DNA from: Guillardia theta CCMP2712 | Lineage: Eukaryota > Protista > Cryptophyta | Direction of reading: 5' to 3' | Length of the DNA: 64,000 nt | Assembly (NCBI RefSeq): GCF_000315625.1 | Contig: NW_005434649.1 | Coordinates: forward strand, 124,001-188,000 | Shown here: piece by piece, positions 1-64,000 of the stretch | Layout: each line of letters opens with the position of its first letter | Position numbering within the stretch: position 1 is the stretch's first letter | The notes under the pieces: model-generated | Told to the model about the DNA's origin: nothing | Databases searched by the model: none | Seen by the model: the letters and a program-made list of their open reading frames with translations, nothing else | Position numbers and translations under genes: made by a program

Positions 1-1297
1 GTAGGTTACACATTCCAAGCCCAACCATGGCTTGTTACCTTGAGTAGAGAAGAATCGATAGAACTCCCACTTGTCGCAAAAGTCCTTGAGCCCCATGTTG
101 GGCGGGGCATGACGACGTGAACGAAGGCAGTGAAGGCATGGTACTGAAAGCCCTTCAAACTCTTTACGGAAAGCATCCTGTCGCCAAATTTTCTATCAAA
201 AAAAAAACATTTTTGCAGTATGTGCATCATAAACCTCCAAAGGCTTACCTGAATTTCCTGTCGGTGACAATTCGATCGACCAGCCCTCCAATAATCTACA
301 ACAACCATCAGCACAAGTTTTCACCAACACACTGAGAATGATCAAATTCGATCGAAAAAATTCTTTTCATTACAATATATCTCATTGAAGAGTACTACAA
401 AGGCAACATGCCAATTTCCGAAATTTTGATTCAATTTCCTGATCCTGACATATTGGTACAAACTACAAAATCTTCTCACCATTAAAATGCACATTTTCGC
501 CTTATCCCCACACACATACAAAGTGCAACCCCTCTCCAGATTCAAGGGAAACCTTTGCTCTCTACAAGCTTCTGCAGGCATCCAGGTCTTGCATCTAGAG
601 CATCCATGTAATCTACCATGTTCTAATGCAAGAGCTGCATGGAGGAGGGCGGAGAAGACTAGCAGAGGCTCGGGCGAAGTTCCCAACTCCGCCCTGTTGC
701 ATTGTGCAAGGGGTACAGAAGGCTAGGATCACGAACGGGTACAGGTATCTTCCGGTCCAAAAGGGGGGTACGGGGGTACTCGGAGGATCTCAAACATTGG
801 TGGTCTACCATCTTCTGCGGATCTCTTTGATTGATCGGGTGGAGGGGTGATATATGATACTCTAAGGGTAGTGAGAGACAAGGGGGGTGGGGTAGTTTGA
901 CGCTTGTCCTTTCCCGCTTGAGGGCGTCATGGAGCGAGGGAAGAAGGCTGGCAGGAGCCGCGGGGAGGTAGAGAGAGGAAGAGACGGTGCAACAGACGCT
1001 GGCGAGTGCGGGCATCCTTCCTGTCCAGATCTTCTGGAGGAGGAGCAGGCCGCGGTCTGCCCTCTGCTTCTGGAAGAAGCTGGGCATGCGCGGGGCAACG
1101 ACGCTGTTGATGTTCATGGAGGGATCCGAGATGATGGGAGGGATAAGGACGTACGGGGAGGAAAAACAACTCAGTCTCGATTTGACTGTAGCTTCTCCTA
1201 TCTTCTGCATTTTGCATCTGTTATTTTTTCAGGCAGCGGGACTCAAACTTCGAATTGTCGATACATTCTCAGCCATCTCAGACTTGCTCTGGATGGG

Positions 1298-4200
1298 ATG
1301 AGCGGCGTTTTGTATTCTTTCGTTCTCAGTCTCGATAGCAGGCGAGCTCAACGGTCATGTGTTCAACCGCTCAGCCTCAACGTGTTCCTCTGCTCCATCG
1401 TGATGTTGAACATTTTCGCTACAACTCTTGCATCTACCAGCTCAATGTTCCCTGATACTAATGTTTCATGTTGCAATCGAGATGTTGTTCTGAATTCGAG
1501 AGCACCTTTGCTCTGGTCATATGTTTCGGAAGGATCTTGGTACTCACATTATTGTGGTTCAATGGATTTGTCTTATGTAATCTCTGGGATCCCTCCGCGC
1601 TACTACGTCACGCAATGGCGAGGTATTTTGATTTGCTCTTTGTCAAGTTCGATTCTGACTCTTGTTTGCCAGCGCGGGTCGGGGGAACGTTTCGTGGCCC
1701 AACTGATCTAGAGCGCAAGGCTAGAATCTTGAGGGCCCAGGATCCCCTATCAGCATCCAGCCTACCTACACTTTTGGGCGAATCAGTCAAATTTGACGGC
1801 TTCGATGATTTTCTCTTGCTGGATCAAGCTGCCTCCTTGGACAACCTGACGTCCAGCATGACTCTAGTGGTTGCCTTTGCTGTCGATGGGGAGTTGACTA
1901 AAAGCTCTTGGATCCTCAGCACAAACGACCTCGAGTCGCCCTACCCTGTCGGACCCAAGGGGTTCGGACTATACCTTGATGAGTTTGGTGCCCTACGGCC
2001 CATGGTTGGCTCTGAAAACCGATACATCTCCAAGTCTAAGATAGGGAGAGGTGTTCACATTGCGACTCTGAGTGCCAGCCCTAGCACCTATCAGATGTGG
2101 GTCAATTCTAGTCTCGAATTCTCCAAGTCAAACGGGGGCCCGCGCTCGATGAACAGCGAGGTCTCGGCAGCAGGAAATGAAATCTTGAACTCCGTAAAGA
2201 CACTGGTCCTGGGGGCGGGAGCGACTGCTGGGCAGATGGATGAATTCTTCTCAGGTTCTCTGATGGAGGTTGTCGTCTACAACGAGGTGTTGAGCGACGT
2301 GGATCGTTATCACGCCGAAAGACTGCTCTGCCTGAGGTGGCAGGATTGCGAGCCAGCTCCCGGATACATAGTGTGGAAGATGAAGAATGACAGTCTGAGG
2401 CCCTACGGCGGGTTTTACAATGTCGAGATGCATCGGACGCAGGGCACGGATGGCAGAGTCGAGGTGCGAGTAGACCTTGCTAACTTACAGAACATGGCTG
2501 AGAACATTGATTTCTCCATCGATCCAAAGGCTCTGCTTGTATCATGGGAACATGGAGACTCATCTCCAAAGTTTCTTCCCATTCTTATCAAGGAAAAAAT
2601 CACTGCTCCGATTTCGAAAAGTATGTCACTGTCAATGACGGTAGTCTGCAGTACCTTTGCCGGGGTCCAGTCTACTACGGACAAGTTTGAACTCACGTTA
2701 GATCCAGGCCCAAACTTGACTTGGACCTCAGCTGCTCCTCTGCAGGGAAACTTTACCGGAGGAGCTGTGATTGAGTTTCACGTCGTGGGGTCAGGATTAC
2801 AACACTTCAATTATTCATGTAGATTTTTGCAGACTTCTACAGACACTCAACTGTACAGCACGTGTATGCAGACCATTCCTGCAGAGCTGGTGTCTTTGAA
2901 TGTAGTGCAATGCGTAGCACCGTATTGGAGGTGTGAAGGCAGTGTGGTCAAGCTCGGGCTGCTGAGAAATGGACAGATAGGCGATGAAAACTGTACTCGG
3001 TCGATCCCAGAGGCACAGGCACCTGTCGAGAGGGTTTTGCGATCGATCATCCCATCTTTCCAAGAATCTCAAGCCGTGTACTACAACTTTGTGTACAGAT
3101 GCAGCGTTCCTCCATGGGTTCCCGTGTATGTTGAGAGCCAGGCCGTGAACAGAAACTTTCTCATCGTCGAGCCTGTCCCTGTCTACGTACAACCAAACAA
3201 CGCTCCTGCGCTGGGGGGTGTCAATATCACCATCATAGGATCTCGTTTCGGCTTGGAGGATTCATCTCCTATCATCGCTGTAGGCGACCAGCCTTGCGCA
3301 ACAACCGAATGGACGTCAGTCAGCAGCATACTTTGTCAACTTCGGCCAGGGGTTGACAGCGACTTGGATGTTAAATGGATGGTTGCGCAAGACGATGACA
3401 ATCTAGTTCGAGTGGCTCGGTCGACACTGTCCGGGTCTTTCTCTTATGATTTACCTCAAATCTCGCAGATCACTCCTTTCCTTCTAGACCAGTCTTCGGG
3501 GAGCGAAGTTGTGACCCTGCTCGGGATCAACTTTGGAGACATTGACAGGAAGCCGACGGTGCGCTTCGAAAAATCTCAATGTGGATCAGTTCAGTGGACT
3601 TCGGACAGCAGCATTACTTGCCAACCGCTCCAGGGGTTTGGCGGAGTCAACCTGATCAATTTGAATTTCAGCAAAACAAATGTCAACCTGACTTGGTCCC
3701 CGGGTTTTGTCATCTTCGGTTTCTTACCATGCGTAGCTGTGCATGGACTGGAGCCCCTCGGAAACTCAAGTTTGCCTCTCCTGAGTGAAGGGAACGAAGA
3801 CATTGCCATCTTCGGTAGCAACTTTCCTGACGTGAACCAGTCGGGAGACTTTTGGCTTCAAATCGGCAACTCAGTTGCAGAGATCACTCAGTACGAATCC
3901 TCTAGCAGCTTGCGCGTCAGGAGCCCAGCCGGGGCCGGTAAAGACCTTCCAGTGATCTTCGTGAACAACGGATTGTGGTCGAGCACGAATGTCACAGTCT
4001 CCTTCAAGGCTCCTAACATCACCTCCGTCAAACCGTCCAATGCTCCTGCTCATGTTGCTGATGCATGGATTACAATATTCGGATCCAACTTCGGCCCGGC
4101 GGAAGAAATCTCTGGACCCTACGGGATGGGAGCTATCAACGATCCTCACCCCAGGAACGAGACTTGTCCGATCCTTATTTCACCAACTGTCACGACCGAG

Positions 4201-7200
4201 AACCTGGGTCAGTCGATCACCATCGGCTCGACCTCTTGCTCGAGCGTCCACCATGTTTCATCCACTTCGTTGATTTGCAGATTGTCGAATGGGACAGGCT
4301 CCAACCTCAAATTGACCCTTGAGCTCAACGGATATCAGGCTGACTATCACACGTTTCAGTATGACTATCCAGAGTTGACTATGATATCGCCAGCGAATGT
4401 CCCTCCTTCCAATGACGTCGTCTCAGTCCTGACTGTCTATGGCAAGAACTTCGGAGTCGAGCCATGCTCGGGAACCTGTTCACTTAATATCTCGATCGAG
4501 ACGAGTTGCGGCGAGACCACTTGGATATCTGATTCATCGTTGCTCTGCAAGGGACCCTTCGTATCTAGTACCAACTCCACCTTCATACAGGGAGTAGGGT
4601 CTCACAGGGTACAAGGAGAGGCCAAGTTCTCTGATGGGGCAGCGGAAGTTGTTTCTAACATCTCCTTTCACTTCGACGCTCCAGTCCTCACCAGCCTTTC
4701 ACCCTACGAGGTACCGTCCACCGGCGTTCAGTTCGTCTCGTTTCTGGGATCAAACTTCGGCCTTGAAGACTTCTCCCCGGTTGCTCGCATTGGATCCTGC
4801 GCCTGCACCTCCACCGAGTTCGTCAGTGACAGCTCGGTCAAGTGCAAGATGCCCCCGTTCTCCTTGTTCATGCACGAGTTCAACAACGCGAGCGTGGAGG
4901 TGGGTGGGGCAGTGAGCAGCAGCACACTGAGGCTCAGGTACCTCTCTAGACCCGTCATCGAGTTTGTGAGGCCCTCCAATTCTCCGAGCACGGGAAAGAA
5001 AGACGTCACAATCTTGGGTTTCAACTTGGGTATCGAAACCGACACTGTCGTAGCCAAGATAGCACAGGCCTCCTGTTTACAGACGGTGTGGCTGTCGACT
5101 ACTTCGCTGGCCTGCTCCACTCCTCCTGGACTAGGAAGAGCAGAATCTGTGGAAGTGATCATTCAGTCCAAGATGGCTACGATCTCTTTGGAGCGAGCAG
5201 GCGCTTTCTCCTACGATTATCCTTACTTAAACTGGACGTCATTGGGCAATGCAGCTCCGAAGGGAGGGCAGGTTGTCCACATTCGTGGTGGAAACTTCGG
5301 TATAGATGGGAGGCGAGGAGGCATCGTAGGTATGATAGACGCGACAAGATGTTTGCAGACAAGCTGGACGTCCGATAGCTCTGTTGACTGTACTCTATCC
5401 CCCGGGATCGGAAACTCAGTGCTATGGTTGAGAGCTTCTTGCGATGACTTCAACGGAGGGACGAGATTCTCCTGCGTTGAAACTCCGCAGGAAGCTCGAG
5501 TTCCGTTGCTGTGGGACAGGCCTGTTTTCTCCGAGTCAACGTACAGCCTCCGGACCGTAGAGCAGGAGTACAACTTCACAGGAAACAACTTCGGGGCCTT
5601 CGACTCAAGCATCTATCTCAAGATAGGAGAGACCAACACTTCGTTCTGCAACTGGTTCTCCGATACCTCCATCTCCTGCACCATACGTGGAGGCCTTGGG
5701 TTGAACAACGCTGAAATCTTCTATGTAGCCCATGATCCCAGCGCTCCGCTCCAATCCTACTCTAACTTGTTCTCTTTCGACAACCCAGTGATCTATAATG
5801 TCTTTCCTGACTTCGGCCCCAACACTGGTGGTCAGACCGTCACCATTAATGGCACCAACTTTTCGCCCTTTGACAATTCTGTGACGATCAAGATCGGCTC
5901 CACCTCATGTAGGTCATCCTCCTGGGTCTCTGATTCTTCTCTCTTCTGCTCGACTCCTGCTGGAGCCTATATACACCGCACGGTCTCCATCGACTTCAAC
6001 GACGGAGTGGCGCGAGCATTTAAGGATCAAGCCTTCAACTACAGTTCCAAGACTTGTGCTGAGATCAAGAAGTACGAGGTCAATGCCAAGGACGGTGACT
6101 ACATGCTCAACTCAAGGCCGACAGTGTGGGACGGGTTTGTAGTCTTCTGCTCCATGATCTACGAGGTGGTTGGCTTGAACAGCTTAGGCTCCATCCGCAC
6201 AGCCCCCACCATCTGGCTTGACGCCTCGTATGAGGCTTACTTCCGCTTCCGCCCCAACGTCTCCGACCTAAACGTCATAGAGTGGAAGTCTAGAGTCGGG
6301 GACGCCATTTTTGAGCCCACCGACGTCAGTTGCCTTCAGCCCCAGCTAGTCAGGAGCGACCAGACGTGGACGAAACGAGCTGGGAACGTCGACGGGACCC
6401 TGCAAGGGTTCGATCTTGTCAACCCTGGCATGGTCGCGTTTGAGGGGATCAACTCTTCCCTTCACAGCCCCATCAACTCCTCGGACTACAGCAGCAGCCT
6501 CACTGTCTTCATCGCCTTCACTCGCCTCGGCTCTGGATTTCTCCTCAGCAACAACCAGAAGAGTCCGCTGTCGGGGTTTGGAGTCTACGTGGAAAAGGAG
6601 GGCAGCATCAGACCTATATTGAGCTCGGAAGTCCGGTACGTTTCGGCGGCTCGGCTACAGGAGAACAAGTTGCACATCGTGAGCCTGGTTGCTGACACGT
6701 CTCAGTCGAAGTTGTGGATCGATTCAGAGCTTAGCCTTGGATATCAGAAGTTCCTCTGCAAGGACAGCCCGTCGGGCATCTTCGTCAAAAATGCGCAGTG
6801 TGTCAGCGCCACCAACTTCTATGCATGCCTGAAGCCAGAGTATCAGCAGCCAGAGCAGTCCCTCCTCTCGGGATCGTCGATGCACTATGACATCACATCC
6901 AACCTCGAACTCAATCAAGACCTTGAAGCTCTTGGGAATTTACAGTTCATCTGGAAGTCTACAGTCGGAACGCACAAGATTGTCGGCGTTGTAGCTAAAG
7001 ACAAGTTTACAGTCGAAGTTCCTGCCCTCACGCTAAATTGCTCTTTCTTCAACCAAGTCGCTGGAAACAGCTTCGCAGACTTCACCATTTTCGCCGTTTT
7101 CCAAACGACCCGCCTTGTGAACGAAGACTTCCCTAGGATCTTGTCCCGCATCCTGTACGGCGGGAATGTTTCGCAGACAGTGGCAACTTGCAGAATCAAC

Positions 7201-10200
7201 GGAGAGAACTGCAGCTCTAGCAACGCCACTGGCACGGTTGTGCTCTCATCGACTATCCAAGGTCAAGTCGCTGATGAATGCAACGGAGACTGTGCGTGTC
7301 TGGTGGCAACAGCATGCGAGGGCTGTGAGATCGAGATATCCGAGTTACTTGTGTGGGACTCCCTCATGGCTCAGCGGGACATCCTGCAGGTTGAAGACTT
7401 TCTGATGGCAAAGTACCTGGTCAACAGTCCCTGCCAGGAGAGCGGAGTTGAGCTTGTTGATGGCTCAAACGGACTTGACTTGGGGACATTTCCTGGTCAC
7501 ATAATCAACGCTGGGTCTGACTCCGGCTTCTTCAAGGGAGACATCGCAGAAGTCTTGATCTTCAACAGCTCCCTGTCGGATGCTGACAGGTTGGACGTCG
7601 AGCGCAGCATGTGCCTGCGTTGGAAGCAGAGCTGTGCTTACGTGACGATCGAAATGTCGATCGCTGGTCTGTATAAGGACTTCCTGGGCCTGAAGACTGC
7701 TCTGCAGCAGCTGGTCACCAACGAGCTTTCCCAGCACTTCAACTTCGATCACGTGATCGTTACAGCATCGCAGTCCAGCGGCAGCCAAACAAGCAGCAGG
7801 AGACTCTTGCAGACTACAGCAACCCAGTACTACATCACCTTCAAGATCATCGGGCTCAGCGACGGGCAGGCGGCCAACATGACCACAGCTCTCGAATCCT
7901 CCTTGTTCTCTAGCATCGCAGAGAGCATCTTGAAGGAACTCAGTTTTGACGTGCAGCTGCTCCCTCCAGTCTCCAGTGGTGGATACATCAGCACTGGCAA
8001 GGCTAACTTCACCCCAGCTGAGGTCAGGACGTATGAAAGCTCGATCTTCAACAACACTTACCAGCCGGAGGTGGTGAGAATCAAAGTGAACCGTGTGGAA
8101 GGGACGGACGGGACGGTTATTCTAGACTACTCGACCGTCAATGGGACTGCCATGGCAGGCCGTGACTATGTTGCTTCTTCAGGAAGTTTGATCTGGGGCC
8201 ATGGTAACAAAGACGAGAAGACGATTGAGGTCACGGTGATCGATAACGAAGTGTTTCAGCCCGGGGCCCGGAACTTCTCATTGAAGTTCCGGGTCACTTA
8301 CTCTCAGTTCGGATCTTTCCAGTTCGTGGGCTCACCCCAGGTGACGGTCGAGCTGAGAGACAACTCGCTCAGCCCCGAGCCCTTCTGGGAGGACGTGGTT
8401 TCTGAAGCTGGCAGCGGGTCGTACCTGGGGCCGGTGGGAGGGAGCTTCGCGATCATCGTCCGGGGGCAGAACTTTCCAAACCGCTCAGACTATCACTGCG
8501 TCGTTTACACCTCGTGCTGGACCTCGTCTGCCAGCATCACCTGGATGGACTATGAGACACGCACGATGATGTGCGGGATCGAGTCCACCGAGCCCGCTGA
8601 GTTCCTCAATTCCAGCAGCGTTCGGTGCATTGTCCCTCCCTGGACTCCCCCGTACAGTGATGAAGAGGAGGTCATGCTGAGGCTTGGGGTGGGATCAAGC
8701 ATCGGGGAGGGGATCGACAGAGTTTCGGGGACGTTCAAGTTCAAGTTCAAGTTCCCGCACGTCCTCGCCATCTTCCCCAACCACTCGCCGACGTTCCCAG
8801 CGGCTGACTACTCGATCACTGTAGCTGGCGACAACTTCGGATACTCCGAGACGCAAGTCTCGTTCTTTATCGGGGAGAGCTCTGTGCTGAACGCGCTCTG
8901 GGTGTCTGACACGAGTGTGAAGGTCAGCGGTTTGCCGAGTGGGTCGGGAAAACTCCTTGACGTGAGGATGGTCATCTGGGATCAGAACGCGACCGCGTCT
9001 TCCCTGTTCTCCTACAACGCGCCTGTTGTCAACAGCACTGTCAGGGATCTTGGGGACTGCAGCGAGCTCAATCTAACAGTCGTGGGTGTCAACTTCGGGA
9101 CCACGGCAGATCTGCCGCGAGACGTCAAGATTGACAACTCCACCTGTTCGCGGCTGTCATGGACGTCAGACTCCCAGATTGAATGCGTCACCGATGTTCA
9201 AGCTCGAGCAACGAGAGCAGATGCTGGGAGAAGGACGAGCATTGCGATGACAGTGGATGGAGTGGTTGGAAACACTGAAGGCATCTTCCAGTTCCGTCAA
9301 GTCCCCAACATCTCAGCCATCTCGCCAGCTAACGGCCCTGTCCTTGACAACCTTCGAAATCTCACAGTCTACGGGAGCAGCTTCGGGAGGCAAGACAACT
9401 TCTCCTACATCTCTGCCCAAGACAAGGTCTGTACAGATCAGCTGTGGATTTCTCTCACGTCCATCACTTGCAACTGTGAATTCACCGGCTTCGAACCGAT
9501 CAACCTCCACATCACTGATCCCCTCTACGGTGACTTCCCCTCATCCGTCGAGGTTGCCTTCGACCCCCCACACGTGACTGCCGTCCCTTACACTGTCCCT
9601 TCGGATCGCAGCAGCAACCTGACCGTCTTGGGCCTCAACTTCGGCAACTACCAGCAACCGCCCTCCTGCTTCTTCCGAGGTTTACCCACTGAAATCTACT
9701 GGCAGAGCGACTCTTCGTTGATGTGTACGGTCCCACCGGAGGACGAAGGGCTGCCGATCCTCTCCTTGAACAACCAGGAGAACTTCTCCTTTTCCTATTC
9801 TCCCGCTTGCGTCACCCGAGTCAACCCCTCCTCCGTCCCTACATTGGGAGGAGGGGTCGTCCTGTACGGGAAGAACTTCGGCATCGTGGACCTGGGCGTA
9901 GAAGTTATGGTAGGAGATAGAGTCTGCACCAACACCGAGTGGACTAGTGACTCCTCCCTTTCCTGCTCGGTCCCAGCTGAGGAGACGAGCTGGAAGTTGC
10001 CGGTGACGGTTGTCAAGAAGAACATCACGGGGGTCTGCAACGACACGTACGTTATCTACAGTAACATGAACCTGACCAGCATCCTGCCCGCCGAGGGCCC
10101 AGCTGAACGCGGGGGAAATGTCACTGTCCTGGGGAGCAACTTTGGGGCCTCGAGCCCCGACAGGGTGACCGTCTCTTTTGTAGACTCTCCTTGTCAACAA

Positions 10201-13200
10201 ACGAAGTGGATCTCCGACTCGAGCGTCCTTTGCGAGGGGGGCCCGGTGATCAGCTGTGACACAGTGTCGGGCTACAGTTGCAACCTTCCTCTCAAGGTCA
10301 ACCTGACCATGTACTCTGCTTCGCGCTCCACCAGCGGCTTCTACGAGTACTCAGTTGGATCGCCCTCCCTGATCGGAATCACGACGGATGAAAACTCCCA
10401 GATCCTGCACGAGGCCTACGACCTCCCGTCTGACGTCGTGCTGCTCAAGGCCAACGGTAAGACTACCATCGCCATGGAGTTTGAGCACTGGTGCCTGTGT
10501 CAGAACGAGACCCTCAGGGTACTGCAGTCGTCTGATTGCTCGCCTTACGATGTTTCCTCGCGACAGGTCACTTGTGTCATTGAGCCGTTGGTAGCAGAAG
10601 CTCAGTATGGCTGCCTCCTGCCTATCAACATGACTTTGACCCAGAACAACCAGACGTTTCCTGCAGGACCGATCAAGTCTGTCTATGTTAAAATCCCTAC
10701 AGTCCTGAACATGACACCTTCCATTCTTCCACGGAAGCTTGATGTCAACGTCACCATCACCGGAAGCTGTTTTGGACTGAATGATCTTTCTCCTACAGTT
10801 TCTCTCGGAGCGACTCAGTTCGTAACTACTTGGGTTTCATCATCGTCTATCATCGCCTCCCTCTCGCCCCAGACAGGTATCCCGAGCAAAGACCGCCTCT
10901 CGCTGGGCTTCAAGGGACTCTCTGCAAGCGAAAGTGTCGATGTTCCCTTTAGTTACTTCTCCCCAACAGTTACCAGCTTGTCAAACTCTCGAGGACCAGT
11001 CACCGGCGGCAGTCTTATCTCGATCTATGGTAACGATTTTGCACCAGAAGATGCGAACTACTCGATCCAAGTGGGCAATGTCTCTTGTGTTCTTGTGAAG
11101 TACGAAAGCCCTTCGATCTTAACGTGTCAGATTCCTCCTATGGCTTCGTACCCTCTGACCAAATTGATGCATTTCACCTACAACGAAGTAGCCATCAGCT
11201 CGACATCAGATCTGTCCTTCGCTTACTTTGAGATCTTGTCACTTCGCTTCTGGAAGACGAGCAGCTATCTCTGCGAAGGCGGTTGCTGGTTGTCAATCTA
11301 TGGCGACAAATTCAACGGAGCTCCGATCGATCTTGTGCGAGTTGGAGACTTGACATGCACGGACATCAACGTCATCTCAGCCAACTCCTTGCGATGCTTG
11401 CTTCCAGCCAACCAGCTCGTCTTGGAGGATATCACGGTCCACTACGTCGATCGGAGTGCTGTGCTGCCAATGTCGTACTCCTCCTTGCCTGACTGGAACA
11501 TCCAGCTGGGGATCTGCTCGACCCCTCTTGCCTGGTTCAGCTCCAAGGACTTCCTGATCGAGGAGCAGGCGGTACTTTCCATGACGAGCCGATGGGTCTC
11601 GAGCACCGGCGAGGCGACGGCACCAAACGCGCTGACCGGAGGCTTCAAGTCGAACCCAACGTGCGGGAACGGCGAGGCTTGTGTGGAGGCTCAGGATGGG
11701 TTCATTTGGGATACCTCAGCGTACCTGGGGAGTTTGACTGGGATGATCGTGTTTGACATTGACGGGATATCAGATGACAACGTGACTGTTGCCATGACAT
11801 TTACCAGCCCTCAAAGTCAAAAAATGGAAATCGCGACCTTGAGGATCTCGGGCAACAACCAGATGGTCTTGTCTGCTGCAGATCTTTCATGGAACTTCAA
11901 TGGCCCTTCCTCCTCATTGCTGCTCAGTTTCAGACTTAGTGGCAGTGCTTGCAAAGTTGGTATCAACACACAGATTCAGTCCTTCCCTTGCCCACCTGGC
12001 TTTCCACCTGTAACTTCCCTTCAGTTCTCAATCATTGAGACGACTTGTACGCAGAACTGCAAGCTGAGACTGTACCAAGTCGCGATGTTTGACGTCCTCG
12101 ATGACTATCAACTCAACAAGGTTGTCAAAGCTTTGTCGCTTCAGCATTCTGCGATCGATGAAAGCTCAGCTCAAGCAGGGAACGTTACGTTTGACACAGA
12201 CTCCCTCAATGTGGTGGCAGGGCAACTATTTCAGGTTGCGGGGAGGAGAAGCGGACAGAGCGACGGCTGGTCGCTCGCCTACATCACGTCAAACTTCGCC
12301 GGGGAGATGGTGGTGGTACAAGAGGGCGAGCAGGTACAACCCTGCAACACAACTCGCCTCGAGATCCTTGTTCCCATGATGGGACCGCAATGTCGCGATC
12401 AGTACATCTGCTGGAACTCCTCTGCCTGCCTTGTCAAGTGGCTATTCTTCCCTTGGGACCCTTCGAACCGCTCTCTCTCTCTCCGCGTCTGCGATGCCGG
12501 GAACGGGACCCTCACGCAGAATCACATCACTATCGAGATCTCTCACCTTGACTCTTCCTATGGAGATCAGCTCGGCCCGAACAGCGCTATCGACATCTTT
12601 GTTGAAGATGTGCTCCTTCATATTATGAAAGAGATCTCCATCGTCGGAAACAACATCCTAGTCTTCGGGCAAGAGTTCCTTCAACACGGATATTACACCA
12701 TCTTCTTCACCTACGACTGCCCTTACAACGAGAGCTCAACCATCGCAATCAACATGACTTGGTCCAACTTCAACACACTCCAACTTCCTCTCGCTGAGCT
12801 AACATCCCGCCTTCCTACCTGTTGCTCTGACCGGGCAAGCGTCGAGGTCAAGTTCTCAGATGCGCAATGGAGCCTTGCGTTGGTTCCTTACAAGCCGAGC
12901 TCGAACCAAGGAGGATGCGATTTCTCTCTGGAGTTCTGGAGCGTGACTTCAGTGACGTCGGCGTCTGCAGGAGGTCAAGGGGACAATCTGACAGTGACAG
13001 GTCATGGGTTCTCCTCCTCCTCGTCTTACAGCTGCCTGTGGTTTACTGATTCCTCCAACCAAGAGACTTCAGCTCGAACGCTGTCGTCGTCTGCCCTCGA
13101 ATGCGGCATCCCTCCCTGGACTCACACACTGGACGTCAACTTGGAAGTTCAGGTGCGAGATGATTGTAATCGAACAAGAAATCTCACGAGGTACACGCGC

Positions 13201-16200
13201 AACATGTCCACAAGTACCCCAGACTTGTGCTCCATCGACTACCAGCCATTCGTGTTTCACTTCAGGAGGAGCATTGCTGCGTTTTCTCCTCTTAGCGTCG
13301 CTGCCACTGGAGCCTCACTCATGACATTCCACGGCGAAGGTTTCTTGGCTTGTCAAACAGAGATGTTCTGTGTTTTTGAGGGACTGGGCACAACGCACGT
13401 CAAACTTAGGCAGCCTTCTCAATCTTTCAACGACACCTGGTTGACATGTCTGAGCCCCTTCTGGCCGTACGACATGAACACTGCCAACGTGTCGCTGGAG
13501 TGCGGGTCAAACGTTGAGTTCACGATCCTCCCTGACGCATCGTCGGTCAACTTCATCACGTTTCTGCCTTGCACCCTGACCTCGCTGTCTCCGACCAAGG
13601 ACTTGGCGACTACGGGAGGTGCTGTCGTTGATATCACAGGGTCCAACTTCGGGGTCAACGCTTCCAACTTCGAGTCGGACGTGTCAAAACGTTTTGTGAT
13701 CGGCAAGACTTCTTGCTCGAGGCTGGAGTGGATCGCAGATTCGTCTATACGTTGCGTGACCTCCCCCGGTCAGAGCATGATGGGCCCGCTCAGTGTCGAG
13801 CTCAATCTAGCAAACCGGACATGTTTGAACGAGGAGATCAGTCTTCTGTACAGTCTTCCTCACATCGACTCTCTCAACCTAACGAAAGTTTACGAGTTGT
13901 CGAGTCCTTCGGAGAGCTCAACAAAGATGCTGCAGGTGTTCGGACATGGCTTCGGTCCCAGCCTGGACTATCCTAGTGCGATCGTCACCGGAAACGAGAG
14001 CTGCATTCCTTCCTACTACTTTAGCGACTCGCACATCATGTGCAACATAACAGGAAGGTTGTTCTGTGACCTGGTGACCTCCGACGCATCGTTCAACTTT
14101 CATCTCACTCTGGGAAACATCAGCCTTGACTTCGCCCAAAGATTTGAGGCCATGAACATGGAAAGCGTCATACCTCAAACGGTGTCGACCTCAGGTCAAC
14201 AAGTAACAGTCAATGGAAATTTCTTCATAGACGGGCAGTACGAGTTGAAGATAGGGTCCTCCTCGTGTGCCTCCGTAAATTGGCAGAGTGACTCCTCCGT
14301 CAGTTGCGTTGCTCCTCCTGGGACGGGATCAGTTGCCCTGTCCGTCAAGCTTACAGACTGCGATCTGACACTCAACAGTCTTGACTTTGCCTACCTGAAC
14401 GCAGGTGTTACTTCCATCACTCCTGCTGTGCTGGCTCTGCGAACAACCTCAGTCACACTCTATGGGCAAAACTTTGGCGTGTCCAACACATTGCATGCTG
14501 TCTCTATCTCAGGGCAGGAGTGTCAGAATGTTTCTTGGATATCGGATACAAGCATTTCTTGCATTATCTCTTTATCAAGCCTCTCAGGTGAGGGCATAAA
14601 GGTCGACAACATCACAATGCCAAACGTTCCGTTCCGGGTTCTTGACAACCCAGTCGTGACTGATATTGTTCCAAGCACGATCAAGACTTTCAATGGTAGC
14701 GCACAGATCAACTTCGCTGTTATCGATGGCTATCTCAGAAATCATTCCTTCTCCATCAGGATGGGTCAGACCACAAGTGAATACACGGAGTGGTCGAGTG
14801 ATATGTCATTGAAGGTTCTTGTTCCTCCTGGAACAGGAGCAGAGTTGCAAGATGTGAGTTTGACGTTGAACAACATCTCCTACACTTTCTCCTCTCTCTG
14901 GAGGTATGCTTCTCCAGCAGTCACTGCCGTCGAGGTCAACCGCACTCTCAATGTCATCGAAGTTCAGGGAGAAAACTTCGGAGCGTACGAAACCTCTTCG
15001 TTGGCCTTTGTCGGAGTTACCGCATGCTCCTCCACTGTTTGGACCTCAGACTCGATCCTCCACTGCTCAGTCGCGTCAGGAGCAGGTCGAAATCTCCCAG
15101 TGTCGGTCATCGACTCTGGAGCAAGCGGGAGTAAGGAGGACGCCTATGACTACCCCACCCCCGTCATACAGGAGGTCTCCACAGCGCGAGGGACGTCGAC
15201 TGAGGGCTTCGCTTACCTCCCGTCAGGTGGTCGAGCTCTGGTGTCGATCGTCGGAGCGCAGTTTCCTCAAGCTTATGAGAACTTGAAGGTCAAGATCGGA
15301 GGGCAGGAATGTCAACAGGTCGACCGAGTATCTGAAAGTGTTGTCATCGGCGACTGCTTCATCGACCGGTTTGACGTCTCTTACCTCAACCTCTCAGTCA
15401 CTTCGAGCTCCGGTGTCCATCTCCAGGAGAGCAACCCCATCACTCTTGGCGTGTCTTCTCCTACCTGTGAGTCCATCAAGACTGACATGCAGAGCGCCGG
15501 GCTCATTGCTGCCCCTGGCAAGTATCTCCTCGACCCCAACTTCGGCTCCAGCAGCGATGCCGTGGCTTCCTATTGCTCCATGGGCTTCGGCCCAGCATCA
15601 TCCCAGCAGGAGATGAAACCTCCGAACCTGCTGGGAATCTCCGGGTCGCCATGGCTCTGGTTGGACCCGAACTTGGATGACTCAATGGAGCTTGTCTGCT
15701 CTCCAGACTTCAGCTCGGCATGGAACACGTCTACCTTCTTCGTCTCTCATGCTGCATGCTCGACCGTCACCAAGTTCGCGTCTCGCAGCCTCGATGCCTC
15801 GCAGGATCTCACAGTCACGTTCACCAACGAGGGAAACTCGTCCTCAGTGCCTGACCGCCGGTTTCTGCGCAACGGAACAGTTCGCAGCTACATCTCCTTC
15901 AATGGCGCGTCCTACTTGAGTACTGACTCCATCATCCAAGATCCCCCGACCGTCACCATCTTCTTGACTGCTAGGATCGGGACGCTGCAAGCAGGATGGT
16001 TGATCAGCAACAACGATCTCTACGCGTCAATTCCTCGCGGCCTTGGGATCAAGTTCAACGAGGCAGGAAACGTCATGGTTGAGATTGGTTACAAGACCAT
16101 GTGCGTGTCGACAGCAAGTCTGACGGTGAATGTCTTCCACGTCTTCACCCTGCATTCCAACGGCACTGACTTCATTCTCCGTCTTGACGATCAGAACCAG

Positions 16201-19200
16201 TGCAGCTTCGCTCTCACTGCTCAGATCCGCAGCTTGCTGGTGGCAGATGCTCGGTTGGTCATCGGCAAGAGAGCAACGTTGCCCGATCAGGAGCCTTACC
16301 TGGAGGGGGACGTTGGTGATGTGATTATCGTCAACGACATCACAACGAATGAGATGTTGTCAGTTGAGAGGTACTTGTGTCTCAAATGGTCCGGGAACTG
16401 CGACAACAGCGGGAGCTGGGGCGAGGTCAATACCAGCGACCCAGTCTTGCGGGATGAGAACGTGGTCTTTCAGGTTGAAAGGACGATCTCATCTGATGGA
16501 TACTTGAAGGCTGACCTTGTATGCTCTATCACTGCCGGAGACACTTTGGATCCTTGTTATCGAACAACCTTGGTACCGGAACTCAGAGGAAGCGATGTCT
16601 GGAAGCACGGCGAAACCAGCTCGAAGAACATTACCCTGAATTACGGAGGAAAGATTTACGGGAGTTACAACATGCTGCTCGCCTGCTGTATGAACTTATC
16701 CAGCAACTTTTATCAGATTCCTGCCAGGTGTTGGAACACCTCTTTTCAAGGTAGAAATGATGCGACCGGACTGCCCCGATGGTTTTCTCTCTACCCAAAG
16801 ACAGCTTTTACTCGAGGAGGGGGCAACATCACCATCGTGGGTCAGAACTTTCATCAGTCTGCCCTCTATGAATGCACTTGGACTTTGACGAATTTCCTGG
16901 ATGTTCTCTCTCTCGAAACTTCTATCACTGTCGCCGCGACTTTTCATTCAAGCTCTGCCCTGATCTGTGACATTCCCGAGTGGAAGTCAAACTTGCTCAC
17001 GACCAGGATCACTCTTCACGAGAACGGCATCCTGGTCCCAGGGAACGGAACGTGCAAGTTTGACTTTGTAAGGCCTTACGTGAACAATGTGGTACCGCTG
17101 ACTACGAGCGTGAGCTTGGGGGGCTCAGTCATCACAGTGTATGGAGAGGGATTCGGCTACTCGGACTCAACCCCTTGTATCTCACTTGATAACAAGCAAG
17201 CTGAATACACCATGTGGAAGTCCGACACTGTGATCGAAGCAGGGATCTCTGCTGGAGCAGGGAGGAAGCAAATCTGTATTCAGATCGGATCTGTCGTAGG
17301 TTGCGCGGTTCGATTGGAAGTTTCCTTCAGCAGTGCCTCGAACGACAATGATGTAAGGTTCAACAACCTCTTGAATCTGCTTCAGGTCTCTTCGAGTGGA
17401 GTGCTGGGGCTCACAAGCTCAAGAAGGCTTCTCAGCTCCTTTCAGACGTTCTCGGCTTTTGTCGTCGTCGGCTCGTTCCAAGAAGTGAACTCTTTTCAGG
17501 CACTAGTAAGTAACTTGTCGACTGCCAATCAGTCTCTTTTCAGCATCCAGGCGGTGAAAGTGGGATTCGCATATGCGGCCCCGGACATTCTGAACGCATC
17601 CCTTGCCGATTGTTCGCTCCTCCTCTTCGGAAAGAATTTCGGTTTCACTGACTTTTCTCCCATCATACGAGCTGGAGGACAGGAATGTACCAGTAGCACT
17701 TGGTTGTCGGACACGTCAGCAAAATGTCAGACGATACCTCTGTTCGGAGAGCAGACTGTCGAGATAGAAGTTGAATCTCAGGTCTCGAACAACTTCCACT
17801 TTCAGTTTCCCATCCCCAAAGACTTCGCCTTGCACGACGTGCACTGTCAAGTGCTCTGTGAAGACTATCTCACCATCGAAGGAGACGAATTTTCATTCTG
17901 CAACGAGACGAAACCGCAGGTTGTGATTGGGAGCACTGGATGTCAGCCAGTCCAGTGGATGTCAGACTCGTCGATTCGCTGTGGGATCCAGCATGGCGAT
18001 CAGGACAACCTGGATGTTGTCTTGGACTTCAGCCTCGGTCTCAACGAGACGTCCAAACAAACCATCGCGGCCAAGTTCTCGTACGACCTTCCTGTTGTGT
18101 CAGGTGTGAATCCTTCGTCCGGTTCCCCCAACTCTGACACCAACGTGACAATCTTGGGGAAGAACTTCGGCCTAGCAGTGAATGTCAACGACAACTTTCT
18201 TTTCAAGATCGATGACTACATGTGCGAATCTCAGAAGTTTGTCTCGGACAGCAGCATGACTTGCACAATGAGACCCCAACGTTCCAACCCTCAGTACCCT
18301 TACCTCACCGTCAATGGCAGGACCGCGACATTCGAACAGAACGCAACTCTGTTCTCCTATGAGGCCCCGTCAGTTTCACCCCTCAACAAGACCATCACCA
18401 AGGGCGAGACCATCACGATCTCAGGTAGTGGCTTCGGAACCTCTCTCCCGGCAGACTTCCGCGTCTTCGTGGGCAAGACAATCTGTCAAAATAGCGACTG
18501 GGTCTCCGACACGTCAGCTCTCTGCAACGTCCCAGCAGGCGCAGGAAGCGTCAACCTTCATGTAGTTAGATGGAGTGCGGACGGTGAATCTCAGCCGGTG
18601 GAGTACTCCTCGCTCTCAGTGTCGGCCATCGTCCCCAGCGGCGGCCCAGCTGCGGGTCAGATCCCCATCACACTGCTGGGACATGGGTTCGGTCCATCAC
18701 CGGACGAGGATTCGTACTTGACCTCTAAGGACGCAAGTTGGCAGGGCAAGTGCCTGAACTGGACGTCTGACACGTCTTTAGTCTGTATTTTGCCACCTCT
18801 TACCTCTTCCCCTCAGTCCCACACCATCAAAGTAGCCGGATCGAGTGCTCCTGTTGGTGAATCGCTCTTCTCTTACGACTACCCCTTGATAGATTCAGTG
18901 GCCCCAACCATCTTGCCTCCGACTGGTTTTCCTTACTTCACAATCACAGGGAAGAACTTTGGAATTTATCGTTCCCTGTCAAGGTTCTCTAACATCGGCG
19001 GAACGGCTTGCCTGGTGCCAGGGCTGACCATCCCGGGCCTTGGATACGTCTCTGACACCATGCTTATATGTGGCGTGCAGCCAGGGACAGGAGGAAACAC
19101 ACCGCTGGAGGTGAAGATCGAAGGAAGGTCTTCTTTCTACCCTAATGCTTTCATCCTTGCGCCCGAGCCAAAAGTGAGAGGTTCGTACCAGAATGATATA

Positions 19201-22200
19201 TACCCGCAGCAGATTGGTGGCGACCTTACCGTCTATGGGAACTTCACCGTGTTGGACGTCAGCAGCGGTCAGTTCTACAAGCCTCCCATCTCGATCTACG
19301 TGGGCAAGTCAGTATGTGTCGACACCTTCTGGTTGAACGATTGGTCACTACGATGTCGAGTGGTTCCGGGGGTGGGGCGAGGGCTTGACATCTCAGTGCG
19401 GATCTATCAAGCGTTTGACACGTTGAGAGAAGCGTTCAGTTACCTCTCACCTCCAACCATCTCCGACGTAGAGCCCAGCACGACGGTGGTATCGGGGGGT
19501 GACCTGCTCACGGTGTTCGGAGTTGACTTCCAGGTGAAAGACTTCAGTCCGACAGCATATGTGGGTGAAACCAAGTGCGCCTTCTCCATGTGGGTCTCTG
19601 ACAGCACGGTCTACTGCTCTGCCCCCGAGGCTCAGCTTCAGGACAATGTGCCAGTGAGCATCCTAGTCAGAGGGCAGATAGGAGAATACCTGCCCGGAGT
19701 CAAGTACAGCGGCTTTGGGCTGAAGGACCATCTTGGCATTTCATATCCCATTCCCATCCTTTGGATGGACGCAAGCCTGACTTCCTTCTTTGAGGTAGAC
19801 AGCGTCTTGTCTGATATCAACTATGTGAAGACTTGGAAGCCCCGAATATCACCTCCCCAGACGTCGGGAGGAAAAGAGTTCTACTTCTCTCAGCCTGAGA
19901 GGCCGAAAAGGCCTCATCTCACCAACGGATTCGTGCGATTCGACGGAATGGATGACTCTCTCGTAGCTAGTCAAATTCTTCTACGACCGAAACCCGAGCT
20001 GACCCTGTTCCTGGTCGTCCGCCCTGTCCTCAGTTACTCAGGCGCTTACGGGAAGTGTATCGCCCGGCCGGTGATCTGGGTTTCCGACGACGGCAAGAAG
20101 TTGTACGTGCAGTCTAAGAACGACTCTGCTCTTGAATATCCATCTTCATCAAATCTCAATCCAAACTTCTACATCGAAAAACCCGATGACTTCACGATCG
20201 TGTCATCCTACGTCAAGTTGGTCTACCTTCCTCGTGACGTTGACCTTCCTGGAAGGTATGAGTTGACCGCTCCGCCGGGTGTCACCTACCCTCGTGACGC
20301 GGGCTTGTACTTTGCTGTTCCTTCCATCGGAGTTCCGAGATGTTCCCCGGGCTGGATCTTGAGTGATAACAGTCTGTCCGGAGAGGGATTGGGTGTTTAC
20401 ATAGATGAGGACAAGTACGTCCGGCCGGTCGTCGGTTTGGACGCATTTGCAAGGTCTGATAAGCCGATTGAAGGAGGGTGGAGGATTTTGACCATGACTG
20501 TAAGAAAGCACGGAGACGACAATGACCTGTACCGTTTATATGTGGACGATGATGTCAACGGTGGGTTCGAAATGAGTGCTGTCAACGGCATCCCGGATGT
20601 CTTGAGCCCAACAAGTCTGATGTCATTGGGCGCGAGGAGTTTAGGCCTTCCAACCCCGAATGACGGAAACTTTCACGGTGATATCGGAGAGATCGTCATG
20701 TTCGACGAGCTTCTTGACGAGGCCACGATGACTCTTGTCTACCGTGCTCTGTGCGGGAAGTGGGACATGTCTTGTACCCCAACTATCAGAGGAGGCGCTT
20801 TCACCTTCTCGTGGAACAACTTGCCTGGTCTCAACCTCCTTCAGAGTGTGCCCGAGTTTCCAGTCGCAGAAATCTCGAGATCGAACGGCAGTGACGGTTT
20901 CGTGCGAATCAAGTACGCGGCAAGATACTACAACGGGACTGAAAACCTGACTCTCGCTGGAGCTGATGGGACTTTAGACTGGGCGCATGGTGACAACAGC
21001 TCGAGGTACATCGGGCCTTTCAAGCTGATCACAGGCAGGAACATAGTGGAGGAAGGCAAGGACATAGATCTATCGATCACCCTTGAGAAGGTCTCCTCCG
21101 ATTTCCCTGTGAGCGGCGGAGAATTTCCCTTCACCCTGATCAACGACTTTCCGACACTTCAAGAGCTCGACCCCAGCACAGGCCCAACTCATGGAGGGGC
21201 GAGACTAACCCTCATCGGATCCAAGTTTGGAAGAACAGACGCGCAAGGCTTCCTTGAGCCAGCGATCGCTCCATACCGGACTGAGGTCTTCATAGGGAAC
21301 TCGAGGTGCCCTGTGACAAGTTGGATATCAGAGTCGAGCATCGTAGTGCAGACGTCCCAAGGAGGACACGATTGGGAGTCAACACAGCTCATGATCCGAA
21401 TATCGTCTCCTTGCCCCTCGTACATGACGCAGGTCATGTGTGATAAACATTTGATTGGTCAGAAGACCTGGTACCTGTATGCTGAACCCCAAGTGACTTC
21501 AGTGAAGCCGAAAGACGATATCTCACCCTATGGCGACAGAATCCTGACGGTCTTCGGCGAGAACTTTGGATATTCTGATTCAAACGTGATCGTCTCTATC
21601 GGAGAAACAAAGTGTTCACGCAATATTTGGATATCTGACACGACTATCCAGGCTGACATCCCTAGCGGCAGTGGAGCAGGAAAGTCAGTTTCCATCGATT
21701 TCTCTGGTGACACTACGAAAGCAACACTTGACGCCGCTTTCAGTTTCAACCCTCTAGCTGAGATCGTCGATCTCAGCGTCTACAACGGTCCTAACGCTGG
21801 ATCCAACCTGCTGGTGCTGGGCAACAACATGGGAATGCATGACTTCACACCCATCGTCAGAATCGGCTACACATCTTGTCAATCTTCGCAGTGGCTGTCG
21901 CAGACGTCGGTTGCTTGTCACGTTGCACGTGGGCACGGCAGAGAGTTGTCGGTCAGCCTTTACAGCGATGTCATCGAATCTTCTACCTTGTCAAGAACTT
22001 ACTCTTATGACACGATCAAAGTCACAAACCTTTACCGTACAAATGGGCCCCTGGTGCAATCCTTCATCACCTTGCAATCACTTGAATTCAGTTTCCCCAT
22101 CAACGACTTCTCTCCTCCTGAGAACTCAACAAACAATCTTGTCGTGACGGAATGGATTAGTTCCACTTCCATCAAGGTCAGGCTAGAAAGCTCCTTCGCC

Positions 22201-25200
22201 TCAAACCTCGACCTTGTGGTGGAAGGTACTCAAAGAGAAGTGAGCATCCCCAAGGATATCTTTACCTTTGACAACCCCTCCATAGAGGCAATACTACCCT
22301 CCTTCGGTCCTACCAGTGGTAACTTTAATGTGACGATTCTCGGAGTGAACTTCGGTACATCTGAGCATTCGATCGCAACAATCACTATCGGGCAAACGCA
22401 CTGCATTGATTCTTCTTGGATCAGCGACACTACTCTCATCGGCGTTGTTCCTCCAGGAAGTGGAGTGGGCAGGAAAGCATACATCACGCGATCCGGCTCA
22501 CAATCAGTGGAAACGATCGAGTTCACATACCTCGCACCTTCTCTGACGAATCTTGTTCCATCGAACGCCCCTCCAAGCGCTTCGAACCAGTTCCTTTCCA
22601 TCTTTGGTGCGAATCTTGGAACCTTAGCTTCCCCGAGGCAGATTGTTGTCGGCGACTCTTCTTGTGCTTCGATAACTTTCAAGTCCGAGTCAAGCTTGAG
22701 TTGCAGACTTGCCCCGGGTACGGGCGCAATGAAGTATGTGGCAGTCTCTGTAGATGATCAGAACGCAAGCTCCCTCTTCCTGTCTTACGATGCTCCTCAC
22801 TTGACCTCGTTGAGCCATGGCAAGGGGCCGGACACAGGAGACTTCTCTTTCTCCGTGTACGGGTCAAATTTCGGCACAGAGGGTCAGGTGCCTCGTCAAG
22901 TCACGATAGGGCCGAGTCAATGTCAATCGATCTCATGGTTCTCTGACTCCTCCATCAGATGCAGAGCTCAGCGAGGAGACGTAGCGGTGTGGTCGGTCAA
23001 CGTGATGGTTGACCAACAGCAGTCGAGCGGAGCACTGAGTGTTGAGTTCTTCAAGACACCAGTGGTAACGTCATTGCAACAGGCCAGTAAGAACATCTCT
23101 GATTGCTCCGAACGATCGGTAACAATCCTCGGCCGCAACTTTGCAACTTCGGTGTCTGATTACGATGTCCGACTCGGCAAATCTTCTTGTTCTTCACTGC
23201 TCTGGCAATCAGAAAGCTCAATCACGTGCACTTCCTCAAAAGGCGTTGGGGTGAGCAACGATCTTTCTTTCAAGTACCTCAACAGCGTCTCCACTCTCTC
23301 GAACGCCTTTACCTACTGTCTGCCTGCCATCACCGACGTCGTCTTGCCTCTGGTGCCAGATGGCCAGTTCACGGTGGTTGGCAGCAACTTCAATGACAGA
23401 ACCTTTCAACTTCGTCTCGGTGACACTCAATGTCAATCGGTCGGCTGGATCTCCAACACCGCGATCACTTGCATCCCAGCGCCGATGGGCACACAGAACA
23501 TCTCGATCAGCATAGACGTTGACGGAGCTCATGTTGCCTCCTCGTTCAGTGTCTCATACCAGCTGCCCTGTATCACCGGTATCTCTCCTCAGATTCCTGT
23601 CCCCACTGCAGGAAGCAAGACATACACAATATCCGGAACTCACTTCTCCTCTAGCCAGCTCGCCAACATCGACGTGAGAGTAGGAAACAGCTTGTGCTCC
23701 TCACTCTCCTTCATATCGCAAACTTCAATCCGCTGCAGGGCGCCAGCAGGGACTGGAATCGACCAGGTTGTGTCTGTCTATGTCGATGGCGACTCTCCTC
23801 CCACTCCCGAGTCTTGCACGCACGTGTCGCTTACCTATGCTTCACCAGTGATAACTACCGCCTACCCGCCTGTGGGATACAGCGATGGGAGTTCGCTAGT
23901 CACTGCTTACGGGAGAAACTTTGGTGTCGGACAGGCTGCAACAGACACGGTACAAATGAAAGTAGGAGACACGCCTTGCTCAACAACGGAGTGGATTTCT
24001 GACAGCGTGATTGTCTGCCAAACACCTCCTGGCGTGCTGTCAGGACTGCCGGTGAAGGTGGAGGTATCTGGACAGCACAACTCCCTCACCACTTCATTCA
24101 CGTATTCGTCACCTTCTTGCAAATGGATCTTCGACTTTGAGCAGACTCAGATGTCCAACTACTACTTCGTCTACTCGAAGGGCAACCTTGGCAGAAGCAA
24201 ATCCATTTGGTGTGACACTTATCAATTTTCCAATGTCTCTCAACATCGACTGGGCCTATACAGTGCTGGGTTGTTGTTCTGGCTCGATGCGAGCAATGTG
24301 TACTTCTTTGAGTTCATGAACGCAGCCATGGAGTCGGTGAAACAGGTTGACTCGTGGAACTCTGCTGTCAACCAAATCAAGTTCCGAGCGGACCAACATG
24401 AGCAGAGCTCTCCCCTCTACGACAAGAGCTCGGGCATGGTTCTCTTCGACGGAATCGACAACGCGCTAGTCTCCAGCGTCACTCGCACAGCTACAGAGTT
24501 TGTCCTCATCGTTGCCTTCATGCCTGACTGGCGCACTCTGTCCACTGGCCTCTGCCCTTCGGGCTCTAGAGGGCGGGGGGACACCAGCATGCCTTGTTCA
24601 GCTGGCTGGGTCTTGAGCGATACCGACCTCAAGGAGCCGACCCGCCCCCGCGGCGTTGGACTATACGTGGATGCAGATAGATACCTGCAGGTGACCATAG
24701 GCAACATCACCGGGTTGTACCTCAAAGAGCCTCTGCTGAGCCATGACGTGAGCGTGCTGACGTTAGAGGTGAGGGGATCGAGCATTCGAGCCTGGCTGAA
24801 CGGAAACCCTGAACCTTCTCTCGACTATGTCAGAGTACCAGGAGACGCTACTGCCCTGGCCGGACAAATCAACCTGACGCTGGGGGCACGGGGAACGCAT
24901 TATGCGTCAGCAGGGGTTGGTGGGCTGTTGGATCAAGACCACTATAGGGGATACATCAGTGAAGTTCTCCTCGTCGAGAGCTTCGTGTCTCAAGAGGAGC
25001 GAAGGCGAGTAGAAAGGTCGGTCATCGCTAGGTGGCAGCCAGCTAGCAACAGCTTCGGCGGCATCATCCAAGTGACTTGCGCGCAAGAGGTGCGGGAGGG
25101 CTCCAACGTCGTCATCACTTTTGCCAGGCTGGTGGGATCCGACGGGCCCGTGCGAGTTGGTTTTGAGATTTCAACCCCAGGGTACACGAACCAGTTTGAA

Positions 25201-28200
25201 GTCTTGAATGTGACAGACGGGTTTGTTGCTTGGGATCATGGAGACAGCAAGGAGAAAACTATAGTGATTCAGACTCTATTCGACCACCTGAAAGATCCAG
25301 TCACCATACACGTCAGCGTCTCGTTGCTGTTCTCCGAGCATCATGCGGACGTCAGTCAGACTTGCGAGAACATCTCGAAGCACAACGACGAGCCGTACAT
25401 CACGAGCATCACTCCAACTCGGGGCCCTGCAAACGGGGGGACTCTCCTCTCCGTCTATGGGAACTTCGATCCGGGGAGTTACCTCAGCGCCTTGAATGCC
25501 TTCGACTTCTCAGTCTCCATTGGATCAGGTCAGTGCGACATTGTTCACTTCTCATCGGACAAGAGCCACCTGGTCTGCCAGCTGCCTGCGGGCTGTGGCT
25601 GGAAGGATGTACAACTTCGGAGGGGCGTTAGGTGGACGTTTGCACTGAACGCGTTCAAGTATGACTTTCCGACCTTGACCTCGTACCCCTCCAACCTCCC
25701 AACCTTGGGAGGGAAGTCGATCACGGTCAGCGGAGAGGGCCTCGGAATTCCAGGAGTGTTGAAGTATGTTTCCATGGCAAACGATCTCGTATCCGACAAC
25801 AACCTCACGGTCACTTTCATTTCTACCTCGAGCGTTTCAATACGGTCCATACCTGGGGTCGGTCAGACAGTTCTGATAGAATTTTATTCATGTCTTGGAG
25901 ATGCATTCCCTTTGCCCCTGTTCTCATACGACAAACCTCAGGTTGTCGACTTGTTGCCTCAGCGCAACAACTTGTATTGGCCATTCTTAACGACAGTGGT
26001 CGGGAAAGGTTTCGGCAATGCCGATTTCTCACCCAGTGTTGTGATTGGAGGTACCAAGTGTCAACCTTCAAGGTGGATTTCAGACAGCTCGATGTCCTGC
26101 TTTGCAAGTTGCACTCAACGTTTGACGTCGGCACAGGTCATCGTCGATGGTCAAACTAGTCTGCCTTCGTTGAAACAGTTTGACTTCAACTCAAAAGTCA
26201 TTGACTTCTCTGTCACTTGGTGCGATGCTAGTTCTTCGGGCCCGTTGCAGGCCGTCTGTTCTGGCGGTTACTCTGTGGCTGGAACTTCTCTCATCCGTGC
26301 TCAACGAAGCTCGTCAACCAACAACGTCAGCGTGTGGTTCGGAGATACTCTATCACCATCAACGACGTGGCTCTCAGATATTTTGTTGCAGGCCCACGTG
26401 CCGAATGGAGTTGGAAGGAACTTGGACGTTCGCGTGTCCAGCTCATCCACCGTATGCACTTCGGTAGGATATTTCTCGTACAAGAGGCCACAGATATTGG
26501 AGCTCCAACAGCAGCCTGGGGATCCGTCACATGACTTCTACATCCTCGGAGAGAACTTCGGGCGGTACGACAGCAATCCAAAGGTGTCAGTAGAGGGAGT
26601 TACTCTCACCAGCCAGTGGGTCTCGGAGACTTCGATCTTGGCTCAATTGATCACGTTCTTTGGGTCTGGAACAGTCACTGTGCAAGTTGGAAACATGTAC
26701 GCCAGCTCACCCTTCAGCTTCTCCAACAAGTTTCCTTATGCTACTGCTATCTGTCCTTACAACGGTTGCGCCTGTAACGGATCGAAGTCGCTGCTTGGTG
26801 GAGACGCGTTTCTGATATGTGGGAACAACTTCGGGTTGAACAACACGAGAATCACTGGTGACATACGAGCCTTCATAGGTAGCAGCGAATGCTGGAAGAC
26901 CGCATGGGTATCCTCTACTTCAGTGGAATGCATCCTTCCGCGCGGGTTTGGCGGATTTCACGATGTGACGGTCAAGTTTGGAAACATAACGACCAGCCTT
27001 CCATCCATCTTCACATATGACGGGCCATCTATCACTCAGGTTCAACCAGCCCATGGACCGACTGTCGGCGATACAATCGTAGAGCTGCTCGGTAGAAACT
27101 TCGGTTACCTGCCATTGGCGGAGATGAATCATAGTCTGAAAGCGGTCATTGGTGAAACCCAAGTAGCTTCACTGCAATGGCTCTCAGACTCATCCCTATC
27201 GGTCAAGCTCTCGCCTGGAGTCGGACGTGGTCACTACGTCACCCTGGACGACGTGCAACAGGTAGGCCTGCAAACAACGACCAGCGCGGTAGAGCTCTTC
27301 TCCTATGACCTCCCGAACGTGTCAGACATCATGTCTTCGAGTGTGCCGACGTATGGAGGATGGAATGTCACCTTGTACGGGCAGAACTTCGGATCATCCT
27401 ACGAGAACTCTCAGTATGCCAGTGTTACACTGGGGGCGTCAAAATGCTCCCCGCTCTTCTGGACTGCTGATACCCACATCGAGTGCACGACTAGCGCGGG
27501 AACCGGCACAGACTTGAACATGACAGTGGTTGTCAACAACAGCGATAACACGTTCGTGGGTGTCTTCTCATACTTCAGCCCTCCTGTCATCCAGGCCTAC
27601 GAGCCTCCTAGAGTCAACCTGGACGGTGAGATCTTGACAGTGATCGGGAAGAACTTCGGATCTGCTGAAAACCCAGTCGAACTTCGGGTTGGTGAACAGA
27701 ATTGCGAGATCCTCTCGAGGACTCCTCGCGAGCTTGTTTGTCGCATCCCCAGCAACGTCAATGGGCCCTGGCAGGTTGAACTGAATGTGCGAGGAGCAAT
27801 CTTCTTGGGTATGCTGGAATCAGCTCAGCCGGTGGTGACTAACGTCATGGCTGAATACCAAGCGGGAGGTAAATTTGTCCATCTCTCTATCTACGGTTAC
27901 AACTTTGGGAATTCAACCTCTTTGATACAAGAAGTCAAAGTCAACTCCAGTCGATGCACGAACCTCGTTTACTTCTCTAACAACGAGATCTCATGCATTC
28001 TCAGTCTGAACAAGCCGATGGCGGACGCAGTCTATGCGGTAGCCTTGAGATCGCCGTACGGCTTCAATGACCCGTATCTATTCCGCATCGGGCAAAGAGT
28101 CTTGTTGTTCACCAGCAAAGACTCCTCGTCTGAGATCTGGATGTTCAACCCAGCGAATGACAGGCTGAGCCTTCTCAAGGCAAACCTCACTGATTCCTTT

Positions 28201-31200
28201 GAGCTCGGTATGGCCGTCTTCTCCCCCATCCATGAAGTAGTGTACGTGTTTCATCCGGACGTGGTGAACGCGCAAATTTCATACACAGAGTTCAATTTGA
28301 GCACATTGCTGGATGAGACAACAATGTTTGCAAGGTCAAAGGAGGTGTCTTTGGAGACTGGTCTTGGCTCAAACGCGTTCAAGGTCACAAACTTGGAATT
28401 TGACAAGACAACAGGAACTATCATGGGCATGCTTGCGGGTATCAACTGCTCAGATGCTCGCGTGATCATCATCGACCCTTCAGCTTTGCAGATCCAAACG
28501 CAGAAGATCGGAAACTTTCAGCTCGCGTCCAACGTGAGAGCTTGGGATGCGATGAACAGACTGTTTTACGCGATGGTGGTGAGGGAGGAGGAGCAGGTGA
28601 TAGCAGTCAAGATTGACTCCTCGACTCGATCGACATGTGAGGAGGTGGGCGGGTTCTGTCAGGTCACGTCACACCAGCAGGTCTTGTGCTACTATGAGCT
28701 TGGGGTGGGGCAGCCGCTGCCTAACAACACTTGCTTTGCGGCAGACCTGCAGATGAAGAGGATGAGCAGCCAACTGTACTTGTTGCATGGAAGCAAGGGA
28801 GAGGAGCTGTGCTTGCACGCTAAAGTGCTTCATGGTCCTGTCCTAGACAACGTACGGGTGATGTCATACTTCAGGGAGATGGACTCTGTTGTTGTCGTGC
28901 AGGAGGACATGTGGAGCAACTCATATGGCAACAAGGCAAACGGAATGACACTCTTCGACCTCGACAGAGTTTCATGGACCAAGTTCTTTGATCTCAGTGC
29001 AGATTCATGCCATGAATTTGCAATCGACGTACAATCTTCAGCATCGATACAGGCAATCAACGCTTCTAAGACACCGCTGGCTTCCTTCCCCTCGGAGAAC
29101 ATAATTCCGGAGTACTTTGCAGCTCTAGAGTCGGCAAATACCATCATCTTCAAGGATGACGATCAACTCCTGCACACTTACACGTGGAGCCAGATTGATG
29201 GAACTCTGAGAAAAGGCGTCACTAGCATGCCCGTTTCGCAGCTTCGGAGCTTGCTTCCCATCGATGACCTGCAGATGATGGTCACTCCACAGGTCTCAGA
29301 CGTCGCTCCGACGTGCATCTCCACGGCAGGGAACGGCAACTTGACCCTCTACGGGAGAAACTTCGGCGTTGAGGACAGCAGGCCTACCATCTACATCGAC
29401 GGCCTCCCTTGCGCGGACTCAGCCTGGGTATCTGAAAGCGAGCTCGTCTGCAAGGGCATACCCCCCAAGATGACCGACGCTGCCATCGGCATCACCGACG
29501 GTCACGTGACCTTCGAGGCGCTGAACCACGTAGCGCACTTCTCCAACATCCTTCGCTATGTTCCTCCTCGAGGGAAGCAGGAGCTCCTGTGCTGCCCCAA
29601 GTGCGACATCCAAGTGACGGTCGTCGCCTGTTACAGCAACAACCCGAAGCTGATCAGCCAGTTCCTTGAACAGATGCAGAGGTGGCAGCAAACATACAGG
29701 GAGGAACCGCTGGATTTATTCAGCGTTCCGTCGGAGAAGTTCAAGTTTGACTTGAAGCAGGGAGAGCCAAACTTGGTCGAGCAAGGTTCGATGCGGATAA
29801 CCCCTGAACTCTACCTGGAGTTCAAGATAGGCAGTTCTAACTGGGGAGAGGCTGAGTTCACTATGAGGATAGAAAACGATTTCTTCTTTGAACCCATTCC
29901 TTTCATCATTCAAATCGACAAGCCCGCGCTAATGGACGCGGTGTTTGAGGACGGGACCAAGAATCTCACTCGTTGCTACGAACCGAACTTCAACCTGACG
30001 ATCTTTGTATCGAACCTTCCTGAGATCTCCAACCATTTCTGCAGCTTTCTTGACATCATCATGCCGATGGGTCCCATCAGTGATCTGACCTTCTCCTTTT
30101 CCCTCCAAGGCGACCGATGCATTGGGCTGGTCGCGGGGCAGTTCCTAGTAGACGGACTCTTCGACCTCGAGGTTCGGGTCTCAAGTAACTTCAGCCTGTC
30201 GAATTCAAGCAGCCAGTGCACTAACGTTCCGACCAACCAGAAGATCCCTCTCCTCTCTGTGCAGTTCACCAAATCTCCTCAGTTCGTCATCGATCTCAGC
30301 CGTCAGTCAGGAGAAGTTGCGCTGCTGAGGGCGGACGGCAGGACAAGAGTGGAGCTCTCGCGAGGGGCCGGGGCCATCATGGTCGACGGTTTTGTCACCA
30401 ACTTCTCCAGCAGCCCCAGCGTGAGGGACTTAAGGCAGTACTTCAACATGACCGAGATCACTTCAAACTCGCTGCAGGGACTCCAAACTCTCCCCACCGT
30501 CTACCCTAATGGATCCCTGCTCCTTTATCCACAGCTCTTGCTTCAACAAAGCACCATCACCTCAAGGTTTCTGCTGCAAATGCTCCAAGAGAGCCAGTCT
30601 TGCGGGTTGTCTACCTCCTCGCAGGAAGTCGACGTGCTCGTGTATTCAGTGAATCAGGCTCCTTCCTTCACTCTCAACAGTCTGATGCTGAATCTTATCT
30701 TCGACATGCAGCAGTGCAATGCCTGCAGCAGAACTCAATTCATCAAGAATGCTAGCGCTGGGGACCAGGAACAATGGCAGCAACTCTCCTTCTTCATCCT
30801 GACCTCAGAGCCGTCATCGATTGTGAATGCCAGCATCGTACAGGAAGAAACCCTCCAACTCTCGATCAATCCTTGCTTCTACGGCGAGATCAGTGTCCTG
30901 ATCTGGGCAGAGGATTCTGGCGGAACGCTCTATGGGGGCACGAACAGGTCTGCCAATCATTATTTCAATATCACGGTGAACAAGTATGACCTGCACTCTA
31001 GCGGCGACGTTCAGTTGCAGTGTCCTTCCGTTGGAGTGGAAACAGCCGATTTCACCAACTACTTTGATCACTGCATGCAGATCTCTCAGGTGCATCCCTC
31101 CATCTCCAGCATCAGCAACATCAGTGACACCAACGGGAAAGTTCGGTACTCAGTGACACAGTACTTCGCATCGCAGGAGAGCATTCTTGTTTCGTTCAGA

Positions 31201-33402
31201 GACTGGATGCTGCAATCTTTCAACTTCACTCTCCTCTTGAACTGCTCTGAGCCGCAGCCCGAGCCCTCCTACCACCTGCTCCTCCCGGACATCGTCGTCA
31301 TGGAGAGCTCTGGCGTGTACAGCCCGACGCTTTTCATCTCCAACATCACATACAGCGGGTCGAAGAACGATGTTTCGTTCGCACTCAGGAATTGTACCGG
31401 TGACGTCAACATCTTTGTACGGCACCCTCAGGTCACATTGAGCTCGTCCCTAGGATACATCACTTTCGAGGTCCAGGAGTACGCCTTTGGAAGGGTGACT
31501 TGCCGGCTCTTGTTCCTTGTACAGGGGATGCGAGTGTCGGGTCAGGACGAGAATGTCACAATTCAGGTCACTCCCTACAACAATCCGCCGTACTTCAATC
31601 TCACCTCGCAGATTCAAGTCAATGAAAATTCATGGTGCGTACAGGTGGTCAGCAATCAAGATTGTTCCCCCGACTATCGCAAGAATTCGTTCTTGCACGT
31701 TCACAGGAATTTTGCATATGATATCTCTGCAGGGGACCCGTACGAATCTGCAATGGACTTGACATTCACGGACATGGGCGTTTCATTTCAGACTTCCGCG
31801 AACGCTCTGTGCGGTATGTATACGTGCTCATATCAGAGATATAGTTTTGTTGTTGAGCACGTGGATAGAAACGAAAGCGCGTTTCTGTTTGCTCAGGGCC
31901 CTCAGATCTACCCGGATGGCTCCCTCGTCTTCGTGCTGAACCAGAACGTGTTTGGCTCCACCAGCTTCAACATTACTCTGAAAGATGACGGCAACAAGTC
32001 ATCTTCAAGAGCCTTTACAGTGGAGGTGATGAACGTCAACCAGAAACCCACCTTCCACCTGCAGGCAACAGAAATTGTAGTGCAACCCTTCGCGTACCCT
32101 CAGTACTTGTCGGGATTCATGCAGGGGCTCTCGGCAGGACCTAACGAGGGATTTCAGAAGGTTTCCTTTGTCCTGACTTTGCTCGATCCTGGTGCTCCGT
32201 TTGCGCTCTTCGGATATCCCAGCTACAACAGCTCCGACCAGTCCCTTGCCTTCTGCACTTTTCATTCTCTTGAGGCGCAGGAGGCAAGGCTGCAAGTCAC
32301 CATGGTCGATGACGGCGGGGACTTCACTCATCCGTTTGCGGGAGGCGTTTTGAGCCCTTCCTCCAACTTCTCCCAACAGCTGATGACGTTCAAGTTTCTG
32401 TCTACATCACCATTCGTGTTTGACAGCTTGACTATGAAACGCCTCGACGCTTCTCCGCCTCTGCGTGCTCGATATGGGCATGCAGCTGCTTTCCACTCGC
32501 ACAGCGTCTGGATCCTGGGAGGATTCCTGGCACAGACTTCGCCTACCAGCACAGATTCCTCCTTCTCATCCGACGTCTGGAGGGTCAACCTGCAGTCTTG
32601 CAGCAGCCCCAACGCTCTGTGCCTGCTGCCTGAGCAAGTCACTGTGAAAGCATCATGGAGCAGCAGGTACAACCATGCAGCCGTCAGTCATCGTGCCGCG
32701 CTCATGGTGCTCGGAGGTCAAGCAGAGGGAGGAAGAAGCTTCAACGACGTGTGGCAAAGTTCCGATGGAGACTTGTGGACACAAGTGACTGCCAGCGCTG
32801 CCTGGTCGAGGAGGTACGGCCTGGGAGCAGCATCCGTGCTAGCATACGACACTGAGGGGAAGAAGGAATACCTCCTGGTCATGGGCGGAGCGAACTTTGT
32901 GGGAGGAGGAGTGCAGTATCACTCGGACGTATGGATCAGTGAGGATGGCTCGAGCTGGAAGGAGCTGCAGGCGCCTTGGCAGGCTCGCGCTCTTCACAGT
33001 GTCGCTGTCACCAACGTGAACTGCAGTCAGAGGATCTGGCTTGCAGGAGGCGAGGGCTCGTCGGGAAGTCTAAACGACGTGTGGATGGCTGCCCTCAACT
33101 CCTTGGGTGAGATGACGTGGACGCAAGTCACCTCGTCCGCCGCATGGAGCAGGCGATCAGGACACGCTCTAGTCGCCTTCAAGGACCACCTGCTCGTCAT
33201 CGGAGGGCGCCTGGAGGACGCGATGATCTCTAGAGAGGTCTGGGTGTCAGCCGACGGGTCAAGCTGGAGCCAGTGGTCACCTCCAGCAGGCTTCGTCAAG
33301 ATCACTCAGTTCGGGGCCGCTGTAAACAACGGGACTCAGTTGCTCATGTTCGGAGGAAGGAGCTTCAACGAGGTTGAGAACTCTTTCTGGGTAATCGAGT
33401 AG
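1298..33402 (+). CDS. Giant secreted multidomain protein (about 10,684 aa): IPT/TIG arrays, LamG/ConA-like, Calx-beta, fibrinogen-N-like, SEA-like, cadherin-like and Kelch-like domains. Exons about 1298-1622 and 1673-33402
   Basis: The ORF track shows 10,644 open codons. Dozens of TIG-type units (GxNFG...C....W.SDSSI.C..P.G.G). Canonical Calx-beta at about 8070-8360 (RVEGTDGTVILDYSTVNGTAMAGRDY). LamG-like modules start with WLDAS-type motifs. C-terminal AWSxRxxH Kelch-like blades. A GT..CTGAC..CAG intron at 1623-1672 joins an upstream exon with a hydrophobic signal in frame. The start codon is inferred. Confidence 0.9.
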
Positions 33403-33485
33403 GTCAGATAGAATTCTCTTCTTGACCAAAAAAAAACAACTTTAAATAGCTGATCCGATAGCTTTTAACCGTCTCAGTCTTAACT

Positions 33486-34920
33486 CTAGTTCAACATATT
33501 CCCTGCATAACATTCTTGAATGAGCTCAGTAAGGCTCTTGTACCGTCGTAGAGAGCTAGCATATCGAAACAGGTACCAATGAAGTCCGCCATACTGCACA
33601 TGATCCACGTACGGGATGGAGAGGTTTGAAGGTTGTTGTGCTGATAGGACGCTGAACACTTGATGCTTCGAGACAGTTGCGTTGTTGGTTCTAAGTTGGT
33701 CGGTGGTCGAAACTGAGATGAAAAGATCCATGCCCTTGTTGGGTCCGGCGACAAACTTGCCTTCCAAGAGCTGCAGAGGGTTTCAGGGAGTAAGATGAGT
33801 AGGATGATATGAATGAGTAGGATGAGAAGATTGAGAAGAATGAGTAGGATGAGAAGAATGAGAAGAATGAGAAGAATGAGTAGGATGATATGAATGAGAA
33901 GAATGAATAGGATGAGTAGGATGATATGAATGAGAAGAATGAGTTGGATGAGAAGATTGAGAAGAATGAGTAGGTGGATGAGAAGATTGAGAAGAATGAG
34001 TAGGAGTAGGATGAGAAGATTGAGAAGAATGAGTAGGATGAGAAGATTGAGAAGAATGAGGTGTTGGAGGCGGAGAAGAATGAGGTGTTGGAGGCGCATC
34101 TCAAGCAGCTTACCTGATTGGACTCGAAGGGGAAATGCTTCATAAGCTCGACCTTGACCTGACCATCCACTAGCCCGGAGTCTAGGACCGAGACTGACAC
34201 CGCCTTCACGTTCAGGTCCACACGGTTCCAGACGTACGCGATCTCATAGACTGTGACAGTCAGCAGTTGCATCGGTATGGGAGATTGTTACCGAGCCGAG
34301 CAATGAGGGAGGACAAGGACGGTAAGAGAGGGTTGAGAATATCCCAGAAAGCAGAAAAGAAGATTTCGACGCTCTGATCGATGTGCTTGCCGCTGATCTG
34401 CTGCTGGAGGTCAGGAGGCCTAGGAGAAGAGGCGTCAGACTTGGCAGGAGAACAAGAACAAGAGGACGGGAGACCTCTCAAGCTGCAAGGGGGAGGACCT
34501 GGGTGGTAAGCCTTCTCTCGTCTCAACCTTGCTGATCGCGCGATTCATGATGTCGGCGATGCTGATGTTGTTGAGGCGGAGCTGCTGCTGGTCGTAGAGG
34601 TTTGAGGTGCGGACGTCTCGAGAGCCGTCGATCTTGCGCAAGACCCTCGTCATCACCATCTGCTGCTCCTCCGCGTCCTCCACTATTCGACTCGAGTAAC
34701 CGTCGTCGTCGCTGACTTTGTTCTGAGCGACCCGAAGGCCAGTGCGTGCTGCCGCTGCTTTGATGCGCATCGCGCGAGATAGACGGCAGAAGCTGGAGGG
34801 AAGCCCAAGGGACGGGGAGGAGTGGGCCACAAAGCATGGCTGTACAGGAGACATGGAGCAGGACGGAGCAGAGTGAATGAGCATGATTAGAAGGAGAAGC
34901 CTCGCGCTGGGGTGGCTCAT
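33486..34920 (-). CDS. Multi-exon hypothetical protein with a bipartite (signal + transit-like) presequence
   Basis: N-terminus MSHPSARLLLLIMLIHSAPSCSMSPVQPCFVAHSSPSLGL followed by an S/R/A-rich stretch. Intron 33771-34113 (CAG|GTAAGC...CTGCAG) joins FESNQ|LLEGKF in frame. The other introns are not fully resolved. Confidence 0.65.
33785..34097. repeat. Intronic degenerate tandem repeat of 9-nt modules (GATGAGTAG / GATGAGAAG / AATGAGAAG)
   Basis: Directly visible; it fills the 343-nt intron 33771-34113. Confidence 0.9.
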
Positions 34921-35164
34921 GTTGAGGAAACTCGTGCTCCAGTGCAAGGGAGGGCTGAAGGAGAAGAGAAGGGCAAGGGAGGGGGGAGGGGACAGCCGGG
35001 GAGCGAGCGAGTAGCTTGAGTATGAGAGGGGACCGAGGAAGGCGCTCGGGCAACTTGGGGGAAAGCAGAACCTTCACCTTTGGGGTATGCTAAGGTACAG
35101 GGGTGATAAAGGTATAAAAGGGGGGTAGGGGGTAGTACCTGACTGGTAGCATCTCTGAAATGGG

Positions 35165-37125
35165 GACACAGGAAGAGAGAGAAAGAGAAAGAGAGACAGA
35201 GAGACAGAGAGACAGAGAAAGAGAGAGAGAAAGAGAGACAGAGAGACAGAGAGAAAGAGAAAGAGACACAGAGAAAGAGAAAGAGAGACAGAGAGAAAGT
35301 GAGAGAGAAAGAGAGACAGAGAGACGGTGAGACAGAGAGAAAGTGAGAAAGAGAGACAGAGAGACAGAAAGAAAGACAGAGACAGAGAGAAAGTGAGACA
35401 GTGAAAGAGAAAGAGAGACAGAGAGAAAGTGAGAGAAAGAGAGAGAGACAGAGAGACAGAGAGACAGAGAGAGAGAGAGAGAGAGAAAGAGAGACAGAGA
35501 GACAGAGAGACAGAGAGAGTGAGAAAGAGAGACAGAGAGACAGAAAGAGAGACAGAGAGACAGAGAGAAAGTGAGAAAGAGAGACAGAGAGACAGAAAGA
35601 GAGACAGAGAAAGAGAAAGAGAGACAGAGAGAAAGTGAGAGAAAGAGAAAGAGAAAGAGAGACAGAGAGACGGTGAGACAGGGAACGAGAAAGAGAGACA
35701 GAGAGAAAGAGAGACAGAGAGACAGAGAGAAAGACAGAGACAGAGAGAAAGTGAGAAAGAGACAGAGAGACAGAGAGACAGAGAGACAGAGAGACAGAGA
35801 CAGAGACAGAGTGACAGAGAGACAGAGAGAGTGAGAAAGAGAGAATGAGAATCGGAGATACAGAGAGAGAGAAAGAGAGACAGAGAAAGAGAAAGAGAAA
35901 GAGAAAGAGAAAGAGAGACAGAGAAAGAGAGACAGGGAACGAGAAAGAGAGACAGAGAGAAAGAGAGACAGAGAGACGAGAGAAAGAGAGAAAGTGAGAA
36001 AGAGACAGAGAGACAGAGAGACAGAGAGACAGAAAGAAAGACAGAGACAGAGAGAAAGTGAGAAAGAGAAAGAGAAAGAGAGACAGAGAGACAGAGGGAA
36101 AGAGAGACAGAGAAACGGAGAAACAGGGAGAGAGAAAGAGCGACAGAGAGAAAGTGAGAAAGAGAAAGAGAAAGAGAAAGAGAGACGGTGAGATAGGGAA
36201 AGAGAAAGAGAGACAGAGAGACAGAGATACAAAGAGAAAGAAAGAAAGAGACAGAGAGACAGATAGACAGAAAGACAGACAGAGAAAGAGAAAGAAAGAC
36301 AGAGAAACAGAGAAACAGAGAAAGCGAAACAGAGAGACAGAGAGACAGAGACAGAGAAAGAGAGACAGAGAGACAGAGAGACAGAGAGACAGAGAGACAG
36401 AGAGAGTGAGAAAGAGAGACAGAGAGACAGAAAGAGAGACAGAGAGACAGAGAGAAAGTGAGAAAGAGAGACAGAGAGACAGAAAGAGAGACAGAGAAAG
36501 AGAAAGAGAGACAGAGAGAAAGTGAGAGAGAAAGAGAGACAGAGAGACTGTGAGACAGAGAGAAAGTGAGAAAGTGAGACAGAGAGACAGAAAGAAAGAC
36601 AGAGACAGAGAGAAAGTGAGACAGAGAAAGAGAAAGAGAGACAGAGAGAATGTGTGAGAAAGAGAGAGAGACAGAGAGACAGAGAGACAGAGAAAGAGAG
36701 ACATAGAGAAAGAGAGACAGAGAGACAGAGAGACAGAGAGAGTGAGAAAGAGAGACAGGGAACGAGAAAGAGAGACAGAGAGAAAGAGAGACAGAGAGAC
36801 GAGAGAAAGAGAGAAAGTGAGAAAGAGACAGAGAGACAGAGAGACAGAGAGACAGAAAGAAAGACAGAGACAGAGAGAAAGTGAGAAAGAGAAAGAGAAA
36901 GAGAGACAGAGAGACAGAGGGAAAGAGAGAGAGAGACAGAGAGACAGAGAGACAGAGAGAGAGAGACAGAGAGATAGACAGAAAGACAGACAGAGAAAGA
37001 GAAAGAAAGACAGAGAAACAGAGAAACAGAGAAAGCGAAACAGAGAGACAGAGAGACAGAGACAGAGAAAGAGAGACAGAGACAGAGAGAATGAGGCAAA
37101 AAGACAGAGAGAAAGAGAGACATAG

Positions 37126-37173
<48 letters not shown>

Positions 37174-37181
37174 AGAGAGAA

Positions 37182-37216
<35 letters not shown>

Positions 37217-37500
37217 AAGAGAAATAGAGACTGAGAGACATAGAGACAGAGAAAGAGACAGAGAGACAGAGAGAGAGAGACACTGAGAAAGAGAAAGAGA
37301 GAGACAGAAAGAAAGACAGAGAGAAAGAGAGACAGCGAGACAGACAGAGAAAGAGACAGACAGAGAGAAATAGAGAAAGGGAAAGAGAAGAGACAAGAGA
37401 GAAAGATACCGAGAAAGAGAAAAGATAGGGAAAGAGACAGAGAGACGGGACAGAGAAAGGGGCTGAGAGACAGATAGTGACAGAGAGACAGAGAGTCAAC
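35165..37500. repeat. About 2.3-kb polypurine satellite (GAGACA/GAGAAA/GAGA units) with internal higher-order duplications
   Basis: The + strand is overwhelmingly G/A. A block of about 170 bp at 35935 recurs at 36758, and a block of about 105 bp at about 36260 recurs at about 36972. Confidence 0.95.
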
Positions 37501-37738
37501 AGAAGCAGAGAGCCGGGCGGCCAGAGCAAAACGTTCGGTCGGATCCGAAGTTTGCACGTCTCATAATGGCCTCTCAATATCACTCGGAGTCCGACGGTCT
37601 AACCTGATGGTCTCGGCGCTCTTGCCCTGAGTGACAGTGACGGTGACTTGTTCGAACTTAACTTTGAGTAAAGGCATGATGTTCGAAGTTCGGCGCGGGG
37701 GAATTGTCTATCCGATCAGCCTCGGATCAGTTAACTTA

Positions 37739-37826
37739 GGGGGACAGCAGTCTTGTCCTCGTACTGATCTTTAACTTAACTTCGAGTAAAAAATCAGTAT
37801 ACGGCGAGAAGAGACTGCTGTCCCCC
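37739..37826. other. 88-bp inverted-repeat (hairpin/MITE-like) element containing the conserved 29-bp motif
   Basis: GGGGGACAGCAGTCT (37739-37753) is the exact reverse complement of AGACTGCTGTCCCCC (37812-37826). Inner arms TACTGAT/ATCAGTA. Confidence 0.8.
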
Positions 37827-38076
37827 AAACCGTTGACTACGGCGAGTCGCCGGGATACCTTTACTACACTGACACTGGGACCGTACAGGGCCCGGCGGCC
37901 GCCGGATCATCCGACCGGCCCGCCTCTCGCACCGGCAATCACTGAGTGACCATTGAGTAACTGTCACGAGTAACAGTACAAATGATTGAAGTTCCGGGGG
38001 ACGGGACCGGACTCCTAGTGCTTGAACGGCACTACCACCGTGACAGCCTCGGAAGTTGGCAGGGCTCTGACATGAG

Positions 38077-38254
38077 TCACTACCGGTACTTGAGCCTGCC
38101 GCCGGTACATTCACTACCGCGGTAGTACCGGCATTTGAGCCTGCCGGGTACATTCACTACCGGTACTTGAGCCTGCGGCGCCGGTACATTGACTCTCACT
38201 ACCGGTACTTGAGCCTGCCGGGTACATTCACTACCGGTACTTGAGCCCCGGTAC
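38077..38254. repeat. About 5 degenerate copies of a roughly 32-bp unit TCACTACCGGTACTTGAGCCTGCCGGGTACAT
   Basis: Directly visible tandem array. Confidence 0.9.
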
Positions 38255-38630
38255 TATCTCATCACTCCCCTGTCAGCCTGTCATGGCCCATGGCATTGAC
38301 GTACAAAATCCGACCGTGTCACCAGTCAAGGAACATCAACTTGAATTTCAGGTCCGCCTCAGCATATAAACACTGAATTATGAAAGACAGCAAAGAATGC
38401 TCCCTTCTGCCTAGTTCTGAACCTGATTGCGGTTATAAAATATTAGAGTGGGGGCCCCAAATCGTTCGTCCTTTTGAGGGGTTGCTGTGGGATTCAATAA
38501 GGGGGTGGGGTAGTTGAAAGTTGCAGGAACAGGCGGGGGAGAATAGCGAAAATGACTGTAAAGAGAGGGTGGGGTACTAGTGGGTATTTCCTCATAGTTG
38601 GAAGTATGTCGGGAGGAACAAGGGGAGGAT

Positions 38631-38685
38631 CATGGCGGGAGGAACATGGCGGGAGGAACATGGCGGGAGGAACATGCGGGAGGAA
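38631..38685. repeat. 14-bp tandem repeat CATGGCGGGAGGAA x about 4
   Basis: Directly visible. Confidence 0.85.
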
Positions 38686-38929
38686 AAAGGGAAAGTGCGC
38701 AGTCTCACAGAGAGGGAGAGAGAGAGAGGGAGAGAAGGAACGAGCGAGCTAGAGGAGGTGGTGGAGGGAGGGAGGTGAAAGGAAAGGGAGGTGGGTAGGT
38801 GGGCTCGGAGGAATTGAAGGGGAGAACACAGATTGCAAGGGGACGAAGATTGTCAGATAAACAACCAAGTGTCGACATTGACATTTTAACTTATGATCTT
38901 TCCAGAATCAAGATTTCGTTCATAGTGCG

Positions 38930-39697
38930 ATGGATCTGCGTATGAATCTATTCCCCGATGAGCACGGCAGACCAGAAGGTAGTAGTTTTTTTTATCGAGA
39001 CTGTAGAGGCTCACAGTTTCCAGGTGAAATGGATATGATCAAAACGCGGGATGAAACCAAGAGGGTCACAATTGCGGAGGAAGTGTTGGAGCTCGGTTCA
39101 TCAGAGGCTTCTTCTCCGGTTATCAAGAAGTTTGGAGTTTCAAGCCCTTCAAGCACAAATGCCGACATGGACGAAGGAACAATTGCGATAGCCAAGATAG
39201 AGAGAAGGCTGAAGAAGAATATCCCAAACGACGAGCGCAAGAAGCTCGAAGCTGAGAAAGAGTCACTTCTTTCCCGTAGGAACCGTGGGACAGCTCCTGG
39301 AGAAACTCCGAACATGCCAGCGAGGTCGGGACAGGTTAGGAGGAAAGTGGGGAATGTTGCGATGCATGTGGAGGAAAGTCAGGAAGGGAAGAAGGACAAG
39401 CGGTCGAAGGCAGCAGCAGCACCTCCTGCTCATCCCAAGACGATGGCGCGAATGAAGGATTGGAAGCGAGAGATCGAAAGACGGATGATCGAGCAAGAAC
39501 AGATAGACTCGTCCACGACCAAAGAGGACTCGGACTGGTTGAAAGCTGTTGACGGGCCTGTCTCTCAAGTTGTGGATTTCTTCAATGAGTTTGTTGATGG
39601 CATGAAACAAGCCATCGGGATGTCTGAACGCCCGCAAGAGACTCAACAGTCTCCGCCCCGAGCTCTTCCCGAGCAGACCTTCAGCCGGCGGCTATGA
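38930..39697 (+). CDS. Hypothetical charged/coiled-coil protein (up to 255 aa)
   Basis: Long ORF with protein-like composition, convergent with the MFS gene across a 71-bp gap. The true start may be further downstream or spliced. Confidence 0.6.
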   Translation: MDLRMNLFPDEHGRPEGSSFFYRDCRGSQFPGEMDMIKTRDETKRVTIAEEVLELGSSEASSPVIKKFGVSSPSSTNADMDEGTIAIAKIERRLKKNIPNDERKKLEAEKESLLSRRNRGTAPGETPNMPARSGQVRRKVGNVAMHVEESQEGKKDKRSKAAAAPPAHPKTMARMKDWKREIERRMIEQEQIDSSTTKEDSDWLKAVDGPVSQVVDFFNEFVDGMKQAIGMSERPQETQQSPPRALPEQTFSRRL

Positions 39698-39768
39698 TAG
39701 CTCAGCATTGCGACGGTTACAATCGTCGCCAATCATTTACAAAGAATAAATGCTTCAGTGATCGCCTT

Positions 39769-41446
39769 TCAAACCTCGTGCGGGTCCGCGAGCACATCGG
39801 ACTCGGCAAGCTTTGTCCTCGCAGAGTATGAGGGCTCGTCGTGGGAGAAGACGTGAGAGAGCGGCACTCCGGTCATGTCGACCCTCAGGAAGAACGCGGC
39901 GACAAGGAGCACAAGAGCGTAGGAGAGAGCATAGGAGAGTAGGGAGGCAGAGACGGAATAGTGCAGGAAAGCTCCCCCAAGGTACGAGACGAGAATGCCG
40001 GAGATCCTGGCGATCGCCGAGCAGACGCCCATGGCGCTTGTGCGGAGCTGTGTTGGGAAAATCTCCGGAGTGTAAGTCTGGGCACGATGTCAGGGAAAGA
40101 GGAGGAATGAGCTTGCCGCTCACGTAGATCACAGCCCAGAGCGCAGCGGTGTTGAAATTGAGGACGAGGGTGAAAAGAACCATAGCTTGCGCCTGCTCAA
40201 ACAGCGCGACGCCTGAGATGCTCAGGAAGCACCTGAGGTATCCAGTCAATCCTTGCCATCCTTCATACCTCAGCGGCTGCTACCCCAGAGAGAAGAGGAT
40301 GATGAGGACTCTGCGGCCCCAGCGCTCGACGAGAAAGGTGGCAGAGAGGGTTCCAGGGATCTGGCATGCCACAGAAGTAAAGAGGGCTTGATAAGAGTTC
40401 TGCCATGCATCTATCATGAGCGTCCAAGGGAGGAAGAGGAGGAGAGCACCTGGGGTTTGAACCCTCTTGCATCGAAATAGCTGGGCCCCCACACGTTGAA
40501 CCCGTAAAAGCCGTAGGAGAGAGCGAACCACAGGCAGGACGTGGCGACAAGACGATCCCTGACATGAGGAGCAGACAGGCTCTTGATGACGACACGTAAA
40601 GGAATCTTGTCAGTCTTCTTGATGCTGCCGCCTTCTCCCAGCAGCTCCTGGTTGTACCCGTTGAACCTCGCTACCTCCTTCAGCACCCGCAGGCTCTCCT
40701 CGTCTCGACCTGTCTCTGCGAGGAAGTAAGGGGATTCCAACATCTGGGAGCGGAAGAATGCTATGATGATCCCGGGGCAGGAGCAGAGGATCAAAAATGT
40801 TTGCCAGCCGGCAGTTTCTAGCAGGGCCCAGGCCAGCCCGGACGCAGTGAGACTGCCAACAGTGGCAAAGATGGTCAGGAGAGTCGTCGCCTTCCCCCTC
40901 GAGCATGTCGGCACAAACTCCATGAAGAGACTGAAATCGATCGCAAGGTTCCCCCCCAGACCGAATCCCTGGAGGAACCTCCACAGCACCAGGCTCTCCA
41001 CGTTCGATGCCGTCGCTGCCAGCATGCCGAAAAATCCCGCCCACAGGCTAGTCAGCTGCCAGCACGATCAGGTCCCCCTCAGTCTTCTCCGAGGTTCATA
41101 CCGTGAAGGAAATTTTCCTTCCCTTCCGATCGCTCATGACGCCCCACACGAGCGAACCCAGCAGCATGCCGATGAAGGTGAAGGAGGCGGCGAGTCCAAG
41201 GCCAGCGCTGCTCACCCCCCACTCGCGCTTCAACTTCGGTATCAGAAAGGACAAGGCCTGAATGTCCATGATGTCGGCAGCCCATCCAGCTCCACATAGC
41301 ACGAGGAGACGAGCCTGATACCTTCCGAACCCGATGCGATCGACAATGCGGTCGACTGTTACATCCTCGTCCTGCTTGCGCGGAGGCTCTTCCTGCTCCC
41401 CGTTCACTGCATGCAGCGCCACTCCCTCCGTGTGCTCTCCACCCAT
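39769..41446 (-). CDS. MFS transporter, SV2/SVOP (NiaP)-like, multi-exon
   Basis: IGFGRYQ, GAGWAADIMD, SDRKGRK, RFLQGFGLGG, EFVP..RG, LESP, VERWGRR, E.FP...R..AMG motifs, with GT-AG introns. Confidence 0.9.
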
Positions 41447-41642
41447 CCTGACAGTTGTTAGGAGGAGAGCCCTTCACTCCTTCCTTGCCTCTCTCCTCTC
41501 CTCTCCTCTCCTCTCCTCTCCTCTCCCACTCGCTGTCCTCCTTCCCCCTTGTACCAAGAGATTGGGGGAGACGAGCAAGGGAGGGGTCTTTTAGGTAAGA
41601 AGGGGTGGTATCGTGGGTGGTATCAGGAAAATTTGTCGGGGG

Positions 41643-43186
41643 ATGATGCAGTGGAAGAGTAGGATGGTGGCGCTGTTGCTGGTGCTGGCTCAGCACAGCG
41701 TGAAAGTTTGTTCACACAAGCTGATGAGCTCCGAAGAGAAGCTGATGAGAGATCTTGCTGCTCTATGGCGAGTTGAGGTGACATGATACGTTTCCCTTGC
41801 ATGACCTGAGTTTGTTCGGGTTCTGCAAACCTGGTTTGCAGGAGTGGGAGGGAGAGGACATCTGCAGTTGGAGTGGAGTGACATGTAAAGAGATCGAAGT
41901 GAAAGGTAAGTCTGCTATCAACTTTGTTCAGTTCTTGTATGCTGCCAACCTTTTCTCTGATCATTATTCATGTACTGATCGAGATGATTCCCTTTGCTCA
42001 AGGTTTGGCGGGAACTTCTCAACAGCAGGCGATACAATCCATAAGAGTGTCAGGAGTGTGCCAGCACTTTGATGACGAGAGCACATGTGTCCTCCCCTCG
42101 TACATCACCAAGTTTCGAGCGATAGGTGACCATGAGGATTGAACTATGTACTCCATTGACGCAAGGGTTTCCTCGTAGAACACTTGTACCTGGCGGGGAA
42201 CGGATTTTATGGCTCTATCCCTGCCGATATTGGCAGTGTATCAAGCCTCAAGTCACTCTTCCTCAACTCAAACAAGTCTGTTCGTGTTCTTCTATTCTTC
42301 CTCGTGCTTGTCCGTTATCTCTTATCCTGTGTCCCTCGTTAGTCGCTTTCTCCCATTCCTCGCCTTTCCTCCTTGTTCTTGCTTGCTGTTCTCAGATGAC
42401 GCACTTTTAGTTTGGTCGGCGCAATTCCAAGCTCTATCGGGAAACTGAAAAATCTAGAGAAATTGCACCTCAACAGCAACAAGCTGAGCGGGAGCATACC
42501 GCGTGAAATAGGAGGAGCGACGAGCCTTCATCAGCTAGAGCTGTACTGAGCATGCTATCCTGTCCTGTCTTCTGAAGTCCTTGCAGGCAGCAGAACGAGT
42601 TGACTGGAAGTATACCTGACACCATCGGCGAGTGAGTAGAAGAGACTCGGACTCTCCACCGCTCCCCCTGACGTCCTTGACAAGGCTCAAGTCTCTAGTC
42701 CAGCTGGATCTCAACGAGAATGAGCTGGAGGGAGAAATCCCACCCGCGCTGGGGGCCTTGAAGGAGCTTCACAGGCTGTTCCTGGCAGACAACCTCCTAC
42801 ATGGAGATATCCCGGCCGAGCTCCTGGGGCCGCACATGGTGCATCTGAAGAAAGTTGACCTGAGCAACAACAAGCTCAAGGGCTTCGTCCCTCTTGGCGT
42901 TTGTAAGCTGGGAGATCTCATTCTGCTGAGACTGTCGGGGAATGCCGAGCTCGAAGGAAACGTCCCTGAGTGTGACGCTCCGTATGGACCTTACGCAGAT
43001 GAAGAGAACAAGAAACATTGCAAGAGTCAGGTGAGAGGAATGTGGATTGAGGAAAGGCAGCCTGCCATGATGATCTGTGATGTAGTTGTTGACGACCATG
43101 AGCATCGTCGTCATGACCCTTCGAGCTCATCCTGTTTGCAGATCAAAGACATGTGCCGGGGATTATCGAGGCACGACGAGTTCTAG
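41643..43186 (+). CDS. Plant-type extracellular LRR protein with signal peptide and C-terminal HDEF (ER-retention-like), multi-exon
   Basis: Signal MVALLLVLAQHSVKVCS, LRRNT cap CSWSGVTC, repeats LxxLxLxxNxLxGxIP, ends RHDEF*. Confidence 0.85.
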
Positions 43187-43393
43187 CTTCTTTCAAGATG
43201 TATCCTCTTGTATTATACAAACGCCAGCAAACATGCGCGTGCGTCCATCTTGACATATGCTACTGCGAGCCCCTCAGGTGCCACGTTTGAAAACTCCAGC
43301 TGAGAAGAGCCGATGAAACATGACCCTCTTCTCGTTCCATCGGCTCAGCGGTTGTCAATCGCTTGGCGATAAGCGCTTGCCATCGAGACTGAC

Positions 43394-45413
43394 TCACGCC
43401 TCGTGATCGTGGAAGTCCCAGCCCTTCAGCTGCAAAGATCCGTCAGACCTCAGCAGGAGCCCAGCAATGCGTTCACCTTCTTGGCTGAGCCGCTCTGACC
43501 AGCGTCCAGATGCATCTCGTTGTCTGCTGGAGGCTCCTTCTCCTTGGCGCTGCTCATCATGCTGATCATGCTGCTCCCGAGTAAGGGAAAGAGCGCGCCA
43601 GTCACTTCCATGGCGTGAAGACGGCAAGAGGAGCGAACCTGTGGCACACCGCCTCGACCCCAAGGGCAGGCGACCAGTCGTCATAGATGATGCTGAGGCA
43701 GATGTGGCCGTTGGTGTAGATGTGAGGATGGATGGGACAGTGATGCTTTTCCTCTCGTCAGCTCAGGGTCGATGCAGCAAGAATTTCACCTTCCTCGTGC
43801 CCCAGCGCGCGGGCCATTCACCTCCCTTACGCTGTGATGGGCAGTCGCCGGACGCGCACTGCAGTGGAATGGGAGGATGAGAAGTAGAAGCAGGTAGAGG
43901 TAGTTGGAAGAAAAGACAATAGGAGCAGGAGCAGAAAGAGTGTTGGTTAAGGTCCTCACAGTTGTGGGAGCTTCAGGTAGGGGCCAGCCCGGAACTTGAA
44001 CGACGAATGTGACCTTTTGTAACATGTCAAGAAGACTCTTTCTGTCTCTTTCACAAGCACAAGTCACCTCTGGAGGTTCGGTGGGATATTTCTCGTCGAA
44101 TCCAAACCTGCCGTGATGCAACAAGTAAACAAGGTGTGAAAGATTGATTTCCTTCAAGATAGTGAAAATGAGATTGAAGCAGATTGTGTTGCAGAGTTGT
44201 CAACGAGACGATATATGAACAATCTTGGGTTTGCTATGAAAACTTCAGACCTGAGCTTGAATTTCTCTCCCTGCCACAACTTCGTCAAGAAATCCAAAGA
44301 GAGTGGTGAAGGAGGAAGTGGAACCTCATAGAAAGAGCCTTTTGCGCCCTCGATTGTGACATACCACTCAAAGATGTTGTCATTGACCTGCTCACAGCGT
44401 CATTCTCATCGGCTACATAGTCGGAACTCCAAACTACCAGCTCAACTTCGAAACTTCCAGAGCTCTGCACCCCCGACGTCAGTTTCATCCAGTGAGAAGC
44501 AAGGACAAGAGCTTGCCTGGATGGCGATCAGCTCCTTTTGCAATCTTTTCACAACGTTTCCTGATGTGCCAGTCCACCTGTACGATAGTGAATTCTCCGC
44601 TGATCCTTTCGGCAACCCTCCACACACACAAGCACTCACTTCTGTGTTGCCAACTTGTGGATTTTTTTGTTCTCCCCGGCAGAGGAAGTGCCCTTATGGC
44701 TCTTCTCCAACTTCTTCTGGTACGCTGCGAGCTCTTCGTCTTCCTCCTCCACAAAATGCTTCTTGTTGTCCTCTTCCTCCTGCTGCTCCTCCACTTGGAT
44801 TGAAGCCCTGAAGAGAGCTTCGCTGACTCGCGCAGGGGTCAGGCCCAGACCTCCCTTGCTCTCTGCCTTGGACAAGTGCTCCTTCATCTCATTTGTGGAC
44901 AGCTTGTCCTTGTTCTCGTTGAGGAAAGAAACAGCCTTCGCAACCTGCACTTCTGTCCCCCTCATGTACCTCAACAGGTATGTGACGGGATTCGCAAAGA
45001 AAGTTGGGCCCTGGGAGATGAAGTAAAGGAGCTTTCTGTCCACCATGTTTGATTTCTTGACATGTCTGCTTGTGATCTTCCTGCATATCTCTAAATCTTC
45101 TTCCACCGTGTGTTGTACCTTTTCACGCCACCCGATGGCCAACTTGACGAATTTCCAGAGCCCGTTCCCCATGATGCTCTGACCCATCTTGTCTATGTCA
45201 TCGAAAATTCCCTCTCCTCCTCTCATCCTCAACACTGAAGGTCTCCCAATCGCGCATTGATCTCCCTGCAGAGTTTCTGCTGTTCTACCATGCACATTCC
45301 GACCTCCCAGTCTGGGGTGTGAGTGAAGGTTGGTGTCGACGCGAAGTTTGAGAGGTGGTCCCGAATGTGACCAAGACATGGAAGAAGAGGAGGCGATACT
45401 ACATGAGTATGAG

Positions 45414-45452
<39 letters not shown>

Positions 45453-45478
45453 TTCGCATCCTTGTTGAACTTCATCAT
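43394..45478 (-). CDS. Fusion protein: signal peptide + LRMRGG + Pex14_N-like domain + UBE2W-type ubiquitin-conjugating E2, multi-exon
   Basis: E2 exons give KRLQKEL, DNIFEWYV, FDEKYPTEPPEV, HPHIYTNGHICLSIIYDDWSPAL, SSAKEKEPPADN and WDFHD, all UBE2W hallmarks. Intron 44578-44639 (GTGAGT..TACAG) links these in frame to the upstream 297-aa ORF. Confidence 0.8.
45416..45451 (-). repeat. (ATG)12 coding microsatellite (poly-Met)
   Basis: (CAT)12 on the + strand, in frame at the N-terminus of the E2 fusion gene. Confidence 0.95.
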
Positions 45479-46115
45479 GATCTTCTCCCCCGCTGCCCCC
45501 TTGTTGTTACACAGACTGGGCGGATTCACACATAAAGGGGGTCCACCCCCTTTCCCTATTTCTTTTGTACCCTACCGTATCTATCATGTCGAAAATTACT
45601 GTACTCTAGGTGGTACTGAATACCACCCCTGGTAAGGTCTACCCCTGCCAAAAAGGTTCCACGTGAAACACTAGTGCCCCGGCCTTATCATTTCTCGATG
45701 CTCACAAATGGCGATGTCGAGCTCAGAGTTGAGACGACTCACAATCGGCGAGACGGCTGAGCAAGAAGTAACCAACTTGGTGTGGAGACGGTCAGCTCGC
45801 ATGATGAACGACTCAGGACAAGTTGACGAGTTGAAGGGGACGATGAAAGCATCGACGATCACGACAAACAATATCAGTGGAGTTCACCACCAGTGACGAT
45901 TATGACGGATCATTATCATGATGATGATGATGAGGAGGGAAAGAATGCTGCACCATAACGATTTGGATTACGACGACGAGGAGGACAGTGGGTCAGGCTC
46001 GAGGGGTAGTTTACTCAGATCGTATGTTCCATCGGCTGGGGATCCCAAGGGTCTCGTACAGTCAAGCTGAAGGTCGCGCAAGAGGATAAAAGATCAGGGG
46101 GGAGGAGGGGAGGAG

Positions 46116-46860
46116 AGAGCAGAGCAGAGCAGAGCAGAGCAGAGCAGAGCAGAGCAGAGCAGAGCAGGGAGGATGATAGAGCAGAGAACAACAAAGCAAA
46201 GGCGAGGAGAGAGCAGTTTGGATAAGAAGGCAGCAGGCACACGAGAGATCAGATCAGATCAGATCAGATCAGATCAGATCAGATCAGATCAGATCAGATC
46301 AGATCAGATCAGATCAGATCAGATCAGATCAGATCAGATCAGATCAGATCAGATCAGAGCAGTTAAGGGAGGATCAGCAGAGTAGAGCAGTTCAGATGCA
46401 GAACATTGTACAAAAAAAAGGAGGAACAAAGTAGCAAACCTTGGAGGAACAAGAGGAACAACAAAGCAAAGGCGAGGAGAGAGCAGTTTAGATAAGAAGG
46501 CAGCAGGCACACGAGAGATCAGATCATATGACCAGAGCAGAGCAGAGCAGAGCAGAGCAGAGCAGTCAAGGGAAGCGCAGCACAGCACAGCAGATGCTCA
46601 GTAGATGCAGATGCAAACGAGAGATCAGATCATATGACCAGAGCAGAGCAGTTAAGGGAGGATCAGCGGAGCGCAGCAGAGCAGATGCTCAGTAGATGCA
46701 GAGCAGTGAAGAGCAGATGCAGAGCAGATGCAGAGCCAAGATGCAGAGCAGTGAAGAGCAGTGAAGAGCAGTGAAGAGCAGTGAAGAGCAGTGAAGAGCA
46801 GTGAAGAGCAGTGAAGAGCAGTGAAGAGCAGTGAAGAGCAGTGAAGAGCAGTGAAGAACA
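46116..46860. repeat. Compound satellite cluster: (AGAGC)n, (AGATC)22 at 46246-46355, (GCAGTGAAGA)11 at 46748-46857, plus a duplicated segment of about 70 bp
   Basis: Directly visible. AACAACAAAGCAAAGGCGAGG...CACGAGAGATCAGATC occurs at about 46187 and about 46457. Confidence 0.95.
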
Positions 46861-47034
46861 GAGTGGAGACAAGAGTAGGCAAGAGGAGACAAGAGGAGAG
46901 GACGGGAGAGGAGAGCGGGATGGCGACTCTGGTTTAGCAGGCTGAGGTTGAAGCACACTGTTTATTATTTTTTAAAATACCAAGCAGCAGAAAGGGTAAC
47001 AAGAGATCTTTGGTCTTTTACCTTAGTGTTCCAA

Positions 47035-47532
47035 TTAAGAAAATTGGCCAATACGCCCCGTTACATCGTTCACGGGGCTAGAACAGACCCCCTCGATCTC
47101 CCACCACCCCTGCTCAACCCAGGCCAATAGAGGGTGGGTGAGCAGCGCCGCTGTGAGGTTACTTTCGATTTCCTCAAGGGGATCGGGTGTGGATTTTTTG
47201 ATAGGGGAGGAAATAGAAGAATCGAGAGGCTGACCCCCCTCCTCATCCTCGTTGTCTCGCTTCCGTTTGTTGCTGAGGGATGGGATCAGGCTGACCCTTG
47301 TTTGCCTGACCCTCCCTTCGACCCCTTCAGTCCCCCCAGCCTCCACCACCACCTCCCTCTGCTGCTGCTGCTGCGCTGCTACGTCAGGGCTGGTCTTCAC
47401 CTCCTCCTCCCTCACCTCAATCTCCTTGGTTTCCTTCTTGGTTTCCTCCTTGTTCTCCTTCATGATTTCCTTCACCTTCTCCTTGCCCTCCTCCTCGCCC
47501 CACGTCGCCCACTGCTCGCCCTCGCCGCTCAT
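47035..47532 (-). CDS. Hypothetical acidic protein with an NLS-like KRKR; the 3' end is uncertain and may splice across the satellite cluster
   Basis: MSGEGEQW... E/K-rich ORF preceded by a CTGAC..CGCAG acceptor. No recognisable domain. Confidence 0.5.
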   Translation of the reverse strand: MSGEGEQWATWGEEEGKEKVKEIMKENKEETKKETKEIEVREEEVKTSPDVAAQQQQQREVVVEAGGTEGVEGRVRQTRVSLIPSLSNKRKRDNEDEEGGQPLDSSISSPIKKSTPDPLEEIESNLTAALLTHPLLAWVEQGWWEIEGVCSSPVNDVTGRIGQFS

Positions 47533-48151
47533 CCTCTCCCTTGTGCTCGCGCGCCTGCGGCACACTCAAGTCAGCCGAATGGGTGCGGACTGCCGTACAG
47601 CCTGTGACGGACCGTATATTGATAGTACGGACTGCCGTATACGTGACGGACTGCCGTATTTACCTGGCTAGAAAGTTCGACGTGCGCGGGACTTCAAGGT
47701 CGAAGTGGTCGATATCCCGCGGGATTTTTCCTATGCGGTCTCCTATGAAATGCGGTGGGCGGGGTGGGATGCCCCAGGCTCGTGCCTCTCGTGCCTCTTG
47801 GCAGCCCCCCCTGGCTTTTCAAGGCTTTTCCCTCTTTCCCTACCCTACCCCCTTGCCACAGTTGTTGAATACCACCCCACCCCATATTGAACGGGGAATA
47901 CCCCCACTTTGACCAGCACCCCCATTTGCACCCTACCCCACATCCTTCCTTGGTACCCTACAACATTTGTTTGAGGGTACACCACCTCCTGTCACCTATG
48001 CAAATTTCAATCAAATGCACCGGTGCAACAAGTACCCCCACCCCCACTCCTTCTTCCTCTTCGGGCCCGCGCAAGTACCGTGCCACTACTGGAATAAGGG
48101 CAGGAGGGGAGTAATCATAATTGGACTGCCGCAAGAGACTTCTAGACCTTG

Positions 48152-48180
48152 TACTAATTTTTAACTTAACTTTGAGTAAA
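48152..48180 (+). promoter_or_regulatory. Copy of the conserved 29-bp intergenic element
   Basis: TACTAATTTTTAACTTAACTTTGAGTAAA, one mismatch to the 63871 copy. Function unknown. Confidence 0.5.
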
Positions 48181-48313
48181 GAACCTAAAAAGGGCTCTTG
48201 TCAACCTCTCTCGCTTTCCCACGCCGAATGCCGTGGCACAGTGCCCAGCTGAGGCGCACACAAGTTCCTCTTGAGTTGGTGTGAGCCTTTCATCTGATGA
48301 GAAGCAGCCTTAC

Positions 48314-50131
48314 ATGAATACTTCCAACATCGCTCTACGCGCTGCTCTTGTAGGGTTTCTGCTTGGTTCACTGCTCTCCTGGATTTACCATGACTATCAA
48401 GACCGCTTGCCTATGGTACAATGTGATGCTTGCGAAAGAAAGCTTTGTGAGCACGAATTGAAGAAGGATAATGCGACTAATGTTCTGAGAAGAAACTCAG
48501 CTGCTCGCAATACAACTGTGGCACATGTCATAAGAACTGGAACCTCGCCAAGTCACAACGCCAGTAGGATCAATACAACCTCGCCAAGTCACAACGCCAG
48601 TAGGATCAATACAACCTCGCCAAGTCACAACGCCAGTAGGATCAATACAACCTCGCCAAGTCATAACGCCAGTAGGATCAATACAACCTCGCCAAGTCAT
48701 AACGCCAGTAGGATCAATACAACCTCGCCAAGTCATAACGCCAGTAGGATCAATACAACCTCGCCAAGTCATAACGCCAGTAGGATCAATACAACCTCGC
48801 CAAGTCATAACGCCAGTAGGATCAATACAACCTCGCCAAGTCATACCGCCAGTAGGATCAATACAACTCGCGAGAAAAAAATGAAAGATACCAGTAAGCC
48901 GATACCCTCTGTAAACACAAATGAATTCTTCATCACTTGGGAAGAGGAATCAAGAGAATTTCAGAGTATGTACGAAGGAGATCGCGGGCCCGGTAGGATC
49001 CAGCCGGTAAATATCTCGGGTTTTGTTGATCAATCACTGTATACTGCCAAGCATTCGCTATGCTTTTACCTGCAGAGCTCAGCAGGACATCGGGATTGCC
49101 GCTTTCAGAAGAAACTGCGGTTCACGCGCATAGTTGATGGCATGTTGTACACTTGCGATGACGTTTACGAATCGCCTGATAGACAGGAGTGCACGAAACG
49201 ATTTGAAGGCAGGTTACCAGTCTTGCGTCTCAAGGGTCCCACGTATCTGTTTTCTCGCACTACTCACTTTCCGCACCTTCTTGAGGAGGTTGCTGACGCC
49301 GCGCTTTGGCTCCACAAGCACAACATGTCTTACTTTTCTCATGTTCTGATCGATCATATGGGAGGTACATGTGACACCTTCAGGAGTTACCATAGTGGAG
49401 GCTGGGCTCCGACAGGCTCCCCAATTTCTTCCTCGCTTCAGTTCGCCATGCTATCCACCATATCGAGGGGCATCGTATTCGCTTGGGGGGTACGGGAGCA
49501 TCGCACAGTGTGTGTCGATGCTCCTTGGAGACGGTACCCTGCCTTGAACCCAGACAAGTATCATTTCTTCGACCGGGACGCATCCAACAAACCGTCAATC
49601 TGTGCTAGGTTTCGCAGGAGGATCACGGATCACTTTGGAATATCTGCCAACCTTGCTTCGCGAAGGCCACCTCAGGTTCTGATTTTGCAGAGAACCTCCG
49701 GCGGACGCAGGATAACCAATCTCAAGGATGTCGTCAAGTTATCCTTGTTCAGCCAATACAAGGCAGACGTCAGATTCGTTGAGTTCGCCAAGGGGAAGAC
49801 TTGGTCTCCTAAGGCGCAGATTGAGTACTTCGCTCACACGGACATCCTGATAGCTCATCATGGTGCTGCAGTCTCCTTGTCGAGTGTGATGCAGCCTGGC
49901 AGTTTAGTCATCGAGATCTTCAATTATCGGTGTAAGTGCACATACTTCGACAGCCTCTATCACGGTTGCGGTCTGCTGAGTGAGAAAGTATTCAACCAAG
50001 GGGGTTCTGAATATGGCGTTGAACAATGCAGCGGAAACAACCGCAAGGACTCCAGCGACGACGCTGCAGTCAATGTCCATCGCATTTCCGAGATCTTGAC
50101 AAGTTACTTTAGACGCAAGTATGGACGGTAA
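48314..50131 (+). CDS. Type II membrane glycosyltransferase, family GT61-like, single exon
   Basis: N-terminal TM (ALVGFLLGSLLSWIY), repeat stem, then QR...RRITN, QIEYFAHTDILIAHHGAA and PGSLVIEIF GT61 motifs. Confidence 0.85.
   Translation: MNTSNIALRAALVGFLLGSLLSWIYHDYQDRLPMVQCDACERKLCEHELKKDNATNVLRRNSAARNTTVAHVIRTGTSPSHNASRINTTSPSHNASRINTTSPSHNASRINTTSPSHNASRINTTSPSHNASRINTTSPSHNASRINTTSPSHNASRINTTSPSHNASRINTTSPSHTASRINTTREKKMKDTSKPIPSVNTNEFFITWEEESREFQSMYEGDRGPGRIQPVNISGFVDQSLYTAKHSLCFYLQSSAGHRDCRFQKKLRFTRIVDGMLYTCDDVYESPDRQECTKRFEGRLPVLRLKGPTYLFSRTTHFPHLLEEVADAALWLHKHNMSYFSHVLIDHMGGTCDTFRSYHSGGWAPTGSPISSSLQFAMLSTISRGIVFAWGVREHRTVCVDAPWRRYPALNPDKYHFFDRDASNKPSICARFRRRITDHFGISANLASRRPPQVLILQRTSGGRRITNLKDVVKLSLFSQYKADVRFVEFAKGKTWSPKAQIEYFAHTDILIAHHGAAVSLSSVMQPGSLVIEIFNYRCKCTYFDSLYHGCGLLSEKVFNQGGSEYGVEQCSGNNRKDSSDDAAVNVHRISEILTSYFRRKYGR
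48541..48868 (+). repeat. 9 x 36-bp coding tandem repeat (TSPSHNASRINT)
   Basis: Directly visible. Copies 1-3 use CAC and copies 4-9 use CAT. Confidence 0.97.
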
Positions 50132-50913
50132 TGAGGATGACGACGGTAGTGGAGTTGATGAGGGTGGACGGAATGTCAGTTGAGTTCATGATCGACAATG
50201 ATGACTTCTCGACTGAAGGATGTCCGAGTGATGTTCGGTTCCAGGATTGAAGCTCTGAAACAAGTGATGCTCAAGTACGAACGAAGATTAGCAGAGACAC
50301 TGCCTAGTAAAACTTCTGAGCTTTCGTCTCAGTGGGTGACTTGAAGTAGGAGAAGGGCTTCTCTGGACATGATTGTCGAGTCGTCGGTGCGTTGACGAGT
50401 CATGTCGTCATTGTGGCGACGTGACTCGGCAGCACAGGACGTGACCTGAGCAGTGGGACATGACAGGGGACATGACAACAGAGGGTGTGCGGTATGAGTC
50501 ATGGAGGAAGGGTGGGGGGTGTATTGTGATAAAAGAAGGGGTGGTGGAACACGTACCCTAGTGGCATGGCGTGACGGAATGGCGGGAAGAGGCGAGAAGG
50601 AGGGAAAGAAGGATGGAGGAGCGATGAGAAGGACACAAGTCATCATCGCAGATGTAGTAGACATGATTGCAAGAGGAAGCTCAACACGGGCTTGACAGCT
50701 CAGCAGAAGAGGATCCTGTTCCGAAGTGAAATCTTCGATGGCCTAGCTTACCGCTCTTCTCATTGTGCTGTTTACGCTCTTGCAGTTACCTTCTGCTGTC
50801 TTGTGTTGAAACTTGCAGCATCACATTGACAGATCAAAGACAGCATATACTACACCCCAAGTTGATTCCTTTAAGGGAAGTTCATGCGCCTTAGAAGGGT
50901 TTCCTGAACAGCG

Positions 50914-53491
50914 ATGGTTGTTTACGATCACACTGCGATCCTTCCCGTCGAGTATGTCGAAGCTTTCTCCAAGTTCATCGAGCAGACAAATTTACTCATG
51001 GACCGTTTGGATGAAATCTTGATTGAACTTGACGATTGGAGGCATTATGCGCTTGATATCGCCTTGTTGGACCTCCTCGACTTCAACCAGCAACTTGGTA
51101 CTCTGCTCATCCACAAGCCAACGCTCATCCTCCCTCTGTTTGCCGAAGCAATCCAACAGGTAGCAGAGAGAAGAATTCAGGTCAGCGAGGACAGGTACAG
51201 CATGTGCATCAAGAAGTACATTCATCCTCGGCTTGTGGTTCCTCCTTTGTGTGAGTCTGTGTGCAAGGTGAATGTCTCGTCCATCCGAAGCTCAGACGTT
51301 GGAGGTGTCGTGTCGATCCGAGGAACAGTCGTGCGAGCAGGGACGATCAAGATGCTTGAATCGGAGAGAGAGTACATGTGCGCGAAATGTCAGTTCAAGT
51401 TCAAGGTTTATGCCAACTTGGAGCATCAGAATGGGAACCTGGTTCCTCCAACCGCCTGCCCTTCTGCCGGTGCGAAACCTTGTAAGTCAACAACTTTCAA
51501 CATCGTGGAAGGGTCGCGAGTCTGCAGAGACTACCAAGAGATCAAGATCCAGGAGGAAGTACAGAAGCTCAGCATCGGGAGCATTCCGAGGAGCATAGTG
51601 GTTGTCTTGGAAGATGACTTGGTCGATCGATGCAAGCCGGGTGATGATGTTGTAATCACTGCCATCCCAACAAGGAGGTGGAAGTCGCTAGTGAAGGATG
51701 TGCGGCCAGACATAGAGATGGTCCTGACGGCCAACAACATCAAAGTCTGCAACGAGGAGAAGGCGAGGATGAACTTTTCAGAAGAGATGTCGAAGCAGTT
51801 CGAAAGCTTCTGGAGCTCTCAATCCAATCGTCCTCTCTTTGCGCGCGATCACATCATCCGGAGCTTCTGCCCCATGATCTGCGGGCTCTACAAGGTCTGT
51901 GTGCATCCCCTGGTCACTTCCTCCTCCTCACCGCCAGCGTTGGGGCAGGTGAAGTTGTCGCTGCTCCTTGCTCTGATCGGGGGGGTCCCGAGATCGGACA
52001 CAGCAGGGACGAGGACGCGAGGAGAGTCTCACTGCCTCATCATCGGCGACCCCGGGCTCGGCAAGTCCCAGCTGCTCAAGTACTGCGCCAAGGTAAGGAG
52101 GAGGGGGGAGGAGGGGGGGTACGTGCATTAGGGGTCTGACACCTTCCAAGTTGAGCCCTCGAGCAGTTCACACCACAGGCATCGGCACTACGAGCGCAGG
52201 TCTGACAGTGACAGCACAGGTGAGGAGGTGGTGGAAGTGCTGCTGGGTCAGGTGACACCCAGCCCATTGCAACAGAGGGACAGCGGAGGGGAGTGGGTGC
52301 TGGAGGCTGGAGCTCTCGTGCTTGCCGACGGAGGAGTTTGCTGTATTGATGAGTTTGACTGCATCCGAGAGTCAGATCGGACGGCCATCCATGAGGTGAG
52401 GAGGGAGGAGGAAGGGACTGCCCTGACGTCTTCGCAGGCCATGGAGCAGCAGACGATCAGCGTGGCGAAAGCTGGGCTGGTCTGCAAGCTCAACACCCGT
52501 TGCACGGTCAGTGATGGCAGCAACGAACATGAAGCTGACAATGAAGTGAAGGTCATTGCAGCGACAAACCCTCGAGGGAAGTTCGATCCCGACGAGAGTG
52601 CGACGGTCAACTGTGCGCTGGCCTCCCCCCTCCTGTCTCGCTTCGATCTCGTCATCCTCCTCCTGGACTCGCAGGTGCAGAAAGTCTGACTGTTTTGCTG
52701 GGGCTGAGCTATGGCAGAACGAGGAGTGGGACAGGAAAGTCTCGAGTCACATCCTCAACGGACAGTCGTCGACTCCGGGGGAGGAAAGTCCGCTAGGCAG
52801 GCTGTGGGACTTTGAGAAACTTCAGGTTGGTTGGTGGGAAGTTGTTTTCGTCAGCTGAAGAGGACCGTCAGATGTACATATGCTGGGTGAAGAGAAGTTT
52901 CAAACCTCACCTGACGGAAACGAGCGAGAAGATACTGGTGCAGTACTACAAGATCCAGCGCGGGGAAGGAGGAAGGAACGCAGCTCGCACGACTGTGACG
53001 CATATACCTCGCCCTCCTCGCTCCCTCAGACGTACATGTAGGTCAGAATGTTGGAAAGTCTCGTCAGGCTGGCGCAGGCGCACGCCCGGCTGATGATGCA
53101 TACGGAGGTGCTGCTGCTCTCCTGCAGCTAGAGCCCTTGACCTCTGGCAGGTGACGGAGCAAGACGCCATCATGGCTGTCTCGCTCCTGGACAGCACAAG
53201 TACACTGACCGACTCAGCGACCAACTGCAGCAACCGCATGCATGCTCCCTTCCCCGATGATCCCGACGCCGAGTATGAGATTGGTGAGAGGAGGGCAATG
53301 TGGGGGGAGTGAGTGAGTGAATGAGTGAGCGAGAGGGGGGGGGGGGAATGAAGGAGGGAGGGAGGGAGATTGATTGGACTTTGACAGAGGCCGAGAGGAT
53401 CTTCAGAAAGTTGTATCCCACCGACGACTTCGACGCCCCTCCTCTCTCCAACTTCTCTAACGCTGCATGGCCCGGTTTCACGAGGGTGTAA
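50914..53491 (+). CDS. MCM9: DNA helicase MCM9, about 11 exons
   Basis: Zn finger, [18 protein letters not shown] Walker [34 protein letters not shown], and the MCM9-typical [24 protein letters not shown]. Ten GT-AG introns traced. Confidence 0.93.
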
Positions 53492-53511
53492 GGTAGGAGG
53501 AGGAGCGCAGG

Positions 53512-54619
53512 TCAGAAGAAGCTAGTCATCCTCATGCGACAGGGGTCTGCCGGGTCCACCACAATCACCCCTGCTCTTTCCAGCAGATCGACGTGCTCCT
53601 GCCGGTAACGGGAGCTGATCGCCAAGAAGCTCTCCTCAGCCTCGTCTTGGAAATGGTGATTCATGACGTCACCCAGCAGCTCCTTGAACGAAGCTTGCTC
53701 CCCCACCGCAGCAGCGTCAGGGATGTGTTCGTCGATGAGGTTTGAGAGGAGAAGAAACTGGAGGACACGGAGGTCAGAACACATGGACTGAGTGCGGATC
53801 CTTGCATACAAGCTCCTCATTCTTCGCCTTGAGCTCTCGTAGCTCCTTCCTCCTCGCATGCGACGTCCTCGGCTGCTTCAGCACCTTCAGCTCCAACTCC
53901 AGCGCCCTTTGCAAGGTCTGCGCGTCCTCAGCGAGGTCACAGTCTTGCTGGAGGTCGACGAGCGCTTGCTCCTTCCTTCGATCGAGGTCCGAGATGCATT
54001 CATTCAGCTCTCGGATGCTCCTGTCAAGTTCCTCTTGGAGCTTAGCTGCAACCTGCTCCTTCTCTGCATCATCCAGCTCGTCTCCCTGTGTCCTCAAGTC
54101 ACTTCCTGTGGCAAGCAGCAGGGGAGACCGTGTCCAAACGCTGGAAGTGTTGTAAGATAGCAAGATGACAGTCTTGCAACCTGCTGCTCAATCTCTCCTC
54201 CTCTCGTTGGCTCGAACGAACTTCCCTCTGCAGCATCTGATCTACTTCATCATCCCCTTCCATACGAGGACTCTTGTTCTTTCCTCTCGCAGCCGCTTGT
54301 CTCGTCCTCCGTGGACTTTCACCGCCTCCTACATCCCGAGCTGCAGGTATGAGTTCATGTCAGCAACAAACCAACCCCAGCAGCATCTCTCACTCGCTGT
54401 GCTCTGATCCCCATCCTTGTGAAGATGTACACTCGTGTTAACATGACTTGACTGTCTCGACCCGAACGTGTCAGCTCAGTCGACATGTACTTGGATCGAT
54501 GTGCGCGGCTTCACCTTTCCTGGCTCTGCCTCGTCCTCTTCTTCGGTGACCGTATCCTCCTCCTCGAGCAGCTGTTGGATTTTCCTCACCTCCGCTGCTG
54601 ATGCCTCAAGCCTTTTCAT
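53512..54619 (-). CDS. CENPK: Centromere protein K (CENP-K/Mcm22/Sim4)-like, multi-exon; 5' end uncertain because of the gap
   Basis: Coiled coil followed by LIDEHIP...LLGDVMNHHF...HVDLLERAGVIVVDPADPCRMRMTSF, matching the CENP-K C-terminal pattern as recalled (YVELLLRNGIALRHPEDPTRIRLEAF). Confidence 0.72.
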
Positions 54620-54803
54620 GAGGGGGAACGAGGTGGGCGAGGTGAATGAAGAGAAGGGAGAGGAGGGGGAGGAGAAGGGAGAGGAGGCGGATGAGGGAGA
54701 GGAGGAGAAAGGGGAGGAGGATGGGAGGAGGAGGGGGAGGAGGAGATGGGAGAGGGGGAGGGGAGAGAGCCGGTGAGCGAGAGAAAAGGGAGGGGAGGGG
54801 AGG

Positions 54804-55420
54804 NNNNNNNNNNNNNNNNNNNNNNNNNNNNNNNNNNNNNNNNNNNNNNNNNNNNNNNNNNNNNNNNNNNNNNNNNNNNNNNNNNNNNNNNNNNNNNNNN
54901 NNNNNNNNNNNNNNNNNNNNNNNNNNNNNNNNNNNNNNNNNNNNNNNNNNNNNNNNNNNNNNNNNNNNNNNNNNNNNNNNNNNNNNNNNNNNNNNNNNNN
55001 NNNNNNNNNNNNNNNNNNNNNNNNNNNNNNNNNNNNNNNNNNNNNNNNNNNNNNNNNNNNNNNNNNNNNNNNNNNNNNNNNNNNNNNNNNNNNNNNNNNN
55101 NNNNNNNNNNNNNNNNNNNNNNNNNNNNNNNNNNNNNNNNNNNNNNNNNNNNNNNNNNNNNNNNNNNNNNNNNNNNNNNNNNNNNNNNNNNNNNNNNNNN
55201 NNNNNNNNNNNNNNNNNNNNNNNNNNNNNNNNNNNNNNNNNNNNNNNNNNNNNNNNNNNNNNNNNNNNNNNNNNNNNNNNNNNNNNNNNNNNNNNNNNNN
55301 NNNNNNNNNNNNNNNNNNNNNNNNNNNNNNNNNNNNNNNNNNNNNNNNNNNNNNNNNNNNNNNNNNNNNNNNNNNNNNNNNNNNNNNNNNNNNNNNNNNN
55401 NNNNNNNNNNNNNNNNNNNN
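54804..55420. other. Assembly gap (617 N)
   Basis: Run of N flanked by G/A-rich low-complexity sequence. Confidence 1.
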
Positions 55421-56276
55421 GCTTTTCACTTTCTCTGGGGGACCGTACACTCCTCTTTGTCTCACATGCACACACTTCCATGCCTCTGGTCTCAGATGCT
55501 TCAAGCTCTGGCTTAAGAGGGAGCGAAGTAGGAGAAGGGGGAGGAGGAGATGGGGAGAAGGGGGAGGAGAAGGGAGAGGAGGCGGATCAGGCGGAGGAGG
55601 ACGGGGAGGAGGACGGGGAGGAGGACGGGGAGGCTATAGGCTCTTAAAACGAACTGTGCGCATGGACGAACAAACAAGTTCGTCGGAAGGACTATGGGTA
55701 GAATGTCCTTCAGATCTATAGGTGGGGTGGGATTAGCTTTCAGAGGAAAGGGTGGGTTATTTCATATGAGTAACATAGGGTAGGGTACATAAGAGGGGTA
55801 CATAAGATCAACATAAGGGGTGAGGTGAGCTTCTCAGGAGTTGGCGGGAACGACGGTAAATGCTGAGAACAGGAGAGGAGGGAAGGGCAGGGGAGGGAAG
55901 GGAAGGGAGGAAGAGGTGAGAAGTTCGAGCATGGTGAGAAGGGGGAGAGTAACGATGAGGAGTGATATTGTGAAAACACAAGGGATGGGACGAAGCAGAA
56001 ATGAGAATGAGACAAAGACAGAAGAAGATCGGACTGGTGGGGCTAAATCGATTCATCTGTGACGATGATACGTGGGCTTGTTCTTTTACGGGCGAAGTGA
56101 GCTTCTGGATGGATAAAAAGCATTGGATATGGAATTGGAATGATGTGTCCTGTTGTTCCTGGCGACGTCACAAGAAAACAAATGAAATAGTTGACTGATC
56201 AACTTTGCAAATGATTGCGATAATACATATGAGATGGTTTGTTGTGATGTTGCTGATGAATGAGATGTAGGTGGGG

Positions 56277-57540
56277 ATGTCATCGGGACAGGGAGGTAAG
56301 ATAGCTGAACCCTTTGCCTACGCAAAACTGGCAACCAGGGGAGATGCTCTGCCGCCATTTTACATCACGAGCGAATATGTCATGGAAAGAGATCATTCTG
56401 GGAACCCTAGAAGGATCGAAGTGACGCTGGGGAGGCAAGAACATTCACTCTGCTACCTCCATGATGGTCTCAACTGATACTGTTGAGCAGGAGTCCTCCG
56501 CAGGGACAAGAGGGAGCGGGAGCGTTCCGCGCAAACTTTCACATTGGGCAGAAGATGAAGATCAGCAAGATGCATGCTTCCTTATACTGGAATTCAGACG
56601 ACGAGAAGTTTTACATCAAGAGCATCTGCAAGAATGCAGTGAAGGTGGACGGTAAGTTTGCCCTGTCCCCCAAGGTTTCTTGCTCGGGCTTCAGGCTGAC
56701 TGGTGTGCTTTAGGGGTTATCTACCCCGGATCCCCGGATGGAAACAGCGGAAAGCCAGCACCTCTGCAGAGGCAGTCGAAGATCGAGATCGCAGATGGAG
56801 TTCCAATCTATTTCCTCCTTCCGTTGAGTATGAATTGTTGAGCTGTAGAAACGTTGTTCTGAAATCGTCAAAGCGCCATCCTCGATGCCCAGAGCGCTTG
56901 CTGCGAAGCCGAAACTTTCCTATGAGCAAATGGTGTCGTCTGTGAGTTCTAGACTGCATGCTTGGAGCAGGAGGCTCATGGTTGCCAGGTCCTCGAACCT
57001 GATCTTAAACTTTCCTTTGAAGAAATATGGGAAGCCATCCAGCAAAAGTACCCCTACTTTGCAAGTGGTAAACCTATCATTGATTGCTTCCTTGTTCTAA
57101 CTCTTGTGTTTGCATTCTGGGACCTCTCTGTCTCTATCTCTCTCTTTCTGCCTCTGTCGCTGTCTGTCCTTTGTCTTGCCATATCGCGCATCACTCGCCT
57201 TCGCTTCTCTCTCTCGCTGATATCAACTGCTGCATCAAAGATTCGCCGGAGAGCGTTACCTGGAAGACCTCCGTGCGTTCCTGCATCCACCGAAGCATCC
57301 GCACATTCAGCAAGGGAGTGAAGGAGGTGGCTGGAAAGAAGGTCCAGGCCTCCAAGGCCCCTTGTACCTCCTCTGACCTGCTCACTGCAGGTCTTCTGCT
57401 TCTACCTCAAGAGCAGTGGCACTGAAGGATCGAGCAAAGACGAGGATGAGGCGATGGTAGTCGACTCCGGTGCAGCTGCGGGCGCGGCGGTCGGCGGGAG
57501 CAAGGAGGACGAGGACTCGAAGATGCAAGTTATCATTTGA
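56277..57540 (+). CDS. FHA + forkhead (winged-helix) protein, FoxK/Fkh1/Fhl1-like architecture, multi-exon
   Basis: AYAKL, VTLGR, ISKMHA and KNAVKVDG (FHA), then KPKLSYEQM...LSFEEIWEAIQQKYPYFA...WKTSVR (forkhead-like) after splicing. Confidence 0.78.
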
Positions 57541-57925
57541 ACCCGTACTTGTCGTGGCAGGGCCACAGCAGTTTTATTTCGCTACAACCATCAGCTACAC
57601 TAGGAAGCAGTCAATGTATTCTACCGAACATGAATCATCTTGTGCCAGTATCTTCTTTCACAGTTGAATCGCCATCTCAGGGATTACTTCCTACCTTGGC
57701 ATTTCTTTTCTACTGTCTCCCGCTCTCTTCTGCATTTTTGTCTCTTTATTTCACTTCGTCTTCCTCTCTCATTCAGCTGCTCCCCAACCATTTCGAGGTC
57801 CTCGCATTTCCGTATTCCACCTCGTTGCTCTTCTCCACTCTATGATTCTAGCTTCGTCTTCTCATACCTCATCCTCCAACGGCTATCATGACATCCTTGT
57901 CTTCTGATATTTCTCATCATCTGAA

Positions 57926-58088
57926 CCTCTCCTCCTCTCTCCTCCTCTCTCCTCCTCTCTCCTCCTCTCTCCTCCTCTCTCCTCCTCTCTCCTCCTCTCT
58001 CCTCCTCTCTCCTCCTCTCTCCTCCTCTCTCCTCCTCTCTCCTCCTCTCTCCTCCTCTCTCCTCCTCTCTCCTCCTCTCTCCTCTCTC
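57926..58088. repeat. (CCTCCTCTCT)n, about 16 copies
   Basis: Directly visible. Confidence 0.97.
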
Positions 58089-58208
58089 CCTGCTCTCTTT
58101 TAATTCTCCCAACACGCCTGTGTTCCAATCGGGGGATCATGCTTCTTCGACCACCGGTTCTTTGCATGTTAAAAGTGAAGGTGGGGGTGGTGCTCACAAG
58201 CCGGGCGA

Positions 58209-59884
58209 ATGGGGGATGGACAGTGGCGGAGCTTCGTAGGAGGAACAAGCTCGGGGGCGGCGCTCGTCATCGCAGGCCATCGTAAGGAGCAGAGGAAGCA
58301 GAGGGAGAGGGAGAGAAGTCAAGGAAGGGAAGAGAGAGGAGGAAGAGGCTTCTGCTTGTCCATTCAACATGCTCGATCTTGATTCGTGCAAAGAGGGCTG
58401 TGCATCCGGGAGCGAGTTTGCGATCTGACTAATTTGTTCTCCCTCAGCCTTCGACACGATCAAAGTCAGACTGCAGACTGAAGGGAAGGGCGGTCGGTTC
58501 ACGGGAGCATGGGACTGCTTGCGGCAGACCATGTCGAAGGAGGGGTTCTTCGGGTTGTACAAAGGGGTCCTGCCTCCTCTTCTCTTCGCGGGGTTCATCA
58601 ACTCGACCCTGTTTGGCATGCAGTCCATGGCAGTGAACGCGATCAAGAACGACAAGTCGCGCAAGCCGACAGTGACCGAGACCATGAAGGCAACTGATCC
58701 CACCCATCTCCTCCTCTCATTTCTCGCAGGGGGCGGTGGTTTCAGGGTTTGCCATCTCCTTCATCGTGCAGCCGATTGAAGCTGTAAAGGCGCGATTGCA
58801 GGTCAAGGCAGAGAAACAAAGCAGAGGAGGCTGACCTGTCACAGGTTCAGTACGGAGCGAAGAACGAGGTCAAGTACCACGGAATGGTCGATTGCTTTCG
58901 CAAGGAAAGATCCTCTACGATCTTGTCCCCTCTCTCAGTCCACTATGTCTGCCTGCCTGCCTGCCTGCCTGCCTGTTTGTCTCTTCTCGCTCTCCTGACA
59001 ACACGAGCAGGTTGTCTCTAATCTGGGAATTCGTCATGGTCTCTACAGGGGCTGGACCATGACAGCATTGTGCAGGATGAGCAACTACGCTTACTTCGGC
59101 CCATATGTGTCTTCTTCTCCCTCTCTCCCTCTCTTCTCCGTCTTCCTCCCGACACTCTACCCTCCGTGTTACTTCCCATCACTCTCTTGTTAGGAATTTT
59201 TCCGAAGCAAGTTTGGCATGACGTCAGGATCATCTGGTATCTCAGCTCTCAACCGACTAACACTGATACCTTCATTCTATTCCTGACCTGCCCCTGCCCC
59301 TGCTGCTCCTTCTCTTCTTCTTCTCCAGCTCACTTGGCCTTGCAGAGGGACGATCAATTTTGCAGTCGATGGGCATCACTGTCCTCTGCGGCAGCCTTAC
59401 AGGCGTTTGCTACTGGTTCTCCTTCACCACCCACCCCTGCCATCTGCCCAGCTTTTTCCGCCCTCTCCCGCGATGAACCTTCGCCATCCAAGAATTTTAC
59501 CATCCCTTTGTCTCCTTAGCCTGCTTCCTGTCAAAGTGACTGAGCGACAGGTTGTGCTGTTATCCCTTCGACGTGGTCAAAAACAAGATCATGGCAGCAC
59601 CTGACGTCCGGTGCTTCTCCAGCGCCGCCTCTCCTCTCCTCATTTTCCCTCAGTCCACCAGTCTACCGCAACGGATACGATTGTGCAGTCCAGATCTACA
59701 GGTACTTTGCTCCTCTCCATTCATTCCATCGGTTTACGCAGTTCATAACTTCAATCACAGGAACGCAGGGTGGAGAGGTTTCACCATCGGCCTCGCCCCC
59801 TGCCTCCTTCGCGCTCTTCCAGCCAATGCTGCCGCTTTCACAGCCTTCGAATTGACGATGCATCTTCTTCCCAAGTCGCTATAA
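58209..59884 (+). CDS. Mitochondrial carrier (SLC25; carnitine/acylcarnitine or basic amino-acid carrier-like), multi-exon
   Basis: Three Px[DE]xxKxRxQ-type motifs: HPFDTIKVRLQ, QPIEAVKARLQ and YPFDVVKNKI. C-terminal LLRALPANAAAF. Confidence 0.93.
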
Positions 59885-60015
59885 CAATAGATATCCATAT
59901 GAATAAGAATAGTCTGGAAATGTACAAGATAAGTAAATCTGCACAGTAGTCCTGAGCGGGAGAATGTTGTAAAGACTGCCGTTCTATCGTATTTCAGATG
60001 AATAAGTCGGTCCCT

Positions 60016-62624
<2,609 letters not shown>

Positions 62625-63870
62625 GGCGCTGTGTACCTGTGAGACCCGATCGCACCACTGATTGAGTCACCTGGAGCGTAGATAAAGCTCTAGTCGGCAA
62701 GAAGACTAACAAACAGAATAGTGGCTATTTGTAGCAAGAAGAAGGCGCAGCTTCCTGCACATAATTGTGAGAACTAACCGTGCAATATCTGGACGATATT
62801 ACGCAGACTTAGTGCACAGAGCCTTGATCGATCTTGCTTCCTTCTGCGAATAATAGATTACCGAATTAGCATCACTCTAGAATAGATGTTCATCCATTTT
62901 CGACCAAATCAGGGTGAAGGGGCGATGAGAAGTTGCAAACAGAAGAAGGTACACTTTCAAACAGATACAAGGGGCGGTCTTAAGAAGACAAGCAACGTTC
63001 TCTGAAATCAGGTTGTCTCTAAGACAGTTGGGTATGCTTACACCAGGATTAGATTTGACGGCACAGGAACAGCAACGAAGAGGTTCATGGTAGTAGGGAC
63101 GAGGAGGGATAGGAAAGGGAGAGAACGAGGAGGTGAAGCATCAGCATGCACTGAGAGGGCTGAGTCATCGGCATAGCTGATACAGCAAACAACATGACTG
63201 CCGCCGCCCTCGACCCTGAGAACAGCATGGCGCGCTAACTTGAAAATTTGGATGGTTGGATCTGGGGTAGGGTGGTCCTCAGGGTGGGGTATTGGTGAGC
63301 AAGAGCATTTTGTTGATAAATGGTGGGTGGGGTGTGGAAATGGGGGTACTTGGAAAATTCAACGGGTTACCCTTTCAACAGGGTAGGTATATTGAGCACA
63401 GCTGAACTTTGACCCATAAAAAGGTAGGGTGAAATCATTAAAAGAAAGGGGGTAATCGAGGAGCGAAACATGTAACAGACCGGTGATGATAAAGATGAGA
63501 GGGTACGTGTTCCCTGAACCGGTCATGGTTATCTATGGGGATCGACATTGTTGTGGTGAACCACGGGGTAGAAACAGGGAAATGCTATGTGGTGGTACTC
63601 CCGGAATACCCGGTCCAATAGATTTTGATGGGTAGTAGTATGGAATATCTGGGGGTAAGGGTACTCAAGAACGTGATCTCCTCCAGGGGTCGTCGAGGAG
63701 GAGTGGGTGGGGGTGGCAAAGTCAGATCAAGAAACATTCAAATAATTCCAACAGGTGAGCAAATATTAAACATTATCGACTCATTTTGCAATTATCACTG
63801 TGAAACATTTGAAGTTCCTGAATTATTAACCCCACGCCGCGAAAAATGTTCACATTTTGAATCTCAACGA

Positions 63871-63996
63871 TACTGATTTTTAACTTAACTTTGAGTAAAT
63901 AAATAAATTCCGATCTCAGTGCCGACCTCGTCGGAGAAAGCAGCACGGGCCCGGCGGCTGGCCCGGGCCACCATGGATACTGATTTTTAACTTAAC
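63871..63996 (+). promoter_or_regulatory. Two direct copies (63871-63899 and 63978-63996) of the conserved 29-bp element flanking a GGGCCCGGCGGC box
   Basis: TACTGATTTTTAACTTAAC repeated 107 bp apart. Function unknown. Confidence 0.5.
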
Positions 63997-64000
63997 ATTG

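Follow-up and report, generated by a model that had tools for sequence, protein, structure and literature searches.

The window analysed here (64,000 nucleotides of the Guillardia theta genome) raises the question of whether one uninterrupted reading frame encodes a single exported protein of megadalton size, and what such a chain would do outside a single-celled alga. A first-pass annotation, made from the sequence alone, had proposed a secreted protein of about 10,700 aa built from six super-repeats, each a LamG/ConA-like module and a Calx-beta-like unit followed by a run of IPT/TIG domains. Feature coordinates are those of the window (Table 1).

Table 1. Coordinates of the gene and of the predicted domains in the window.
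Feature	Position	Strand	Remarks
5' coding exon	929..1622	+	ORF 929-1711; start at ATG 929 or ATG 1298; hydrophilic leader, signal-like stretch, first strand of LamG 1
Candidate signal peptide or uncleaved signal anchor	1376..1432	+	hydropathy scan
Predicted GT-AG intron	1623..1672	+	50 nt, phase 1, inferred from sequence
Giant exon	1673..33402	+	31.7 kb, open to TAG; colinear with 10,988-aa paralogue
Unit 1	1502..2700	+	LamG/ConA-fold to 2340; Calx-beta-like 2356-2700
TIG array 1	2704..6069	+	11 domains, first divergent (assigned by eye)
Unit 2	6040..8364	+	fibrinogen/COLFI-like start; LamG 6202-7623; SEA-like insert; Calx-beta 7978-8364
SEA-like (ferredoxin-like) domain 1	7633..7962	+	RRLL at 7798, beta2-beta3 loop
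TIG array 2	8380..11508	+	10 domains
Unit 3	11521..12609	+	degenerate LamG and Calx-like; same position in colinear paralogue alignment
TIG array 3	12910..15444	+	9 domains
Unit 4	15442..16761	+	COLFI-like start; LamG 15646-16389; Calx-like 16414-16761
TIG array 4	16747..19728	+	10 domains, broken by SEA-like domain 2
SEA-like domain 2	17305-17559	+	RRLL at 17422, inside TIG array 4
Unit 5	19750..21150	+	LamG with insert, Calx-like; 298 bits against paralogue unit 5
TIG array 5	21124..24129	+	11 domains
Unit 6	24112..25392	+	short Cys motif; LamG 24268-25035; Calx-like 25054-25392
TIG array 6	25363..28038	+	10 domains
Probable beta-propeller domain	28081..29262	+	about 390 aa; blade-like sequence pattern
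Single TIG domain	29260..29586	+	
Ig tail	29596..32388	+	cadherin-like / bacterial tandem-95-type; at least 3 repeats
Kelch beta-propeller	32449..33399	+	Pfam Kelch, E 4.6e-25; five blades by pattern

Gene structure and expression

The forward strand from 1462 to 33402 is a single stop-free frame of 10,646 codons, for which the chance level calculated from base composition is about 10^-192. Its codon bias is of the coding type, with GC3 > GC1 > GC2 in 11 of 11 bins. Joined to the 5' exon by removal of the 50-nt intron, the frame gives 10,684 aa (from ATG 1298) or 10,807 aa (from ATG 929) and a predicted mass of 1.2 megadalton, in agreement with the single chain of more than 1 MDa proposed at the outset. 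The intron has counterparts at the same codon and in the same phase in the metagenomic homologues L023 and L027, while the paralogue and L026 have a contiguous frame there. The frame of the 5' exon carries the LamG start motif, which is likewise contiguous in the paralogue. The first module anchor was moved from 1511 to 1508, in a different frame upstream of the intron; the other five (6211, 11530, 15655, 19759 and 24277) were exact.

The hydropathy scan found one strongly hydrophobic 19-mer in the whole protein, the signal-like stretch at 1376..1432 (KD 1.95), and no internal signal-like stretch in the giant frame. In L026 and L027 the equivalent position is taken by a textbook signal peptide, and the claim of an exported protein was upheld. 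N-x-S/T sequons, described as dense, numbered 165 against 98 +/- 8 in shuffled sequences (1.7-fold enriched).

RNA reads were mapped to the 5' 6 kb, the region worst covered by a poly(A) library of a 32-kb mRNA; 15 short reads were found in one run and none in two others, and none of the 15 spanned the splice junction at 1623-1672. Run X1, unspliced, gappy and of no stated kind, was read as low-coverage DNA. Independent 2011 contigs agree with the 5' 6 kb. Recent tandem duplication or mis-assembly was rejected: no DNA-level repeats able to mis-assemble were found in the gene, and the internal protein repeats are just 24-34% identical.

Domain architecture

The six LamG+Calx units align at a spacing of 1,368-1,773 aa, five of them scoring 21-84 bits against one another. 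Unit 3 gave no score against its siblings, and was recognised only because it matches unit 3 of the paralogue (16 bits); unit 6 scored 170 bits against its paralogue counterpart. Unit alignments and HMM searches confirmed that each of the six is followed by 9-11 TIG domains. Detection of the units by profile succeeded in part: Calx-beta (PF03160) exceeded the Pfam cut-off in unit 2 (E 4.9e-14) and in no other, and LamG (PF13385 clan) reached 14.5-17.6 bits, under the cut-off of 27.6. The ConA-like beta-sandwich fold was assigned from a model of the paralogue's unit 1 rather than of a unit of this gene (pLDDT 66, Z about 19, rmsd 2.8, about 195 residues aligned). The model came closest to lectin-like domains found in sialidases, CBM40, pentraxins and a phage tailspike. 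The fold search also listed the HcN domains of botulinum and tetanus toxins, but kinship with the toxins was rejected, since an identity of 8-10% among many ConA-fold proteins indicates a common fold alone. As modelled, the shared ConA fold does not by itself establish sugar binding by the LamG units.

A profile of the units matched the Calx-beta chains of NCX1/CALX and many Calx-beta repeat proteins. The idea of a Ca2+-stiffened filament was weakened because just unit 2 of the six keeps the acidic Ca2+-site signature, with a trace in unit 3, and general stiffening via Calx-beta was not supported for this copy. The signature is better preserved in the paralogue and P0001. Three fibrinogen-like module starts had been suggested: that at 15442 stood (E 6e-5), that at 6040 was weak (E 0.05), and that at 24110 had no Pfam match. 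A full Fibrinogen-C/COLFI domain of about 230 aa is absent, just profile positions 30-69 being matched.

An HMM trained on the repeats of this gene found 61 TIG domains, and one further, divergent domain was assigned by eye; IPT/TIG (PF01833) exceeded the Pfam cut-off in many copies (E down to 2e-92 per segment). TIG domains at the same position in different arrays scored slightly higher than others (mean 3.0 against 0.1-0.4, sd 19). A titin-style in-register super-repeat was therefore rejected, and the proposed six super-repeats survive as a periodic layout; judged from sequence, what recurs is the architecture only, except for the TIG that opens each array behind a Calx unit.

The LamG of unit 2 contains an insert of about 280 aa. 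Within unit 2, and again inside TIG array 4, lie two domains new relative to the first reading, predicted to be SEA-like and carrying a conserved RRLL motif at the position of the animal cut loop. RRLL of domain 1 is kept in Hanusia, P0001 and P0037, reads RRML in L027 and is lost in the paralogue; that of domain 2 is kept in Hanusia and P0001. No SEA sequence match was obtained in Pfam or PDB. A ferredoxin-like topology was predicted on the P0001 copy, and the best structural neighbours of the model include SEA-type domains of CELSR1, dystroglycan, PCDH15 and Gpr126, at Z scores (6.8-8.2) inside the range that common folds give; Foldseek returned no match at E 0.001. The beta2-beta3 loop is the cut loop in the SEA domains of MUC1, Notch2 and GPR126 (PMC6954182). 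The genome has 28 subtilase matches. Against cleavage at RRLL stand its absence from the paralogue and the lack of any match to SKI-1/S1P or a kexin P-domain in the genome, in an exon-by-exon search that may miss intron-rich genes. The literature searched held nothing relevant on RRLL processing in algae.

The first reading did not mention the C-terminal 1,800 aa, which hold the probable propeller, the Ig repeats and Kelch. The probable propeller had no Pfam match and weak Atlas matches, and is conserved in three family members. The Ig tail, with at least six repeats in the paralogue, matched Big_9 (E 0.0014) and a tandem-95 protein (E 5.5e-4). The Kelch propeller shows repeated GG...W blades. 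The protein stops after the last blade without a TM or GPI-type tail, a terminus whose position is shared by the paralogue. A search for C-terminal homologues returned just unrelated Kelch and tandem-95 proteins. From sequence comparison and modelling, the chain as a whole has a signal-like N-terminus, six predicted beads, TIG arrays and a Kelch end, with no C-terminal anchor.

Relatives and known systems

The paralogue (10,988 aa, on the same contig) is 32% identical and colinear end to end, and the Hanusia phi orthologue is 72-77% identical. Further family members were found in metagenomes with array lengths unchanged; a metagenome pattern scan gave no match. The best 150 matches of a LamG-Calx profile were for the most part repeat proteins with Calx-beta or LamG, and those bearing a name were bacterial; among the 150, only family members had the LamG-Calx-TIG-array pattern. 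All the domains are already known, and the view that the architecture lacks a described match held in the literature and database searches.

PKHD1L1, which forms a stereocilia coat (PMC6707252), shares with fibrocystin and the algal protein a large extracellular chain on tandem IPT/TIG domains. Its 4,249 aa comprise 13 IPT domains (PMC6707252), G8 and PbH1 domains and a single TM helix; in the algal protein there are about 62 TIG domains and periodic LamG+Calx beads, with no Pfam match to G8 or PbH1 in any segment and no C-terminal TM helix. ADGRV1/VLGR1 likewise has a very large ectodomain, in which propeller-type repeats are combined with 35 Calx-beta and one LamG/pentraxin domain (PMC13729602). 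Its backbone is Calx-beta and ends in GAIN and 7TM domains, neither of which was found in the algal protein by Pfam or hydropathy; the algal backbone is TIG, with one mostly degenerate Calx-beta per bead. MUC1, Notch2, GPR126 and dystroglycan would share with the algal protein, as predicted for the latter, a ferredoxin-like domain in an extracellular chain whose beta2-beta3 loop holds a possible cut site (PMC6954182), but animal SEA domains have GSVVV or R-x-K-R next to the membrane, while the putative algal cut site is RRLL, in mid-chain. Bacterial LamG-jellyroll/Calx-beta/tandem-95 surface proteins resemble the algal LamG, Calx units and Ig tail in sequence; unlike them, the algal gene has a conserved predicted spliceosomal intron. 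Plexin features (Sema, PSI, GAP) had no Pfam match in the algal protein.

Proposed role and alternatives

The reading tentatively preferred is that a conserved gene encodes a filament of the cryptophyte cell exterior which is secreted, heavily N-glycosylated and rich in disulphides. The TIG arrays would be semi-rigid spacers of about 40-50 nm each; the beads are predicted to lie about 50 nm apart, and at 3.5-4.5 nm per domain the chain would measure about 320-380 nm (0.3-0.4 micrometre in total). The LamG beads may bind glycans or partner proteins, and would act as regularly spaced cross-links that fasten the chain into the surface periplast coat or its fibrils. Less surely, a secretory-pathway protease may cut RRLL in both SEA-like loops; the resulting pieces, of about 230, 350 and 580 kDa, might, by analogy with animal SEA proteins, stay clasped until pulled or shed. 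In the literature searched, the cryptophyte outer protein coat is known from microscopy only, with no sequence assigned, and the family of this protein offers a specific candidate for it. Single-celled algae would on this evidence build matrix-scale chains from parts that animals use in the coats and links of stereocilia, arranged in an order for which no description was found.

Also possible, but unlikely, is that the protein founds a family of molecular rulers of megadalton size that has so far gone undescribed, whose fixed 9-11-domain spacing sets a lattice of about 45-55 nm in the self-assembling cryptophyte coat or scales and whose processing at RRLL in the SEA-like domains yields force-releasable pieces. 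The ruler idea gained some ground, because arrays of 9-11 TIG domains, found in all family members compared, persist between genes about 30% identical; if true, it would supply the first sequence for the long-described surface periplast protein.

It is also rather improbable that the chain is a type II membrane protein, an adhesin or sensor whose uncleaved hydrophobic stretch and short cytoplasmic leader anchor a stalk holding Kelch about 0.3 micrometre out, the outer part being shed by SEA cleavage. Such an orientation would suit a binding-type propeller at the extreme C-terminal end, basic residues stand immediately upstream of the hydrophobic stretch, and hydrophilic in-frame leaders precede it here (about 150 aa from ATG 929), in the paralogue (about 120 aa, with no Met just before the stretch) and in L026 (about 130 aa). 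However, the leaders are not conserved, the paralogue stretch falls below KD 1.5, L027 has an in-frame stop upstream of a plain Met-signal peptide, and in L026 a Met directly precedes the textbook signal. As an observation against secretion, the long leaders of both Guillardia theta copies could leave a membrane-anchored protein.

Cryptophyte flagella bear hairs and scales, and a component of these or of the furrow/gullet lining, comparable to PKHD1L1 and ADGRV1 in stereocilia, would suit such a setting. In domain type, the closest proteins of animals are indeed those of stereocilia coats or links (PMC6707252, PMC13729602), but the likeness goes no further than domain type, and both proteins carry a membrane anchor and show no periodic layout; a flagellar or gullet location is doubtful. 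Similarly doubtful is a multivalent lectin net for bacterial capture (mixotrophy), cell-cell recognition or virus decoy. Six lectin-fold domains and one or two propellers along a long chain would serve it, and one homologue carries an extra F5/8-type C-like domain and another an SRCR+TIG segment within its locus. Recognition genes, however, usually expand and diversify, whereas the genome holds exactly two copies of the family, the only places where the LamG+Calx unit was found; array lengths are fixed, and LamG units are about as conserved as the spacers against Hanusia, or more so, unit 3 excepted. That the locus encodes something other than a single protein (a frame put together by faulty assembly, a silent relic, or a frame divided among several transcripts) is very improbable: no spliced or spanning RNA read was found in the 5' 6 kb and no full-length database entry for the locus, but the repeat-free DNA, matching 2011 contigs, colinear paralogue and orthologues, and lack of internal signal-like stretches all oppose it.

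The preferred surface filament would be one of many giant TIG proteins in the Guillardia theta genome, which holds 1,350 TIG candidates and stop-free frames of 8,500-16,500 aa; the others have the same TIG type but are without the LamG+Calx unit.

Reading frame and gene model

The giant open frame would arise by chance with a probability of about 10^-192 (from base composition), and codon-position GC followed GC3 > GC1 > GC2 in 11 of 11 bins. No DNA repeats internal to the gene were found. A paralogue aligned colinearly with the window protein over its full length (32% identity). The single giant coding frame proposed in the first-pass annotation was confirmed.

The first LamG motif lies in a different frame, which a putative intron connects with the giant frame. 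The intron was predicted from homologue comparison, because an intron of equal phase occupies the equivalent codon in the metagenomic homologues L023 and L027, and the matching sequence is contiguous in the paralogue and in the homologue L026. The protein would be 10,684 aa if it starts at ATG 1298 (intron removed), or 10,807 aa (1.17 MDa) from ATG 929. References for the database searches were all single-exon; the joined translation of both exons served to number residues and, locally, to run alignments and HMMs on retrieved sequences. In its stretch 1-750, L026 (Logan contig, SRR15274666) lacks the conserved intron and would represent either cDNA or a gene without introns. An in-frame leader of 130 aa precedes a textbook signal peptide there.

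Across 5.9 kb at the 5' end, one RNA run gave 15 reads (≤60 nt), of which six matched at ≥95% identity and none held a junction; two others gave zero reads there. The 5' end is poorly suited for detecting a poly(A) RNA of 32 kb. Run X1 has the appearance of DNA. The Hanusia proteins were taken as probable genomic predictions and not transcripts, since their starts directly follow the intron position.

Coordinates of features (positions in the window, G000:C25:124001-188000, unless a contig, C, of genome G000 is given)
Feature	Position	Strand	Details
Signal-like stretch	1376-1432	+	
Giant open frame	1462-33402	+	10,646 codons without stop
Predicted intron	1623-1672		GT-AG, 50 nt
Six LamG-like + Calx-beta-like units		+	TIG array after each
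Cys-rich insert	6700-7500		~280 aa, interrupts LamG 2
SEA-like insert 1, RRLL	7633-7962	+	
SEA-like insert 2, RRLL	17305-17559	+	
Probable propeller	C-terminal to TIG array 6		~390 aa
Single TIG	after probable propeller		
Tail	after single TIG		~930 aa, cadherin-like / tandem-95-type Ig repeats
Kelch propeller	C-terminus		finishes at stop codon
Convergent gene	33491-34272	minus	ends <100 nt past giant-gene stop
9-bp repeat array	33795-34060		within convergent gene
Purine-rich tandem array	35174-37495		8-bp unit, ~303 copies, 2.3 kb
Glycosyltransferase family 61 ORF	48281-50131		E 4e-11
36-bp tandem repeat	48541-48871		9.2 copies, 98% match
MCM helicase subunit	50914-52131		
Assembly gap	54804-55420		617 N
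Paralogue	G000:C25:483276-450313	minus	10,988 aa, intronless, same contig
Other stop-free TIG frames	C67; C2; C40; C56; C134		16,482; 11,314; 10,500; 8,821; 8,567 aa

Domain anatomy and family

The periodic LamG/ConA-like modules were recovered as annotated: six, each with a Calx-beta-like domain and then a TIG array, of 11, 10, 9, 10, 11 and 10 domains in order (62 TIG domains in the whole protein, one placed by eye). LamG domains scored under the Pfam cut-off. An AlphaFold model of unit 1 of the paralogue (pLDDT 66) matched ConA folds at Z ~19, with sialidase lectin domains, CBM40, pentraxins, cyanophage tailspike and neurotoxin HcN as neighbours; the HcN match (8-10% identity) is a likeness of fold alone. 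In the paralogue, the counterpart of the LamG 2 insert resembles a degenerate second LamG nested within the first.

The Calx-beta assignment is firm for unit 2 (Pfam, E 4.9e-14) and for the unit profile; the Ca2+ role claimed for these domains is weak, as in the window gene unit 2 alone keeps the acidic signature. More of these residues are retained in the paralogue. Unit 3 is degenerate. Of the fibrinogen-C-like starts, a partial COLFI match of ~40 positions stood, but no full domain. Sequons were as dense as described (165 vs 98 ± 8 in shuffles). The protein is an exported-type, sequon-rich, cysteine-paired modular chain, colinear across deep divergence.

Exactly two copies were found in the G. 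theta genome. The paralogue has arrays of 11, 11, 10, 10, 11 and 10 domains and the same Kelch blade at its C-terminus. The nearest relative found was the Hanusia phi orthologue (72-77% identity, in two pieces of 3,057 and 3,951 aa), and at least four further members (P0001/L023/L024; P0037; P0103; P0168/L027; 28-44% identity) came from metagenomes or sequencing runs, their complete arrays holding 9-11 domains. Units 1, 5 and 6 each clustered across genes in the unit tree, and the repeats are therefore older than the gene split. A random split of 61 domains would place all six arrays at 9-11 with a probability of ~2e-5. The origin of this regularity is explained by ancient block duplication, and its retention alone argues for a length constraint; in-register likeness between arrays was slight. 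Members differ by inserted binding domains: in P0001, the TIG that opens array 4 is interrupted by a domain resembling F5/8 type C (discoidin) (5440-5600, E 0.003), and the P0037 locus carries an SRCR+TIG segment.

When 1.84 billion proteins were searched with a profile, the LamG-Calx-TIG pattern was confined, among the 150 best matches, to family members. PKHD1L1 is an IPT-based coat protein (PMC6707252) whose mode of working resembles that proposed here, and ADGRV1 shares some domain types (PMC13729602); membership tests placed the window protein outside PKHD1L1, ADGRV1 and plexins alike. No description of the architecture was found in the literature searched, which took in few subscription journals, and the family, assembled from known extracellular domains, is considered previously undescribed; the first-pass annotation had not recognised the architecture as that of a described protein. 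Size by itself is not the surprise, because this genome has many giant TIG frames and 1,350 IPT/TIG candidates in all; the periodic beads, conserved spacing, SEA/RRLL sites and lack of a C-terminal anchor are.

SEA-like inserts and proposed mode of working

The SEA-like inserts with RRLL are new relative to the earlier annotation. The predicted model of the P0001 copy has a ferredoxin-like topology with RRLL in a disordered beta2-beta3 loop; its closest structural neighbours include the SEA-type domains of CELSR1, dystroglycan, PCDH15 and Gpr126 (Z 6.8-8.2, modest), and its Atlas neighbours are proteins of algae and plants. The beta2-beta3 loop is cut in MUC1, Notch2 and GPR126, the fragments remaining joined until pulled (PMC6954182). 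Site 1 is conserved in Hanusia, P0001 and P0037 (RRML in L027) and site 2 in Hanusia and P0001, with 0.02-0.15 RRLL expected per protein by shuffling; the paralogue has no RRLL. The conserved position makes RRLL a candidate cleavage site. RRLL-like motifs occur after the signal peptide in several homologues. Two more RRLL lie in a propeller-like region of L024 (10434-11774), and both G. theta copies are without them. Searches of the genome for S1P and kexin domains gave no match, and 28 subtilase matches were obtained.

The chain would be imported into the ER and glycosylated, and may be cut at both RRLL sites into pieces of ~230, 350 and 580 kDa clasped together by SEA sheets. If each Ig domain spans 3.5-4.5 nm, the released form would be a beaded thread of ~320-380 nm, with putative binding of glycans or partners by beads spaced ~50 nm apart. 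A secreted coat filament is tentatively favoured. A stalk anchored as a type II membrane protein is unlikely. A component of a flagellar hair or scale is rather improbable, and a capture or decoy net is doubtful to the same degree. An artefact is scarcely credible. No TM-grade segment besides the signal-like stretch, and no GPI-type tail, was found in the window protein. The observations of the first-pass annotation were confirmed overall and its interpretation was borne out in part.

Other features of the window

No sequence of human type was encountered. The three long minus-strand ORFs coinciding with the purine-rich array are not genes, because the 8-bp repeat accounts for them. ORFs crossing the assembly gap, which has GAG/AGG microsatellites on both sides, are artefacts. 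The 36-bp repeat lies within the glycosyltransferase ORF, and the MCM subunit carries MCM_N, OB and P-loop domains.
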